DNA of 64,000 bases from a virus (taxonomy: Duplodnaviria; Heunggongvirae; Uroviricota; Caudoviricetes). The first letter of the stretch is position 1; every line of letters begins with the position of its first letter. The stretch is from the IMG/VR virus record IMGVR_UViG_3300035661_000015, positions 64,001 through 128,000 of that record. One strand, written 5' to 3'. The translations under genes were made by a program, and so were the position numbers. The notes below the pieces were generated by a model. It searched no databases. It was not told the origin of the DNA and saw only the letters and a program-made list of their open reading frames with translations. Positions 1 to 64,000 of this stretch are shown here, piece by piece.

Positions 1-2
1 CC

Positions 3-404
3 GATAAATCAGTCTCCAAGATTGAAGAATATTTATCCATGTCGGGCGAAACCGTTAGAAAGCTACATCCGATCGAACTAGCTGAAATCGGCCTAAATAT
101 ATCCTCTTACCTAGTTTTTTTTCAAAAAGAATATAATAGGCATAAGGTTAGATATGATTGGGCTTATGCTGAGATTAACCGAGTTATTGCGGAAGAATTT
201 AAAAATGTGGTAGCCTATAACTATGAAGAGAGAAAGTACCAGGCCATATCGTCTTTAGATTATGCGACCCGATTAGAGAAAATCAGAGTTAAGTCTCAAG
301 CGGCCCTAAACTATATGAACTTCATTGATATTAGATTGACCGAATTCAAGAAAAGTATTAATGACTATAGATACGCAATTAGTCAGAAGGTGGGAGATAT
401 CTAA
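3..404 (+). CDS. Hypothetical helical protein; frame is open to the left window edge, so probably 5'-truncated
   Basis: ORF track gives 39..404, but the same frame has no stop back to position 3 (DKSVSKIEEYLS-MSGET...). Confidence 0.6.
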   Translation, partial: DKSVSKIEEYLSMSGETVRKLHPIELAEIGLNISSYLVFFQKEYNRHKVRYDWAYAEINRVIAEEFKNVVAYNYEERKYQAISSLDYATRLEKIRVKSQAALNYMNFIDIRLTEFKKSINDYRYAISQKVGDI

Positions 405-583
405 TGATCGTTGTAATTTTTGCCACACATACAGATCAAAAAACGGGAAAAAAGTCCCCTGTGGTTTCTCATGGTGTAGATACTGAGACACTTCAAGATA
501 TAGTTTTACCTTTTATAAGAGCCGAAGATGTTCACAAAATAGCTAAGCTAGATATGGAAATAAACGAATGGGTGATAAATTAG
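404..583 (+). CDS. Small hypothetical protein (59 aa), not in the ORF track
   Basis: ATG overlaps the upstream TAA (TAATG); MIVVIFATHTDQKTG...EWVIN. Confidence 0.55.
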   Translation: MIVVIFATHTDQKTGKKSPVVSHGVDTETLQDIVLPFIRAEDVHKIAKLDMEINEWVIN

Positions 584-723
584 AAATAAAACATATATGT
601 ATTCACTGTAGAAAAGAAATATTAAAGGATAGGTTCTTTTGTTCAGAAGAATGTGAATCTAGATTTAAAAATATCGTGGACGTAAAGCCCTTTGAAAAGG
701 CTAAACGTGAGCGGAGAAATTAA
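568..723 (+). CDS. Small Zn-ribbon protein (51 aa; CxxC...FCSxxC pattern)
   Basis: Hand translation MGDKLEIKHICIHCRKEILKDRFFCSEECESRF...; fills the gap before ORF 735. Confidence 0.55.
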   Translation: MGDKLEIKHICIHCRKEILKDRFFCSEECESRFKNIVDVKPFEKAKRERRN

Positions 724-734
724 ATGGGGGGCGT

Positions 735-1466
735 ATGACCAAGTTAGAAAAAGCGATGATGGCGGCTGTTAAGAAGGGTGATATCTTAAAGGCCCAACAG
801 ATCATGGAAAAAATCAACAAATCAATTGAGAGGGCAGCGGCGAAAGCGAAGAAACCGGCCCCTAAGAAAAAGCAGTCGTCTACAAAACAACAAATTATAA
901 AACAAGAGGCTAGGGTCCAGGAAAAGATCCAAAAGGACTTTGTTAAAAAAGAACGGGCCAAGGTTCTAAAGTCAAAGGGTAAATCTCCGGGAAGGCCCAA
1001 AAAGACAGTGGCCCCAAAACCCGTCGAAGAAATTCAGCCGGAACCCGAGGTCGCCCAAACTCCAAAAAAAACCACTAAGAAATTTTCGGACCCCTCGTTT
1101 ATGGCCCCAAGTCGAGATGTAAATAAAAAGAGGGGGGGTAAAAATTATGCCGAACCTACACCTATGGTTAATAAAAATCGTGATATAAAATTCATTGATT
1201 CGAGTGCCTCTTTGTTTACAAATAAGGATAAGCAAAATTTTAAAAAGGACGGGGAGATTGATAAGAAGTTGTGGGGCGACAATGAACCGGGTGAAAGGCG
1301 TGACCCCGTAAAGAAAATATCCGTAGTTTGCCGCGTTTGCCGCAAAAAATACATGGTTTTCCCTTCTCAAATTCCCCCGAACCTTGAGGGCGAATCGATT
1401 GGTTATGTGTGTTTAACATGCGTCCCTTCTAGTGATAGTTCGGCACTTGGAGAAGATGATGAGTAA
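735..1466 (+). CDS. Hypothetical Lys-rich protein with C-terminal CxxC...CxxC zinc ribbon
   Basis: 243-aa ORF; CRVC and CLTC motifs; overlaps the helicase start. Confidence 0.7.
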   Translation: MTKLEKAMMAAVKKGDILKAQQIMEKINKSIERAAAKAKKPAPKKKQSSTKQQIIKQEARVQEKIQKDFVKKERAKVLKSKGKSPGRPKKTVAPKPVEEIQPEPEVAQTPKKTTKKFSDPSFMAPSRDVNKKRGGKNYAEPTPMVNKNRDIKFIDSSASLFTNKDKQNFKKDGEIDKKLWGDNEPGERRDPVKKISVVCRVCRKKYMVFPSQIPPNLEGESIGYVCLTCVPSSDSSALGEDDE

Positions 1467-2916
1467 TTTTTCAGACGCCCCCTTAGAACGTGCCCTACTT
1501 GCCGGTATTATCAAAGGGGGTTTTGACTCATATGTAGATATATCAGACATTTTAGATATTTCAACCTTTACGGTTGACTCAAATCAGGCCATCTATCGGA
1601 TAATTAAAAATGTTTACGAGTCCGATAATGAGGCCCATCTAGATTTTCCGCTTATATTATCCAAAGCAAAAGACCTGGGGATTGCAGAATTCTTTCAGCA
1701 AAATGGAGAAAAAGAGTATTTAGAAAGAATTTTCTCTTTCCCCACTGATCCCAATAATGTTTTCAAATTCGCCGCTAAACTAAGAAAGACTCAGGTCGCC
1801 AAACTTCATTATGAAGAACATATTAAGGCGGCTAAACGGCTGGAAAACCTTACGGGTGCCGAAACCTATGAGGAAATTTTAACAATCTCGAATGGTGATA
1901 TTGAATCCCTGGTGGATAAATTAGATGGTGATAATAATACACCCATGATTTTATCGGAAGGTGTTGATGAATGGTTAGCAAATATTGAAAAGAATCCAGA
2001 TACTTTGCCAGGTATTTCCACCGGGTTTAAAAGGCTTGATTTAATTATAGGTGGTGGTTTACACATTCCTTCTGTTAATGTTGTGGTTGGACGCCCTGGT
2101 AGCGGGAAGACGCAATGGGGGGGTAACTTTGCAATTAATATTAGTTCAAGAGATCAGGACGTTTTGATACTAGACACAGAGATGGATGATACCCAATTAA
2201 AAAATAGAATTTTGGCTTATCTATCTAGAGAAACTTGTGATGATATTAAATTTGGACGAGTATTTAAAAATTCATTCAAAAAGAAGAGAGTCGCGGCGGC
2301 GGCTGAGAAATTTAAAAATCTACCGATTAGTTGGATGAGCGTTAAAGGTAAGCCTATTCAACAAACTATTCAAATTATTAAAAGGTGGAATGCTCGTAGA
2401 CCAAATAAGGATAAGCCCCCAGTTGTTATCTATGACTATATTAAAGTTATGTCTGAGGGGGAAATATCGAATAATAAATCAGAATCAATGATCTTGGGTA
2501 TCATTGCGACCGAATTACATAATTGTATGGCTAAAATTGGCGGTGCTTGTGTAACCTTTGCCCAAATGAATAGGTTGGGACTTAAGGGTCAAGATACGGA
2601 TGTTGTTTTCGGTAGCGATAAAATTCTACAGTATGTAGATACTTTGATGATGTATAAGGCTAAGGGTGAGGCGGATATTGATGGGGAAGATGAAGCGGTT
2701 GATTTAGAATCGGGCAGTCATAAATTATATTTTGCCAAGGTTCGTAATGGTGGCGGCGTCGATCCTAACGATTATCTCAATATTATCTTTGAAAAAGAAT
2801 ACGCCACTCTTAAAGAGGGTAAATTATTTAGTGAAATTAAAAAAGAAAAAAGGGAAAGAAAAAGGCGGGAGGCGGAAAATCAAGATGACGACGATGTTTC
2901 GTTTGACCCAAATTGA
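1456..2916 (+). CDS. dnaB: Replicative DNA helicase, DnaB family
   Basis: N-terminal LERALLAGI; Walker A GRPGSGKT; ILDTEM; Walker B IYDYI; AQMNR; KVRNG. Start moved from 1432 to ATG 1456. Confidence 0.92.
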   Translation: MMSNFSDAPLERALLAGIIKGGFDSYVDISDILDISTFTVDSNQAIYRIIKNVYESDNEAHLDFPLILSKAKDLGIAEFFQQNGEKEYLERIFSFPTDPNNVFKFAAKLRKTQVAKLHYEEHIKAAKRLENLTGAETYEEILTISNGDIESLVDKLDGDNNTPMILSEGVDEWLANIEKNPDTLPGISTGFKRLDLIIGGGLHIPSVNVVVGRPGSGKTQWGGNFAINISSRDQDVLILDTEMDDTQLKNRILAYLSRETCDDIKFGRVFKNSFKKKRVAAAAEKFKNLPISWMSVKGKPIQQTIQIIKRWNARRPNKDKPPVVIYDYIKVMSEGEISNNKSESMILGIIATELHNCMAKIGGACVTFAQMNRLGLKGQDTDVVFGSDKILQYVDTLMMYKAKGEADIDGEDEAVDLESGSHKLYFAKVRNGGGVDPNDYLNIIFEKEYATLKEGKLFSEIKKEKRERKRREAENQDDDDVSFDPN

Positions 2917-3000
2917 AATTGACAATATTGAATCCCCAGTACTTGACTTTATCCGCGACTATGGTACAATGGAGAAAATTCACAACACTCTGGAGGTTAT

Positions 3001-3279
3001 ATGATTCCTTACTTGGTTTTTACAGAAGGTAAAAGTATTATCTTTGGATACTATCATATGGATATTTGTGGTATTCCTACAGATCTAAAGCTTATTAGAG
3101 CTAGAATTGTAGCTTGGATAGATATAACTCTTGAAGAATGTACTATTTTAAGAGCATTTAAGGAAAGTACGAATATCGTCGCAACTAGACCTTTCGAGTA
3201 CATGATAGTAAAACCACAACTTATAATTAAAGTTCCCGAAGACCTTGTTGGTCGTTTTGAAAAAGAGTATGTTAAGTAA
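3001..3279 (+). CDS. Hypothetical protein
   Basis: 92-aa ORF preceded by GGAGG. Confidence 0.6.
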   Translation: MIPYLVFTEGKSIIFGYYHMDICGIPTDLKLIRARIVAWIDITLEECTILRAFKESTNIVATRPFEYMIVKPQLIIKVPEDLVGRFEKEYVK

Positions 3280-4384
3280 TCGGGCCTTCCAAGAAAAAAT
3301 CCGCCTTCTAAACGAATTTCTAGCCGAACATATTGAGGAATTATTAGATGAATTAGGTGTAGGTTATAGAAGGTCGGGCCAAGATTACATCCTCCATTGT
3401 CCTATTCATGGAGGAGATTCTTGGGCCACCACTATCTATAGTCAAGGATCAACTGTTCCTGGTTTTTGGAAATGTAGGACCGCCGGTTGTCATGACCACT
3501 TTGCTAAAAATTTAATTGGTTTTACTCGTGGCGTTATGTCGGCCAATAATGGTTGGTCAAAGCCTGGTGATAAAACTTATGGATTTAAAAATACGATAGA
3601 CTTTCTTTGCAGAGTTTTCAATATTGATTTCGATAAATATGAAGTTAATCTTGTGGCCCTGGATAAAAGGGACTTTATAAAGAGCGGAAGTGAGCGGAAG
3701 AAGTTAGGGGGGCGACCACTAGAGGAAGTTAGGGCGGCCCTCGACATTCCTTCACCCTACTTTTTGGGTCGTGGTATTCCTTGGCAAACCCTAATTAATT
3801 TTAATGTGGGTGAATGTATGAACCCCGATAAGAAAATGTTTCAGAGGGCGACGGTTCCGGTTCTTGATATTGAGGGCAAAATAGCGGTGGGCTCTACGGG
3901 GCGATCTATTTTTGAGAAGTGTCCCAAATGTAAGGGCTTTCATAATCCGGACGAGTATTGTTCTAAGGTGGCTAAATGGATAAATGCGGGTAAATTTGCG
4001 GACACCTATCTTTATAATTTGTGGAACGCGAAGGATAAAATTAAGGAAACCGGAGTTGCCGTACTCTGCGAAGGGCAGGCTGATGTTTGGGCCGCTTGGA
4101 GTGCTGGAATTAAAAATGTGGTCGGTATATTTGGCACCGAATTATCCCCCGGCCAAATGGCGACTTTAGAAGAGTTGGGCACTATGGGTCTAGTTTTATG
4201 TTTAGACAACGACGATGCCGGTAAAAGTGGAATCGCCCGAATAGTTGATAAGTACAGTAAGTTGTTTTACACAAACGCCCCTACATTTTCCGCTCATGAT
4301 TTGGGCGATATGAGTAGTGATAAAATAAAAGAGATAATTATTCCTGAGATTAATAGAATGGAGAAAAAGTGTTCGATTTCTTAA
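3245..4384 (+). CDS. dnaG: DNA primase, DnaG-like
   Basis: Zn-binding CPIHGG...CRTAGC; Toprim LCEGQADVW and LDNDDAG; DLGD; likely start ATG 3269. Confidence 0.9.
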   Translation: MLVVLKKSMLSNRAFQEKIRLLNEFLAEHIEELLDELGVGYRRSGQDYILHCPIHGGDSWATTIYSQGSTVPGFWKCRTAGCHDHFAKNLIGFTRGVMSANNGWSKPGDKTYGFKNTIDFLCRVFNIDFDKYEVNLVALDKRDFIKSGSERKKLGGRPLEEVRAALDIPSPYFLGRGIPWQTLINFNVGECMNPDKKMFQRATVPVLDIEGKIAVGSTGRSIFEKCPKCKGFHNPDEYCSKVAKWINAGKFADTYLYNLWNAKDKIKETGVAVLCEGQADVWAAWSAGIKNVVGIFGTELSPGQMATLEELGTMGLVLCLDNDDAGKSGIARIVDKYSKLFYTNAPTFSAHDLGDMSSDKIKEIIIPEINRMEKKCSIS

Positions 4385-4449
4385 AAAAGACAACAGCGTT
4401 TTTAACAATGTCCGATAGCTATAGAATACTATAATAGAAAGAATTTAAA

Positions 4450-5238
4450 ATGAAACTATTAGGTTTTTCAGGTAAGAAAGATTCCGGCAAAGATACACTC
4501 GTACGTTACATCGTAGGACGAGAATTACAAAAGGTCGGAAAGGTTATTAAGTTTGAGGTTAGTGAAAATACTAACGGCCAACTATTAGTTGATGTTTACA
4601 ATGGTGTTGGCGAAAATGAATTTGACATTCAGCAAGGTATTTTGAATCTTTACATGACCGACAAAGAAACCCTTGACTTCTTCAAAGAATATTGTTATCC
4701 TTATGTAAGAGTATTCGGCTTTGCTGATAAGGGTAAGACTTTTCTAAATGAGTTTTTTGGGATTAGTCGGGAAAAGATGTATGGGACGAATAAAGAGAAG
4801 GATGAGCTAAGTAGTTTTAATTGGGAACAACTTCCAGCTTCGCTTCCTAAAGGCGAGGTTAAGACAATAGGTAGAGTTGTTAAAAAAACCGGCCCCATGA
4901 CTTATCGCGAAGTGATGGAAGAGTGGTTGCAGATTATTTTAAGGGGCGTTGATGAAAAATGCCATATTAACGCAACTTTCAGTGAGATCAATCAGTCAAA
5001 CACCAAGTTCGCCATTATTAAAGATGTAAGAAATGAAAATGAGATCGACGCGATTCAATCAGTTGGGGGTAAAGTAATTCGTCTTCTTAAGGATTCTCAT
5101 GGATCTACCCATGAGGGCGAAATATCCCTTGACAATTACGATCCGACCGGATATGATTATGTCTTAAATAACATGGGTCAAACTCTTGAAGAAACGATTA
5201 AAGAGTTAGAAAAGGTTTTAACTAAGTGGGGGTGGTAA
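4450..5238 (+). CDS. Deoxynucleoside monophosphate kinase (T4 gp1-like)
   Basis: P-loop GFSGKKDSGKDT; FADKGK; IKDVRNENEIDAI; HEGE motif. Confidence 0.8.
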   Translation: MKLLGFSGKKDSGKDTLVRYIVGRELQKVGKVIKFEVSENTNGQLLVDVYNGVGENEFDIQQGILNLYMTDKETLDFFKEYCYPYVRVFGFADKGKTFLNEFFGISREKMYGTNKEKDELSSFNWEQLPASLPKGEVKTIGRVVKKTGPMTYREVMEEWLQIILRGVDEKCHINATFSEINQSNTKFAIIKDVRNENEIDAIQSVGGKVIRLLKDSHGSTHEGEISLDNYDPTGYDYVLNNMGQTLEETIKELEKVLTKWGW

Positions 5239-5254
5239 TCTGCGTAAAATTTAC

Positions 5255-5611
5255 TTGATTCTTATCCTTTTGTTTATATGGTCAACGGGTGTATCGGCCC
5301 AAAACATCCGATCCTTTTTCCCAGGAACCACAACTGGATTCTCCCAAGAGCCGCAAGCTTACAATGAGCAATTTTATAATCCACGCGGAGAATTGGTTAC
5401 ATTGTCGATTTATGGCACAAAGACGTACACTCAGTATGGCCCACGATATTATTTGGGCAATCGTATTCATGGCGGCGTTTATGGAACGTATGGGCATGGA
5501 ACGCGAAACATTGTAAATGGTCAAACCTATGTTAATTCGGGGCATTATAATTCATTTGCCCCATTGCCTCCAGTTCATTTTAATTCAAACACAAATCGGA
5601 GATCAAGATGA
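5255..5611 (+). CDS. Putative exported protein with signal peptide
   Basis: Hydrophobic N-terminus ending VSA-Q; Gly/Tyr-rich body. Confidence 0.55.
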   Translation: MILILLFIWSTGVSAQNIRSFFPGTTTGFSQEPQAYNEQFYNPRGELVTLSIYGTKTYTQYGPRYYLGNRIHGGVYGTYGHGTRNIVNGQTYVNSGHYNSFAPLPPVHFNSNTNRRSR

Positions 5612-5868
5612 AAAAGATTATTTTTGCAGTTGCCGTTGTAGCCTCACTTTGTCTTACCACTAATGTTAATGCACAATGCCCAGGTGGCGTCTGTCCAGTA
5701 CAAACCCGAGTTGTCGGCGGTTTTAATACCGTACGATACGTCCCACAAACCGTTTATGTAAGTCCGGCCCCAGTAGTCCAGTTGGTTCAACCACGTGCGG
5801 TTAAAATTCGTAAGGTTAAGGTTAAGCGTGGTTTCTTTGGCCTTTTTAGTGGTTGTGGCTGTAAGTAA
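5608..5868 (+). CDS. Small exported protein with CPGGVCP motif
   Basis: MKK plus hydrophobic stretch plus VNA-Q signal peptide; CPGGVCP; C-terminal GCGCK. Confidence 0.7.
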   Translation: MKKIIFAVAVVASLCLTTNVNAQCPGGVCPVQTRVVGGFNTVRYVPQTVYVSPAPVVQLVQPRAVKIRKVKVKRGFFGLFSGCGCK

Positions 5869-5884
5869 ATAAGCGGAGAAAGTA

Positions 5885-5914
5885 GGGGTCGTGTAAAAGC
5901 GGCCCTTATTTTTT
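5885..5914 (+). terminator. Probable intrinsic terminator
   Basis: GGGTCG-loop-CGGCCC stem followed by TTATTTTTT. Confidence 0.55.
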
Positions 5915-5926
5915 AAAGGGGATCTT

Positions 5927-6100
5927 ATGGACTTTCGGGAAAGAAAAGCCGAGCGTACCGCATATTATAATAAATATGTAGAGGGTTGGAAAAAGAGAAA
6001 ATGTACGGCGTGTAATGGAAGTGGTTTTTATGACCATAACGGTTCTCCAAAATGTGGTTCCTGTAATGGAACGGGAAAAGAAAGGTATAAAGATGACTGA
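5927..6100 (+). CDS. Small DnaJ-type zinc-finger protein (57 aa), not in the ORF track
   Basis: CTACNGSG and CGSCNGTG (two CxxCxGxG motifs); GGGG RBS-like run upstream. Confidence 0.7.
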   Translation: MDFRERKAERTAYYNKYVEGWKKRKCTACNGSGFYDHNGSPKCGSCNGTGKERYKDD

Positions 6101-6404
6101 CTGTTCTGATCTTGAAGATGGTAGCTTATTAGAATCTGTCGAACTATTACCAAAAACCGATCCGCGTTTGGGTGAGCATCGTTATAAAGGATTAGATCCT
6201 AGTAAAAATAAAATTTTTGTAGATATGATCGACGATGATTTAGCTATTCAACTATATCGTGAAGAAATTACTACTGAAACTTATGGGTACTATAATAAGG
6301 ATGGACATAGGGTAATTGTAAGATCTAGTAAAAATTCTAATTATAGTCCAAGTATAAAAATCCCAGTTAATCAATTGCTATTAGAAGGAAATGAAAATGC
6401 CTGA
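6093..6404 (+). CDS. Hypothetical protein
   Basis: Part of ORF 6015..6404; ATG 6093 couples to the upstream stop. Confidence 0.55.
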   Translation: MTDCSDLEDGSLLESVELLPKTDPRLGEHRYKGLDPSKNKIFVDMIDDDLAIQLYREEITTETYGYYNKDGHRVIVRSSKNSNYSPSIKIPVNQLLLEGNENA

Positions 6405-6708
6405 AATTTTTAGTGATCCGATACCGCTATTAGCATCGATAGATGAAGCTGTCCGTCAGTCACTTTATAAACCGCCGCCCAAATTGCCCAAAAGATATTT
6501 AGTTTTCTTTTCAGACGTAGAATCTAAATTGGTTGGCTGGGACCATTTTTATATTGCCTTAGATGATATTGAAGAAGCGAAAGATATTTTGGAAAAATTA
6601 AAAACCACCTATTGTCAAAGTATGGATAGGTTAGGGTGTGGTTGCGAACATGGCGGACATATTGTTGACATTAATACGATGAAAATTGTTTACACTCTAG
6701 ACGAATGA
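6391..6708 (+). CDS. Hypothetical protein
   Basis: 105-aa ORF coupled to its neighbours. Confidence 0.55.
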   Translation: MKMPEIFSDPIPLLASIDEAVRQSLYKPPPKLPKRYLVFFSDVESKLVGWDHFYIALDDIEEAKDILEKLKTTYCQSMDRLGCGCEHGGHIVDINTMKIVYTLDE

Positions 6709-6914
6709 AAAAATATCTCGGCTGGTTTGCCAATGCCCTTCTGATTGTAGGGGCCATTTTAATTGGAGAGAAGTATAGGGTCGCTTTCCTCTTTACTTTT
6801 TTGGGCGAAGTCCTATGGACCATTCGACTCTTAAAAAGTCGCCAGTGGGACATGATAGCCATCTGCGTTATATTTGGCCTAATCGCCCTCAAGAATTTTA
6901 TTTTTTGGACATGA
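6705..6914 (+). CDS. Small membrane protein (about 3 TM; PnuC-like fragment possible)
   Basis: Three hydrophobic segments in 69 aa. Confidence 0.55.
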   Translation: MKKYLGWFANALLIVGAILIGEKYRVAFLFTFLGEVLWTIRLLKSRQWDMIAICVIFGLIALKNFIFWT

Positions 6915-6944
6915 TTATTACATTTTAATTAAGGATATACAAAA

Positions 6945-7328
6945 ATGAAAAAGATTATTTTTTCCGCAGTAGCTTTCGCCGCCATCACCCTAACTTCTTC
7001 CGCTCATGCCCAGGCCCCCGTTAGTGACCCTCAAACATTTTTAAATTGGGTCAACTCTTATCGTGCTTCTGCTGGTCTTCGTGCCGTAGGCTATGATCAA
7101 AATTTAGCAAATTGGGCTTATCAAAATAGTTGTCAGCAAGCTAGTCGTGGAATTGGACACTTTGTAATGGGTACAGCTAGACGACAAAATAGTGGTATGG
7201 GGGCTCTTAGTACAGTTTGTCATATGTGGACAACTTCACCCGCACATAGAGCGGCTCTACTTGATCCAACAATTAGTTTTGTCGGTATTGCGGGGGCCGG
7301 AATGTATTGGACTTATAATGCCTATTGA
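6945..7328 (+). CDS. Secreted CAP/SCP-domain protein
   Basis: Signal peptide ending AHA-Q; VNSYRASAGL, YDQNLANWA, GH, WTTSPAHRAALLDP, VGIA match CAP-domain signatures. Confidence 0.82.
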   Translation: MKKIIFSAVAFAAITLTSSAHAQAPVSDPQTFLNWVNSYRASAGLRAVGYDQNLANWAYQNSCQQASRGIGHFVMGTARRQNSGMGALSTVCHMWTTSPAHRAALLDPTISFVGIAGAGMYWTYNAY

Positions 7329-7470
7329 AAAACAAAAGGGTTTAATTTATGCCGCTAGGGTAAGTCCCGGTTGCACTTATCCTAAAAATAACGGTTTTGA
7401 TTTTTTATTTTTATGGTTGATTATAAGTATTTTTATTTGGTTTTTAATGAATTTAAAATAAGGGGCTTAT

Positions 7471-7743
7471 GTGGAAACTTTTTCAATTTATGGCGTATGT
7501 GACTACTTGAATGACTTGCTAGATCTTGATAGGTCTTCAATTTCAGAGATTTTTACTAATCAGATTTTGGTAAATGCAGAATTAGAAAATGTAATTATTG
7601 TAAACCAAGATGGTAAGACTGGACCACTTGGTATTCTTAATGGCCTTTTTATTAATTCGGAAAACGTAATCGTAAAGAACTATGATGAGGAAACGGGTAT
7701 TGTGTCCAGTTTTTCAATTCAGCCAAAGTTGAAATTCGCCTAA
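7471..7743 (+). CDS. Hypothetical protein
   Basis: 90-aa ORF; GGGG upstream; stop overlaps the next ATG. Confidence 0.55.
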   Translation: METFSIYGVCDYLNDLLDLDRSSISEIFTNQILVNAELENVIIVNQDGKTGPLGILNGLFINSENVIVKNYDEETGIVSSFSIQPKLKFA

Positions 7744-8750
7744 TGTTTATAACCTACTTAAGATCATCTAGCTACAACGCGTATTCAGAGTGTCAGCAAA
7801 AATACTATCTGAATTATGTTTTAAATATCCCTTCGACCAGCAATAAACGTGCGGCGATTGGTAATTGCTTTCATAAGGCCGCTGAAATCTTAGCACAGAA
7901 AAAATTAATGGAACAAGATGGGGTGACTTCTTACGAAGATGATCTTGGGACCGTTTTCCTTTCTGATATCACTATTGACTTTGCTATTGAGAGCGGGTAC
8001 AATCATTACGTAAAGCTTGAACCGGACTGGGACTGGAATGAGAGGTCCGATAAGAAGGAACTTTATAAGTGGATGGACCAGCTACTCAATAGTTGGTTTG
8101 AAAACTATTCGCCCCTAACCTCTAATATAATTGCCCCCGAAAAGAAGTTTGACTTCGTTATCGAAAAAGATTGGGCAAAGTACGTGTACAATATTAGCGG
8201 AGAACAAGTGGTGGGGCATCTTGGAATCAAGGGCACTTCTGACTTGGTTCGGGATTTGGGTGACGGGACTATCGAGGTTGTAGACTATAAGACGGGCAAA
8301 ACCCGCAACGACTGGATTACGGGCGAAGAGAAGAATTATAAATCTTTCTGCAAAGACCCCCAACTCCTCTTGTACTATTATGCCATGAAGAACACATATC
8401 CTGACGCCAAGGATATTATTATGACCATTATTTATATGGAAGCTGGTGGTCCTTTCTCCGTCCCTATCGGTGATTTAAAAATTCCCCAGATTGAAGACAT
8501 GTTAAAGACGCGGTTCAAGGAAATTAAAGAGAATCAGCGGCCCACCCTAAATAAATCTTGGAAGTGTGCCAAGTTCTGTCACTATGGAAAGAATATCCAA
8601 CCGGGATCAACTGACACGATCTGTAAGTTCTTCGCTGACAAAGTTCGTAAAGATGGCGTGAATAAGACGTTTGAAAACTATGGGGATTTAAATAAATTAA
8701 CATCCTATCAAGATGGTGGCGGAAGAAAGGCGAAAAAATCAGATGGATAA
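7743..8750 (+). CDS. PD-(D/E)XK nuclease, Cas4/RecB-like
   Basis: RSSSYNAYSECQQKY; GNCFH; GTSDLV; VVDYKTG; QLLLY; C-terminal CAKFC..C cysteine cluster. Confidence 0.85.
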   Translation: MFITYLRSSSYNAYSECQQKYYLNYVLNIPSTSNKRAAIGNCFHKAAEILAQKKLMEQDGVTSYEDDLGTVFLSDITIDFAIESGYNHYVKLEPDWDWNERSDKKELYKWMDQLLNSWFENYSPLTSNIIAPEKKFDFVIEKDWAKYVYNISGEQVVGHLGIKGTSDLVRDLGDGTIEVVDYKTGKTRNDWITGEEKNYKSFCKDPQLLLYYYAMKNTYPDAKDIIMTIIYMEAGGPFSVPIGDLKIPQIEDMLKTRFKEIKENQRPTLNKSWKCAKFCHYGKNIQPGSTDTICKFFADKVRKDGVNKTFENYGDLNKLTSYQDGGGRKAKKSDG

Positions 8751-8979
8751 ATTTGAAAAAATGATTTGTGGTTTTATACTAATCATGGCCCTAACCATAT
8801 CCCTACTGATGGGATCTATTTTATTCAATTATTTAACCTATAAAACACGGATTGCTAGTCGTGATAATATTTATTATGATGTAAAAGTAATAGAGCGTGA
8901 CGAAAATTATATCATTTTTATCGATAAATGGAAAGCAAAGCATATCATTAACGGGTCGTATGAATATACGGAAAAATAA
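8713..8979 (+). CDS. Small membrane-anchored hypothetical protein
   Basis: One hydrophobic helix; likely start at ATG near 8743. Confidence 0.5.
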   Translation: MVAEERRKNQMDKFEKMICGFILIMALTISLLMGSILFNYLTYKTRIASRDNIYYDVKVIERDENYIIFIDKWKAKHIINGSYEYTEK

Positions 8980-8999
8980 ATAAGAAAGAGGAAAATACT

Positions 9000-9818
9000 A
9001 TCGGTTACGCAAAAATTGAAAACCTTTACAGAGCAAATCATCTATTAGAATGTTATGCTCTTGAGAAAATTCACGGACAATCAGCGTGGATTTATTGGAG
9101 GCCGGACCATATAACTATTCATCCGGAAATTGAAAAATGTGTTCCGAGCAAGTCGGAATTAGCGGAGAAATTTAAAAGGGCGATTGTGGGCGAACCACAA
9201 AAGGTCGACGTTTTTGGCGAACAGTTTGGGGGCAAACTTCAAGGAATGTCGGCGGTCTACGGTAAAGAGACCCGCTTTATGGTCTTCGAGGTTTGTATTG
9301 ATGGCGAATTTTTAAGTGTGCCAGATGCCGAAGAATTTGCCCTTGCCCTTGGATTAAGATTTGTGCCCTATGAAAGAGGCCCCCTAACAAAAGAATTTTT
9401 AGATCAAGAGCGGGACCGCCCATCCTTGGTAGCCATTGTACCGGACGCTATTCGAGAAGGGGTCGTAGTTCATCCCATTTACGAGGCCAAATTTAATAAT
9501 GGGGGCCGCTGGATCTTTAAACATAAGCACGAAAAATTCCGCGAAACCTCTACGCAAAAAGAGCTTAGTCCGGACAAATTAGCTGTTTTGACTGAGGCTA
9601 ATGAAATCGCCCAAGAGTGGGTTACGCCCATGCGATTAAATCACGTTCTACAAAAAACCCCCTTTACTTCTTCCGCTGATATTGGTACAATCATTATTGC
9701 AATGATCGAAGATGTTCGATTGGAGTCAGAGGGCGAAGTTGTTTGGTCGAAAATTGTCGCTTCGGCTATTGGTAAAAGAACAGCAGAATTACTAAAAACA
9801 TATCAGGTGGCCCCATGA
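9000..9818 (+). CDS. RNA ligase (Rnl2-like nucleotidyltransferase), start proposed at ATC 9000
   Basis: Motif I EKIHG lies upstream of the track start at 9186 in the same stop-free frame; GEQFG, FEV, REGVVV, FKHK follow; GAGG 8 nt before the ATC. Confidence 0.75.
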   Translation: MGYAKIENLYRANHLLECYALEKIHGQSAWIYWRPDHITIHPEIEKCVPSKSELAEKFKRAIVGEPQKVDVFGEQFGGKLQGMSAVYGKETRFMVFEVCIDGEFLSVPDAEEFALALGLRFVPYERGPLTKEFLDQERDRPSLVAIVPDAIREGVVVHPIYEAKFNNGGRWIFKHKHEKFRETSTQKELSPDKLAVLTEANEIAQEWVTPMRLNHVLQKTPFTSSADIGTIIIAMIEDVRLESEGEVVWSKIVASAIGKRTAELLKTYQVAP

Positions 9819-10282
9819 ATATTTTTAAAGAATTCCTACATTTATTTGAGTCAAAGATTTATATTAAATTTCTAACTTCACTTGTTGCAAAGTTACCGAC
9901 CAGAGCACATGATGGAGACGCTGGATTAGATATATTTGCTGGCGGTGTAGATGATTATATTTTATTGCCCCATACGGTTACTAAAGTTCCGACTGGAATA
10001 GCTGTAAAGTTTAAAAAGGGCCATGTTTTTAAGATTGAAAATAAATCCTCTTTAGGGTCACAGGGGATCATGGTTATGGGTGGTATTATTGACCATCCAT
10101 ATACTGGTGAAATCAGTATTATGTTAGCGAATATTACGGACGAGGAAATTATTATTCATAGTGGTCAAAAAGTCGCACAAGGTATTCTTTATCCAATCAA
10201 GCTACCTAAGCCTATTAGGGTAGAGTATTTACCTGAAACGAGTCGTGGTTCTAATAGTTTTGGCTCTAGTGGTAAATTTTAA
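9815..10282 (+). CDS. dut: dUTPase (trimeric)
   Basis: AHDGDAGLDI; KSSLG; GIIDHPYTGEI; AQG; RGSNSFGSSG. Confidence 0.95.
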   Translation: MNIFKEFLHLFESKIYIKFLTSLVAKLPTRAHDGDAGLDIFAGGVDDYILLPHTVTKVPTGIAVKFKKGHVFKIENKSSLGSQGIMVMGGIIDHPYTGEISIMLANITDEEIIIHSGQKVAQGILYPIKLPKPIRVEYLPETSRGSNSFGSSGKF

Positions 10283-10297
10283 TTAAGGGGATTTTGT

Positions 10298-10917
<620 letters not shown>

Positions 10918-10921
<4 letters not shown>

Positions 10922-12852
10922 AGTATTATAATTTACATGGTCATAGTCACTATAGTTTGCTGGACGGCCTCCCCTCGCCGTCCGACATTATTAAAAGAGC
11001 TACAAAGATTGGGATGGGGGCGATTGCCCTAACAGATCATGGTTCCTCGTCTGGTATTGTTAAGTTTGAAAAAGCCGCCAAAGAGGCTGGAATTAAAAAT
11101 ATTAACGGACAAGAACTCTATCTTTCTAGAGAACATGCTTCAATTAAAAACCCCACAAATAAAAATTGGGCACATTTAGTCGTATTAGCGAAGAATTTAA
11201 AAGGGTGGAAATCGCTCTTAAAGATTATTGCCGAATCTAATAGGGCCGAATACTTTTATAATAAGCCCCGTCTATCCCTCGATCAATTGGCCCCCTTTCT
11301 CGATGGCAACCTAATTTCTTTTTCTGGTCATCCCGGATCAGAAATGGCCAACATTCTCTTTACTGATTACAAAAAGGCATATGCGGCTAAAACAAAGGGC
11401 GAAGTTTTAAAATATATTGATCCCGACTATTTAAAAAATGGAATCGCCCTTGCTTATAAGTACAGAGATTTGTTTGGAGTCGAAAACTTTTCTCTTGAAG
11501 ATCAGCGAATCGACCGAGAGTTCTTTAAAGCCGCCGATGTTATTTCTGAGTGTCTTGGGGAAATTTCAAGAGCAACCGGAATTCCCCTTGTAGCAACTGC
11601 TGATAGTCACTATACTGATAAAGAGAATGCGGTTGACCAACGGGTTCTTCTCTGTTCCTCTTTACAGACCACATTTTCTAAAGTTCAAGAACAAATGGAT
11701 AATGCCGAAGAAATTGCCCTTGGTAGCTTTTTCCGCTCAACTAATTATCATATTCCTGATGAAAAAGAAATGTTCTCACTATATAAGGGCTCCGAGGAAG
11801 CTATTGCCCGAACGCAAATGATTGCAGATATGTGTGAGAATTATTCAATTTGTAGTAAACCCAAAATACCTATCTTTGATTGTCCTGACGGTATGGACCA
11901 GGACGAATATTTTAAACAGGTTTGTCGAGATGGTTGGAAAAGAAAAATTGCTAAAAAGGTTAAGGGTGACCCCGAATTAAAAAAGACTTATGTGGATCGT
12001 GTTAAATACGAATTGGATACCTTACTACCTATCGGTTTAGGTGGATACTTTTTAATTGTACGGGATTACATTGATCATATTCTTAAGGATGGTGGTTGGG
12101 TTGGAAAAGCACGTGGTTCGGCTTCCGGTTGTTTAGTTAGTTATTTAGCTGATATTACACAGGTTGATCCTATTCCTTACAATCTATTCTTTGAACGATT
12201 TTATAATGCCGGTCGTAATTCACCGGGTCGTATTGCTAATCCAGATATCGATACGGACTTTGAGCCTCAAGATAGGGAAAAGGCGGTTCATTATTGTCGT
12301 AATAAATATGGAAATGATAAGGTTTCAGCCATTTGTAATTTTGGTAGTTTAAAAGGACGAAGCTCTATAAAGGAAGTTTTACGTGTTCATTCAGCCTGTT
12401 CATTCGACGAAATGAATGAGATTACTAACAATATTCCGGACGAAGCTGCAATTTCTGATCAACTACAAGAAATGATCGACGATGGACAAGACCCCTCTAT
12501 TATTATGTGGGCATTGGAAAATAATGGAAAAGAACTTTCTCGTTGGTGTGAATTAAAAGACGACGGAAGTTTAGGGGGTGACCTTGCAGAATTCTTTAGT
12601 CAAGCTATTAGACTAGAAGGATGTAAAAAAAGTCAGGGTAAACATGCATCTGGCTATCTTATTAGTGCGGACCCTCTTGATACTTATTTACCAATGATTC
12701 ACTCTAAATCTAGTGATGATTTAATTTGTGGGTTTGAAGGCAAAGATCTAGAGGAAGCTGGTGGAGTTAAATTTGACTTTTTATCAACAAAAGTTTTAAG
12801 TGTTATGCATGACATAGCGAAAACCTTAAGACAGGACAAATCTCTAATATGA
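10918..12852 (+). CDS. dnaE: DNA polymerase III alpha, N-terminal part (PHP plus palm)
   Basis: HGHSHYSLLDG, ALTDHG, TADSHY; GKARGSASG; NPDIDTDF; HASG; KFDFL near the C-terminus. Confidence 0.95.
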
Positions 12853-12864
12853 GCGGAGAAATAT

Positions 12865-13545
12865 ATGCCTATTAATACCCGACCTATTCTTGTGTATGAC
12901 TTTGAGACTAGCGGTGTAGATCCGTATACCTGCCTACCCTTTGAACTTGGCTGTATCGCCATTGACCCCCAGACTTTTGAAATTATCGAGAATGGGGTTT
13001 TTTGTAGTAAGATGGGGCACTCCGAAGAGGACTTAAATGCTCTAGATCAGGGTAAATTAAATAGTGCCCTTAAGGTCAATAATCTAAAGAGAGAAGATAT
13101 TCTAACGGCCCCCTCTGAACAGGTTGTCTTTAAGGAATTCGCCTCGTTTGTTAAGCGTTTTAATCCCAGTGGAAAAGATTTTACTCGCCCAATCCCCTCT
13201 GGATTTAATATTGATGGATATGATTCAATTATTATTGATCGTCTTTGTAAGAAGTATGGTTATGTAGATAAAGAGGGGCGTCAGGGGCTTTTTTATCGGG
13301 TCTCGCTCGATATGTACAAAGAGATTTTTTGGTGGCTTGACACACTAAAAGACCCGGAGTATATTGGTATGGATAAGCTGCGGGATTATTTTAAAATTCC
13401 TAAGGATGGGGCACATACGGCAACTAAAGACTGTTATGATACTATTTGGCTTATTCAGCGTTTTAATGGTATGAAGAGAAAAATTATTCAGAAGAATGAT
13501 AGGGTGGGAAGGTTAAGGGGGGCTTATGCCAATCAAGAGGCTTGA
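12865..13545 (+). CDS. DEDDh 3'-5' exonuclease (DnaQ/epsilon-like)
   Basis: YDFETSG; GFNIDGYD; HTATKD. Confidence 0.88.
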   Translation: MPINTRPILVYDFETSGVDPYTCLPFELGCIAIDPQTFEIIENGVFCSKMGHSEEDLNALDQGKLNSALKVNNLKREDILTAPSEQVVFKEFASFVKRFNPSGKDFTRPIPSGFNIDGYDSIIIDRLCKKYGYVDKEGRQGLFYRVSLDMYKEIFWWLDTLKDPEYIGMDKLRDYFKIPKDGAHTATKDCYDTIWLIQRFNGMKRKIIQKNDRVGRLRGAYANQEA

Positions 13546-16099
13546 GTGTGGTTGTGAATTCGAGACTGATGAGAATGGAATTATATTTGATCCGGAAAAG
13601 ATTAATCATAATTGCCAACTTACCTATGATTTAATTGGCCAAGGGAATACGGTCGGGGGTTTTCAGATCGAGTCATCTTTGGGGCGACATTGGTGTAAAG
13701 AGGTCAGTCCTCGTGATGAATATAAAGAGGCCCCTATTCTTCAATTAGCTGACGTTATTGCTATTATTCGCCCCGGTATGTTAAAATCTTTTACTAATGA
13801 CGCTGACGGTAAAAGAATTAGTAATACGGAAATGTTTGTTAGGCGAAAAAACGGAACCGAGGAAATAGAATATCCTCACCCATTACTTGAGCCAATTTTA
13901 AATAAAACCTATGGGCTCATGGTTTATCAGGAACAGATTCTAGAAATCTCTAAAGTTATTGGTGGCTTTAACTTAGTTGAGGCCGACTCTCTTAGAAAAG
14001 CTATTGGAAAAAAGGATGCAAAACTATTGGCAGAATGTCGTCAAAAGTTTTTGGATGGTGCTAATCGAGTTGGCTTAATTACGGGAGATAGGGCGGCTGA
14101 ACTTTTTGATACCATTGAAAAGTCTAACCGCTACCTCTTTAATAAGTGCAAGTCGTTTGATACCAAGATGTTGCGACCACTCAGTAGAAAAGGGCAGTCT
14201 CAATATACTTTAGAACATATGTATAAGATTAAAAATGATATTAGTTATGCTAAAAAAACAGGACATCTTAATCTTTATAAAAAATGGAAAAGGTTAAAAA
14301 GTTATGGGACCGCTCATTCACTGTGCTCTGATGGAAGGATTCGCCCAAACGTAATAGTTGATATAAAAGAAGCTGGTATTCAAAAAGTATATCTTATAAC
14401 CCTAGAAAATGGTGCTACCGATAAGTCCACAATTAATCATAAGTACCCAACACCAAATGGAAAATTTTGTCTACTAGATCTTAAGATTGGCGATGAATTA
14501 TACATTAAAGACGAATATGAAAAGGGTAATGGGAAAAAATATGGACATAGTAATTTTTCAAATAAAGATAAGAGGCAGAGTGGCAAAGTGAACGGGGCAT
14601 TTGGTATAAATAATTATGCTTATACTAATGGATCTTATACCGACCTTGTAAATTTTAAAACAATATCCCCAAGGGTATGCTACAGGTGTAATATTAGCGG
14701 AGAAAATAATGGGGTTAGATTAGAAGCTCATCATATTGATGGAGATAGATCTAATAGTAAGCCAGAAAATCTTGAAAATCTATGTGTTTCTTGCCATAAA
14801 AAGACAGAATATAAAAATGGACGAGTCAGGAAAGGTCAAAAGGGTTACCCCTCTCTTACAAGTAAAATTGTCTCTATTGAATACATTGAAGAATGTATGA
14901 CTTATGATGTAGAGATGGCGGGGCCGAATCATAATTTTGTCGTAGACTCAGGTATAGTCACAAGTAATAGCCACTCTGTTGGTTACGCCATGACCTCTTA
15001 TGACACGGTGTATTTAAAGGCCCACTTCCCACGGCATTTTTATCGTTCCGCCCTCGCTTGGTGCTACGAAGAACAAAAGCCCCACGAAGAAATTCGCCGC
15101 CTAGTTAACGATGCCAAAAAGATGAATATCGAGATTTTGCCCCCTAATATTCTCGACATTCGCCCCAAGGATAAAATTATTTCCACAGACCTTAATTTCT
15201 CCGCTAAGCACTTTTATATTAAAAAGGGGTCGATCTACTTTGGTCTAGCCGACATTAAAGATATTTCTGAGAATGTGGTTGAGACAATGTATGCGGTCGC
15301 AAAAGTATGTGAGGATAAGTTGGAAAAACCTTTTGAAAAATTTAATTGGTTAGAGTTTTTAATGTTCTTCACTGAAGAGAAAATTCTAATATCCAGTGGT
15401 AGAAAGGCCGGAATTAATTCTAAGGTAGTTACAAGACTTATTCAGGTCGGTGCTCTCCCCTTTACTCTTGACAGACAACAGATGTTACAAGAGTACGAGC
15501 GTGTTTGGTCAGAGTTAACAGAAAAAGAAAAAGATTTTTGTAGAGACTTATACTTGACAACGCCCGACATTTATAGTACACTGATTGAAGTAATGAACGA
15601 ACTAGAGCCCACTAAGAAAGAAGGGGGTGGGACTTCAAACAAGAATAGATCTGAAATAGTAAGGTCCATGATTGTCCAATTAAAACTACCACCATCTAAC
15701 CTAACAGATACGGCACGCCAAATATCTCAACTAGAGTATGAAGCCCTAGGAGTCCCCCTAACTTGTTCGGCAATGGATGAAAAGAAAAACATGTACTATA
15801 AGAATATGACCTGTAAGGAATTTGCCGAAGGTAAAAAGCAAAAGCCCTATAACTATATTCTTGCTGCCGAAATTAAAATTGTTAGAACTATTAAATGTAA
15901 AAACGGTAATTCGACTGGTAGGGAAATGGCCTTTCTTACTATTGACGACGGTACAATGGAGATTGATAATGTATGTGTATTTCCAGACGATTGGGATAAT
16001 TTAAAAAATTCTATTTATGAAAGGGCTACGACTTTGATTAAGGGTGATAGGGACAGAAACAAGGGAAGTTTAATCGTAAAAGAAGTTTCAAATATATGA
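13526..16099 (+). CDS. dnaE: DNA polymerase III alpha, C-terminal part (fingers/HhH/OB) with intein
   Basis: GGFQIES, AIIRPG, YGLMVYQEQI, LRKAIGKK, FNK|SHSVGY split by the intein, MAFLTIDD OB fold. Confidence 0.92.
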   Translation: MPIKRLECGCEFETDENGIIFDPEKINHNCQLTYDLIGQGNTVGGFQIESSLGRHWCKEVSPRDEYKEAPILQLADVIAIIRPGMLKSFTNDADGKRISNTEMFVRRKNGTEEIEYPHPLLEPILNKTYGLMVYQEQILEISKVIGGFNLVEADSLRKAIGKKDAKLLAECRQKFLDGANRVGLITGDRAAELFDTIEKSNRYLFNKCKSFDTKMLRPLSRKGQSQYTLEHMYKIKNDISYAKKTGHLNLYKKWKRLKSYGTAHSLCSDGRIRPNVIVDIKEAGIQKVYLITLENGATDKSTINHKYPTPNGKFCLLDLKIGDELYIKDEYEKGNGKKYGHSNFSNKDKRQSGKVNGAFGINNYAYTNGSYTDLVNFKTISPRVCYRCNISGENNGVRLEAHHIDGDRSNSKPENLENLCVSCHKKTEYKNGRVRKGQKGYPSLTSKIVSIEYIEECMTYDVEMAGPNHNFVVDSGIVTSNSHSVGYAMTSYDTVYLKAHFPRHFYRSALAWCYEEQKPHEEIRRLVNDAKKMNIEILPPNILDIRPKDKIISTDLNFSAKHFYIKKGSIYFGLADIKDISENVVETMYAVAKVCEDKLEKPFEKFNWLEFLMFFTEEKILISSGRKAGINSKVVTRLIQVGALPFTLDRQQMLQEYERVWSELTEKEKDFCRDLYLTTPDIYSTLIEVMNELEPTKKEGGGTSNKNRSEIVRSMIVQLKLPPSNLTDTARQISQLEYEALGVPLTCSAMDEKKNMYYKNMTCKEFAEGKKQKPYNYILAAEIKIVRTIKCKNGNSTGREMAFLTIDDGTMEIDNVCVFPDDWDNLKNSIYERATTLIKGDRDRNKGSLIVKEVSNI
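14147..14968 (+). mobile_element. 274-aa intein with HNH homing endonuclease, inserted in the DnaE FNK|SH motif
   Basis: Starts Cys (CKSFDT); block B TINH; TYDVEM...HNFVV...TSN followed by Ser; internal CYRC..HHIDGDRSN..NL..LCVSCH. Confidence 0.9.
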
Positions 16100-16374
16100 T
16101 TACTATGGTAATAGAAAAAATTGAAGAGACGGTTGATTCACAGGTAACTTTTGATTCATTAGAAATCGGTGGAATATTTACAGTTATAAATCCAGATATT
16201 TGTAAATATATAAAAATATCTTATGAGAACACAAATAATGTGTTAAAAGTATACAAGAATAGAATTGATAATAAAACACATGTGGAGTGTTTTAGCTTTA
16301 GAGATCTGACTTTTTTAAGTTCTATAAAGATTGACAAATTAAGTAAAGTTACACTTATTTTCGGGGAGATTTGA
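16096..16374 (+). CDS. Hypothetical protein
   Basis: 92-aa ORF coupled to its neighbours. Confidence 0.55.
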   Translation: MITMVIEKIEETVDSQVTFDSLEIGGIFTVINPDICKYIKISYENTNNVLKVYKNRIDNKTHVECFSFRDLTFLSSIKIDKLSKVTLIFGEI

Positions 16375-16838
16375 AAATGGCAAAGAATCATTTGAATGTT
16401 GTAGTAGTTGGCGGAAACCTTACGGCAGATCCGGAGACTGAAATTTTTGCAAGTGGTAAGAGCGTAACCAAGTTTTCGGTTGCTAGTAACCGTTCGTTCG
16501 GCAAAGAAGAAGTTAGCTTCTTTAATTGCAAAGCATGGGGAGATAAGGGCGACGTAATTGCCAAGTATATTAAAAAGGGTATGCCGATTATCGTTCGCGG
16601 ATCAATTATTCAAGAACGATGGGAAACCGATGGCGAAAAACGCAGTACAGTTATTATTAATGTAGAAGACTTTACTTTTGTTTCTAGTGGTAATCCACAA
16701 TCAGAAAACAGTGAAGAAGAAAAACCAGGGGGTAAAGTTGCTCCTAAGGCGTCAGCACCACCAAAGGGTAAAGCCCCTGCTAAAAAAGCCAAGCCGCCCG
16801 TTGATGACGATGACGACGACGATGACGAAGGATTTTAA
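16371..16838 (+). CDS. ssb: Single-stranded DNA-binding protein
   Basis: NVVVVGGNLTADPE; FSVASNR; FFNCKAWG; acidic tail ending DDEGF. Confidence 0.95.
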   Translation: MKMAKNHLNVVVVGGNLTADPETEIFASGKSVTKFSVASNRSFGKEEVSFFNCKAWGDKGDVIAKYIKKGMPIIVRGSIIQERWETDGEKRSTVIINVEDFTFVSSGNPQSENSEEEKPGGKVAPKASAPPKGKAPAKKAKPPVDDDDDDDDEGF

Positions 16839-16862
16839 TTAAAAAACTAAGCGGAGAAAGTA

Positions 16863-16903
16863 GGTGGGGGCGATTCATTGATTTGAGGCCCCCGCCCCTT
16901 TTT
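16863..16903 (+). terminator. Probable intrinsic terminator after ssb
   Basis: GGTGGGGGC...GCCCCCGCC stem followed by CCTTTTT. Confidence 0.55.
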
Positions 16904-16914
16904 GGGAGACCAGT

Positions 16915-17499
16915 ATGTCAGAATGTGAGTATTGTAGAAATAAAGATATTTTTTTTGCCCGATGTAATCTATGTTCTAAAAAATGGTGTTCCAGTCACTG
17001 TGTTCTTATAAACGGAGCGGTATTTGATGTGCTCGATAGAGCCTATTACTGTCAAGATTGTTACGAAGTCATCAAAGGTGTTAAAAAGGATATGGGTGAA
17101 AAAGCCCAAACCGCCCCTATTTCTCCGCTTAAAGAACTTTATAAAATCTATTATGGTAAAGATTGTAAGGATATTTTATATATAGAAGTTACTGGCGGTA
17201 TTGTAGAATTAGAGACGATTATTTACGAAAAATACTGGAATACCCTTGAACGTTTTACTCTTAATCTTTATAGAATAGCATTTTGTGATGGTAAGATGGT
17301 GGAAATATCAAATTGTTTAAATAGAACGCCATACGAGTATTGGTTTGAGCAAATTCCAAAAATCTTTCAGGGAATAGCTGTTCGAAATGGTCACTTAATG
17401 TATTCACAATGCAGGACTCGATACTATAGAGAGTTTGTTTTAGCACTTAGGGAATATAAAGATGAACAAAAAGAAAATTTTATTTGTAACCGAAGCTAG
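16915..17499 (+). CDS. Hypothetical protein with Cys-rich N-terminal zinc-binding domain
   Basis: CEYC, CNLC, CSSHC, CQDC. Confidence 0.6.
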   Translation: MSECEYCRNKDIFFARCNLCSKKWCSSHCVLINGAVFDVLDRAYYCQDCYEVIKGVKKDMGEKAQTAPISPLKELYKIYYGKDCKDILYIEVTGGIVELETIIYEKYWNTLERFTLNLYRIAFCDGKMVEISNCLNRTPYEYWFEQIPKIFQGIAVRNGHLMYSQCRTRYYREFVLALREYKDEQKENFICNRS

Positions 17500-19045
17500 T
17501 TACTTAACTACCGGCTACAGCAACTATACGCGGTGCTTGCTTCAAGAACTACATGATAGCGGCAAGTACGAATTATTTGAACTTGGGTGCTATGGTCACC
17601 AAAATCATCCAGATGTTGCAAAAATCCCCTGGACCTTCTTTGGAAACCTACCAGAGAACGACCAGGAAGCCGCAATTTATAATTCAAACCCATCTAACAT
17701 GTTTGGCCTATGGAAGTTCGACGATATTTGCCTAAAAGTTCAACCCGATATCGTAGCGGATTTTCGGGATGAGTGGTATTTTAATTGGCAGGCTAATTCG
17801 GCCTATCGGGACTTTTTTCATTGGGTTATTCAGCCAACAGTTGATGCTGAACCACAAAATGAAGAGTGGCTTGCGACCTTCCAAAAGGCCGATGCAGTTT
17901 TAACATATCAGGACTGGTCACTTAAGGTTCTTCAAAGGGCCGATCCGTCCGGACTATTAAAATTAAAGGGCTCTGCGGTTTGCGGCATAGAAGATACTTT
18001 TAAAATTATTGGAGATAAGGCGGCCCATAAGAAGAATTGCGGACTAGATCCCGAATCATTTATTATTGGGTTCGCCTCACGCAATCAAATCAGAAAACAG
18101 TTTGGGCCGCTCTTGCGGGACTTTGCTAAACTACTTAGTGAGTTGCCCGCCCACAAGGCCGCAAAAACCCTTCTCTATTTACACACTACCTATCCGGATC
18201 AGGGTTGGGATATTCCACGTTTAATTAAAGAGTATGGGCTAAGTCAAAAGGTTCTCTTTACCTATCAGTGCCAAAATTGCGGGAACGCCAATATTCTACA
18301 CTTCCAGGAGTCGAAGACCTTTTGCCCGACCTGTAAGCAATACGCGGCGGTTCTACCTAATCCTGAGTTTGGCGTTAGTCGCGAAGCACTTGGTTATATT
18401 TATAATTTAATGGACTTGTACGTTCAATATTCAAACTCGGAGGGACTCGGCATAACATCAATTGAGGCAACGAGTTGTGGCGTTCCCCTATTCGCCCCCA
18501 ACTATTCCGCCATGTCCTACGTTGTTGATAAAACCCGTGGAATTAAATTAAAAACCCAAGACCTTATCATTGATCCGACAAATGGCGGCTGTAAAAGGGC
18601 GGTTCCCGATGGTACATCGTTCGTTGCCGAAATTAAAAAATATATGGAATTGCCCTCCGACCTAAAGGAAAAACGCCGCCACGAAACTCGCCGACTCGCC
18701 CTTGAACATTTTTCTTGGAAGAAGTGTGCGGCTAAATGGTCCGAAGTATTTGATACTTTTCCGCTGAAGGATGTAAACACCACTTGGAAATCGCCCCCTA
18801 GGATTTTTACCCCAAACCTTCAATTACCCCAGGGAATTAGCTTCAAAGATGCAGTTAGATGGGGAATTAATAATATTCTCGGCGACCCACGCTTGATGAA
18901 TACTTATATGGAATTGAAAATGGTAAATGATGCGGTCACGTATTCATCCAATAAAATTGACCACATAAATGTCTATCTAAATCAGATGTTACAATTACGA
19001 AATAGCATGAATGCGGCTGAAGAAAAACGGGCAAAGACTTTATGA
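17462..19045 (+). CDS. Glycosyltransferase, GT4/GT-B type, with Zn-ribbon insert
   Basis: TGYSNY start; RNQIRKQ; SNSEGLGITSIEATSCG (ExxGxxxxEA motif); CQNC..CPTC insert. Confidence 0.88.
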   Translation: MNKKKILFVTEASYLTTGYSNYTRCLLQELHDSGKYELFELGCYGHQNHPDVAKIPWTFFGNLPENDQEAAIYNSNPSNMFGLWKFDDICLKVQPDIVADFRDEWYFNWQANSAYRDFFHWVIQPTVDAEPQNEEWLATFQKADAVLTYQDWSLKVLQRADPSGLLKLKGSAVCGIEDTFKIIGDKAAHKKNCGLDPESFIIGFASRNQIRKQFGPLLRDFAKLLSELPAHKAAKTLLYLHTTYPDQGWDIPRLIKEYGLSQKVLFTYQCQNCGNANILHFQESKTFCPTCKQYAAVLPNPEFGVSREALGYIYNLMDLYVQYSNSEGLGITSIEATSCGVPLFAPNYSAMSYVVDKTRGIKLKTQDLIIDPTNGGCKRAVPDGTSFVAEIKKYMELPSDLKEKRRHETRRLALEHFSWKKCAAKWSEVFDTFPLKDVNTTWKSPPRIFTPNLQLPQGISFKDAVRWGINNILGDPRLMNTYMELKMVNDAVTYSSNKIDHINVYLNQMLQLRNSMNAAEEKRAKTL

Positions 19046-19260
19046 TGTATAAGTGGGGAAGATCAAACGCTCAAATATATACAAGAAAAGAAATACTTTC
19101 ACTTAAACTAAAGGGTTTTATATATCGTTCTCTTGTAACGTGGTACGAAGTTTTACAAAAACAATCCTCCGATATTATTTTCGATAGGCAAGATTTATAT
19201 ATTAAAGTATATGGTTTAGATAAAAAATTATTTAAAGGAAAAAGATATAGTTTAAAATGA
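19042..19260 (+). CDS. Hypothetical protein
   Basis: 72-aa coupled ORF. Confidence 0.45.
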   Translation: MMYKWGRSNAQIYTRKEILSLKLKGFIYRSLVTWYEVLQKQSSDIIFDRQDLYIKVYGLDKKLFKGKRYSLK

Positions 19261-19730
19261 AATATCGACAAATTAAATTTAATAATGGTGAACAAAGTTT
19301 AGTAAATCTTGAAAAGTGTGGCTATATCTACATTGATACGAATAAGAGCCTTATTGAGTTTTTTGGCGAGTTCACTGGCGAAAATATTGAGTCTACTGAT
19401 TTTTCTATGAATTATAAGTTCCTATTTGGAACAACCGCAGATAAGGATCATTTAGAAGCTCTTATATATTATTTAAATCAACACAGAGATTTTGAATTAA
19501 TTGAATCAAATACTGAAGATGGTAGAAAACTTATCTTTGCTGTTAATTTTGACAAGTTCATTTACTGTGTTAAGTCTGAAACCGGATGGCGATGTTATTA
19601 TACTAATGATAAATTCATTGATTTGAACTTTGACTTTATTGATATTTTTTCGGTAGTCTTAAAGGCGGTAAGGGAGTTCGACAAAGAGACCCAATATATC
19701 ACTAACCTAAAAAATCAGGAAACCGTATGA
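19257..19730 (+). CDS. Hypothetical protein
   Basis: 157-aa coupled ORF. Confidence 0.6.
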   Translation: MKYRQIKFNNGEQSLVNLEKCGYIYIDTNKSLIEFFGEFTGENIESTDFSMNYKFLFGTTADKDHLEALIYYLNQHRDFELIESNTEDGRKLIFAVNFDKFIYCVKSETGWRCYYTNDKFIDLNFDFIDIFSVVLKAVREFDKETQYITNLKNQETV

Positions 19731-20788
19731 ACATTCTTATGATTGCCCCTTTCGATACAACTGGCTATGGACAAGCTTCTCTAGCCGTTCTTAAATCCCT
19801 TCGTACATTCGCCAACGTAACCCCTAAGGTTTTAAATCTTGGGGGCTGTTACGAATTAAATGAAGAGGAGAAATCATATTTTAATGAAACGGGTGTCGCA
19901 GACTATGATGCTGTAATTCAAATGAGTCTACCCGAACATTTTACTTATGATGCTAGGGCCGGTATTAATATTGGGTGGTTTTTCTGGGAGTCAGACCGTT
20001 TACCACAATGGTGGGTCAATCCATTAAAAACAATGGATATGATTTTCGTATCCAATAAAACAACATTACAAGCATCTATCAACTCACTTGGACATAAAGC
20101 TAATCTTCGTGTAGTTCCCATTCCGTGTGATCCGGAAATTTATAAGAAAGAACATACGGGCTTTAATATCAAATTCAACTCAAATAAAAAGCCATATATA
20201 TTCTATTCTATCGGAGAATGGACTGAGCGAAAGAATTATAGGGATTTGGTGAGAGCATTCCACCTTGCTTTTGATCCAAATGATCCGGTCGAACTCATTA
20301 TTAAGACGGGTGGGGCTACCGACGAACAGATTTGGGGCGATATTAACACGGTTAAACAATCTCTTGGTTTATATGAGGATATCGATCACTATAAGAAGGA
20401 AATAATTATAAATCAACCGCTCCCATATAAGAGTATTCTTTCTATGCACCAAAATTGTGACTGCTTTGTCTCAACGTCTTTGGGCGAGGGTTGGAGTTTG
20501 CCGACTTTTGATGCCTATGCTTTTGGTAATCCGACGATTAGTCCAGTTTCTTTTGAAGAGAATAATTTTTCTGATTTTCATCTATATAGATCGGAAGAAA
20601 GGTGTAATCAACCGCCGCTCTATACGGGGGATCAAAAAATGTATCGACCGTCAGTTGATCAGGTTATTAGATGTATGAGAGAGGCTTATAAGAGTCCGGA
20701 GAAGTATGAAATTGATGTAAGTAAATTTTCCTATGAGAGTATTGGGAAAATGATTGGACAAAAATTACAATATATTGAGGATGTTTAA
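19727..20788 (+). CDS. Glycosyltransferase, GT4 type
   Basis: TGYGQA; WESDRLP; ERKN; SLGEGWSLPTFDA. Confidence 0.85.
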   Translation: MNILMIAPFDTTGYGQASLAVLKSLRTFANVTPKVLNLGGCYELNEEEKSYFNETGVADYDAVIQMSLPEHFTYDARAGINIGWFFWESDRLPQWWVNPLKTMDMIFVSNKTTLQASINSLGHKANLRVVPIPCDPEIYKKEHTGFNIKFNSNKKPYIFYSIGEWTERKNYRDLVRAFHLAFDPNDPVELIIKTGGATDEQIWGDINTVKQSLGLYEDIDHYKKEIIINQPLPYKSILSMHQNCDCFVSTSLGEGWSLPTFDAYAFGNPTISPVSFEENNFSDFHLYRSEERCNQPPLYTGDQKMYRPSVDQVIRCMREAYKSPEKYEIDVSKFSYESIGKMIGQKLQYIEDV

Positions 20789-20790
20789 AC

Positions 20791-21081
20791 ATGTATTACT
20801 GCGTCCTAATATCTTCGCGGGATGAGCCCCTAATTAAAAAATACAAAGGCCCCAAATATCAGCTTTATGGGTTCACTAAGATTTTCACGGACAAAGAAAT
20901 GTCCAAAATTATAAAACTACTTCAGCCCTATGATATCAGACTTTTTGAAAGAATCGTATTTAAAGATAAAAAAGAGTCATCATTAAAAAATAAGATAAGG
21001 GCGGTTATGGGGCCAAGTATGGATTTGATTGAATGTAGAATTTTAGCAAAGAAATTTTTACCACTAGAGAAAGTTATATGA
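20791..21081 (+). CDS. Hypothetical protein
   Basis: 96-aa ORF; GAGG upstream. Confidence 0.5.
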   Translation: MYYCVLISSRDEPLIKKYKGPKYQLYGFTKIFTDKEMSKIIKLLQPYDIRLFERIVFKDKKESSLKNKIRAVMGPSMDLIECRILAKKFLPLEKVI

Positions 21082-21584
21082 TGGGACAATTATGGGCAAC
21101 GATAGGGCCAGCACGATCGGGAAAAAGTACGTGGGCAACAGAATGGAAGTATGATGAAAGAATTATTGGGAATAAATGTATTTTTGAAGATGATCATTTG
21201 CGACTCTCCCTACATGGAGAACGCTATAAAAGGTTAGCCGAACCGATGATCTTTGGGATGAAGTATACGACTTTAAGAGCACTCTTAAAATCAAACGACC
21301 ATGTTCTAAATCCCGAAACAAATACTACCGAGAGGTCTATACGAAATTTATTAGAGATCGACCCAAAATGTATTTTTATTATCTTCGACACGCCCCTAGA
21401 AATTTGTATTCAGAGAGCTATTGACACAGGGCAGTCCGACCTTATAGAATGTAATGTAATCAACCGACATTACCAAAATATGTTAAATCTTACGAACAGT
21501 AATTCACTTGAATCTTCGGACTTATATAGCCATACATATAAAATACAACAATTTATCGCAGAGATTAGAAAAGAATATTCATGA
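21078..21584 (+). CDS. P-loop kinase resembling the polynucleotide kinase 5'-kinase domain
   Basis: IGPARSGKSTWA; EDDHLR; ETNT; FDTPLEICIQR. Confidence 0.72.
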   Translation: MMGQLWATIGPARSGKSTWATEWKYDERIIGNKCIFEDDHLRLSLHGERYKRLAEPMIFGMKYTTLRALLKSNDHVLNPETNTTERSIRNLLEIDPKCIFIIFDTPLEICIQRAIDTGQSDLIECNVINRHYQNMLNLTNSNSLESSDLYSHTYKIQQFIAEIRKEYS

Positions 21585-21972
21585 AAAATCGCAAAAAGAA
21601 GTTGTTTGCATTTGGGATTATCACCCCCGATGGTAGAAAAATTCAGCTATCTGGGACCAAGGATGGTGAAAGAATTGAAAATGCCAAATCTATTTGTCAT
21701 GAATTAAATTCATTACTAGAAAAGTCAAATTAAAATGGTTACAATTATTGATCAAATGCAGACCGAGTTTATTACCATACTTATATGTTCGTATTTCTTT
21801 ATAGGTTTTTAATTGCTATAGATTCGGCGAATAAGAAAGAAATTTTTTTTAATTGTAGTTGTACTATGGCCCATCGTTATCTTAAAATTAATATATAGGG
21901 CCGCAATACCTACATTAAAATTTCTTAAAAATTCCATTTATGAATTCTTCATTTACATTAAGGAAATATAAT

Positions 21973-22977
21973 ATGAGTCCGATTAAACAAATTCTACACA
22001 AGGCTCTACGAAAGCCGACCGACCGACTAAATGTAATTACTTTTTCAACCCACGAGGGTTATCAAACAAACCTACGTAACGTCAACGCTAATTTTTATTG
22101 CTTTGATGGTGGTGGTTTTAAAATATGGAATAGGGCATCTAGGCCCGTTCCTAACAATCATTATATCATCCCGCTACCAACCTCCGAAAACCTAATCCAG
22201 TTCCTCCCACTTGGAACGATGTATGACCTAGTTTTCTCACAAAATAATCATGTCCATTTTAATCAAGCTTATCAGTTATCACGACAATTAAATATTCCAC
22301 TGATCAATCTACAACACTGTCTTCCTCAAACAAAAGACCCTAAATATATTAATCAGATTAAAGGTATGAGGGCCGATATCGATGTTTTTATTACGGACTT
22401 TTCTAGAGATGAGTGGGGTTGGGGCGAAAATGAAGCACGTGTTGTAAAGCACGGAATGGACACTGATCTTTTTACAGATCAGGATAAGCGGAGAAATATA
22501 AATGTATTATCGGTCGTAAATGACTTTATTAACCGAGATGCTCAGGTCGGGTATTCAGTCTGGAAAGAAACGGTCGGGGGCTTTACCACAAGAGTTTTGG
22601 GCGAAACGCCGGGACTTTCAGTTGGGGCCAAAGATAACGACGAACTTGTAGACGCCTATAATACTTGCGGCGTATTTTTAAATACAGCTACCTCGTCCCC
22701 AATTCCTATGAGTTTAATGGAGGCAATGTCTTGTGGGGCACCTTGCGTTTCTTTGTGGAACCCTATGATTGCTACTGTTATTAGACATGGTGAGAATGGA
22801 CTTATAGCAAAAGATGTAGGGGGGCTAAGGGCGGGATTAAAATACATGTTGGAGAATCCTGAGTTAGCCAAAAAGATGGGGAATGAGGCCCGCCACGATA
22901 TTATAAAGTATTATTCCCTTCAAAGGTTTACAGACGATTGGGACGCCCTATTTCAAGATGCGATTAAACTTTTTTGA
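21973..22977 (+). CDS. Glycosyltransferase, GT4 type
   Basis: THEGYQ; SPIPMSLMEAMSCGAP; IRHGENG; start moved to ATG 21973 (AAGGA upstream). Confidence 0.88.
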   Translation: MSPIKQILHKALRKPTDRLNVITFSTHEGYQTNLRNVNANFYCFDGGGFKIWNRASRPVPNNHYIIPLPTSENLIQFLPLGTMYDLVFSQNNHVHFNQAYQLSRQLNIPLINLQHCLPQTKDPKYINQIKGMRADIDVFITDFSRDEWGWGENEARVVKHGMDTDLFTDQDKRRNINVLSVVNDFINRDAQVGYSVWKETVGGFTTRVLGETPGLSVGAKDNDELVDAYNTCGVFLNTATSSPIPMSLMEAMSCGAPCVSLWNPMIATVIRHGENGLIAKDVGGLRAGLKYMLENPELAKKMGNEARHDIIKYYSLQRFTDDWDALFQDAIKLF

Positions 22978-23053
22978 TCAGGGTAATAATTTTAATTATA
23001 CTGGTGGCAAGATTTATAGAAATTTTAAAAACAATAAAGGCGGAGTGGAATAA

Positions 23054-23521
23054 ATGAAAATTAATTTAACGATAAACAATCTGGTAGTTATGGGGGATTG
23101 GGTAAATGTAGACCCGCTTTGTGGCGACGGAACTAAAAAGAATGTACCCCTTGATAATCTCGACGAAATTTGCGATAATGGTGAAGTTGAGGTAATTAGG
23201 GCCAACATGGTTCTTTCTTTCTATTCGTATAGGGTCACCCAATCAATTATTAATCATTGGGCCAAAAAACTAGAGATTGGCGGCAAACTCATCTTAATCG
23301 AAAAAGATGCCGATCAAATCATCAACGCTTTTAAAAATCGAAAGATTCAGGTCGGGGACCTTAATACCCTTATGCTTGGCGAACAAAACTACCCGTTTCA
23401 GTATTGTCGATCATTAACTAATTTGAAGCAAATGACAAGATATATTGAGAACGCCGGACTAAAAGTTACTATGACAGACTTTGGTAACATTTATTTTACA
23501 ATTGAGGCAATTAGACAATGA
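23054..23521 (+). CDS. Class I SAM-methyltransferase-like protein with degenerate motif I
   Basis: WVNVD, HWAKKLEIGGKLIL pattern; the expected LGCG glycine motif is absent. Confidence 0.55.
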   Translation: MKINLTINNLVVMGDWVNVDPLCGDGTKKNVPLDNLDEICDNGEVEVIRANMVLSFYSYRVTQSIINHWAKKLEIGGKLILIEKDADQIINAFKNRKIQVGDLNTLMLGEQNYPFQYCRSLTNLKQMTRYIENAGLKVTMTDFGNIYFTIEAIRQ

Positions 23522-24318
23522 GTGATGAAAATGTAAACGCCCCCGTAGCCTTCTCTTGCTTTAACTGTTTTTTCGCAGAATTAAGCGGAGAAAGTCAAGT
23601 GGGGTGTTCTTTGGGCCTTATCGACAAGTATAGGGCTCAAACAGAGGTTGAACTAAGGGACGGTTTTTTTAGCGTTGTGGGGCGGGCCGGTTGCCGAACA
23701 TTCCGCCACAAGGATTCCGTAGTTAATCCCCCTGATAATTTCTCCGCTCAAGTATTTGATGAGGCTAGTTTTACTTTCGATTTAGTTATGTCTGTAGATA
23801 AGACCGAATCGGATTTTGTGCAGGTAATCGATTTTGCAAGAAATATTGTTAATGGGTCCAAGGTAAAGCCCCTGGGCGTCTATTTCGTATTACGCCCCAA
23901 CACCTTTTTGGCTAGTGATTTTTGGGTCGAAATTAATAAAAATCCTCTTGGCGTACCTTTTTATATTACGACCATACAAGAGGATTGTAATCACTTAAAG
24001 GCAATTGACGAGGGTGTTTCAAAATGCACAGCCGAATGGGTTTGGACAATTCGGTCGGTTGACTTTACTCGTTATGATTTTATTGATCGTGCTAACTACT
24101 TAATTAACCATAAGTTAGATCGATTCGTATTGACCGATATGGGTAACGGCAGCCTTACTAGACGTGATATTTTTAATACTTTAGGTGGTAATGTGCCCGT
24201 ATTAGAAGATCCGGAGAGGCCCCTAAAAAATTATGTTGATAAAGTTATGTATTTTGCCGACAAGGATCAACATCACTACCTAATTAAAAATAATCGACAT
24301 ACTTTTTATGAGGAATAA
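23518..24318 (+). CDS. Hypothetical protein, Cys-rich N-terminus with possible GT-A-like domain
   Basis: CFNC..C..C cluster; context within the glycosylation island. Confidence 0.5.
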   Translation: MSDENVNAPVAFSCFNCFFAELSGESQVGCSLGLIDKYRAQTEVELRDGFFSVVGRAGCRTFRHKDSVVNPPDNFSAQVFDEASFTFDLVMSVDKTESDFVQVIDFARNIVNGSKVKPLGVYFVLRPNTFLASDFWVEINKNPLGVPFYITTIQEDCNHLKAIDEGVSKCTAEWVWTIRSVDFTRYDFIDRANYLINHKLDRFVLTDMGNGSLTRRDIFNTLGGNVPVLEDPERPLKNYVDKVMYFADKDQHHYLIKNNRHTFYEE

Positions 24319-24664
24319 TGTGCTTAATATAGTTGAAAAAGATTGGGGCTGGGAAAAGTGGATTGTTAATAATGATTTTTATTGTGGTAAAATCCTCCAT
24401 ATTAACGTCGGTGCATCGACCTCTTACCATAAGCACATACAAAAGCTAGAAACATTATTTGTTCAAAGTGGTACACTTAAGGTACTATATGGAGAAGAGG
24501 ATAGTCCTAGTATATATTATTTAAGTGAAGGCGAGTCTATGACAATCTATAAGAATATTTTTCATAAACTTATCGCCTTTAACGAAGCCGTAGAGTTGAT
24601 TGAGTTTTCAACCCACCACGAGGATAGCGATAGTATCAGAAAAAAGTTTGTGTACAATGTATAA
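24308..24664 (+). CDS. Cupin, mannose-6-phosphate isomerase type II C-terminal-like
   Basis: KDWGWE; TSYHKH..KLET; FH; IEFST. Confidence 0.8.
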   Translation: MRNNVLNIVEKDWGWEKWIVNNDFYCGKILHINVGASTSYHKHIQKLETLFVQSGTLKVLYGEEDSPSIYYLSEGESMTIYKNIFHKLIAFNEAVELIEFSTHHEDSDSIRKKFVYNV

Positions 24665-25331
24665 TCTAAATTATTTTGAAAAAGGAATTTGTCTCTGTCT
24701 CGACAAACGATATAAGACTCAGTGGCTTGATTTAAAAAAACAATTTACTAGCCGAAATTTTCAAGTGGAAGACTTTATTACAGGAGGGGGAACCGATCTT
24801 CCATATGCTACGTATTCTAGGATTGATGATCCTTGGCCAAAAAGTAATAAGGTCAAACATCGTGAAAATTTTAATGCAATGTATAAAAGGTGCCAGGACT
24901 CTGGTTATAAAAATGCCCTATTCCTAGAGGATGATGTTATCCTACTGGATAATTTTAACGAAGTGTTCAATAAGGCTATTTCTGACATTGAAACACTTAA
25001 TATCAAATGGGACTTATTGTATCTTGGGGTTAATTTGAGCTGGGCGAAATCAGAAGAAGTCACGCCAAACTTATTAAGATTGAGGGAAAACGCCCTTACA
25101 ACCCACGCCTTTGCAATTAATAATGAGCACCATGATATGTTCACAAGGCTAAGACAGCTTGGTCCCGGTGAAACAGATTTAAAAATCGCCGATGTTATAC
25201 AGACGAACCCCGAATTTGGCTGTTATTCAATCTGGCCAAATATTGCTATTCAAAAAACTGGCTTTAGTCATATTGTTGGTGGTAATCTAGATTATGATGA
25301 ATATTTTAAAAATAGGGGAACGTGTTTATGA
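24657..25331 (+). CDS. Glycosyltransferase, GT25-like
   Basis: ICLCLDKR; ALFLEDDV; WDLLYLG; THAFAI; start moved from 24600 to the coupled ATG 24657. Confidence 0.8.
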   Translation: MYNLNYFEKGICLCLDKRYKTQWLDLKKQFTSRNFQVEDFITGGGTDLPYATYSRIDDPWPKSNKVKHRENFNAMYKRCQDSGYKNALFLEDDVILLDNFNEVFNKAISDIETLNIKWDLLYLGVNLSWAKSEEVTPNLLRLRENALTTHAFAINNEHHDMFTRLRQLGPGETDLKIADVIQTNPEFGCYSIWPNIAIQKTGFSHIVGGNLDYDEYFKNRGTCL

Positions 25332-25828
25332 AAATAAGTGTTTTAGTTTTTGAGGATTTTGGCACCGTAGAATACTTTAATAAGGCTATAAAATTATTGT
25401 TAGAAGAAAATAATGGTAGTATACTTATAAAAGATAAATGTTCTGACATTATAAACTTAGAACCGTTTCGTGAAAAGGTCAAACAAAATCCTGATTACGG
25501 ATTTATGTATGGGGACTCTTTATTACTAGGAGAAACCCAAGTGCCTATCTATAGAGAACCTTTTGATGCACACCGTTTAATGAATTTTAACTTTGTTGGT
25601 GGACCCGTACTATTTAATCTACAAGCACTTACTCTTCTTGGTGAAGATCTTATAGATAAAAATTTAAGAATTTTTAAGTTATATGATCTGTGCTTACGTG
25701 TGAGTAAAACTCGTATAGGTCACCATATTCCAAAAATAATTGCCACCGAATCAACCCTTGTCTGGAGTCCGGCATTATTACAAAGTGAAATTACGTACTT
25801 ACAAAGAAAATATGGAGTCGCCCAATGA
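25322..25828 (+). CDS. GT2-like domain protein
   Basis: FMYGD; YDLCLR; HIPKI pattern typical of the GT2 C-terminal half. Confidence 0.55.
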   Translation: MFMKISVLVFEDFGTVEYFNKAIKLLLEENNGSILIKDKCSDIINLEPFREKVKQNPDYGFMYGDSLLLGETQVPIYREPFDAHRLMNFNFVGGPVLFNLQALTLLGEDLIDKNLRIFKLYDLCLRVSKTRIGHHIPKIIATESTLVWSPALLQSEITYLQRKYGVAQ

Positions 25829-26544
25829 GATCAACGACCCCAGCTAAAAAAGCCATAGTTAATGAGCCCGTAGACGTAATAATTCCAGCCGCTACGCTTA
25901 AGCGGAAAATATCACAGTTGGGGCCGGTCTCTCTTTTTAAGCTAGGTAGTGGCAAAACCCTTATTGAAGATCAGGTATATAAAATTAAAAAGGTATTTGG
26001 GCGGGCCGACTTCTATTATGTGGGGGGTGAACAAATAGATAAGATCGCCCCTACTAATTTCCCCGCTCATATTAGACTCCTAGAGAATGAGCTACATGAA
26101 CAGACCGGAACCGCCCGATCTATGGAGATAGCTTCCCGAGTAACAAAAGCACCAAGGGTTTTAATTGTTTATGGCGATCTTTATTTTGACCAATCTATTA
26201 TTAGTGCCCTAGTTGCCCTTAATAAAGAAGATTGTTCATACGTATTGTCGGGAGAGAACCAGGGGGATAAAAAAATTGGCGTTCACTCTATTGATAAAGT
26301 TGTTACTAATTTGTATTATGATATAGAGCATAGATGGCTACAGATCGCTTATCTTACGGGCAAAGAATTAGACATATTTAAAAAAGTGTCTGCAAATCCA
26401 CTTAATCGCCCCCTTCTTGGTTTTGAAATTATAAATCAAATTATACAAGAGGGTGGAATCCTAAAAGAATTGTTCGTTAAAGGATATATATTTGATGTTT
26501 CAAAACTAGAAGATATTAAAAGGCTAAAAGGCCAAGGGGGCTAG
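25825..26544 (+). CDS. Sugar-phosphate nucleotidyltransferase-like protein
   Basis: DVIIPAA; GPVSL; TLIE; TGTARS; IVYGDL; the glycine-rich loop is degenerate. Confidence 0.65.
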   Translation: MRSTTPAKKAIVNEPVDVIIPAATLKRKISQLGPVSLFKLGSGKTLIEDQVYKIKKVFGRADFYYVGGEQIDKIAPTNFPAHIRLLENELHEQTGTARSMEIASRVTKAPRVLIVYGDLYFDQSIISALVALNKEDCSYVLSGENQGDKKIGVHSIDKVVTNLYYDIEHRWLQIAYLTGKELDIFKKVSANPLNRPLLGFEIINQIIQEGGILKELFVKGYIFDVSKLEDIKRLKGQGG

Positions 26545-26545
26545 T

Positions 26546-26740
26546 TTGGATATTAGAACACAAGCGGGAATATTTTTAATCGTATGGAGTATATTATTTG
26601 TATTAGTCGACGTTTATGCACGTATCTTTGGGGGTAAAGAAGCTACATTTTCATATCTTATTAGTGAGTTTTCACAAAATAATCAGGCCGTACCTTTTGT
26701 GCTTGGTTTTATTATGGGTCATATTTTTTGGAGAATGTAA
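26546..26740 (+). CDS. Small two-helix membrane protein
   Basis: Hydrophobic; ends GFIMGHIFW. Confidence 0.5.
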   Translation: MDIRTQAGIFLIVWSILFVLVDVYARIFGGKEATFSYLISEFSQNNQAVPFVLGFIMGHIFWRM

Positions 26741-27817
26741 TTGAAAATTGTAATTAATGTAGATAATCGTTGTGGTCACTATCCATATAAAAAAGGTATA
26801 GCTAATGTACTTCGTTATTGTGGACATCAGGTTTATTTGTGGTATACAGAATTTCCAGACGCACCAGCTATTCTAGATATTTTTTCACAATTTAAACCCG
26901 ATATTCTTTACACAAATTCATATAGCTTAGATTCGGCGACGATGAAGGCTATGGAAAAATATCCGGAAACAAAACTAATTCTCTTTTCTTCGGCCCACGG
27001 TGAAGCTAATACTTTGCCGATGGAATATCCGCTCGTTAGAGTTACGGACCAAGAAAAAGAATATGTTGAACACCTAAGAAAGATTGATCGCCCCAACTTT
27101 ATGTTTTTACACCACCATAATAATGTAATCGACTTTACCCTAGGTGGATGGAAAAAAGAATTCGGCGTCAATATTGCTGGAATCAAACATGGTGGCGACC
27201 TATTTACCTTTTTCAAGGGCCAACGCGACAAGAATTTAATTTGCGATATCGGATATTGCGGCGGCTACTGGGCCTATAAGGGAATTAATATTCGGAAGTT
27301 TATTTTTCCCCTATGTGACCCCAATAGAATTCCTCCGCTCAATGTTAAGATTTTTGGTAATCAGGGGGATTGGGCCAATCTACCACAATATTTGGGTTTT
27401 GCACAAGATCAAACCCTAAATAATCTATTCGCTTCTGCTACAATATGTCCTAATGTACATGAACCACATTCGACCGACTATGGTATCGACGTGGTAGAAC
27501 GTCCATTCAAAGTTATTTCTTCGGGTGGTTTTTGTATTTCTGACCATGTAAAATCTCTTGTAGAAGACTATTTTCCTGATAATGAAATCCCAACAGCTAC
27601 AACTGGTGAAGAATATGGCGAACTGGTTAACTATTATTTAAAAAATGAAGATGAGCGGGAAAAGTTAAGGGGGCGACAATACAAAAGAGTTTTGGGCGAA
27701 CATACCTATTTTGAAAGTGTGGCCGATATCTTTGCCAATCTCAATATGCCCGATATGGTTCGTGACGTTATGAATCATAAAATTATTTTCTTAGCACAAA
27801 ATGGAGTTAATTTATGA
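26741..27817 (+). CDS. Glycosyltransferase, CgeB/YkvP-like
   Basis: IGYCGG; ICPNVHEP; ERPFKVISSGGFCISD; EHTY. Confidence 0.78.
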   Translation: MKIVINVDNRCGHYPYKKGIANVLRYCGHQVYLWYTEFPDAPAILDIFSQFKPDILYTNSYSLDSATMKAMEKYPETKLILFSSAHGEANTLPMEYPLVRVTDQEKEYVEHLRKIDRPNFMFLHHHNNVIDFTLGGWKKEFGVNIAGIKHGGDLFTFFKGQRDKNLICDIGYCGGYWAYKGINIRKFIFPLCDPNRIPPLNVKIFGNQGDWANLPQYLGFAQDQTLNNLFASATICPNVHEPHSTDYGIDVVERPFKVISSGGFCISDHVKSLVEDYFPDNEIPTATTGEEYGELVNYYLKNEDEREKLRGRQYKRVLGEHTYFESVADIFANLNMPDMVRDVMNHKIIFLAQNGVNL

Positions 27818-27984
27818 CCACGTTTTTTATACAAGTTTCTCCGGGTAAAATTATTAATTGTTCAAACATATGTCACACTGAGACGGTCTCTGATAACGGT
27901 GGTCTTATTATTTTTTTTGCAAAAGACCATTATATTGTAATTAACGCTACAGAAGCTAAAAAATTTTTAAAGGAATTCAATTGA
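27814..27984 (+). CDS. Small hypothetical protein (56 aa), not in the ORF track
   Basis: ATGA coupling upstream; MTTFFIQVSPGKII...KEFN; fills the gap exactly. Confidence 0.5.
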   Translation: MTTFFIQVSPGKIINCSNICHTETVSDNGGLIIFFAKDHYIVINATEAKKFLKEFN

Positions 27985-28826
27985 TAAACACACTACTTCC
28001 ATCAAAGAATAGACCGGGCCAATTAAAATTAACCCTTGATTCAATCGAGCGTTTTTGTCCAAATTTATTTGATATTAATGTTCTATATACGGCAACTGAT
28101 AGTAAATACTGGGAAGGTTATCAAAAATTAATCGATGAAAGTAAAAAATATTCTTTCCATGTACGGTTTATAAAAGAGTCAAATTTTTATGAAGACTTTA
28201 AAAATGTTTTATTTACAAAGTCTCTGTTTCATTTAATAACTGACGATACGGTATTTTATAAAAGTTCTCCAATAGCATCGGATATAGATATCGAATTACT
28301 CTTTTTTGAAAATCCTGAACTATTCTCTTTCTCTTTTAGACTTGGTTTAAACACTAAGGTCCAAACATATTATTTAAATCAAACACAGCCAGATTTAAAT
28401 GATTATAAAATTATGGGACATGATGAAAATATAATTATGTGGAATTTTAAAAATATTCCATCATGTTATAATTACGGATATTTTCCAGCGTGCGACAGTG
28501 TTGTTTATGATACTAATAGATTTTGGAATGTTATTAAAAGTAAAAAATTCAATTGTTTAAGGGGGTTAGAAGGCTTTCATTCTACTTATGATTCCATAAA
28601 ACAAAATCCTTATAGTTTCGCCTCAAGTTTTAAACAAAGTGTAGCTGTAAACCTATCGGTCAATTGTGTTAGTGAGGATGGGGTTCCATCTGGACTTGTT
28701 TATCCATTAACCACAGAAGAAATTAATACTAAGTACTTGGATGGTTATAAACTATTTGTTGAAATAGATCCTGATTCGGTAAAAGGTTGTCATACAGAAT
28801 TACCTATTACATTCATAAAGGAATAA
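27981..28826 (+). CDS. GT-A-fold glycosyltransferase-like protein
   Basis: PSKNRPGQL; ITDDTVF (DxD-like); FSFRLG. Confidence 0.68.
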   Translation: MINTLLPSKNRPGQLKLTLDSIERFCPNLFDINVLYTATDSKYWEGYQKLIDESKKYSFHVRFIKESNFYEDFKNVLFTKSLFHLITDDTVFYKSSPIASDIDIELLFFENPELFSFSFRLGLNTKVQTYYLNQTQPDLNDYKIMGHDENIIMWNFKNIPSCYNYGYFPACDSVVYDTNRFWNVIKSKKFNCLRGLEGFHSTYDSIKQNPYSFASSFKQSVAVNLSVNCVSEDGVPSGLVYPLTTEEINTKYLDGYKLFVEIDPDSVKGCHTELPITFIKE

Positions 28827-28829
28827 TAT

Positions 28830-29696
28830 ATGGACCGTCAAAAAGTGCTTATTCTTGGGGGCAATGGCTTTTTAGGCTCCCATCTTCATAAACGTCTCAT
28901 TGATAGTAATCGATATGAAATCTATGTTCCACCCCGAAATCTCGATTTAGAAAATGTTCACCATGTACAAACACTTTTTAATTTGTATCGGTGGGACATT
29001 GTTTTTCACCTAGCGGCGGTCCAAGGTAGTAATCCAAATTGCTTAGATATTAATAAAACAATAACTCAAAATATTCTAAATCATATAAATAAAAAAACAC
29101 GCCTCATCTTCGCCTCGTCTTCGACGGTCTATGGCGATATTGAAGTTGGTAGGGCAGCTTCCGAGTTTGATCAATTAATTCCAACCTCTGAGTATGGTTA
29201 TTCAAAACTATGTTCTGAAAGATACATCACTAACTTTCATGATAATTTTGTAATTTTAAGATTTTGTGCTATTTGTGGACCAGGAAATAAAAAGGGTTTG
29301 ATTACAGATCTAATCAACAAAGTTAAAAATAATCCATGTGACATATCTACGAAAAAGAAAATTGATGTTTTTGGAAAACCACCCGGTTCCACCAAACCCT
29401 ATATTTATGTTAAAGATGCTACCCACGCCCTTGAAGTCGCTATAGATGTAGAGTTAGGTATTTATAATATTTCTAGTGACACGACTATCTCTGTTTTAGA
29501 TGCGGCACACGTTATCCATAATAATACAATAACATATTTTAATATAATCTGTGAATTCAATAATATTGACTCGACTAATGACAATAAATATGTTAATCTA
29601 GATAATTCACTATTCAAAGAGAAAGCCAAGTTCTCTTATTTATGGCCGACTTCGGAATCTGCTATTATAGAAACGGTTAGAAAAAGTGATTTATAA
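28830..29696 (+). CDS. NAD-dependent sugar epimerase/dehydratase (extended SDR)
   Basis: GGNGFLG; FHLAA; ASSSTVYG; YGYSK. Confidence 0.88.
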   Translation: MDRQKVLILGGNGFLGSHLHKRLIDSNRYEIYVPPRNLDLENVHHVQTLFNLYRWDIVFHLAAVQGSNPNCLDINKTITQNILNHINKKTRLIFASSSTVYGDIEVGRAASEFDQLIPTSEYGYSKLCSERYITNFHDNFVILRFCAICGPGNKKGLITDLINKVKNNPCDISTKKKIDVFGKPPGSTKPYIYVKDATHALEVAIDVELGIYNISSDTTISVLDAAHVIHNNTITYFNIICEFNNIDSTNDNKYVNLDNSLFKEKAKFSYLWPTSESAIIETVRKSDL

Positions 29697-29922
29697 AATT
29701 CAATATGTGGAACCTTTGGATAACAAGAATCTTTTTGCTGTTGCGGGTGACGACTCTGGGCTTAGTAAAAATGGTAAAGTTTGGTCTACTCTCGGTTATC
29801 TTAAAAGTCATATTACAGGGCGTCATGATTGTCATAAATATAATGACGACTATGAAGTTATTGAATACGAGATGGTGGAAGTAAAAAGGTACAAAGTGTC
29901 GGAGCTTAATAAAAATAAATGA
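29686..29922 (+). CDS. Hypothetical protein
   Basis: 78-aa ORF. Confidence 0.5.
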   Translation: MIYKIQYVEPLDNKNLFAVAGDDSGLSKNGKVWSTLGYLKSHITGRHDCHKYNDDYEVIEYEMVEVKRYKVSELNKNK

Positions 29923-30172
29923 GAGCTAAAGATGGATATAATTGAAGATTATAGTGTTTATAATATTGAATAATGGAGATTAATTTTGAAAATCAACTTA
30001 GAAAATTTGGCAACAACAATTGGTAAAGATGGATCTATTCGAGAATCTATGAAAATAGGAGTTTGAGCCATTAAATTAAGTTTTTCTGATGATTAATATC
30101 AAAATAGATACGAAATGGTATTAACCACCGAGGAGGCAAAAGGGTTGAGTGATAATATTTTGAATTTAATTA

Positions 30173-30625
30173 GTGAATACGAGAACTTTAAGTCAAATGA
30201 TGTACTTATCAAAAATAAATAACGGTTCGTATGATAACCGAATACTTTCAATTGAATTAGAACCTGATTTTCTAGAGTATATCAAAGGTGTTCGGGATAA
30301 GATTTTACAGACAGGTTTAAATATTTTTACGACACGGGTAAGTCATGATACAGTAAAAGCTAGATTTATTAATCCTCAAAATGATTGTTATGAAGATAGG
30401 AGTAAGAAACCATTTTTAGGAGAAGAAGATCGGCTGAGTTATTTTGGATACGATATATGTAAAGATTATTTTCCTAACGAAAACTTTTGGTATGAACAAA
30501 AGCCCGACGTAGTATATCTAGAAATATATAAAGATTACTTTGGCTTTTCTTTTGAAGAAAAGGGTATTCTCCATACCGGATCATTAATAAACCTTATTGA
30601 TTGGGAAATGAATTTTAATATATGA
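30173..30625 (+). CDS. Hypothetical protein
   Basis: 150-aa ORF; start uncertain (ATG near 30198). Confidence 0.5.
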   Translation: MNTRTLSQMMYLSKINNGSYDNRILSIELEPDFLEYIKGVRDKILQTGLNIFTTRVSHDTVKARFINPQNDCYEDRSKKPFLGEEDRLSYFGYDICKDYFPNENFWYEQKPDVVYLEIYKDYFGFSFEEKGILHTGSLINLIDWEMNFNI

Positions 30626-30801
30626 ATAATTATGATGAAGATGAAGAAAAGTGTTTAACAAACCGTGATAAAAAACTCGCCCCGAAACTTGGGATCTACT
30701 GGTGTAGAGGTTGTGATTTTTATTTAGTTAGAAGTCACAAACCCTGTCCTAATTGCAAATATATAAATGGCAAAAAAAGATTTAAAGCAAAAAGAGGTTA
30801 A
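30622..30801 (+). CDS. Small Zn-ribbon protein (59 aa), not in the ORF track
   Basis: WCRGCD...PCPNCK; ATGA-coupled; stop abuts ATG 30802. Confidence 0.6.
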   Translation: MNNYDEDEEKCLTNRDKKLAPKLGIYWCRGCDFYLVRSHKPCPNCKYINGKKRFKAKRG

Positions 30802-31791
30802 ATGATAACTTACAAAAATAAAAAGGTTCTCGTATTTGGGGGCAACGGGTTTTTGGGCAAGCATGTTTGCGAAGAACTACGTGATAACTCCTATGATGTA
30901 TACGCCCCGACCAGTAAAGAAATTAATTTACTGACGGCCACCTGTAATGACCACTACAAATACTATCTAAGGGACCATAATTTAATTAAGGCCCCTAATA
31001 TTTCCCGCTTAGATTATGGAATTAATTTAGCTGCATTACAGGGTGGAATTTTATTTCAGAGAAGTAATCAAGCTAATATCTATCATGACAACTTGATTAT
31101 GGGAATTACAGCTTTTAATCTATTTAAATGGTTGGGAGTAAAGAAAGTTGTTAATGTAGCTACTTCTTGCTCTTACGACTGTTCTAAAGAGGTTTTAGTG
31201 GAAGGAGATTTTTATAATGGAAGGCCCCATGAGTCCGTTGAGTTTTTTGGACTTGCTAAGCGTGGCGTAGAAACCTATGCACGTGCGATGAACAAAAACT
31301 TTGGGACCAGCTTTGTAACATTAGGAATCACAAATTTGTATGGGCCGGGCGACTCGACGGATTTAAATAAAACAAAGGTTACTATGGCTCTTGTCAAAAA
31401 ATTTGTTGATGCCCATATTAATAAAGATCCTTCTGTAATAGTTTATGGTGACGGCTCACCTTTACGCGATCTATTATATGTTGATGATGCGGCATTCTTT
31501 ATTCGTAAAGCAATGGAGAAATATGAGGATAAAGAATCCGTCCTGAATATTGGTAGCGGCAAAGAAATCAGTATTAAAGACTTAGCGGAGAAAGTTAAGG
31601 GGTTGGTGGGTTATGAGGGCGAAATCGAATGGATTAAGTCGGCCCCCAATGGACAAATGCGTAAATTTATAGACTGTTCTAAGCTATCCAAAGAGATTGG
31701 TTTTAATCCAAACTATCTAGTGCCTATTGAGGCGGGCTTACAAAAAACTATCAACTATTATAAAGAGTCCTGTTTTACGGGCGTTTCCTAA
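30802..31791 (+). CDS. GDP-L-fucose synthase-like SDR (Fcl/WcaG family) with altered catalytic residues
   Basis: GGNGFLG; NLAALQGGI; ATSCSY; NLYGPGD; GDGSPLRDLLYVDD; NIGSGKE; PNGQMRK. Confidence 0.85.
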   Translation: MITYKNKKVLVFGGNGFLGKHVCEELRDNSYDVYAPTSKEINLLTATCNDHYKYYLRDHNLIKAPNISRLDYGINLAALQGGILFQRSNQANIYHDNLIMGITAFNLFKWLGVKKVVNVATSCSYDCSKEVLVEGDFYNGRPHESVEFFGLAKRGVETYARAMNKNFGTSFVTLGITNLYGPGDSTDLNKTKVTMALVKKFVDAHINKDPSVIVYGDGSPLRDLLYVDDAAFFIRKAMEKYEDKESVLNIGSGKEISIKDLAEKVKGLVGYEGEIEWIKSAPNGQMRKFIDCSKLSKEIGFNPNYLVPIEAGLQKTINYYKESCFTGVS

Positions 31792-31841
31792 TTTTTCCAT
31801 CCCAATGTGCCGAGATCTGGGTATATATTAATGTACCCTTT

Positions 31842-32324
31842 TTGATTCTCGTACATTGGATAGGAAGAATAATGAAAAAAATAGGTTTCTTTGTAGACAA
31901 ACTTGATAGTTCTGAACTTGCTTTTTTAATTTTAAATCAGGTCAATAAGAATGCCGATGTAAAAATAGACGCAACTATATTCACCACCTCACCATCTCTG
32001 CCTATGGTTTTACCTCAATGTGCTGTTATGGGGGCCGTTGAACTTTATGACTACGATGGAGTCGCCGTAGCAACATCCTTAGAAACGGCTCAAATTTTAT
32101 CTAATATGATTGGGCCGAAGAAAAAGGTTTTTTATATTTGGGACTTAGAATGGATGCGTATTCCACAAAAGTCCTATGAGGCCCTAGCCCCAATTTACCA
32201 AGACCCCCAGTTTATCATAGCTGCCCGATCTAACGAGCACGCTAAGGTTATTGAGAACGCTTGGAATATTAAGGTAAATATAATTAATCCGAATGTTGAG
32301 ATTGGGGGGTTTATCAATGTCTAA
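31842..32324 (+). CDS. Hypothetical protein, glycosyltransferase-like fragment
   Basis: VAVATSLETA; FYIWDLEW; ARSNEHA; start probably ATG 31872. Confidence 0.5.
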   Translation: MILVHWIGRIMKKIGFFVDKLDSSELAFLILNQVNKNADVKIDATIFTTSPSLPMVLPQCAVMGAVELYDYDGVAVATSLETAQILSNMIGPKKKVFYIWDLEWMRIPQKSYEALAPIYQDPQFIIAARSNEHAKVIENAWNIKVNIINPNVEIGGFINV

Positions 32325-33093
32325 GCCCCTACTCTTCACCAAAGACTTTTTAGAAAAAGAACTTCAAACAAAAAGCCCCGGACAAATAGCCGACGAAAAT
32401 TCCACATATACTAAAAAAATACAAAGACTGATGACTTACTATGGAATTAAGGGTCGGAGTAAATCGGAGGCTACTTCACTTGCCCTAAAAGAAGGTCGTA
32501 TCAAACATCCGACAGCGGGCCGCGAAAGAACCGAAGATGAAAAGATGCGGATTGCAAAGGGGTTAGTGGACACCTATACAGCCCTCGACCAAAAAGAAAA
32601 AGAACGTCGTACTCAAGTCTGTAAAGAAAAGTGGGACAATAGGCCCCCTGAGAAAAAAGCCGCTATGCACCAAAAAGCTATGGAAGGAATCAGGGAGGCG
32701 AGTCGAACGGGCTCTAAGTTAGAAAAATATATTAACGAACGTCTCAATGACCTTGGTTTTCCCGCTTATCTTCATAAGGCCGACCTTATCAATGAGAATT
32801 TAGAGTGCGATATAACCATATCAAGCGTAGGGGTTTACATCGAATTAGACGGTCTCTCTCATTATGAACCAATCTTCGGAGAAGAAAAGTTAATTAAAAC
32901 TATGGCATCTGACCATGAGAAAAACGCGATCGTCATTGGTAGCGGTGGTATTATGATCAGAGTAAAAGTTGAACAATCTTCTGAAAGCACTGTACATCGT
33001 GAACGATTTATGGTACAATTAGTAGATCTTCTCAACAGTATAAAAGAAAAAAGACCAGGACAAATAGATAGTTTGATCAATATTACTTATTAA
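32317..33093 (+). CDS. Putative endonuclease: basic helical DNA-binding region plus DUF559/Vsr-like PD-(D/E)XK domain
   Basis: SKLEKYI; ECDI..; IELDGLSHY; DHEKN. Confidence 0.7.
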   Translation: MSKPLLFTKDFLEKELQTKSPGQIADENSTYTKKIQRLMTYYGIKGRSKSEATSLALKEGRIKHPTAGRERTEDEKMRIAKGLVDTYTALDQKEKERRTQVCKEKWDNRPPEKKAAMHQKAMEGIREASRTGSKLEKYINERLNDLGFPAYLHKADLINENLECDITISSVGVYIELDGLSHYEPIFGEEKLIKTMASDHEKNAIVIGSGGIMIRVKVEQSSESTVHRERFMVQLVDLLNSIKEKRPGQIDSLINITY

Positions 33094-33111
33094 GGAAAAG
33101 AGAAAAGTTAA

Positions 33112-33858
33112 ATGGCAAAGAAAAAAATTGAAACCCCACTGTTTGAAGTCGAGTTAGCGGAAAATGTAGGCGTAGATGTAGATGTAGATGAAACAATCAT
33201 ACCGCTTGAATTAGATATTACTGACGAAAAGTGGCAAGATTATATCTTTAGTTTCTTACAGGAGGATGAGGTTTTTAATGGACGACCAACCGTAGATGGT
33301 TTAAGACGAATAACAGAATTGGTTATGGGGCCAATTGTGCAAAGTTCGGCCAATGTCGTTACTTTTCCAAGTGATAAAAATAATAGGGCTATTGTCAATT
33401 ACACTATCGCTGTAAATGTTCTTAAGGGTGATGTCCATTTTAAGGGCGAAGTTCATCCTGGATATCTAAAAGTAGTCACAGAGCCGGGCGAATGCAATGA
33501 ATTAAATACCGACGAACATATGTGGCCCCATATGACTTCATACGCGGCGACTCGTGGTGAAGGTCGTGCTTTGCGAAAACTTTTGAAATTGCGTAAGGTA
33601 ACGGTCGCTGAAGAAGTTAAGGAAGAAGATGTAGCGACTATTCCGGATTGGGCAACTATTAATAATAATCAAATTAATCTTATGAAGATTTTAACTAAAC
33701 GTGTCGGTATCGACCTTGTTAAGTTTTATAATTCGGGCAAGCATAAGTATGGTAAGATTGAGGATATCAGTGAAGTAGCTGCACAAAAGATGTTAGCTCA
33801 ACTAAATAACTTTCAAAATGGTTCGACACCAATTCCTAGTGAATTAAAAATTAAATGA
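33112..33858 (+). CDS. Putative single-strand annealing protein (Rad52/Sak-like)
   Basis: PTVDGLRR; AATRGEGRALRKLL; VAEE; resemblance only. Confidence 0.4.
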   Translation: MAKKKIETPLFEVELAENVGVDVDVDETIIPLELDITDEKWQDYIFSFLQEDEVFNGRPTVDGLRRITELVMGPIVQSSANVVTFPSDKNNRAIVNYTIAVNVLKGDVHFKGEVHPGYLKVVTEPGECNELNTDEHMWPHMTSYAATRGEGRALRKLLKLRKVTVAEEVKEEDVATIPDWATINNNQINLMKILTKRVGIDLVKFYNSGKHKYGKIEDISEVAAQKMLAQLNNFQNGSTPIPSELKIK

Positions 33859-33989
33859 GTGATAATAATATTGAAAAACAAATCGCCGAAGAAATGGCCA
33901 ATAGGCTATTAGATAAAGTCAATAGGGATTTTATACGAAAAAAAAGAAATTATAATTATATAACCGCGTGGTCTTAAGAAAGGTACAAT

Positions 33990-34439
33990 ATGAAACTTAC
34001 AGTACAATTATCGAAAGCCCTATCAGTTGAAATCGAAGGGGCTACACAAAAGAAATTGTTTGACGCCCTTGTAGAAGCCGAAAAATTAAAAGAGATCTTC
34101 GCCCCACGCTGCTGTGGTGTTTGTGGATGTAAGGATATTGGCTACAATCTACGAGAGGCAAAGTATACCGACGACAGGGGTAAAGAAAAAACCGCCTTCT
34201 ATCCTGAAATATTCTGCAAGAATGTTTATAATGAGGATGAGTCAGATAATTGTGGTGCTAAATTACCCGTTCATCAAAACGAGATTGGCGAAACACTCTA
34301 CACTACAGAGAAAAAGAACGGCAAGGTTCTTCCTAATGGTGGCTGGTCAACAAAATTCCGCTATCGCCCCTATAAGCCAAAAGATGATGAGGAGGGTGAT
34401 AAGCCCGCACCAAACGTTAGTCCGAAGGACAAAAATTAA
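33990..34439 (+). CDS. Hypothetical Zn-binding protein
   Basis: CGVCGC...C...CGA; AAGG upstream. Confidence 0.6.
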   Translation: MKLTVQLSKALSVEIEGATQKKLFDALVEAEKLKEIFAPRCCGVCGCKDIGYNLREAKYTDDRGKEKTAFYPEIFCKNVYNEDESDNCGAKLPVHQNEIGETLYTTEKKNGKVLPNGGWSTKFRYRPYKPKDDEEGDKPAPNVSPKDKN

Positions 34440-34464
34440 ACGCCCCCTAACTTGTTCCACTAAC

Positions 34465-34498
34465 AATAAAAAAGGCCCCTTTCGGGGCCTTTTTTATT
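34465..34498. terminator. Bidirectional intrinsic terminator between the convergent gene blocks
   Basis: AATAAAAAAGGCCCC-TTTC-GGGGCCTTTTTTATT, a perfect inverted repeat. Confidence 0.9.
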
Positions 34499-37400
34499 TA
34501 ACAGTCTGAGCTAATCGCCTTATACTTATTCTCAAGAGCAAAGAACCCAAAGTAAATATGTTTTCCACTCGGAACCGTCACATTCAAATCATTATAAATT
34601 AAAATTCTGTCCATGTTAGTTCCATTTCCAAGTACTACGTCCACATATCCACTTGAGTTAGCAACAATTCCACCACTGATTGTTATACCATCAAAAAGAC
34701 TAGGTTGAGCCCAAACCTTTCTATATGGACACCAACGTATATCAGCTAATGTTCCTGCCTTCCATAAGTCCTGTCTCTTTAATCCATTCGTATAAAAATT
34801 ATTAGATAAATCCGCATTATAAACACCTGTTAGTGGAATCCCGGAAACATTATAACCACTCGCGTTAGGAACCGGCTTACCCCAAACATCATATCCAAAA
34901 CCGGCCAATGACATCGGCCCCTTCATTCCTATAAATCTTGTATTCGAGTAATCGATTCCACGCTTCGGCACATTTAACCCATTGTAACCACTTCCCCAAC
35001 TCACCCACTGAATATCAGAACCACTACACCAAGGTGTTACAGTGTCATTTGTTTGTGCTGAAATCAGTCTTGTGTCAGCGGCCTCATAGTGAGGTAAGAA
35101 ACCCGATCCCAATGTTTTATTTGTGCTCATTGGTCTTAATAAACCATCCATCGACATGGCGGCGGTTCTTTGATACACGGAAGTCTTAGTAACTTTAATA
35201 TTAGCTACAGACTCTTTATATTTTTGAGAACTAACGAGTGATAACATACTATCGCCCGAAGGATTCATACGACTGTGGCCAACAATAACACCTTGCGGAC
35301 TCTCTTGATTAACAGCAACGCCAAGCCTAGTTAACATTCCTGCATTATAACTTCCCACCAAAGCATTAGATTGTTTTCTTTGAAGCTCGGCAATTCGCAT
35401 TCTTTTTCTTAGGGCAACCAAAGCTGTACCAATTTTTTGAACACGCTCCGCCTGTGCTTTAGCAAAAACTCCTCGTCTTGGAGTATAGGTATGAAGTCCA
35501 TATTTTGTTTTAACTCCATCGATACCATAACTTAAACTAACCGAAGTAATTTCACTACCGGCCCCAACTAATTGATCACCAATAGATTTTTCTGGAAATC
35601 CTGGTAATTCAACATTTCCGGTTTCAGCGGAAAGAAATAGGGTGGCGGCGTTTATGATTCGGGCGTTCGCGGCCTGATTTAGTGCCGTATATCCGCCATA
35701 TGTCCACGGATTAAGAGACGAATCTATCTCTATGGTCGTTTTGCCCTGTGGGCCGATTTTACCCCACGGTCCATAATTATCAATATTTGACCTAATGGGA
35801 AGGGCAATATAGTCCGGAGCATAAGCACGTGGATAAATCCTCATAGGGAAAGTTTCACCATAATTATCACAGGCATTAATTAAAATTGTCGGAGTTGTTC
35901 CTAAGATAGCCGCTATATCGGCTATATTCCCAAGCGAAGAATCAGATTGAGAAAAGAGGGGCTGATCATAATTAATTAGGGCGGCGTAATTATTTGTTCC
36001 GGGGATTTTATAAATAGTCTCTTGAACATTACACCCAATATAAAGAGATGTAAAAGAATTTGATCCGGCTGGTACATCTTGTAAAACACTTGAGTCCGGA
36101 TTTACATTTGATAAGTCGGCTAAATTTAAATCAGTTTGAAAAAGAGAGAATGCTTTAAATTTTCCTTCTTCGTCTAAAAATGTTAACTCGTTTAAATACG
36201 ATAGGCCAAGCGGACTAGATCCCTCTGGTAAATATGCACTATTTGTAGGTACATAGGCATACTTTACATTATTAGTTTCTGACTCAAGTTGTAGGGCGTT
36301 AAAGGTTGGCATAACAACCATAAATTGTTTACCATAATAAGTTTCAGCCGTTGCCTTAACAAAGTCATAAAGCTTACCAGTTAAGTTAACAATATGCGAT
36401 GTAATACCGGATGAAACAATATTTGCTGTAAAAACATCATCGGCAATAAAGTCCGTTATGATATCGGCGATAGGAGAATTATCATTAGAAACCGCACTAA
36501 AAATACCGAGATCTTGGGCAATTGAAGTTTTTTGCGTAGCGACATAGGCGGCCCATGAATCATAATCGGCCAAAGCACATCTTAGTTCAGCAAAACTTAC
36601 ATTATATTTTAAAGTAGGTATTGTTAAGTATCCTAAAACATCGGCTATTGGGGCGGCATTTAAATCAACTCTATAATAATCGCCAACACCACTTCCTATA
36701 ACCGGGGTTCCATCTGTATTCAGACCGAAAAATGGATATACATTCGAGCCCGTATTAGTAATGAGTGAAAGTTGTTCTTGCTGGCCACCAATTAAAAATA
36801 TGCTGGTCGGCTCATTCCTAAGTTCAAGACCTCTATCACTAGAGATTACATTTGACTGAGCATTTATAAAATCATGAATTTGATTTAGTGTTGGTTGTAC
36901 GGTTCGGTCAATAGATTTAAAAGAAATTGTATGGGGACCATATCCCGCACCTGTAGTCAAAACTGTAATATAATCGTGGCCCGCCTCACTGTATAATCCA
37001 TTGAATAAATCAGACAGTGAAATCGTTGGTCCATTTATTCTATAGTAAGATGGCACTCCAAGATCAGCTTGTATTCCTGATAAATTTAATACATAGTGAT
37101 GGTTATTAAAATAAATTCCAGAGCCATATACGCCACCACCCGCCCCATTATTCACAATGGACTCTAGGGCCGGTTTAACGCCAAGGTATCCGACGCCACT
37201 AATACTAAGTGCCCCAGATGCCGAAACGCTTAAAGCACTAATAGGATAGTTCCAAGGGGCTCCACCCGCATTTGTTAGGGCCGAACCAAAACCATAAAGG
37301 TTTTCCTGAAAGCCATAAGTATTAATTACATTAGGAACGTCCGAAACACTTCCTCTAAAACCATCAACAATAACTTGAACGCCACCTAACAAATCGCCAA

Positions 37401-37650
37401 CAGATTGAAGGTATGCCGTAATAAGCGTACCCCCAGTCCCCGACGACCGCGTATGATATTGAAGTAAACCATCAAACCTAAAACCACTAACCTCAATACT
37501 TGCTGGACTACCTATCGGCGGGGGAGAAAAAACTTGACCAATACTATTATCTTCAACCAAATCAATTCTTACCCCGATAGGTTGATCACCAAGATTGCCG
37601 TTTGCTTCAAAGCCCCTAACGGTCGCTCCTAAAAAATTATATGTTTGCAT
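34498..37650 (-). CDS. Large tail/baseplate protein (1050 aa)
   Basis: Gly/Ser/Thr-rich, beta-rich; second gene downstream of the tape measure. Confidence 0.6.
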   Translation of the reverse strand: MQTYNFLGATVRGFEANGNLGDQPIGVRIDLVEDNSIGQVFSPPPIGSPASIEVSGFRFDGLLQYHTRSSGTGGTLITAYLQSVGDLLGGVQVIVDGFRGSVSDVPNVINTYGFQENLYGFGSALTNAGGAPWNYPISALSVSASGALSISGVGYLGVKPALESIVNNGAGGGVYGSGIYFNNHHYVLNLSGIQADLGVPSYYRINGPTISLSDLFNGLYSEAGHDYITVLTTGAGYGPHTISFKSIDRTVQPTLNQIHDFINAQSNVISSDRGLELRNEPTSIFLIGGQQEQLSLITNTGSNVYPFFGLNTDGTPVIGSGVGDYYRVDLNAAPIADVLGYLTIPTLKYNVSFAELRCALADYDSWAAYVATQKTSIAQDLGIFSAVSNDNSPIADIITDFIADDVFTANIVSSGITSHIVNLTGKLYDFVKATAETYYGKQFMVVMPTFNALQLESETNNVKYAYVPTNSAYLPEGSSPLGLSYLNELTFLDEEGKFKAFSLFQTDLNLADLSNVNPDSSVLQDVPAGSNSFTSLYIGCNVQETIYKIPGTNNYAALINYDQPLFSQSDSSLGNIADIAAILGTTPTILINACDNYGETFPMRIYPRAYAPDYIALPIRSNIDNYGPWGKIGPQGKTTIEIDSSLNPWTYGGYTALNQAANARIINAATLFLSAETGNVELPGFPEKSIGDQLVGAGSEITSVSLSYGIDGVKTKYGLHTYTPRRGVFAKAQAERVQKIGTALVALRKRMRIAELQRKQSNALVGSYNAGMLTRLGVAVNQESPQGVIVGHSRMNPSGDSMLSLVSSQKYKESVANIKVTKTSVYQRTAAMSMDGLLRPMSTNKTLGSGFLPHYEAADTRLISAQTNDTVTPWCSGSDIQWVSWGSGYNGLNVPKRGIDYSNTRFIGMKGPMSLAGFGYDVWGKPVPNASGYNVSGIPLTGVYNADLSNNFYTNGLKRQDLWKAGTLADIRWCPYRKVWAQPSLFDGITISGGIVANSSGYVDVVLGNGTNMDRILIYNDLNVTVPSGKHIYFGFFALENKYKAISSDC

Positions 37651-37656
37651 TTTTTA

Positions 37657-39723
37657 TTATCCTGAATACGGGAATGTTTGCGAATACGTATATCTTCCAT
37701 TTTGAATACTAAAACTTTCAGTTGGATCTAAGGCATATGTTCCGATTGGTCTAAGACCACTAGGAGTAAATAAAAGGATTGGAGCGGGGTTTGGTTTCGC
37801 CGCATATAAACTTGAATATCCGCCCGTTCCTATAGGAACAACTAACTCAATACTAATTGTTACAGATCTTTGAGTTGGGGTTGAAATATTTTGCGTAATA
37901 GGTCCGCTTGATCTTCCGGGTATTGGAATAACCGCATAGGTATCGCCGCCACCATTATTGGTCATAGTTATAATTTCGGACAAAGCCCCACTAAAGATTG
38001 GCGGTGCGGTCGAATCATAACTATAATTATATGAAACCGTTCCACCTATAGGATTTCTACCTTCCGAAATACTAACGTAAACCCCGGTATTAACAAGTGG
38101 ACTTCCGTACATAATAGCACGCATTGGGATAAGCGGAGAAATAGAGGCGTAGTAACCGCTTGCATTAGCATACTTGACCGCTTGAATATCTGACCCCGAA
38201 ACGCCAACCGAATAAATATTTGTCGCAAGCCCTATAATATTTCCATTGACCGACACTTTTGTAACGCCATCGCCTCTGTCAAAACTCTTAGATACTTCAT
38301 ATTGCTCAATAACAGAGTCTAGGGGGCGATTCGTATAGGTGAAGGAAAAGTTAATTGAGCCATTAATAATGTCTTCTGACTGTGAGGCATCGGCGGGCGT
38401 CGGCATAAGGCCCGAAACCTTTGAGTATTGTGTGGCGTAATTATAAAAGCCGCTCGCCGCCACAAGTTGATCAAAGGCGTATTGGGCGGTTGCAAGTTTA
38501 GTGGTTGGGTCGCTGAACGATCTACCAATAATATTGCCGTCGACTTTAACCGTAATTATATAATCTTCTAGGGACTGAGTTCTTACGACACTTAACTCCA
38601 TCCTTGTTCCACTTGTTCCGGTTGACCTATTATCATAACTTGTATTATAATTGACCGTACCGTTAGTGGGGTCATAATCGATGTTAGAAACGGAGGGGAG
38701 ATTATTTAAATTAATGCCGGAAGAAATTAACCCACTCGCACGAGTAAATAATTGACCCGCCACATAATTATCATAATACAACTTGGCATTCGTAAAACGT
38801 GTGACGTAATCATTTAAATTTACGTAAAGTCCCTTGATCTGACCCTGAATCGAAACTGACTGAGTAAAATTACTACCCTCAAAAGCATTAGTAACATTGG
38901 CCGTATAGTTTTCAACCGCATTACCACTCGCCAAAATCCATGTTTCATTAACACCGTAAGAGCCGCCTAACTCGTCAATATTTTCTGTACGAGAATAGTT
39001 ATAGGGGTTAAGGCCAGTTAAATTAAGGGTCGAATTAGCAAAAACTGAAGATCCTGCGATTAGGCCAAGACCCGGATTCGTGTTATATCCAAGTCCAAGT
39101 TGATTATTAACAAAACTACGGGCATACTCCCAAGCCGAAGACGGCCTAACTCCACTTAAATAATAAGTCTGCCCAACCGCATTAGTATTGTGACTTAAGC
39201 TATATGTATAGGGCGTATCGCCGGGATTAACTTCCCATGTATCGGTGGCCGAAGCAATTTTTTCCGAAAACGCCACATCATTTTCCGCTGAGAATGGACT
39301 ATCAATAAAATCATTAACACCTAACTCTATAGTATAATCACTCCTATCTGTCCAAATACCTTCGGCAAAATTAATATCACCCCTTATAACTGGATAACAA
39401 CTTACGGGAGTAGAGGTATTGTCCGGAGATTGGTATTGAAATAATTTTCCATCTTGTGAAAAAAGCGACCTTAAAGCTTCCTGTTTTCTTGATGTTGACG
39501 CTAACCTACTAACCTGTGCTATATTTTCATCAGCAAGGTCCGCACCGCCAACGGTAGAAAAAACGCCGGAGGAGTTTGGGGAACCCCTCCAAGCGATCAA
39601 TGAACCATTTAAAACGATCGTATAATTAACACCCAATTTTGTTTCATCGCCCGCCCTAGAAAATGACTTTCTGTAATTAACTAGGGGGGCTGGTGTCAAC
39701 CGATAACCATTATATGATAACAT
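37657..39723 (-). CDS. Tail protein (distal tail/hub candidate) with internally repeated domains
   Basis: Directly after the tape measure; repeated V.G.I.G...YAxAxxYY...GT(V/I)xYxxSYD units. Confidence 0.6.
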   Translation of the reverse strand: MLSYNGYRLTPAPLVNYRKSFSRAGDETKLGVNYTIVLNGSLIAWRGSPNSSGVFSTVGGADLADENIAQVSRLASTSRKQEALRSLFSQDGKLFQYQSPDNTSTPVSCYPVIRGDINFAEGIWTDRSDYTIELGVNDFIDSPFSAENDVAFSEKIASATDTWEVNPGDTPYTYSLSHNTNAVGQTYYLSGVRPSSAWEYARSFVNNQLGLGYNTNPGLGLIAGSSVFANSTLNLTGLNPYNYSRTENIDELGGSYGVNETWILASGNAVENYTANVTNAFEGSNFTQSVSIQGQIKGLYVNLNDYVTRFTNAKLYYDNYVAGQLFTRASGLISSGINLNNLPSVSNIDYDPTNGTVNYNTSYDNRSTGTSGTRMELSVVRTQSLEDYIITVKVDGNIIGRSFSDPTTKLATAQYAFDQLVAASGFYNYATQYSKVSGLMPTPADASQSEDIINGSINFSFTYTNRPLDSVIEQYEVSKSFDRGDGVTKVSVNGNIIGLATNIYSVGVSGSDIQAVKYANASGYYASISPLIPMRAIMYGSPLVNTGVYVSISEGRNPIGGTVSYNYSYDSTAPPIFSGALSEIITMTNNGGGDTYAVIPIPGRSSGPITQNISTPTQRSVTISIELVVPIGTGGYSSLYAAKPNPAPILLFTPSGLRPIGTYALDPTESFSIQNGRYTYSQTFPYSG

Positions 39724-42700
39724 TTATACTCCCACTTCCTTTCCTGATAGTTCGGCAAATCTTGCCGATATTCTTTCGTTAATAATTTTTTCAACCTGTG
39801 GTCCAAGAGAAGCTAGAAGTTCCGCACCATTCAATCTTACATCCACAACACTATTAACATTCGCACTAATTTCACTAGGTATACTAGTTGTTTTAAGTGC
39901 GTCGGCCAAAGCGTTAGCGGAAGAAGCAAAGGTGTTTAGGGTCGGGTTCGAGAAATTAGATGCCTGTTTTGTCGCATCAACCGGAATGTCGGGCGTACTA
40001 AAACCACGTCTTTCTGAAATTTTACCTTTCTGTAAATTAGGTAATCCACGTTCTCTTCGGGGCACCACAGTATTATCTATAATACCCGAACTAACCCCAT
40101 TGAGGGCGGCGTTTCTTAAGTTTGATCGGTCATTACCGATTGAGGCCCCCGTAAAATTGACCGGACCCCTTCTTCTTTTCTGAATTATATTTTCAGGATT
40201 GTTAGGGGGCGTTTCTGGTAATCTAGCGGTCGGGTCCATCTCACTTGTAATTCCTCTTGCTAATCCAGATAGTGGAGACTCACCAACACCTTTTCCAAAA
40301 TAAGTTTTAAATATACTCTCTAGACCCTGTAAAAATTTATTATTCGAGTCGGTTAGATTATTAATTAAAACATTGGAAGCTTGTTCGGCGGCACTACCAG
40401 CCTTACTAATTTCTCCGTTTAGGGCGTTTCTCTGTCTGAATGCGGGATCTCTAGAATCCTGTAATCCTCCACCGCTATTTTTAATTAAGGTGTTTTTCAC
40501 ATTTTGGGCCGAGTCAAAGGTGGCATTTCCCCTTGCATCAACGCCCGTTTGAATTCTAGTTTCTCCCAACTGATTAAGACCAGCTAAAGCCCCCTTAATT
40601 TGCTTATCACCAAAACCTTGAAAACTACCATTATTAATAGCGGCCTGTGCAAAGTTCTGATTTTTTAAAGTCTCACGCCTTTCTTGGGGTGTAGCATTTA
40701 AAAAGCTTTCTGCGGAACCTAATCTAGACTTAGCGTCACCCTCAATTTGCTGATTAACGCGGGCTAATTTTTCTTGAGCCGCCGCCGTACTAGCTGCGGT
40801 ATCTTTTAAATTCTCAAGGGCCTTTATACCATCGGCAACTGACTTACTGAATTTAGTTACTTCGGAAGCGGCCTGGATAGTAGCTTCGGCGGCACCAGCT
40901 TCGGGTGAGTTTTGATTAGCGGCAACCCTAGCCTGTGCATTAGTCAAACTATCCTGATCACTTCTTAATTTTGCCCCAATCTTCTGGGGATCGAAAGCAT
41001 CTTGCGTATTAAATCCAGTTAATCTTTTTTGTTTTTCAACAAATGGAGCATTAAGGTCTTGTAAAGAAATACGGTCGATGTCAGTCTGTTCGCGACTCGT
41101 ATCTAATCCAAAACCCCTACCCTTACCACCAAATAGCTGAGATGCCGTAACGACTGGTAATTTATTTGAAAAGCCCACATTACCAAAATTGGTCTGTGCA
41201 TTTTCCGTATCGATCCTAGCCTTCTGTCTTAAATTACCAACCTGAATACCATTATTCTGATCAAGTTCGGCATCAATTCTACTAAGATTAGAAGCAATAA
41301 TATCAAGACCCTGAGTTAAGTCAGATCCAGCCTTTTCTAAATTCGCCGTAATCTTAGAGAACTTGTCATTATAATGGTTAAAGCTTCCTAATAACTCATC
41401 CGTAATCTTATCAAATTCGCCGTTCTTAGCCTGTTTTTTAATATTGCTAAATTTTTCATGATCATCAATATTAGCAAGAATATTTTGGCCAATCGGTCCA
41501 TTAATTCCAGACTTAATTAAAATTCCCTGTCTGGCCGATTTTGTCTGAGTTACACTCCTAGTCGGATTAGCTTCGGAATCTCTAATAAGTTGCTCTACAG
41601 TATCGGGCAACTGATTCTTAGCGTGTTCAATAAAACCACCACGACCAGCAAAAGCATTGATTTCTTGACCATTATTACCTAAAACATTAGCACCAAATTT
41701 AACATTTCCACTTCCACCCTGTCCCGTAAGAGCCGAATTAGAAAAAGAAAGATTAGAAAAACTTTTATTTAAATCATCGGTCGAATGTTCTACTGCGTCC
41801 GTAAATCTTGAAATAAAACTAGCAGCCTTAGAAAATTGTAAATTAAGAACTTGAACCGTATTCGTAATAGTTTTAGCGGCCTGAGCTTCTTCAAATTGTT
41901 TCTTTAGACCAGCTTTCGCCGCCCTAGAAGATACGCCGCTACTATCGGTTGGATCAGCACTACCGGCAGTTATACCTTCGATAATATTTTTTCCAACCTT
42001 GCTATTAGTAAACTTATCAAAATTACCAACTTTATCCGTCTTTAATAGTTGATCAAAAACAGCATGAGATCTTTCGGCGACAGGTTGACCTTCCGTAATA
42101 ATTTCTTTTAATTTGGTATTATCGATATTACCATATTTAGTGATAGTGCTATTATTTATAGCGTTCTGATTTTCACTTTGTCCAGGGGAAAGACTATCAT
42201 AAAAGCCCTTGTCAACTATACCACCCTTATCACTCGTATGTCTTTCTAAAAGTGATTGAAGTATATATTTTCCAAAGTTGACTGTATCCTTACCCGCCTC
42301 TTTAAAAGGACCAATCGGATCACTAAGTCTTTCAAGGTATGTTCCACCACCAGTCACATTTTTAGACAAGATGTTATTTTTAATTTGCAAGTCTTGCGAC
42401 TTTTTAGTGTTAGCAATAAGATCGGTAAAATCTACATTTTCCTTACTTCCAAAATCGCCCTTACTAACTAAGAATTTTTCAATACTCTTATCGAAATTTT
42501 CAATTGATTTAGATTGATTTATTTTAGCTAATTCTTCATCAAATTCACTAGCGGCCTTTTTGGCACCGATAATAGCACCTACAAGTCCAATTAGCCCACC
42601 GACAACTAATCCTGTGGGTCCACCAATAGCACCAGCGGCAACCGCACCTTGGCCAACACTACTTATAATGGAACCAACAACTTTTCCGGCTTTAGCACCA

Positions 42701-45700
42701 CCTGTACCAAAAACACCTGGCTTTTCTGCTGTGCCGGTAAAAGTTTCTGCTAGGCTAGGACCAAAAACAGTAGCCAAAGCACCAGCTGTTGTAGCGATCT
42801 TACTAAATTTAGAACCAGGGTTTTTACCAACTGTCGGAACTGCGGAATCAATATATTGACCGTTATCACCGGGTCCGTTCGGCCCGTTGGGTCCGCTGGG
42901 TCCGTTTTTTGATCTCCTTGATTTCTTTGATCTACTACCAGTACTATTATCATCACAAACACAATCTTTATCCTGTTTATCTACAATAGTATCATTACTC
43001 TTAGTTTTATTCTTGCCAGCATATTTTGACTTATCAAAATCTGACATTCCAAAAGTATTAGTAGAGGTCGATTCTTTTGATAAGCTTGCTGCTATAGCTT
43101 CATCTTTAATTCGTTTTAAATTTAAAATTTCCCCCGGCGTACTTCTAACTAAAGGTTTAGATAAAGGAACATCTTTTTGTGAAGCACGATGTTCAAGTTC
43201 TTTAGTAACCCTTTGCTTAGCCTTATAATAAGCCTCTTCGGTTGATTTACCCTTGCTTAATAAAATAACCTCTTCTTGAAAAGCTCTATTTAATAAAGTT
43301 AACTCTTCATTTTTTTCAATTTCAGAATTTTTTCTATCAAATAGTTTTCCAACAAGTTTACCTGTCTTTGTTTTATTCGCACCAGAATTACCAGAAATAT
43401 TATTACCCGCATAGTTTTCAATAGCGTTAGCAAATATTTCGCCCCTTAATGACTCGTTAACAGATCTTTGCTTTGCTTTAAATTCTTTTTTATTACTTGG
43501 AATACCTACAGTTTTATCATATCTATCCTCGTACTTAGTTTTATATCTATCATATTTTTCTTGAGGATAACTGGAGAAATTAGCGTCAGTAATTTTCTTT
43601 TCAATAGTACCCTTTTTAGAACTTTCGGGTGTATCTGTAGGTTTAGAATTATTTCTAAAGTCGAAAGCGTGAGCAGCTTCATGAGCTAATATGGGTAATC
43701 TTTCATTACCACGTAAGCCAGAATCAATTTTTATGACCTTAGATTTTCTAGAAAATGAACCTTTTGCACCGTCGAGCGGTAACTCTTGTATGCCATTAAT
43801 ATATTTACTAGGATCTACTGGAAAATTAACACCAGCATTTTTTAATTTATAAAAAACACTATTGGGATTGAGATTAACGCCACTAAGCTGATTTTTATCA
43901 ATATCATCCAGCGGCTTATTAAATTTATTATACCTAGCTGTACCAGGAGTTTTAGCGTCCACTATATTTCTAACAAAATCTTTGCTATATGGTTTTCCAC
44001 TTTCCTTATCAACATAATTCTTTTTAAATAAATCAATTTTACCAGGTTTTAAAATCCTTGATTTAATATTATCGCCGATATCTTTAACATCACTAACTCT
44101 TTCCCCTATGAATCCAGGAATCTTTGATTTAATATTGTTACCAATATCTTTAACATCATTAATTTTTTCCCTCGTGAATCCACTTATAATATCCAACCTA
44201 TTATCATTATCAATAAAAGATTTTACATCTTGTATCTTATTAGAAGTATAGTTACCAACCTTATTTACATTTGTTGTAAAAAAGTTTTTAACCCCATCTA
44301 TATATTCTTGTCTTTTTTCCTTTTTAGCCAAGATCTGTAATTCTTCATAATTTTTTTGATCAACAACACTAGACTGTCGCTCTTTGATTCTTTTTATTCT
44401 CTGTTTTTCTCTATCCTTCTTACTTACCTCGCCACCTTCGGCAAAGTGAGGAATGTCACCATGATCATTTAAATAATCTAACTTACGTCTCCCTAATTTA
44501 GTAGCAGAGTCCTTTTTAATTACGAATTCACCGGGAGTAGCAAGAATGGGGATATTGTCCGCGTTACCGCTACCGGGAATAGATCCACCATGAGCACGTT
44601 TAGTAATGTTGTTATAAATATTTGTACCAACGCCAGCAACACCTAACCCTAATTTCAAACCGCCAAGTAAAAGTAATCCCGGAAGAACGCCCTGTAAACT
44701 TTTTGCTAATATATTTAAGCCTGTGGCTAAATTAAGAACAAGGTCAGCAAATTGTTGAATAGGTTTAGAATTTATAATTATTTTGAAAATTTCCTCAAAC
44801 TGTTCCTTAACCTTAATTAATTTAACTTCAAGCTTTTCTTGTGCTTGAATAGAAGCAAGGTCCAAAGAGTTTGTACCACGTTTCGCAATATTCACAGCTT
44901 CCTGAGCCGTAGCAAAGTTCTTCAAACCAGGAATAATTTTACCAATCTGTCTAACGCCACCGATCTTCTCAACAATATCGAAATACTGTTGGCTCTTATC
45001 TCCAAGTTTTTCAAGACCCGCCGACAATAGTCCGAACGCACGATAGGCCCCCACAAAATTACCTTCCGTATCGCGTAAACTAATCCCGAGTTCTTTAATC
45101 TTGTCAATCGTATCGGATTTTTGAAGATTAGAAAAAATGGTTTTAAGACCAGTTGCGATACTTTCCGGATCTTCACGAGTCGCCTGTCTAATAGATGTAA
45201 AAAGACCAAGGAATTCTTCTAATTCGCCGCCACTCTGTTTGAATGACGCACCAGCAGTACGAATAGCCGTAACTAAGTCGTTAGACTCAACAGCAAATCT
45301 ATTAGAAACCGCATTAATAGAACCGAGTGCTTTTTCAAAATCTTTAGCCTGAATACTAAACTGACCCTTTAAAGCAATCAAACCTTCCGTAGCATTATTA
45401 AAATCAGTAAAAGATGGTGCTAAAGACGCCTTAGCCAAACCACCAAGAGACTTCTTAGTTTCTTCGGCAGACAAACCCGCCTGTCTTAATGTCGATGCAA
45501 CTTTAATTAAATTACTAGAGTTTAGGCCCAAAGATGTAGAAAGTCTTACAACCTCATCACTTACAGACTTAATTGACGTAGCCGAATCACCACCGACCTG
45601 TTTTAACTTAACAAGTTCGTCCTGATAGTTAATACTTTCTCTAACAGCAACACCAACAGCGTCCGCAATACGATTAAAAATTTGTGCAATACCAACATAT

Positions 45701-46095
45701 GCAGCAAAGCTTAAAGCCGTGCTCTTAACACGCTTTTCAAATAAACTTAATTCAGTACTAGCTCCAGCCGCCGCGTCCGATATACCTTTTATTTTCTTTG
45801 CAGAATTATTATTAGCAGAAGCCGCCTTACTAAATCCCCTTACCGATTTTGCTAAATCATCTAAAACCGCACCCAGGTTCTTACCCTGTGAGGCCGCACT
45901 AGCAAAACCGCTTTCAAGTTTACCTAAACTACCCCTAACCTTATTTAATTCACCATCAAGCCCCGGAGCAATCTTAATTCCTATGTTACCATTCAGACCA
46001 CTTAAAGACTTAGAAATAGCATTAGCAATAGATTTTAGATTAGCCGGTGGCAATAGTTTCAGTTGCCCAACAATATCGAAATCTGCCATATTCAT
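39724..46095 (-). CDS. Tail tape measure protein (TP901-type core) with accessory inserts
   Basis: 2123 aa; Ala/Gly/Ser-rich helical core; AHGGSIPGSGNADNIPILATPGEFVI and HFAEGG motifs; position in the tail module. Confidence 0.9.
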   Translation of the reverse strand: MNMADFDIVGQLKLLPPANLKSIANAISKSLSGLNGNIGIKIAPGLDGELNKVRGSLGKLESGFASAASQGKNLGAVLDDLAKSVRGFSKAASANNNSAKKIKGISDAAAGASTELSLFEKRVKSTALSFAAYVGIAQIFNRIADAVGVAVRESINYQDELVKLKQVGGDSATSIKSVSDEVVRLSTSLGLNSSNLIKVASTLRQAGLSAEETKKSLGGLAKASLAPSFTDFNNATEGLIALKGQFSIQAKDFEKALGSINAVSNRFAVESNDLVTAIRTAGASFKQSGGELEEFLGLFTSIRQATREDPESIATGLKTIFSNLQKSDTIDKIKELGISLRDTEGNFVGAYRAFGLLSAGLEKLGDKSQQYFDIVEKIGGVRQIGKIIPGLKNFATAQEAVNIAKRGTNSLDLASIQAQEKLEVKLIKVKEQFEEIFKIIINSKPIQQFADLVLNLATGLNILAKSLQGVLPGLLLLGGLKLGLGVAGVGTNIYNNITKRAHGGSIPGSGNADNIPILATPGEFVIKKDSATKLGRRKLDYLNDHGDIPHFAEGGEVSKKDREKQRIKRIKERQSSVVDQKNYEELQILAKKEKRQEYIDGVKNFFTTNVNKVGNYTSNKIQDVKSFIDNDNRLDIISGFTREKINDVKDIGNNIKSKIPGFIGERVSDVKDIGDNIKSRILKPGKIDLFKKNYVDKESGKPYSKDFVRNIVDAKTPGTARYNKFNKPLDDIDKNQLSGVNLNPNSVFYKLKNAGVNFPVDPSKYINGIQELPLDGAKGSFSRKSKVIKIDSGLRGNERLPILAHEAAHAFDFRNNSKPTDTPESSKKGTIEKKITDANFSSYPQEKYDRYKTKYEDRYDKTVGIPSNKKEFKAKQRSVNESLRGEIFANAIENYAGNNISGNSGANKTKTGKLVGKLFDRKNSEIEKNEELTLLNRAFQEEVILLSKGKSTEEAYYKAKQRVTKELEHRASQKDVPLSKPLVRSTPGEILNLKRIKDEAIAASLSKESTSTNTFGMSDFDKSKYAGKNKTKSNDTIVDKQDKDCVCDDNSTGSRSKKSRRSKNGPSGPNGPNGPGDNGQYIDSAVPTVGKNPGSKFSKIATTAGALATVFGPSLAETFTGTAEKPGVFGTGGAKAGKVVGSIISSVGQGAVAAGAIGGPTGLVVGGLIGLVGAIIGAKKAASEFDEELAKINQSKSIENFDKSIEKFLVSKGDFGSKENVDFTDLIANTKKSQDLQIKNNILSKNVTGGGTYLERLSDPIGPFKEAGKDTVNFGKYILQSLLERHTSDKGGIVDKGFYDSLSPGQSENQNAINNSTITKYGNIDNTKLKEIITEGQPVAERSHAVFDQLLKTDKVGNFDKFTNSKVGKNIIEGITAGSADPTDSSGVSSRAAKAGLKKQFEEAQAAKTITNTVQVLNLQFSKAASFISRFTDAVEHSTDDLNKSFSNLSFSNSALTGQGGSGNVKFGANVLGNNGQEINAFAGRGGFIEHAKNQLPDTVEQLIRDSEANPTRSVTQTKSARQGILIKSGINGPIGQNILANIDDHEKFSNIKKQAKNGEFDKITDELLGSFNHYNDKFSKITANLEKAGSDLTQGLDIIASNLSRIDAELDQNNGIQVGNLRQKARIDTENAQTNFGNVGFSNKLPVVTASQLFGGKGRGFGLDTSREQTDIDRISLQDLNAPFVEKQKRLTGFNTQDAFDPQKIGAKLRSDQDSLTNAQARVAANQNSPEAGAAEATIQAASEVTKFSKSVADGIKALENLKDTAASTAAAQEKLARVNQQIEGDAKSRLGSAESFLNATPQERRETLKNQNFAQAAINNGSFQGFGDKQIKGALAGLNQLGETRIQTGVDARGNATFDSAQNVKNTLIKNSGGGLQDSRDPAFRQRNALNGEISKAGSAAEQASNVLINNLTDSNNKFLQGLESIFKTYFGKGVGESPLSGLARGITSEMDPTARLPETPPNNPENIIQKRRRGPVNFTGASIGNDRSNLRNAALNGVSSGIIDNTVVPRRERGLPNLQKGKISERRGFSTPDIPVDATKQASNFSNPTLNTFASSANALADALKTTSIPSEISANVNSVVDVRLNGAELLASLGPQVEKIINERISARFAELSGKEVGV

Positions 46096-46257
46096 TCTCC
46101 ATTTATAAAATTAAAGCCATGCACACCCCTAAGTGAATAAGGGCGACATGGCTATGATATCCTTGGGTATAAAGCCCAAAATCTGAAAGAGTAAGCGGAG
46201 AAAGTTATAGGGGGCGATTCCCCTATTTTCCGCTCATCTTTATAATTATAAATACAC

Positions 46258-47058
46258 TTAGTCCGTGAACGGTACGAACTCTACTAGATAGTCGCCCTTC
46301 TCATCTAATAAGTTGCCCTTGTCGTCGACTCTCTTACCATCGTCATTCAGTAAATAGCCATCTTCGTCGATGCGTTTTCCGATAAGATTGATAAGGTGGC
46401 CCTCTTTATTAATTAGACGCATTTTATCATCAACCATTTTGTGGTCGGTCAAAAATTTATATTCAACGCGGGTCTTAACGCCTTCGGAGCTATCACCATA
46501 TAAAAGGATCTGGGCTTCGAGAGTCGCCTTCTGTGCAATATCTTCATCTATTCGGGCCAAGTAATCGTTCTCATCTTTAAAAACTAAAACGCCGTCTTCT
46601 GAGTAAAAGGTGATACGGGGGACAATATAATTAAATCGCGTGGCTTCTGCGAAAGCTTCGGCTGTTCTCTCATAGAAATCGCTCGTAACCATAATATAGC
46701 CAAGTCGTTCGCTACGGTCCCTAATCATCTGAATCGCCACTGATTGGCCAGACTCTTTATCAAGGCCCCAAAGCGGAATTCCGCCCTTAGCTAACTTTCG
46801 TTCGCCCCCTAGTAATTTCTCCGCTAACTCCGTGACCTTTGTCTCAACTTCCTCAGTTAAAAGACCGGCCTGTTTTGCAAGATCATTAACGCGGGACTGC
46901 AAAATATAATTGCCCGACTTAACGGCATTGGTCCAAGCCCCGTTATAAACCTTACCGGCATCGTTAGCCAATTTTTGACTTGGGACACGAACCTCTACGT
47001 CAACTTCCTTTGAATCCTGCGTAGCTTTAAAAAATCTGACATTCTTGTTGTTGGTCAT
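46258..47058 (-). CDS. Hypothetical protein, possible tail assembly chaperone
   Basis: Immediately upstream of the tape measure; C-terminal D/NxxG repeats. Confidence 0.5.
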   Translation of the reverse strand: MTNNKNVRFFKATQDSKEVDVEVRVPSQKLANDAGKVYNGAWTNAVKSGNYILQSRVNDLAKQAGLLTEEVETKVTELAEKLLGGERKLAKGGIPLWGLDKESGQSVAIQMIRDRSERLGYIMVTSDFYERTAEAFAEATRFNYIVPRITFYSEDGVLVFKDENDYLARIDEDIAQKATLEAQILLYGDSSEGVKTRVEYKFLTDHKMVDDKMRLINKEGHLINLIGKRIDEDGYLLNDDGKRVDDKGNLLDEKGDYLVEFVPFTD

Positions 47059-47067
47059 GATACTTCC

Positions 47068-47460
47068 TTACTTGTCTAGTGGAACAATTGGTAAATTTCT
47101 AATTCTTTTCCAGGTTACTTCGTACTCGTCAACTTCTGAATTATTTAGCCGAATTTGATGGTTTCCATGATTAAGAATATCATTTCGGAGTTCTTCCCAT
47201 CTCGCCCTAAATTTTAATTGCTCTGGCGTACAATCTCTTTGGTGAAGACCAAACCCCCATAAGTCGCCTATAGACTTCTCTACTTTATCAATAATACCTA
47301 TAAAGGTCGTCCTGATTCTTTTGGTCGTACTTGATTTTAAATTCTTCTTAGATCCCTCATTGTACACCTGTTGAACTTGTTTTTTTTCAACCTTGTCGTA
47401 CTGTGCAGCTAACTGCATTTTTCCCCTAATATCTTCACAAAGCCTGTTATAAGCATCCAT
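47068..47460 (-). CDS. Hypothetical protein
   Basis: 130-aa ORF coupled to the upstream stop. Confidence 0.6.
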   Translation of the reverse strand: MDAYNRLCEDIRGKMQLAAQYDKVEKKQVQQVYNEGSKKNLKSSTTKRIRTTFIGIIDKVEKSIGDLWGFGLHQRDCTPEQLKFRARWEELRNDILNHGNHQIRLNNSEVDEYEVTWKRIRNLPIVPLDK

Positions 47461-48530
47461 TAATGTCCCCCATGTCGTGTCATAAATTGATTAACGGCTA
47501 AAGCAAATTTTTGCTGGACCTCTGGAAAGTCAGCTTCATTGACTGTACCGCGTGTTTGAACCATATTCATTTTTTGTCGTTTGAGCATTTTACCCATATC
47601 GGAATTAAGTTCTTCTATCTCGCGAGCATCTTCGATATTGTCGGCAATAATAAAAACTTCATCCGAGTTAGCTATCTTCTCATTATCAATCTTGAATCTT
47701 TCTTTTTCCTCTACCTTACTCTTACGTTGTTGTAATATAATCCACCCGTCAAGGGCATCGTCATCTTCAACAGTTTTGGCGTCAGGTTTTTCGGGCGAAT
47801 TAAAAATGTTGTCATAGGTTAAAGACCACAAAGATAACACCCTCTGTTCTTCGGTTAACTCTGAGGCGGCCTTACCAAATAGGCCAAGTCCCGCCGATTC
47901 CCTACATCCCCAAATAGAACGCCACGGATCGGTACGTGCCAACTCTCTAAAAGTTGATTCACTAATTCTATTCTTAGATAATGAGGAAAGTGTTTCGTCT
48001 ATAATGTAGTTATATTTATTAGCACGATAATTACTAGATGGTTTAGACCAGAGGGGCTTACCATTTTTGTAATAAATAGAACATGCTGTTAAATATTTAT
48101 AGCGGGCCGTTTGAGCTAGACCCATAGCGGAGAGATGATCATAGGAGTGTCGGACTGAGTAAAGTTCAGAATGTAAATTTCTAAAGTGGGCGAGATTAAA
48201 CTTAAGAAGCTTTCTCTCGTCAGACCGAAATTTTGATTTGAAAATCTGTACTTTGAATTCTTCAATATCCTTTTCGATTTTTGAAAAACTTTCCTGCTGT
48301 TCTACCGTCCAAATTCCCTGATCAATTAAAAAGTTAAGCACGTCATCTTCTGACATTAACCCATCTTTTATTCCACCATCTAGTATTGACCTAAAAAGTT
48401 CTTCGGCCAAATACTGGTTTTCCAAACTAACATTACGAATTACAAATTCTTTGTTATCTATATAGTACCGAAACTGACCACTAACTATCCGGGATATGTA
48501 ATAACTTTTCTCATATTGTTCCATAGCCAC
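47460..48530 (-). CDS. Hypothetical protein (possible tail chaperone)
   Basis: 356-aa ORF; DDDALDGW motif. Confidence 0.6.
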   Translation of the reverse strand: MAMEQYEKSYYISRIVSGQFRYYIDNKEFVIRNVSLENQYLAEELFRSILDGGIKDGLMSEDDVLNFLIDQGIWTVEQQESFSKIEKDIEEFKVQIFKSKFRSDERKLLKFNLAHFRNLHSELYSVRHSYDHLSAMGLAQTARYKYLTACSIYYKNGKPLWSKPSSNYRANKYNYIIDETLSSLSKNRISESTFRELARTDPWRSIWGCRESAGLGLFGKAASELTEEQRVLSLWSLTYDNIFNSPEKPDAKTVEDDDALDGWIILQQRKSKVEEKERFKIDNEKIANSDEVFIIADNIEDAREIEELNSDMGKMLKRQKMNMVQTRGTVNEADFPEVQQKFALAVNQFMTRHGGH

Positions 48531-48609
48531 CTTTTGTTAGAGTTTTGTTTTCCGTAAATATAGTACCGAAAAAAGAAAGTTTGAGAAAATTTCCTAAAAA
48601 CAATTCCTA

Positions 48610-48642
48610 CCCCTTGACAAGATTTTTACCTAAGAGTAAAAT
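48610..48642 (+). promoter_or_regulatory. Sigma70-type promoter, antisense to the structural genes
   Basis: TTGACA (48614-19), 17-bp spacer, TAAAAT (48637-42). Confidence 0.7.
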
Positions 48643-48871
48643 GAATAAGAGGTATTACCCATATGATAAAGCTTACGAACAAAAATAAAAGTTACACTAT
48701 AAGAGTTATGCTTATGGTTACCTAGTTTATCTCAGTACTTAAAGTTTACCCATACCTAAATACGTGAGCGGAGAAATATGGTGGGGCGAATAACTCTAGC
48801 CTGTTCGCTATATCACCAGTAGGTTAAAATAAAGATGATACTTAATGTAACTAGGGCCAATTTTAATTCAG

Positions 48872-48946
48872 TACCAAGGAAGGGACTCGAACCCCCAAGA
48901 ACTTGCTTCTAAGGCAAGTATGTCTTTCCAGTTGCATCACCTTGGC
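48872..48946 (-). tRNA. tRNA-Leu(UAG), 75 nt, short variable loop, no encoded CCA
   Basis: Acceptor GCCAAGG/CCTTGGT, discriminator A; anticodon stem CTTGC/GCAAG with loop CTTAGAA; T-loop TTCGAGT. Confidence 0.88.
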
Positions 48947-48947
48947 A

Positions 48948-48975
48948 ATAAAGAAGGCCCCATTAAGAGGCCCCC
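48948..48975 (-). terminator. Possible weak terminator just upstream of the tRNA
   Basis: Minus strand GGCCTC-TTAAT-GGGGCC followed by TTCTTTATT. Confidence 0.4.
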
Positions 48976-48991
48976 TATTTTCTCAGCTAAA

Positions 48992-49324
48992 TTATGGTAA
49001 AAAACTATGAACGCCATCAGTATAAACCTGAATTAGTCCAGTATACTTATCTTTATCTGTTATTAAGCAAATATCGTTACCTTTTGTGCAACGCTCACTT
49101 CTTACGCCCACGACTGGTCCCTCTCTGTCGCAAACTGATAGCATAGCCCCTTTACCATTCTTATTATTTTCAGTAACCCATATTCCGGCAAGTCCGGCAG
49201 TCACTTGTATATCTATCCTATACTTATCATTACCAATAGAGATATGGTCGGGCTTGACAATATTTTTTAATTTAGCAATTTCTTCTTCTAGGTGCTTAAC
49301 CCTATCTTCAAGTTCTTTAATCAT
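48992..49324 (-). CDS. Hypothetical protein with N-terminal coiled coil
   Basis: 110-aa ORF downstream of the tail tube gene. Confidence 0.55.
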   Translation of the reverse strand: MIKELEDRVKHLEEEIAKLKNIVKPDHISIGNDKYRIDIQVTAGLAGIWVTENNKNGKGAMLSVCDREGPVVGVRSERCTKGNDICLITDKDKYTGLIQVYTDGVHSFLP

Positions 49325-49335
49325 AAAAATAATCC

Positions 49336-50433
49336 TTAACTAGTTAGACCACCCGGATCTTGTGGGTGAAGAACAGTATAATCATTGAAAGTAATGTAGC
49401 TATATTTAAATGTTACGTTTCCACCACCCGTATCACCACCGCCCATTGTTACGGACTGCAATTTATTTTGCGTTCCAAGGTCGATATAAGTACCTTCTTG
49501 AGAAGCAATTTTAATCGTACGTGGCAAAAGGTTATTTCCATAAGTCTGTACACCGGCTTCCGTAGCCGAAATCTTATCCCACTGAGTACCAATCGTTTCT
49601 ATTTCCGAACGAACCTGAACTGGGAATTGAACATATCTAACATATGGTGATTTATTACCAAGTTGATAGATTGGGGTACGACCAAGGTCAGTACTAACAG
49701 AAATACTTTGAATGTGGGCATTATAAAAACCAGCCGAGTTGACTAGGTTAGTTCCACTCGCCGTAATACCATCAATATCCGGAGGAAGAATGGTGGCGGG
49801 CTTAGCAAATGTTACCGCGACTTGATTATTCGCATCTAAAGTAGTGATCGTAGCAGGAATAGCATAAACTAAGTGCTGTCTACGATTTATACCACCAGAA
49901 GCACCGATAGCAAGAGGAACTTCATTTCCAGGGAAAGTGTTTGCGTTTACAAAGCTACCAACACCAGTTGTCCATACTTTATTATTTGCGATAAGGCTGA
50001 GTGTTTCACTAAAATTACCCTGTACTGGGAAACTAAAAGCAGTTGAATTTGGATAAGCACCGGAAACAATAACTTCACTAATCGGAACGCCCGAAGCGGA
50101 AGTTTGAGTATCGGCATAAATATCCATAGCAAAACTACATCTAGCGTTTGATCTACCCGCTAAAGTTCCGTTTGGGGCACCATTGGTAGCCTGTAAGAAC
50201 ATCGGGGCAGTACCATCAAAAAGCTTTTCAAGATTAATTTCGATGTCGGGAATATTTTCAATGTTTTGAAAAATCTGAATTTGACCAATTTCAAAAGCCT
50301 GTTCAAGATTAAAGCTGGTAGTCATACCAATACTCTGTAAACCCTGTAGGCGGGTGTAGCTAGTGCTACCGTCTTTAGCAATGCCTGCCGCAAGACAGGC
50401 AAAGAAAATTCTATTATTAGCGGCCATTAACAT
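49336..50433 (-). CDS. Major tail tube protein
   Basis: GLQSIGMTTSFNLEQAFEIGQ pattern; position after the neck genes. Confidence 0.7.
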   Translation of the reverse strand: MLMAANNRIFFACLAAGIAKDGSTSYTRLQGLQSIGMTTSFNLEQAFEIGQIQIFQNIENIPDIEINLEKLFDGTAPMFLQATNGAPNGTLAGRSNARCSFAMDIYADTQTSASGVPISEVIVSGAYPNSTAFSFPVQGNFSETLSLIANNKVWTTGVGSFVNANTFPGNEVPLAIGASGGINRRQHLVYAIPATITTLDANNQVAVTFAKPATILPPDIDGITASGTNLVNSAGFYNAHIQSISVSTDLGRTPIYQLGNKSPYVRYVQFPVQVRSEIETIGTQWDKISATEAGVQTYGNNLLPRTIKIASQEGTYIDLGTQNKLQSVTMGGGDTGGGNVTFKYSYITFNDYTVLHPQDPGGLTS

Positions 50434-50442
50434 GCTCCTATT

Positions 50443-51420
50443 TTAAAATTCGGGAAAGTCTATTTCTAATGTCGCCCTGATAGTAGCAGTCATTAAAAAG
50501 GGCGTTGCTGTTTGATCTTGAGCTATCACTCTATCGAACACAAGTCTTTTGTACCTAAAGCCATCGGGTTGAGGATTTACCATCTCTGGATAAGTAAAAG
50601 CGTTATTATTAAATACACCGTCCCAACCTAATGGAAACACCCCGGACCTAGCTACAAGATTACGATCATATAAGTAAATTGTACTATCTTTTTGATTACA
50701 AATAATATCTTTTAAAGTCCTGGTATCCGAACTATATTCGCCAAAAATATGAAATAAAACATCTTCTTTTACAAAGTGCCCACCCCCAACATTCGCGGGT
50801 CTCGCTGAGTTTCGCCCTACAACCTCTACTATGATTGCTGGCATTTGAACCCTAGTTTGTCCAAGCGTATTTCTACTTCCCGAGGCGGCTAGTTTCATTG
50901 AAGGATCATCTAGTCTCAATGAATTAAATTCTAGTTGCTTAAACCACGGCGAATCACTTGTTTGGATAGATACATTTCTATAACTATATTCGGCCTGAAC
51001 AGTTGATGAGGCTGGTATAGGGGAATTAAAAATAATACGACCTAGGGGATAATTAATCTTATAGGCGTATGGTCCAGTGGTAGCTAATGGAAGAAAAGTA
51101 TTATTAAGGTAGATACCACTTATATTAATTGGGTGGACGGGATAATCAAAACTCACCCCAGACGCCTTAGCTTCCCAAACCCAATTTTCCTTAAAGCCCT
51201 CAAAAATAGTATTATCTGTAAAATTAGGATCGTGTACTGGTCTCATTACACTACCGTTATTACCATATGCACCAGAAGTACTTAGGGTAATATTACTAAA
51301 ACCACCTATATTCAAAAGTCCCCAATTTAGGAAGTCGACAAGGTTTAAGCCAAGATTCTGTTCAAACCCAACATCACCTATTTCCGTCGTCCCTTTTATT
51401 TGCGTAAATGGATATGACAT
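50443..51420 (-). CDS. Tail completion/terminator-like protein
   Basis: QMPAIIVEV; synteny. Confidence 0.5.
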   Translation of the reverse strand: MSYPFTQIKGTTEIGDVGFEQNLGLNLVDFLNWGLLNIGGFSNITLSTSGAYGNNGSVMRPVHDPNFTDNTIFEGFKENWVWEAKASGVSFDYPVHPINISGIYLNNTFLPLATTGPYAYKINYPLGRIIFNSPIPASSTVQAEYSYRNVSIQTSDSPWFKQLEFNSLRLDDPSMKLAASGSRNTLGQTRVQMPAIIVEVVGRNSARPANVGGGHFVKEDVLFHIFGEYSSDTRTLKDIICNQKDSTIYLYDRNLVARSGVFPLGWDGVFNNNAFTYPEMVNPQPDGFRYKRLVFDRVIAQDQTATPFLMTATIRATLEIDFPEF

Positions 51421-52073
51421 TACGCCCCCTTCTTAATTTCTTCTAATAGTATTTTTCCGAATCTTTCCTTAATCGTTTTTATGTCAAGGGCTTTTGTTAG
51501 AAAGTTATAGCCGGGCATACCCGCGTGTTCCGGTGGCACTCGCCATGTTCCGCCAGGAATCATAACGGCCTGATGTGATCTAGAAGGAACTAAGCTTGTA
51601 TATAAAATATGATGGTCTACAACTATGATCCTGTCACCCTGAGTTAAAAGCCACTCTAACCAATTGATCGTATAAGAATTCGATTTATATGAAGTATTGG
51701 GGATGACGAACAAATCCTGATAGTCGGATTTTAAAATTGAAAAAGAAAATTTACCACCAGTGCTTAGCGTAGAAATAGTATATGGAATAAAGTCTATCTC
51801 TAGACTATTTTTAATTACAACTAAGAGTCTATCAAGAATGTGTCGGGGCGAAATCAAACCCATTTGGGCCTGTAAATTATTGACGCCCTGTCCTAAAAGT
51901 GAGTTGTATGTGGGCGACTCTTTTATGAGGGTTTCGACTAACGCTTTAAAGCGTTCTGATATGATGGGCCGCCTCTTGGAAATCGCCCCATTAATTTTCT
52001 TCGCAAAAGCCGCCCCTATACTTTCCGCTAATTTTGACGAATCAAAAACTAACTGTAGTCCTATATCATTCAT
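51420..52073 (-). CDS. Neck protein candidate
   Basis: WLEWLL..G; WRVPPEHAG; synteny. Confidence 0.45.
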   Translation of the reverse strand: MNDIGLQLVFDSSKLAESIGAAFAKKINGAISKRRPIISERFKALVETLIKESPTYNSLLGQGVNNLQAQMGLISPRHILDRLLVVIKNSLEIDFIPYTISTLSTGGKFSFSILKSDYQDLFVIPNTSYKSNSYTINWLEWLLTQGDRIIVVDHHILYTSLVPSRSHQAVMIPGGTWRVPPEHAGMPGYNFLTKALDIKTIKERFGKILLEEIKKGA

Positions 52074-52591
52074 GACCTATCCCAATAGCAATTAAAAAAG
52101 TTATCTTTGAAAAAACCATTTTGATCTATTGGCTCAGAAGAAAGAAGGTAAGAAAATTTTTGTTCGGACTGTAATTCGGGCTGAACGACCATCCTGTTAC
52201 ACTGTTGAACTTTAGGAAAATCTTCTATTTTACCACGTGTTAATATTCTTGAGTCCGGAATTCTTACATTAACATTCCCATTTGGAATCCATTTTTTTAG
52301 ATTAGTAACTACAACCATCTGTATATCTTCACTAGATTCTTGAGCTATACTATTAGTACCGCCGCAAGACGGACAGGTTCCAAGGGAATTAATTTGTCCG
52401 CCATGTAAATAAAAGCTAGATGACCTTACACTTTCATCGGATGCGGCAGCTAGGGCATCTGCACAGGTTGAGCAATCCACTATGATGGATGGATAATAAA
52501 GGCGACAAGTCTTTGAGAAAAGATCATGTTCATCTTTAACGTATTGAAGTAATTGGGCTTTCTGGGAAATTATAAAATCAAAAGCACCCAT
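52070..52591 (-). CDS. Head closure/neck protein candidate with CxxC motifs
   Basis: CSTC, CPSC; synteny. Confidence 0.45.
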   Translation of the reverse strand: MGAFDFIISQKAQLLQYVKDEHDLFSKTCRLYYPSIIVDCSTCADALAAASDESVRSSSFYLHGGQINSLGTCPSCGGTNSIAQESSEDIQMVVVTNLKKWIPNGNVNVRIPDSRILTRGKIEDFPKVQQCNRMVVQPELQSEQKFSYLLSSEPIDQNGFFKDNFFNCYWDRS

Positions 52592-52600
52592 ATGACCCCC

Positions 52601-53125
52601 TTACGGTAAAAATCCCAAATATTGAAAAGCACCGCGTCTTTGACCGGCAAAAAAGCCGTTCGCATAATATCCAACTCTGAAAGGTGTAAGAATCGCCCTA
52701 CCATTCATCCTAGTGGCAATTGTATATTGTAAACGAGCATCGTCATATAATTGATTAGCCAATGATGCTTCGGTTTTTAGGGCATCCTGAAGTTTCGTCG
52801 TATCAACCGTAGAGCCCCCAATATCCTTAACTATAATTCCAGCCGCACTAGATTTTAATTTAGAATTACTGAGGATTTGGGCCGCTTTTAAACAAGTTAA
52901 AACAGTAAAGTCCGGATCAAACGTATCTGTAATAGTTGGATCTGGCGTAATTCCAGTTGCAACAATGTCGAAGGTATATGTTTGATTAAAAGTTATTTCC
53001 CTACTAGCTTGAAGACCAGCTACAACTAATAATTGTTGAACGCGACCATCGGAATAGGTTGGGGGCGAACCTAGATCATTAATCATATATCTAAATTCTA
53101 GAGCCATTTGATCTTGCCAAGCCAT
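52601..53125 (-). CDS. Head-tail adaptor candidate
   Basis: Start moved to ATG 53125 (GGAGG upstream); RYMINDL...YSD; directly after the capsid gene. Confidence 0.55.
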   Translation of the reverse strand: MAWQDQMALEFRYMINDLGSPPTYSDGRVQQLLVVAGLQASREITFNQTYTFDIVATGITPDPTITDTFDPDFTVLTCLKAAQILSNSKLKSSAAGIIVKDIGGSTVDTTKLQDALKTEASLANQLYDDARLQYTIATRMNGRAILTPFRVGYYANGFFAGQRRGAFQYLGFLP

Positions 53126-53261
53126 AGTACCTCCAAAAATAAAAGGGCGGGCGTCGAACACTCGCCGCCGCCCCAATAAAAATGTTTGAAAGCATGAGCG
53201 GAGAAAGTAAAGGATTAGGGCGATTTTAAGGCCGCCCCTACCTATTTCTCCGCTTATCTTC

Positions 53262-54281
53262 TTAGTAAGAGCCTAGGATAATCGGACGGTTGTCAGTGAT
53301 AGCGAAACCATGTTCGCCTTCACCCCACCAACCCTGCTTACGTGCTCTACGTAGACTGTCGTCCGGACGTAGACTGACTTCTTCTAGGATTGGATTTTTA
53401 AATGCGTCAACAGTTTCAAGGTCTAGACCAAGAATTAATTCAACATCACTACCCTGTAGGACACCACCTAAATCAGTCTGATAGAAGTTTTGATATTCCT
53501 GATCTTCACCAAGTTCGTCGATGTCGTGAAGATTAACACTAAAGATACGGTTAAAGGAACCGTCTTCGGCCAAGAAAATGTCTCTACGGGTAAATTCGTC
53601 AACCTGATCAAGATTCCAATTACGCATGTCTTCAATGCCTTCTGGCGAAATGAACATGTCGGTAAGCTTAAATCTCTCAACCGAGGTCGAGTTACCACCA
53701 CCGTTACGTCTCATCACAACCTTCATAAGAGAAATAAGTCTCTTAGAGAATTGACCCTGAATCGCGTCCGAATCGTAGACAACTACGTTACGGTCAACAC
53801 CAGCGGCCATTAAAAGGTGCCAAGCGTCATCATTCCGTTTCTTGATGAAACCAGCTTCAAGAATTTCCATAGCACGAGCGACAACATCCCAACGGGCGTC
53901 ACGAGCGTACTTTTCGGACCAGTCGATACCATTACCAACCACGTAGGTTGGAACCATTAGGTAATCACCTTCGATATATTTATTAGGAATCATACCAACA
54001 CGAGGAACGGTATAAGCAACATAGTCTTTTTCCGTACCGGGGGCGATAGGATCTAATGGGTATTCAATAGCAATACCGGGCTGAAAGGTATTTTTGGTAA
54101 AGATATCGGAAGTGATATCACCAGGAAAAATACCCATACGAAGTTGGTCGCCAAGCATACTAGCTAAAAGTTCTTTAGCTTCCTCGACTTGACGGGCGGA
54201 ACCACTTTTAAAATAGGTGGCCTTCAATACATCACGCATTTCCTGAGTGATTTTACTTTCATCATAACGCTTACGAGCCAT
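53262..54281 (-). CDS. Major capsid protein (HK97 fold presumed)
   Basis: 339 aa; GGAG RBS; follows protease/scaffold and decoration genes; hairpin immediately downstream. Confidence 0.78.
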   Translation of the reverse strand: MARKRYDESKITQEMRDVLKATYFKSGSARQVEEAKELLASMLGDQLRMGIFPGDITSDIFTKNTFQPGIAIEYPLDPIAPGTEKDYVAYTVPRVGMIPNKYIEGDYLMVPTYVVGNGIDWSEKYARDARWDVVARAMEILEAGFIKKRNDDAWHLLMAAGVDRNVVVYDSDAIQGQFSKRLISLMKVVMRRNGGGNSTSVERFKLTDMFISPEGIEDMRNWNLDQVDEFTRRDIFLAEDGSFNRIFSVNLHDIDELGEDQEYQNFYQTDLGGVLQGSDVELILGLDLETVDAFKNPILEEVSLRPDDSLRRARKQGWWGEGEHGFAITDNRPIILGSY

Positions 54282-54306
54282 ATTTATATCTCCAAATTAT
54301 ATTTGA

Positions 54307-54768
54307 TTACTGTGGTAAGTTAACTTCAAGTTTGACATAACCATCTTCGTCGGGCGAGCTAAGGAACTGGCCGACAGGAGGATTAATAAGGGCCGAAGCT
54401 TGGGTAGGTGTCGCAACGCCCGAACTTCCAAGATATGCCTTAGCACCACCTGTAGGACTTCCGGAATAATTACTTGTTACAGCCCAACCCTTACGCATAA
54501 GGTTTGCCTTACCACCAATCTGGGTTTCATCTTTGTGGAAGTTAATGTGCTGTTTGGTTAGGTCGTAGTTAACGAAATCATTCATTAACATACCAATTGG
54601 ATAAGAACCCGAAGAGTTATTTGCATAAGCTACGGCGGCATTAGCCTGATCTAGAGCAGCACCACTACCAGCCGTTACGATAGAAGCAATTCCACCACGG
54701 GTTGAAACCGAGTTGCAGAAAAAGCTAATATCTTCCTGAATTACTAGACGATCACCTTTAAGAGCCAT
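54307..54768 (-). CDS. Capsid decoration/cement protein
   Basis: 153 aa, small-residue rich, located between scaffold and capsid genes. Confidence 0.6.
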   Translation of the reverse strand: MALKGDRLVIQEDISFFCNSVSTRGGIASIVTAGSGAALDQANAAVAYANNSSGSYPIGMLMNDFVNYDLTKQHINFHKDETQIGGKANLMRKGWAVTSNYSGSPTGGAKAYLGSSGVATPTQASALINPPVGQFLSSPDEDGYVKLEVNLPQ

Positions 54769-54788
54769 ATTCTATATCTCCGATTTAA

Positions 54789-56213
54789 TTACTTTGACTT
54801 AGTTTTAGTTTTAGCTTTGCTACGGTTAACAGGTTCCGCAGAACCTAGGAAACTTGCAACCGAAGTTTTAAGTTCGGTGAATTTGCTAGTGTTTTCGGTT
54901 GGATTGATTGGGGCCGCTTCTGGCTCAGCATTTTCAATTGCAGCTACAGCGGTTTTAACTTCTTCAACTTTAGGTTCAACAACAGGTGTTGATATAGATG
55001 CTTCAAGTGGCTTAATAGTTTCAACCAAGTCATTAAAAGTAGATTCATCTAACTTGCTAAACTTAGCGACAAGCTCACTAGCTTTATCTTTATTAAAACC
55101 GGCAGATAATAGAGTATTAAGACGGGTATCTTCAATCTTTGAAGCTTGTAGAGTAGCAACTTCCGTTTTAACATCAGAAATGGTTTTGTTAAGGTCAACC
55201 TTTTCGCTTTCTAAAGTCTGTACAGTTGTCTTATAAGTAGCAACTTCTGTTTTAAGAGTTTCAATTACAGTTTCTTTAGTTGCAAGTTCGTTTTCAAGCT
55301 TACCAACTTTAGCGGTAAGATCTTCTTTTTCTTTATTAGCTAGACTATTTTTTAATGCCTCAAATTCGGCCTTTATAGTCTGCAATTCTTTTAATTCTGG
55401 TGATTCCATTAATGTGTCTCCGATTGAACTTATTAGTACAGATGTTTTTGGTGAAATACTGGCGGTAGAATTAATAATAACACTATCTGGATTTGCGGGA
55501 TTATCTGTTAAGCCCTGGCCTGAAAAAATATACTTTCTAGGTACTATGCAAACAGTGTGTCCGTCGTACTGACCAGTGCCCCCAAAGACCTTTAAGTATT
55601 TGGTGAGATAAGACGTTTCGTCGTTTCTCGCTATGATATTAAATACACCATTGGGCTTTTTAGCCGCGTAATCAAACTCATCATAAAGGCACTCCATTGA
55701 GACGGCCCATTTATCTTCGGGAATTTCGCCCACGATTTTATCAATCTTGTCTTTTCTATCTTTGTCACGCCAGTTTCTATAAATGACGCCCTTCGATTGA
55801 AGATGAAACTTTTCTGGCAAATCAGCTAAGATTGTATCGTCATTAATTAGATTTAATTCATCGTCGATTGGGAAAGAACAATTAAGGTGTCCGATAATGT
55901 CGAATTCATTATGATTTAAATTAAATGGCTTATCTTTACCCGTATTTCTAGCGGCCCAAAGATCTTCATGAGTAAAATAAACATCGTTCAAATTTTTACC
56001 AGTGCTAACAAGAATAGCGTCAACTGGATAAACATCGGAAAAGGTAAGGGTTTCTGCTAAAAGAAAATCATTTTTAGTTCTAGAAGCAAGCAATTCTTTT
56101 GGGGCTTCCGTAATTAAACTTGGCCTTATACTCGCCATAATATTTAAACTAGATCGGCTAGAGATTATGTCCCCTAGCCCATCTTTATGTTCGTATCTAT
56201 AAACCTTAGCCAT
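54789..56213 (-). CDS. Prohead protease fused to coiled-coil scaffold
   Basis: NLNH, IIGH, VSMEC protease-like motifs; C-terminal heptad-rich region. Confidence 0.7.
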   Translation of the reverse strand: MAKVYRYEHKDGLGDIISSRSSLNIMASIRPSLITEAPKELLASRTKNDFLLAETLTFSDVYPVDAILVSTGKNLNDVYFTHEDLWAARNTGKDKPFNLNHNEFDIIGHLNCSFPIDDELNLINDDTILADLPEKFHLQSKGVIYRNWRDKDRKDKIDKIVGEIPEDKWAVSMECLYDEFDYAAKKPNGVFNIIARNDETSYLTKYLKVFGGTGQYDGHTVCIVPRKYIFSGQGLTDNPANPDSVIINSTASISPKTSVLISSIGDTLMESPELKELQTIKAEFEALKNSLANKEKEDLTAKVGKLENELATKETVIETLKTEVATYKTTVQTLESEKVDLNKTISDVKTEVATLQASKIEDTRLNTLLSAGFNKDKASELVAKFSKLDESTFNDLVETIKPLEASISTPVVEPKVEEVKTAVAAIENAEPEAAPINPTENTSKFTELKTSVASFLGSAEPVNRSKAKTKTKSK

Positions 56214-56216
56214 CTA

Positions 56217-56510
56217 TTAGTCCTTTCTGAAAAAAGAACTTAAGTCTTTCTTTAGGTTGGTTTTATTATCTCTAGAGGCGGATAGAGTTTTTATACCGTC
56301 ATTAATAACTGTTGCGTAAATCGTTTGTGTCTTAGTAGTGTCACCAACCTTTTCACTTGAATTTAAACTAACCGAAACTTCTTCTTCGTCACTACCATAC
56401 TCTTTATACCTATAGGCCGAGACGCTATAAAGATTGGGAACTTCCGCACCATCGATAGTAGCTGAAAGAGTCTCCGCCTTAGTGTCTATGGTCACGACAA
56501 TTAATGCCAT
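56217..56510 (-). CDS. Hypothetical protein
   Basis: 97-aa coupled ORF. Confidence 0.55.
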   Translation of the reverse strand: MALIVVTIDTKAETLSATIDGAEVPNLYSVSAYRYKEYGSDEEEVSVSLNSSEKVGDTTKTQTIYATVINDGIKTLSASRDNKTNLKKDLSSFFRKD

Positions 56511-58627
56511 TATTCTTCTCCCGTTTTTATAATAGAATAAATCAAACCTTGTAAGTTAGAACTATCTTTAAATTCTTCTGTATAGTTAGATAATAAGCAC
56601 TGATCAAAAATTGTGTCAGCAATAGAAGTATCTTTAAGTAAAATACACTTAAGTGATTCGGACGTAATCTCTTGACTGTCAATATTCATTAAAGATGCGA
56701 ATATCATCTTTTCGCAATTAATTTTACCTTCTTGGGAACCGAGTGTGCCCATTTTCTCATAAGCGGAGAAAAGTATAGGGGCGATTTTGTTATATTTCTC
56801 GCGTCCCTCGTACATCGCATCGATGAAAGCCTTCGACGTTTGGGGCTTGACATTTTTGGGCGGTCTCTTTGAACTATCCTTGCTATTTACGGGGCGACCT
56901 TGGCCGGACCTACCAACGGGCTTATTTAAATCTTCACTCCTCACCTTTTGAAGATCAAGTAAGGAAACTTCGCCGGGAGCACGTTCATTTAGTTCAAGAC
57001 CAGCCTCACTTGGGGTAATCTGGCCATTTTGAAGGGCAATTTTAGTAAGGGTAAGTTGGGGATTTGCGTCAGGATAGGCACCGGCTTTTGGTGCAAACCT
57101 ACCATCGACTTGGCCCCTATACTCTCTCTTTGCCCTACTCGCTTCGATATCTGGCAATAGGCCGAACCTTTCCTGTAGGGTTTCAACACTAATTATATTT
57201 CTATCTACCAACTGAATCCAAAGGGCTTTTTCGGCGGATTCATCAGAAAGTGACATATAATCAAAAACGATCTGGGCGGGCGTAGGAATCCCCATAGCTT
57301 TAGAGAAAAGTTCAATTTCCTTTTCCCAAAAACGTGTTAGGGCGTCCCGGCCATACTTAAGTCTTTCTAATAGGGTTTTGGTAGAAATAAAATTATTAGT
57401 TAATCCGCCCCCAGATTTTCCCGCTAACGACGGCGGTACACCTAGTCCGGAAAAAATCATAGACTTACATTCCTGGTATTTTTCACTACCAAGGAATTGG
57501 TGACCGTCCGACTCAGTTTCAACTAAGCTAATAGCGTCGTTCCAAACAATGTCGGTAACGCCCCCAGGAACCTGATTCATTAAAAGATCATTAAAAGCTG
57601 AAAGCAATCCGGCGGTTGGGGCAATTTTATGTTCTAAGCTACCTAGTTTCCAAACGCGAACTTTAGAGATAGCACCATCTAGGGCCGAAGCGTCAGCCAT
57701 AACCATTTTGTTATATTGTATGATCGAATCAATAATAGGGGCGGTCATCGGATAGGCAAAAATCTGCCAATCATCTTTTTTATAGAAGTGAATGCCGAAC
57801 TTATCGGGCGGCAATTCAATCATATTTTTCTTTTCATTAATATTGTCGGCAGAGAAAGGTGGGAGGGATTGTTTAATATGGATTTCTTGGGCGGTCTTAG
57901 GATTGAGTAGGGCTTTTTTAATTGACCCACTAATTCTAATACCGTAACGAATTCTACCAATAGACAATTCTAAATCTTCTCCGATTGGTTCAATGACGAG
58001 CGGATTAAGAAAAGTATAAATCCAAGGTATCTCTCTTTTTTCTAGACTTTCACCCTGAGGAATACCTTGCAAGTCGGCATTAGCTTTTTGAGTATACATT
58101 TTCTTAACATCGGTCGGCTTTAGCTTAGCTGTTGTTCTATAAAAGGGAACTTGGCCCGCTTTATAAAATAAGTTAAGAAATCTCTCACTACGCTCTTTAC
58201 CATTAACTTTCTTAAACCAATACTTAAAGATCTTCTCATGTCTTTTTGTTTTATGAACTAGGCGAATCCCTTGACTGCCTAGCTCACTCATCATATCAAT
58301 AACTTCATGTACGATCGGATTCTTATCATAGGCCGCCATACAAGCCGAAACCATACCTTTAATATAGGTTGGTGTAGCTTCGTTTGGCCGAAACCAATCC
58401 CTATCCTCTGATGTAAATGCGTCCCTAATAGAGACATTAGGAAGAATATTTTTAAAACGAAGGTTTGATTCAAGAACTCGTTTTTGATTACCGTCAGCAT
58501 CGTCTAAATATCTATCAAATTGGTCGGCCACCTGACTCATAATAGTCTTACGATCAGCATCATTGTCCCACGTTAACAATTCCGCCCTATCTCTTTGACC
58601 CGACATAACTTGTATTTTGTTATTCAT
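56510..58627 (-). CDS. Portal protein
   Basis: 705 aa directly after terminase; PIVHEVIDMM; helical; GVPPSL motif. Confidence 0.75.
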   Translation of the reverse strand: MNNKIQVMSGQRDRAELLTWDNDADRKTIMSQVADQFDRYLDDADGNQKRVLESNLRFKNILPNVSIRDAFTSEDRDWFRPNEATPTYIKGMVSACMAAYDKNPIVHEVIDMMSELGSQGIRLVHKTKRHEKIFKYWFKKVNGKERSERFLNLFYKAGQVPFYRTTAKLKPTDVKKMYTQKANADLQGIPQGESLEKREIPWIYTFLNPLVIEPIGEDLELSIGRIRYGIRISGSIKKALLNPKTAQEIHIKQSLPPFSADNINEKKNMIELPPDKFGIHFYKKDDWQIFAYPMTAPIIDSIIQYNKMVMADASALDGAISKVRVWKLGSLEHKIAPTAGLLSAFNDLLMNQVPGGVTDIVWNDAISLVETESDGHQFLGSEKYQECKSMIFSGLGVPPSLAGKSGGGLTNNFISTKTLLERLKYGRDALTRFWEKEIELFSKAMGIPTPAQIVFDYMSLSDESAEKALWIQLVDRNIISVETLQERFGLLPDIEASRAKREYRGQVDGRFAPKAGAYPDANPQLTLTKIALQNGQITPSEAGLELNERAPGEVSLLDLQKVRSEDLNKPVGRSGQGRPVNSKDSSKRPPKNVKPQTSKAFIDAMYEGREKYNKIAPILFSAYEKMGTLGSQEGKINCEKMIFASLMNIDSQEITSESLKCILLKDTSIADTIFDQCLLSNYTEEFKDSSNLQGLIYSIIKTGEE

Positions 58628-58713
58628 TTATAAAAATCCTTATGGATATAGGTAACAGGCATAGTATTAAATACACCCCGGATATAAGCGGAGAAAGTAA
58701 AGGGTTGGGGCGA

Positions 58714-60837
58714 TTACCTTTTATAAATGGTTGGGATGGCCGCCCCTCTAAACCAGTCGGGGCAAGACGAATACATTTCGCCCCCTTTACTTTTCTCGCT
58801 CATATGCCCAAGAATACCGCCGATTGCCAAATCATTTTTGGGCTCATTAAATCGCGTAAGTCTACGGGCGGCATAGTTCGCCATAATAATGGCCGAGTAG
58901 CGGTCTTTCTTCATACGACCCTTTTTCATATCGGGCGTTTTTGTTTCGGGCGTATCCCAGTGTTCTTTACCAGTCTTTTCAGTCCTTGTAACAACAATCG
59001 ATGCCAATTCGGTTTTAATTTCCTGAATTTCAATAGAGCATTCTTCAAGGGTGTCAAATTCACGCTTATTTAAGTTATCATCTTCACATGCGACAGACAT
59101 TGTGATTGGGTCAACATAGGGAAAAAGAATAGCCTTGTCTTCAAGGTCTTTTCTCATCGCATTGTTACTCATGGTCATATATTCAGATTGACCGAACTGG
59201 ACCATCTCAACGATATGTTTGCCCGGCATATCATCTTCCGGCTTTTCTTTTGCCGTACCAAAAATATGATCTTTATTAATTTCCCAAATAGGTACTTCAC
59301 CGACCTTTAATTTGTCTTTGTCGTGTAACGCCTCAAGAATACTTTTACCGCCGCCCTGGCTATCCATAGAAATTAATTCAATATCAAATTTCTGCATAAG
59401 GGTTCTAATTTTACGGGCGACATAACTATTATATTCGTTCTCTTCGACAAGACCTTTGGTGACTTGCTCTTTGTGCTTTTTAAGATTGGTGGTCCAACAA
59501 TAAACGACACGCCGATGGTCCGGATGGACTTCTAATACGACAAGGGCCAAATTATCTTGAGACATAGCGGGGTCAATACCCATAACATATTTGCAACCAT
59601 GAGTACCCTTAAGCATCGGATTAAATTGAACCGGGCCGGATGGTAATTGGATGGGCTCATTACAAGTGCAACTATGAATAAGTGACATCTTAAAGAAGCC
59701 GTTTGAATCTTTACTAAATACCGCGTTATACTCGTTACCGAATAGGTTTTCGGGCAATGAGAGTTTTGAGCGTGATATGTTAACCATGTCCATGAATCCC
59801 TCTGGGAACAAGTAATAGGGGACGCGAATAACGGCGTAGTGCTCCCAATTAAAATTCTCCTCGACTTGGCCCCTACCAAAAATACTCTCTAACTTTTCCG
59901 GATCGCCCTCGGTATTTATAATATCAGTATACTTTTTAAAATACTTGGAGAAATGGCCGAAGTCATAATCAGCCGTACCTAGAATAATTGATTGGTTGGG
60001 GCGTTTGGCGAATTTATGGACCTCTTCCTGTTCGGGCGTCCATAGGCCCCTTTCCTTAAGGAATCTTCTTTTTGCCGAATCGACCACATTCTGATAGGGG
60101 TCACTTGAGGTTGCACCGAACCCCTGAATAACTTCCTCATAAATCTGGGGGTTCTGACTCTGAAATTCGTCCGCAATAACAATATTCGCACGGAAACCAC
60201 GAATCTTTTTACCGTCACCAATAGGAATAGCCGAAGCTTCCGATCGCCCAATTGTCATGGTCCATCTATCATTATACTTTTTAATTCCGGAACTAGGATC
60301 ATTGCCGATCAAGTCTTTAAGAATAGGAGACGAGTTATACATCTTCTCCATATATTCAAAGATAAGACGTGACTGACGGAAACCAACGCCCACCATAATC
60401 ACCTTTGTTCCCTGATACAATAGGAGCATAAGAATAATGTATAGGGCGATTGTGAAAGTTTTAGATCCACCACGACAAGCAATAACTAGCGGGAAGGGGT
60501 GCTCAAACATGACCTTTAACCAAAGGGCCTGAAACGGCAAAACATTAATGCCGAAGAAGTATTTTGCGGCGAATGGAAAATAATCGGGGTCTCTCAAAAG
60601 CCTAAGTAAATCTTTACCTGGGTCTTCTCCGAAATTAATATATTCTTTTAGGGGGTTTTTCGAGTCCCTTAAAAGTTGCATTGTCTCTTCAAAGCCAATA
60701 CCATAGGTGGCCAAACACGACGCATAATATTCTATATCATTACTCTGATCATCTACCTTAAAGATTCGGCCATACTTAGCCTCTTTCCTATCCTTAACCT
60801 TGATGTAGTAATTTTTATGACCCTTGGCTTTATTCAT
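58714..60837 (-). CDS. terL: Terminase large subunit
   Basis: PFQ; Walker A ACRGGSKT; IRGFRANIVIADEFQ; RNase H-like GIDPA, DSQGGG, KDRYSA. Confidence 0.9.
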   Translation of the reverse strand: MNKAKGHKNYYIKVKDRKEAKYGRIFKVDDQSNDIEYYASCLATYGIGFEETMQLLRDSKNPLKEYINFGEDPGKDLLRLLRDPDYFPFAAKYFFGINVLPFQALWLKVMFEHPFPLVIACRGGSKTFTIALYIILMLLLYQGTKVIMVGVGFRQSRLIFEYMEKMYNSSPILKDLIGNDPSSGIKKYNDRWTMTIGRSEASAIPIGDGKKIRGFRANIVIADEFQSQNPQIYEEVIQGFGATSSDPYQNVVDSAKRRFLKERGLWTPEQEEVHKFAKRPNQSIILGTADYDFGHFSKYFKKYTDIINTEGDPEKLESIFGRGQVEENFNWEHYAVIRVPYYLFPEGFMDMVNISRSKLSLPENLFGNEYNAVFSKDSNGFFKMSLIHSCTCNEPIQLPSGPVQFNPMLKGTHGCKYVMGIDPAMSQDNLALVVLEVHPDHRRVVYCWTTNLKKHKEQVTKGLVEENEYNSYVARKIRTLMQKFDIELISMDSQGGGKSILEALHDKDKLKVGEVPIWEINKDHIFGTAKEKPEDDMPGKHIVEMVQFGQSEYMTMSNNAMRKDLEDKAILFPYVDPITMSVACEDDNLNKREFDTLEECSIEIQEIKTELASIVVTRTEKTGKEHWDTPETKTPDMKKGRMKKDRYSAIIMANYAARRLTRFNEPKNDLAIGGILGHMSEKSKGGEMYSSCPDWFRGAAIPTIYKR

Positions 60838-61300
60838 TTCTACCCTCTAGTATTTTGCCCATCTTCTTAAAAATTATCTTACAGATATTTCTACCATTTC
60901 CTTCAGCCAGTATAATTTTTGTTTTATAATTTATATGGTAGTCATAAAGGGTACTCTCGATAAACTTAGCCGATACCTGTAAATCTTTCCACTTATTTTC
61001 GGGGATACCACTATCAGCGGGAAAATTAAGGATGTCGTCTATAGAGAAGTCCAAAATTAAAAAGGGCCACCTGAATTTCTCTAGTCGTTCTAACTCTCTT
61101 TTAAAGCGGGCCTGAGTTATATTCTGGGCAAATTCGCCCGTATTCTTTTTCCGCTCAATAACGAACTCCCCCTCAAGACCCTCTATGGTATAGTCGCCCG
61201 TACTGAGAGTTCTTATTTCGGTGCCCCAACAATCACTGTCCATCTCCCAGTGCCAACTCCCCTCCCTCTCCCTCGTGTCCTTTATTATCTTGTATTTCAT
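60830..61300 (-). CDS. ERCC4/XPF-family nuclease
   Basis: DTRE; LSTGDY; IERK; ELERL. Confidence 0.82.
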   Translation of the reverse strand: MKYKIIKDTREREGSWHWEMDSDCWGTEIRTLSTGDYTIEGLEGEFVIERKKNTGEFAQNITQARFKRELERLEKFRWPFLILDFSIDDILNFPADSGIPENKWKDLQVSAKFIESTLYDYHINYKTKIILAEGNGRNICKIIFKKMGKILEGRNE

Positions 61301-61652
61301 CTGGTTTCTTTCCGTATTTAATTAAAAGAATGTTTGTGGGCGAGCCGGTCCTTTTTATATTTGCAAGAACCTTGGACATGAAAAGAGGCTCAAAAGATTC
61401 CTCTTTTCCGTTAACCCTTCTAGAGTGACATGACACACACAGGACGACCCCATTATTAATGTCGTATCTAAGATATTCAAAGTTCGCCCACCTTTTTATG
61501 TGATGAACGTGGAACTTGGTCCGAACCAAATTTTTGTCACATAGCTGACACCGCTTGCCATCTCTGGCTACAACCGCGTTACGCCACTTCCAATATAATT
61601 CATCATCAAGTTCTCTGGGGTTTTTCCAGACCTTCTTACGCCTTTTTGCCAT
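61233..61652 (-). CDS. HNH endonuclease
   Basis: WRNAVVARDGKRCQLC; HVHHI; NGVVLCVSCH. Confidence 0.88.
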   Translation of the reverse strand: MAKRRKKVWKNPRELDDELYWKWRNAVVARDGKRCQLCDKNLVRTKFHVHHIKRWANFEYLRYDINNGVVLCVSCHSRRVNGKEESFEPLFMSKVLANIKRTGSPTNILLIKYGKKPDEIQDNKGHEGEGGELALGDGQ

Positions 61653-62568
61653 TTTTCACCGTCTTCGATGTAAGAATTGGTCGTCCCCATTCACCGTCCG
61701 AGTACTGGTGTTCGGCCCCAAGCATTTCCTCTTGTTTTTTAACAGCCGCCTTAACCAGTTTCATAGAATCGCCCTCACGCCTCTTAACATCTTCCTCACC
61801 AAGTTCTACAATGAGGCCGATGTAACTCTGTCTCTTACTGTTTTCCAGCTTAGAAATACGCTGGTCTCTGGTCGATTTCAAACTCTTCCTAATGTCTAAC
61901 ATCTTTTCTGAATTATTTTTATATTCGATTCCGGAAGACTGTTGGCATGAGCGGAGAATGTTAAGTTGGTTTTCTAGTTGCTGAATCATATTAATACTAT
62001 CTTCGCGATTCTTATCATTGATATTAGCCAAGAGCTTATCAATCTCTTTATGGATATTATCCATTTGGGACAAGACCCGCCGCTTCTCTTTTAAATTTCT
62101 ATGCAGAAGAACGTGGTACTTAACAAGGTCGAAAACCGAACTCTCTTCAATCATATTAATATCTTCGAGGGTACTCATGATTTTGCCGTACTCGTGCTCG
62201 AAAATAAAAAACTCGTCGGGCATTAGTTCCTGGGTAATCTGTTTCCACTCGGGCCGCTTTTTTAATTCAATAACAGCCCGCTGTATTTCAATCGAGTCCT
62301 GTACAATATCATCACCCAATAGAAGCTCTTTTTGACGCACATTCCTAATATTGGTTTCGTGCCGATTCATTTGGGCCGCTATTTCAATATCATCAAAGCC
62401 CAGTTGAAAAAGCCGTATAAGTTCTTCCCTTTCAGCCTTACTCATTGGGCCGGACTTTTTATAAGAACCATTTTTTATAGCCACTTCCTTGGCCGCCGCC
62501 TTAGTCGCCGCCTTAGCCTTACGATGTTCCTTAAGAATGTCGTGCCCACTCTTTTCTACTTTAGCCAT
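61636..62568 (-). CDS. HTH plus coiled-coil protein, terminase small subunit candidate
   Basis: DIEIAAQMNR HTH-like; long coiled coil; near terL. Confidence 0.45.
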   Translation of the reverse strand: MAKVEKSGHDILKEHRKAKAATKAAAKEVAIKNGSYKKSGPMSKAEREELIRLFQLGFDDIEIAAQMNRHETNIRNVRQKELLLGDDIVQDSIEIQRAVIELKKRPEWKQITQELMPDEFFIFEHEYGKIMSTLEDINMIEESSVFDLVKYHVLLHRNLKEKRRVLSQMDNIHKEIDKLLANINDKNREDSINMIQQLENQLNILRSCQQSSGIEYKNNSEKMLDIRKSLKSTRDQRISKLENSKRQSYIGLIVELGEEDVKRREGDSMKLVKAAVKKQEEMLGAEHQYSDGEWGRPILTSKTVKNGKKA

Positions 62569-63223
62569 TTAAAAAATCCTCCAAACTCTCGAACCTCCCA
62601 TCCTCAATTATAATTTTCTTTACGGCCCCCCTAACCTCTTCTTTTACAGTCGTCGGCACCGAAACGCCCGCAACCATTCTTAGAAAATGAGAACGAAGAT
62701 TGGCTGAAAGTTTATAGTCGATGATGTCGATAAGATCGTCACGTTCAGTTAATTCGTCGGTGTAAAAAACCTGATCTTCAACACCTGGATCAAAAATACT
62801 TTGAGGGGAGTTAATAGATTGCTTTGAGTCATTTTTAATCTTCCAAATTCTGTATAATTCGCAATTGTCCTTCTCGTCGAAAGATAAACAGCCACTATTC
62901 GATCTCTTAAATTTTTTATCAAAAGATGAGCATCCAACACAGGGCTTTTCACAGCGGGCCGTATTGTCGCGTTGAAAGTTTCTTAGGCGATTATTCAAGT
63001 GGACAAAGAGAATATTTTCAAGGGGGCGTTTGCCGTCGTACTTACCGCCACGTAAAAAGGTGAGGGCAATGATATGGGCCTCTTGGGTCAAATCTTCGGC
63101 TGAGTGAAAACTGAATTGATATTTGGGGCCAAGATAAGCCATTACTTTTTCGACCATCTCGTAGAAGGCTTGTTCGGTCGTATTTGCACTTTTGTAATGA
63201 TCACTCATTTTTAGGGGCTCCAT
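62561..63223 (-). CDS. Sigma70-like transcription factor with Cys-rich insert
   Basis: AEDLTQEA..., YDGKRPLENILF.HL.NRLRNF (region 2 pattern); heads the structural operon. Confidence 0.65.
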   Translation of the reverse strand: MEPLKMSDHYKSANTTEQAFYEMVEKVMAYLGPKYQFSFHSAEDLTQEAHIIALTFLRGGKYDGKRPLENILFVHLNNRLRNFQRDNTARCEKPCVGCSSFDKKFKRSNSGCLSFDEKDNCELYRIWKIKNDSKQSINSPQSIFDPGVEDQVFYTDELTERDDLIDIIDYKLSANLRSHFLRMVAGVSVPTTVKEEVRGAVKKIIIEDGRFESLEDFLNG

Positions 63224-63371
63224 CTTCGTTATCGACTAGGGTACGAAACCGGGCGAATTCATTTTTAATTTCGGTTTCAGTTGTGGTGGTTTTATTTAGG
63301 TCCGATGCTACTAAGGTTTTAGCTTTTTCCGTAGGGGCTAACAAAACCTCTTTTATTTTTATATTTGACAT
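63201..63371 (-). CDS. Small hypothetical protein (56 aa)
   Basis: ATG at 63371 within ORF 63201..63521. Confidence 0.35.
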   Translation of the reverse strand: MSNIKIKEVLLAPTEKAKTLVASDLNKTTTTETEIKNEFARFRTLVDNEDGAPKNE

Positions 63372-63929
63372 ACTTGAGTACTCCAATAGTTGGTAAGTGG
63401 TTAACACTACTATATATATACCCCGCAATACAGTTAGTGGTTCAAATTGATAAGCGGAGAAAGTTAGGTGTGGATTTATTACGATAGATATGACTAGAAA
63501 GACTGATACTTTATGTATCAAATTCTTAGGGGTGAAACTGATTAGTTTGTCGCAGAACTTTTTCGGAGATATAAGATGGGATTATTAGCGGAGAAATATA
63601 GGTGGGGTCAATAGATGTAGAATTACTAGAAACCCTGTTACTTTAAGCAACAAGGTTTTAGGGGCGACTTCGGAATTGTCGTTGGGCGAAATTAACGAAG
63701 GCCCCCTTATTTCTCCGCTCATGAATTTTCTTCAAAAGGGTGAGGCCACTAGCTTTGAAGGGCGAAAGCCCGATATGAGAAGATTGGGTAGGACAAACTG
63801 TAGAGGGACGAGTCACGGGATATTAGAACAAGAATTGACATACGACTAAAACATAAAGTTCATAATCACTAGCACATTCATTTTGGTCAGGGCTTGATCT
63901 TGAATGCTAAGACCTAAATTCCTTTTTTC

Positions 63930-63962
63930 ATTTTAATCAATGTCAAAAATCTTGTCAAGGGG
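63930..63962 (-). promoter_or_regulatory. Sigma70-type promoter, near-identical to the one at 48610
   Basis: Minus strand CCCCTTGACA, 17-bp spacer, TAAAAT. Confidence 0.7.
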
Positions 63963-64000
63963 TAAGTGGCAAAAAGGGAAAATTTTTTTATTTTCTTTTT

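Follow-up and report, generated by a model that had tools for sequence, protein, structure and literature searches.

An asymmetric DNA element forms inward-facing pairs at evenly spaced stations across the genome of an uncultured phage

An asymmetric element of about 25 bp, present in some 80–90 copies once variant cores are counted, is dispersed over the 128.9-kb record of an uncultured phage and is maintained by selection that acts directly on the DNA. Its copies lie in inward-facing pairs and form evenly spaced stations that follow neither the direction nor the borders of genes. The record contains 52 exact cores (AGCGGAGAAA) and none of the reversed control word. In the 64,000-nucleotide stretch analysed here (the window), 23 exact cores were found, 17 on the plus and 6 on the minus strand, each in the place given by an earlier note on this DNA, and the expectation of about 0.1 copies offered there agrees with dinucleotide-preserving shuffles, which averaged 0.11 copies and never exceeded 1. 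The full site reads R-T-D-AGCGGAGAAA, then an AT-rich spacer of 2–7 nt and GGGG(C)G(A), and one of its strands is strongly purine-rich. T stands at position −2 in all 52 exact copies and C at −1 in none; the best-kept block is GCGGA, and the A-G-C is invariant. A G-run tail (GGGG or GGGCG within 16 nt, past the AT-rich spacer) follows 18 of the 23 window cores, as had been said of most of them. A weight-matrix scan of the record returned 92 sites of at least 12 bits, compared with 13 in the reversed-sequence control. The near matches that had been listed at 3693, 4285 (minus), 8196 (AGCGGAGAAC), 26058 (minus), 52020 (minus; AGCGGAAAGT) and 61950 are real variants; the one at 48126, which has no T at −2, is doubtful.

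Exact copies within genes number 29, whereas 200 synonymous-codon shuffles of every called ORF of the record averaged 0.70, with at most 3 in any one. In the portal gene, which holds an exact plus copy at 56762 and a variant minus copy at 57416 (AGCGGGAAAA; pair 56762–57425), the segments SLAGKSGGG and PILFSAY correspond to TLTGMA..GGG and PAILSHY in 20–28 homologues, with no insertion at the copies. The exact plus copy at 31584–31593 in the GDP-L-fucose synthase gene encodes LAEK in a conserved segment that likewise aligns without gaps (LAEKVKGLVGYEG vs LALTVARIVGYEG in the solved structure 7ll6). These gapless alignments indicate that the copies arose by substitution and not by insertion and, together with the codon shuffle, bear out the proposal that it is the nucleic acid, not the protein, that is constrained. 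Sense copies within ORFs do occur in all three frames, as had been noted, although the copy at 9161, cited as an example, lies just outside the called ORFs. The same alignments largely refute a reading of the copies as terminal inverted repeats of a MITE- or REPIN-like mobile element, or as recombination sites of invertible segments, which we regard as barely credible: inverted pairs of a 25-bp repeat would suit it, as would smallest units of only 41–60 bp and pairs that enclose a tRNA gene in one case and an HNH domain in another, but the interiors of pairs are unrelated in sequence and in length, the record (from which about 17% of the genome is missing) yielded neither a Y1 transposase (RAYT) nor a tyrosine or serine recombinase, and the motif turned up in no other viral contig.

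Among neighbouring copies no more than 1,500 bp apart, 23 gaps are inward-facing (plus, then minus) and 6 outward-facing, a result reached in none of 20,000 permutations of the strand labels. Partners lie 31–1,400 bp apart. Pairs and solo copies together make 58 stations about 2.2 kb apart, and their spacing is more even than chance (CV 0.63 vs 0.97 for random placement, 0 of 5,000) and runs across every functional module; on single strands the mean gap is 2.4 kb (plus) and 3.2 kb (minus). The plus-strand excess emphasized in the earlier note is numerically right for exact window cores (two-sided binomial ∼0.035), but is lost once variant copies are counted, as many minus partners carry variant cores (1643, 6995, 9668, 46225, 48979, 57416 and 58791). 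The balance of strands is 30:22 for exact cores in the record and, for weight-matrix sites, 52:40 in the record and 26:20 in the window, so that the one-strand polarity of Chi or KOPS that had been suggested gives way to plus/minus pairs.

The pairs of the window lie both in and between genes. An exact plus copy at 710–719, 15 nt 5′ of the ATG at 735, faces a weak minus variant at 1643–1652 (AGCGGAAAAT, 13.1 bits) in dnaB (1432–2916), and the DnaG-type Toprim primase gene (3245–4384) holds a variant pair at 3693–4294 (plus AGCGGAAGAA at 3693, minus AGCGGAAAAT at 4285) with a GGGGCG tail on both members. Further pairs combine an exact plus copy at 5872, which is intergenic, with a minus variant at 6995 (AGCGGAAGAA; 5872–7004), and one at 9161, 15 nt 5′ of the RNA-ligase ORF, with a minus variant at 9668 within that ORF (9161–9677). 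The first PolIII-alpha ORF contains a variant pair (11187–11737), and the intein/HNH part of the second an exact one (14696–15205). The stop of the PolIII-alpha N-terminal ORF is overlapped by a solo exact plus copy at 12852–12861, whose GGAG is placed like a Shine-Dalgarno sequence, 3 nt ahead of the exonuclease gene's ATG. Exact pairs follow at 16850–17129 (plus copy intergenic after ssb, minus copy in the next ORF) and at 23584–23748, 155 bp apart and both in one 266-aa ORF; the exact plus copy at 22487–22496, in a GT1 glycosyltransferase gene, has no G-run tail. A variant pair lies at 25901–26067 (plus AGCGGAAAAT at 25901, minus AGCGGGGAAA at 26058), an exception to the pairing rule at 27330–27663, where a minus variant at 27330 and a plus variant at 27654 face outward, and a solo plus variant at 33156–33165 (AGCGGAAAAT, 18.5 bits).

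Further along, the exact plus copy at 38132–38141 is antisense in a 688-aa structural ORF, and its sole candidate partner is weak (39280, 11 bits). The tape-measure gene contains a variant pair (39916–40419), and the gap upstream of it holds the smallest unit, an exact plus copy at 46194 and a minus variant at 46225, 31 bp apart (46194–46234). A solo exact minus copy at 46816–46825 is sense in a 266-aa ORF. The tRNA gene at 48872–48946 (minus strand) is enclosed by an exact plus copy at 48767 and a minus variant at 48979 (AGCTGAGAAA; 48767–48988), and an exact pair 48 bp apart (53197–53254) separates the structural ORFs 52601–53176 and 53262–54281. The pair across the TerL/portal junction (58687–58800) consists of an exact plus copy and a minus variant at 58791 (AGCGAGAAAA), which encodes MSEKSKGGE at the C-terminus of TerL. 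The ERCC4-type nuclease gene has a variant pair (61016–61155), and the HTH/TerS-like ORF a solo plus copy with one mismatch at 61950–61959 (AGCGGAGAAT). Upstream of the structural operon, a non-coding region carries a cluster of five exact copies: plus at 63453 and 63587, minus at 63710 (63453–63719) and, past the window, two more on the minus strand at record positions 128176 and 128434.

This cluster, together with the finding that 23 of the 52 exact copies lie wholly or partly in the 8.4% of the record outside called ORFs (p=5e-12), would fit operator or roadblock sites, dispersed over the genome, for a DNA-binding protein of the phage, either a stoperator-like regulator or a nucleoid organizer. 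Two protomers bound in opposite orientation might then block or loop the DNA at each station, and the product of ORF 735–1466, a lysine-rich orphan with a C-terminal zinc ribbon, encoded beside dnaB and flanked by a pair, could be taken for such a protein. We consider this reading, in both its parts, possible though rather unlikely. Dispersed asymmetric repressor sites have a precedent in the stoperators of cluster A mycobacteriophages (L5, Bxb1), which are likewise lineage-specific and occur as tens of asymmetric sites longer than 12 bp. However, stoperators all point the same way with respect to transcription, lie mostly between genes and are found in temperate phages whose repressor is known, whereas the sites here are paired and evenly spaced, 50 are sense and 42 antisense, and two thirds (62 of 92) lie in ORFs. 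Gene starts are enclosed by pairs no more often than chance (14 vs 15.1 expected), and gene regulation does not predict an even spacing over every module. Moreover, no integrase or serine recombinase was found in the 129 kb. The element differs from L5 stoperators, as had been claimed, and also from every other described element that could be tested.

Orientation also bears on a promoter for the phage's sigma-like factor, in which the core would be a long −10-like element, the DNA would melt at the spacer and transcription would start at the G run, so that inward-facing pairs would give sense and antisense transcripts; all of this we judge unlikely. The layout of a conserved element, an AT-rich stretch and a purine start at a flexible 2–7 nt fits, as does the sigma-like gene itself, which has Sigma70_r2 hits in relatives and comes first in the structural operon of all of them. 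Sense copies precede the portal gene, the tape-measure gene, the tRNA and the operon start, and some copies, judged by eye, come after terminator-like hairpins. Yet nearly half of the sites are antisense and score no lower than the sense ones (21.5 vs 19.7 bits), and several copies precede a start codon by 3–8 nt, so that transcripts begun at their G run would start within the ORF. Copies are not aligned with the genes that they would serve, exact copies in the structural module being mostly antisense; ordinary TTGACA-17-TAAAAT promoters are also present; and no such word accompanies the sigma-like gene in two relatives (G001 and G002). A search of the phage for PF00940 gave no hit, though the positive control also gave none.

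With GGAG in the core and CUCC in its complement, paired copies could in principle form stems in RNA or single-stranded DNA that serve as terminators, processing sites or clamps that sequester ribosome-binding sites, and hairpins can form from the two closest pairs (46194/46225 and 53197/53245) and from two pairs located in the record's first half. We nonetheless hold this reading to be very improbable. The tails and spacers of partner copies resemble each other no more than do those of partners drawn at random and show no covariation (p=0.87), most pairs are 100–1,400 nt apart, and gene starts are not enclosed above chance. Terminator-like sites are at chance level (17 vs 16.5 expected) and seldom coincide with copies, and a search against Rfam found nothing except tRNA. 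As the tails do not covary, each copy is probably read singly; we infer a reader that acts on the DNA, has lineage-specific specificity and is in all likelihood phage-encoded. As first proposed, a signal at many sites, recognized by some factor, is still the best general reading.

The distribution among relatives is patchy. Three phages at 46–55% TerL identity carry related dialects (AGCGGGGAA, AGCAAGAGAA and AGCAGAGGAG) built on T-N-AGC and a purine run. L178 (7 kb) has six copies of aTT-AGCGGGGAA, L179 (22 kb) has 28 T-D-AGCAARRR sites, AGCAAGAGAAGTATAGGGGCG among them, and in L180 T-N-AGCAGAGGAG is followed by GGGG. Pairing is seen in only one of the three, L179, with inward-facing gaps of 184–347 bp (p=0.03). 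A fourth relative has a dissimilar G-rich word, and other relatives show none. In particular, no comparable word was found in G001 and G002, which stand at a similar TerL distance and have the same sigma-like, TerS-like, HNH and ERCC4 genes; the family thus has the trait only patchily or can dispense with it. For the same reason, the two proteins put forward as candidate readers are not singled out here: ORF 61636–62568 does have an HTH-like N-terminal consensus, and ORF 62561–63223 is sigma-like by alignment and by the Sigma70_r2 hits, but both occur in relatives without a comparable word. The long form gave only two single hits in 185,579 species genomes and is no repeat of any host genome among them. 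By these sequence comparisons the word is private to the phage lineage.

A word so long that hosts lack it could act as a Chi-like mark of self, which stops a degrading or translocating enzyme from either direction while host DNA without the word is destroyed. The core begins with AGCGG, the Chi of Bacillus subtilis, copies occur in both orientations at regular intervals, the word differs between lineages, and the phage encodes RecA and a PD-(D/E)XK exonuclease. We think this reading quite unlikely, as the 129-kb record holds no RecBCD/AddAB-type, UvrD-type, ResIII or RecD-like helicase above the cut-off, only a weak P-loop hit, and the inward order of pairs would be left unexplained. Chi and KOPS are also oriented words read by a moving enzyme; however, they are 5–8 nt long, strand-skewed with respect to replication and common in host DNA, and the present word has none of these traits. 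The uptake words of Neisseriaceae (DUS) and Pasteurellaceae (USS) resemble the element in being over-represented 10–12-bp words with an AT-rich flank, in all frames, about once per 1–2 kb and often in inverted pairs. They are, however, a property of the host genome read by the competence machinery, whereas the word here is that of the phage and, in its long form, near-absent from the 185,579 species genomes; its pairs reach 1.4 kb in span and are no terminators. Head-to-head asymmetric sites with flexible spacing are used in twos by Type ISP and Type III restriction enzymes and, in the form of inverted initiator sites, at origins of archaea and yeast. The likeness is one of working principle only; the record revealed no enzyme or initiator of such a kind, and we know of no precedent for some 35–40 such stations per genome.

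With low confidence, we favour the reading that the copies are strand-specific start sites, for a primer or a nick, used by the phage's own replication or recombination machinery, which includes DnaB, the DnaG-type primase, SSB, PolIII-alpha and RecA. At each copy, a primer would be laid by the primase with the DnaB helicase, or a nick would be made. Initiation by DnaG-type primases takes place at a template trinucleotide, the 3′ base of which stays uncopied; for T4 gp61 this trinucleotide is 5′-GCT-3′, the complement of the invariant AGC. If GCT is the template here as well, GCGGA would be the first five bases of the primer. The spacing of stations resembles the length of Okazaki fragments. 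The T7 genome is about 40 kb, the basis of the site spacing given next. The T7 primase is reported to select about 26 strong sites, some one per 1.5 kb, by a bipartite template signal (PMC12839067), a likeness to the present element, but those sites show a loose preference and are unpaired, whereas here an exact 10-mer is repeated in pairs. Nick words are known from T5 (R/GCGCRGG), from tf and Rembedalsseter (WACTRTGAC) and from phiKMV; they are 9–19 bp long, lie inside and outside genes, are enriched within a group of related phages and differ little between its lineages (PMC3517423, PMC11780129). All described ones are on one strand only (PMC3517423, PMC11780129), with 4–14 copies, whereas the present word is on both strands, in inward pairs and far more numerous.

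Several observations sit uneasily with start sites. Lagging-strand priming alone leaves the inward-facing pairing unexplained, nicks on opposite strands 31–50 bp apart would make the DNA fragile, the share of exact copies outside called ORFs also fits a regulatory site, and the trait is absent from G001 and G002. To our knowledge, no primase needs an exact word of 10–25 nt. Should the copies nevertheless be strand-specific start sites, facing starts, one per strand, would make a two-way start station every 2–3 kb, and these stations may serve lagging-strand priming or recombination-dependent restart.

Exact copies of the 10-base core AGCGGAGAAA number 23 in the window, 17 on the plus and 6 on the minus strand as counted in the earlier note, against 0.11 in dinucleotide-preserving shuffles. 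The whole 128,912-bp IMG/VR phage record (G000; estimated completeness 83%) holds 52 copies (30 plus, 22 minus), and the reversed-word control gave none. Alignment of all 52 exact copies yielded a consensus reaching beyond the core: position -2 is T in 52/52 copies, -1 is A, G or T and never C, -3 is mostly a purine, and +10 is G or T. After the core come an AT-rich spacer of 2-7 nt and a G run, typically GGGGCGA. Variant cores with the same flanks also occur, namely AGCGGAAAAT, AGCGGAAGAA, AGCGGGAAAA and some whose last bases are AAT or AAG. A weight matrix returned 92 sites in the record at a threshold of at least 12 bits and 79 at 14 bits, compared with 13 and 5, respectively, in the reversed sequence, indicating roughly 80-90 real sites, or about one per 1.5 kb. 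A second over-represented word, GGCGGCAT/ATGCCGCC, was set aside, as it derives almost wholly from minisatellite genes at 0.4-2.7 kb of the record, outside the window.

The earlier note had argued that the constraint acts on the nucleic acid and not on the protein, and three lines of evidence bear this out. When synonymous codons were shuffled in every called ORF, intragenic exact copies averaged 0.70 (maximum 3) against 29 observed; sense copies fall in all three reading frames; and homologous proteins align without gaps across the copies. In the portal gene (56510-58627, minus strand), two copies encode SLAGKSGGG and PILFSAY, which align insertion-free to TLTGMA..GGG and PAILSHY in 20-28 homologues. 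The copy in the GDP-L-fucose synthase gene (30802-31791, plus strand) encodes LAEKVKGLVGYEG, in gapless alignment to LALTVARIVGYEG of the solved enzyme 7ll6. Judging by such alignments, the word arose in pre-existing coding sequence by substitution. In genes for portal, terminase, polymerase and sugar enzymes it prevails over codon choice, and selection on it is as strong as on Chi, KOPS, uptake sequences, stoperators or nick motifs. Wholly or partly outside called ORFs lie 23/52 exact copies, while ORFs make up 92% of the record (P = 5e-12), and a few copies also serve as Shine-Dalgarno sequences 3-8 nt upstream of a start codon.

The reading as a polar, Chi- or KOPS-like signal biased to one strand did not hold. 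The plus:minus ratio is 30:22 among exact copies in the record and 26:20 (hand count) among weight-matrix sites in the window, and the copies are arranged in inward-facing pairs instead. The 17:6 bias belongs only to the window's exact cores, as minus-strand partners are often variant: for seemingly solo plus copies, a minus partner with a variant core lies some hundreds of bases further downstream (710/1643, 5872/6995, 9161/9668, 46194/46225, 48767/48979, 56762/57416 and 58687/58791). Among neighbours at most 1500 bp apart, 23 gaps are inward-facing versus 6 outward-facing, a result reached by 0/20000 permutations of strand labels. In a 72-site set, inward-facing gaps range from 31 bp up, 23/24 being at most about 1 kb, and the median outward-facing gap is close to 2 kb. 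With pairs merged, the record comprises 58 stations (inward-facing pairs or solo copies) with a mean gap of 2.2 kb, and these are more evenly spaced than chance (CV 0.63 versus 0.97 for random placement; 0/5000 randomisations). Spacing per strand is 2.4-3.2 kb. An apparent switch in strand quality, with better minus copies in the record's first half and better plus copies in its second, was not significant (exact plus:minus counts 13:14 versus 17:8). One pair, 48767/48979, contains a tRNA gene (48872-48946, minus strand; Rfam RF00005, 47.7 bits) that stands by itself in a 461-bp gap within the structural module.

Placement is independent of genes. Relative to them, 50 sites are sense and 42 antisense, the scores of the latter being no lower than those of the former. 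Gene starts or ends fall inside pairs no more often than inside random intervals, so a role as brackets of gene junctions was rejected. As the orientation of the copies bears no relation to transcription, they are not conventional promoters or stoperators; operator or roadblock sites, and promoters for the phage's sigma-like factor, are rival readings that we hold unlikely. Canonical TTGACA-17-TAAAAT promoters occur separately from the motif. Two such near-consensus promoters lie in 41-nt arms that are 83% complementary (48608-48648, plus; 63924-63964, minus) and point toward each other over the head module, the left one reading, if used, antisense to the structural genes. Nor do the copies act as hairpins or RNA stems: partners resembled each other in spacer and tail no more than randomly chosen partners did, terminator-like structures occurred only at chance frequency, and a tRNA was the sole match in an Rfam search. 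The copies are not the ends of mobile elements: they did not arise by insertion, and searches of the record for a Y1 transposase, a tyrosine recombinase and a serine recombinase found none of them.

Nor is the motif a host repeat. Its 19-base form was found in 0 other viral contigs and gave 2 single chance matches in 185,579 species genomes, and a loose 14-base pattern gave only single chance hits among the viral-contig matches listed. The inverted-pair pattern matched 3 contigs, all without T at -2 and without the G tail; those designated G007 and G008 are unrelated phages with no blastn match, G008 giving one short tblastx match.

The phage stretch is present in 4 DNA sequencing runs (microbial mat and sediment metagenomes), and the same look-up listed no RNA runs. 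Genes in the window lie on the plus strand until ~34.4 kb, comprising replication genes and a glycosylation island with several glycosyltransferases besides GDP-L-fucose synthase, and thereafter on the minus strand as the structural module. The replication genes, on the plus strand, encode DnaB (1432-2916), a DnaG-type Toprim primase (3245-4384), a PD-(D/E)XK exonuclease (7743-8750), SSB (16371-16838) and PolIII-alpha in two ORFs (10918-12852 and 13526-16099), between which lies an RNase T-family exonuclease gene (12865-13545); the second PolIII-alpha ORF contains an HNH-bearing intein (Intein_splicing match, residues 265-479). RecA is encoded in the first half of the record, outside the window. 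Just upstream of dnaB, a 243-aa lysine-rich orphan (735-1466, plus strand) ends in a CxxC...CxxC zinc ribbon and is largely disordered (low-confidence structure model, pLDDT 59); with one weak homologue among 5.8 billion proteins searched, it may be a lineage-specific DNA-binding protein. Elsewhere in the first half, a 651-aa protein (record 14737-16692) has a weak, sub-threshold match to GHKL ATPases (HATPase_c_3) and is followed by a 342-aa ORF of no assigned family; a nearby 821-aa minus-strand ORF had no Pfam match. The structural module includes, on the minus strand, the tape-measure protein (39724-46095) and TerL (58714-60837), upstream of which lie genes for an ERCC4 nuclease (60830-61300), an HNH endonuclease (61233-61652), a 310-aa protein with an HTH-like N-terminus and a 220-aa sigma-like protein. 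By alignment, the sigma-like protein (62561-63223, minus strand) combines motifs resembling sigma region 2 with a Cys-rich insert and a short tail resembling region 4. Next to it, the 310-aa protein (61636-62568, minus strand; N-terminal HTH-like consensus SD.EIA.QLNRP) may be the small terminase.

The right contig end is non-coding and repeat-rich (window 63380-64000 and record 128000-128912, together L172:1400-2912, a right-end stretch of the record). It holds two 132-134-bp and two 258-261-bp modules, each with a motif copy, as well as AATTAAAATT words and two repeats present three times each, one of 21 nt and one of 35 nt; the contig stops on the 35-nt repeat. This region could be regulatory or an origin, and it is the likely cause of the assembly break.

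Among 5.8 billion proteins, the nearest TerL is 55% identical, with hundreds of others at about 45-48%. The roughly 800 TerL relatives include contigs of 178 kb (SRR12901018_673), 177 kb (Ga0616348_0000017) and 213 kb (SRR20363618_45115). Relatives retain the gene order between the sigma-like and portal genes, and in all relatives examined the sigma-like and 310-aa HTH-like genes head the structural operon. Several relatives carry their own version of the word. L178 (55% TerL identity) has aTT-AGCGGGGAA in 6 copies over 7 kb. L179 (48%) has 28 T-D-AGCAARRR sites in 22 kb versus 3 in the control, one copy being AGCAAGAGAAGTATAGGGGCG, and 8/9 of its inward-facing gaps fall within 184-347 bp (P = 0.03). 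L180 (46%) has about 5 copies of T-N-AGCAGAGGAG followed by GGGG. These three related dialects share the skeleton T-N-AGC plus a purine run. The placement of stations is kept only approximately: copies near the terL 3' end in G000 and L179 lie ~15 codons apart. The 22-kb L181 (47%; GC 55%) carries a G-rich, dissimilar GAGGGGCAGGGGGAG in 13 copies on both strands, and the palindrome ATATGCATAT six times; both may be dispersed words peculiar to that lineage. No clear word was seen in L182 (46%), and no comparable one in G001 (73 kb) or G002 (40 kb), relatives at a similar distance that keep the sigma-like, TerS-like, HNH and ERCC4 genes. A portal query of IMG/VR and JGI metagenomes returned relatives only at ~40% identity, all without the word. 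Since the sigma-like, TerS-like, HNH and ERCC4 genes occur in relatives with and without the word, their presence does not inform on its reader. A 15-mer of G002 ending in GACGAGCGG, first thought related, is a separate one-strand repeat with ~1-kb spacing. In G002, GGGTAAGACGAGCGG occurs seven times on one strand at ~1-kb spacing, with a hairpin-like stretch after each (L146:277-9166). In G001 (L148-L151), TGCTGGTG, made up of seven of the eight bases in E. coli Chi, was counted 18 times against 2.3 expected, always on the same strand; this excess may simply stem from Ala-Gly coding in a gene array that runs one way.

A DNA-level, lineage-specific signal, with individually recognisable copies on both strands in inward-facing pairs, even and gene-independent, points to a whole-genome physical process rather than gene control, and suggests that the reader is directional, as only orientation-dependent events tell inward- from outward-facing pairs. 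The reading we tentatively favour, and hold possible rather than probable, is that the copies are strand-specific starts for the phage's own DNA machinery, which would lay a primer or make a nick at each. The phage encodes a DnaG-type primase, DnaB, SSB, PolIII and RecA, and the per-strand spacing resembles Okazaki-fragment length. In addition, AGC, which is invariant in the motif, has as its complement GCT, a template trinucleotide of T4-type primases. T7 primase is reported to use ~26 strong sites chosen via a bipartite template signal (PMC12839067), and nick-associated words of other phages, like the motif, lie inside genes and vary between lineages (PMC3517423, PMC11780129). However, the nick words known from phages occupy one strand only, unlike the motif, which counts against such starts. 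The absence of the word from some relatives also does, and we know of no primase needing so long an exact word.

A Chi-like mark of self DNA is an unlikely rival of such starts. We likewise consider unlikely a phage-private address system, in which a long word absent from hosts would mark the phage's own DNA and set start or stop points for a phage machine that works directionally, be it a primase-helicase loader, a nickase or a nuclease. Selection would then set the word in even, inward-facing pairs genome-wide, conserved genes included, and the dialects AGCGGAGAAA, AGCGGGGAA, AGCAAGAGAA and AGCAGAGGAG would keep one phage's machinery from working with the DNA of its relatives. From each of Chi, KOPS, uptake sequences, stoperators and nick motifs a directional DNA-reading machine came to light, but the motif, being phage-private, on both strands, in facing pairs, evenly spaced and split into dialects, fits none of them. 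If its reader is the phage replication or nicking machinery, as in the strand-specific starts favoured here, this would be a sequence-addressed start of DNA synthesis, not described in phages.
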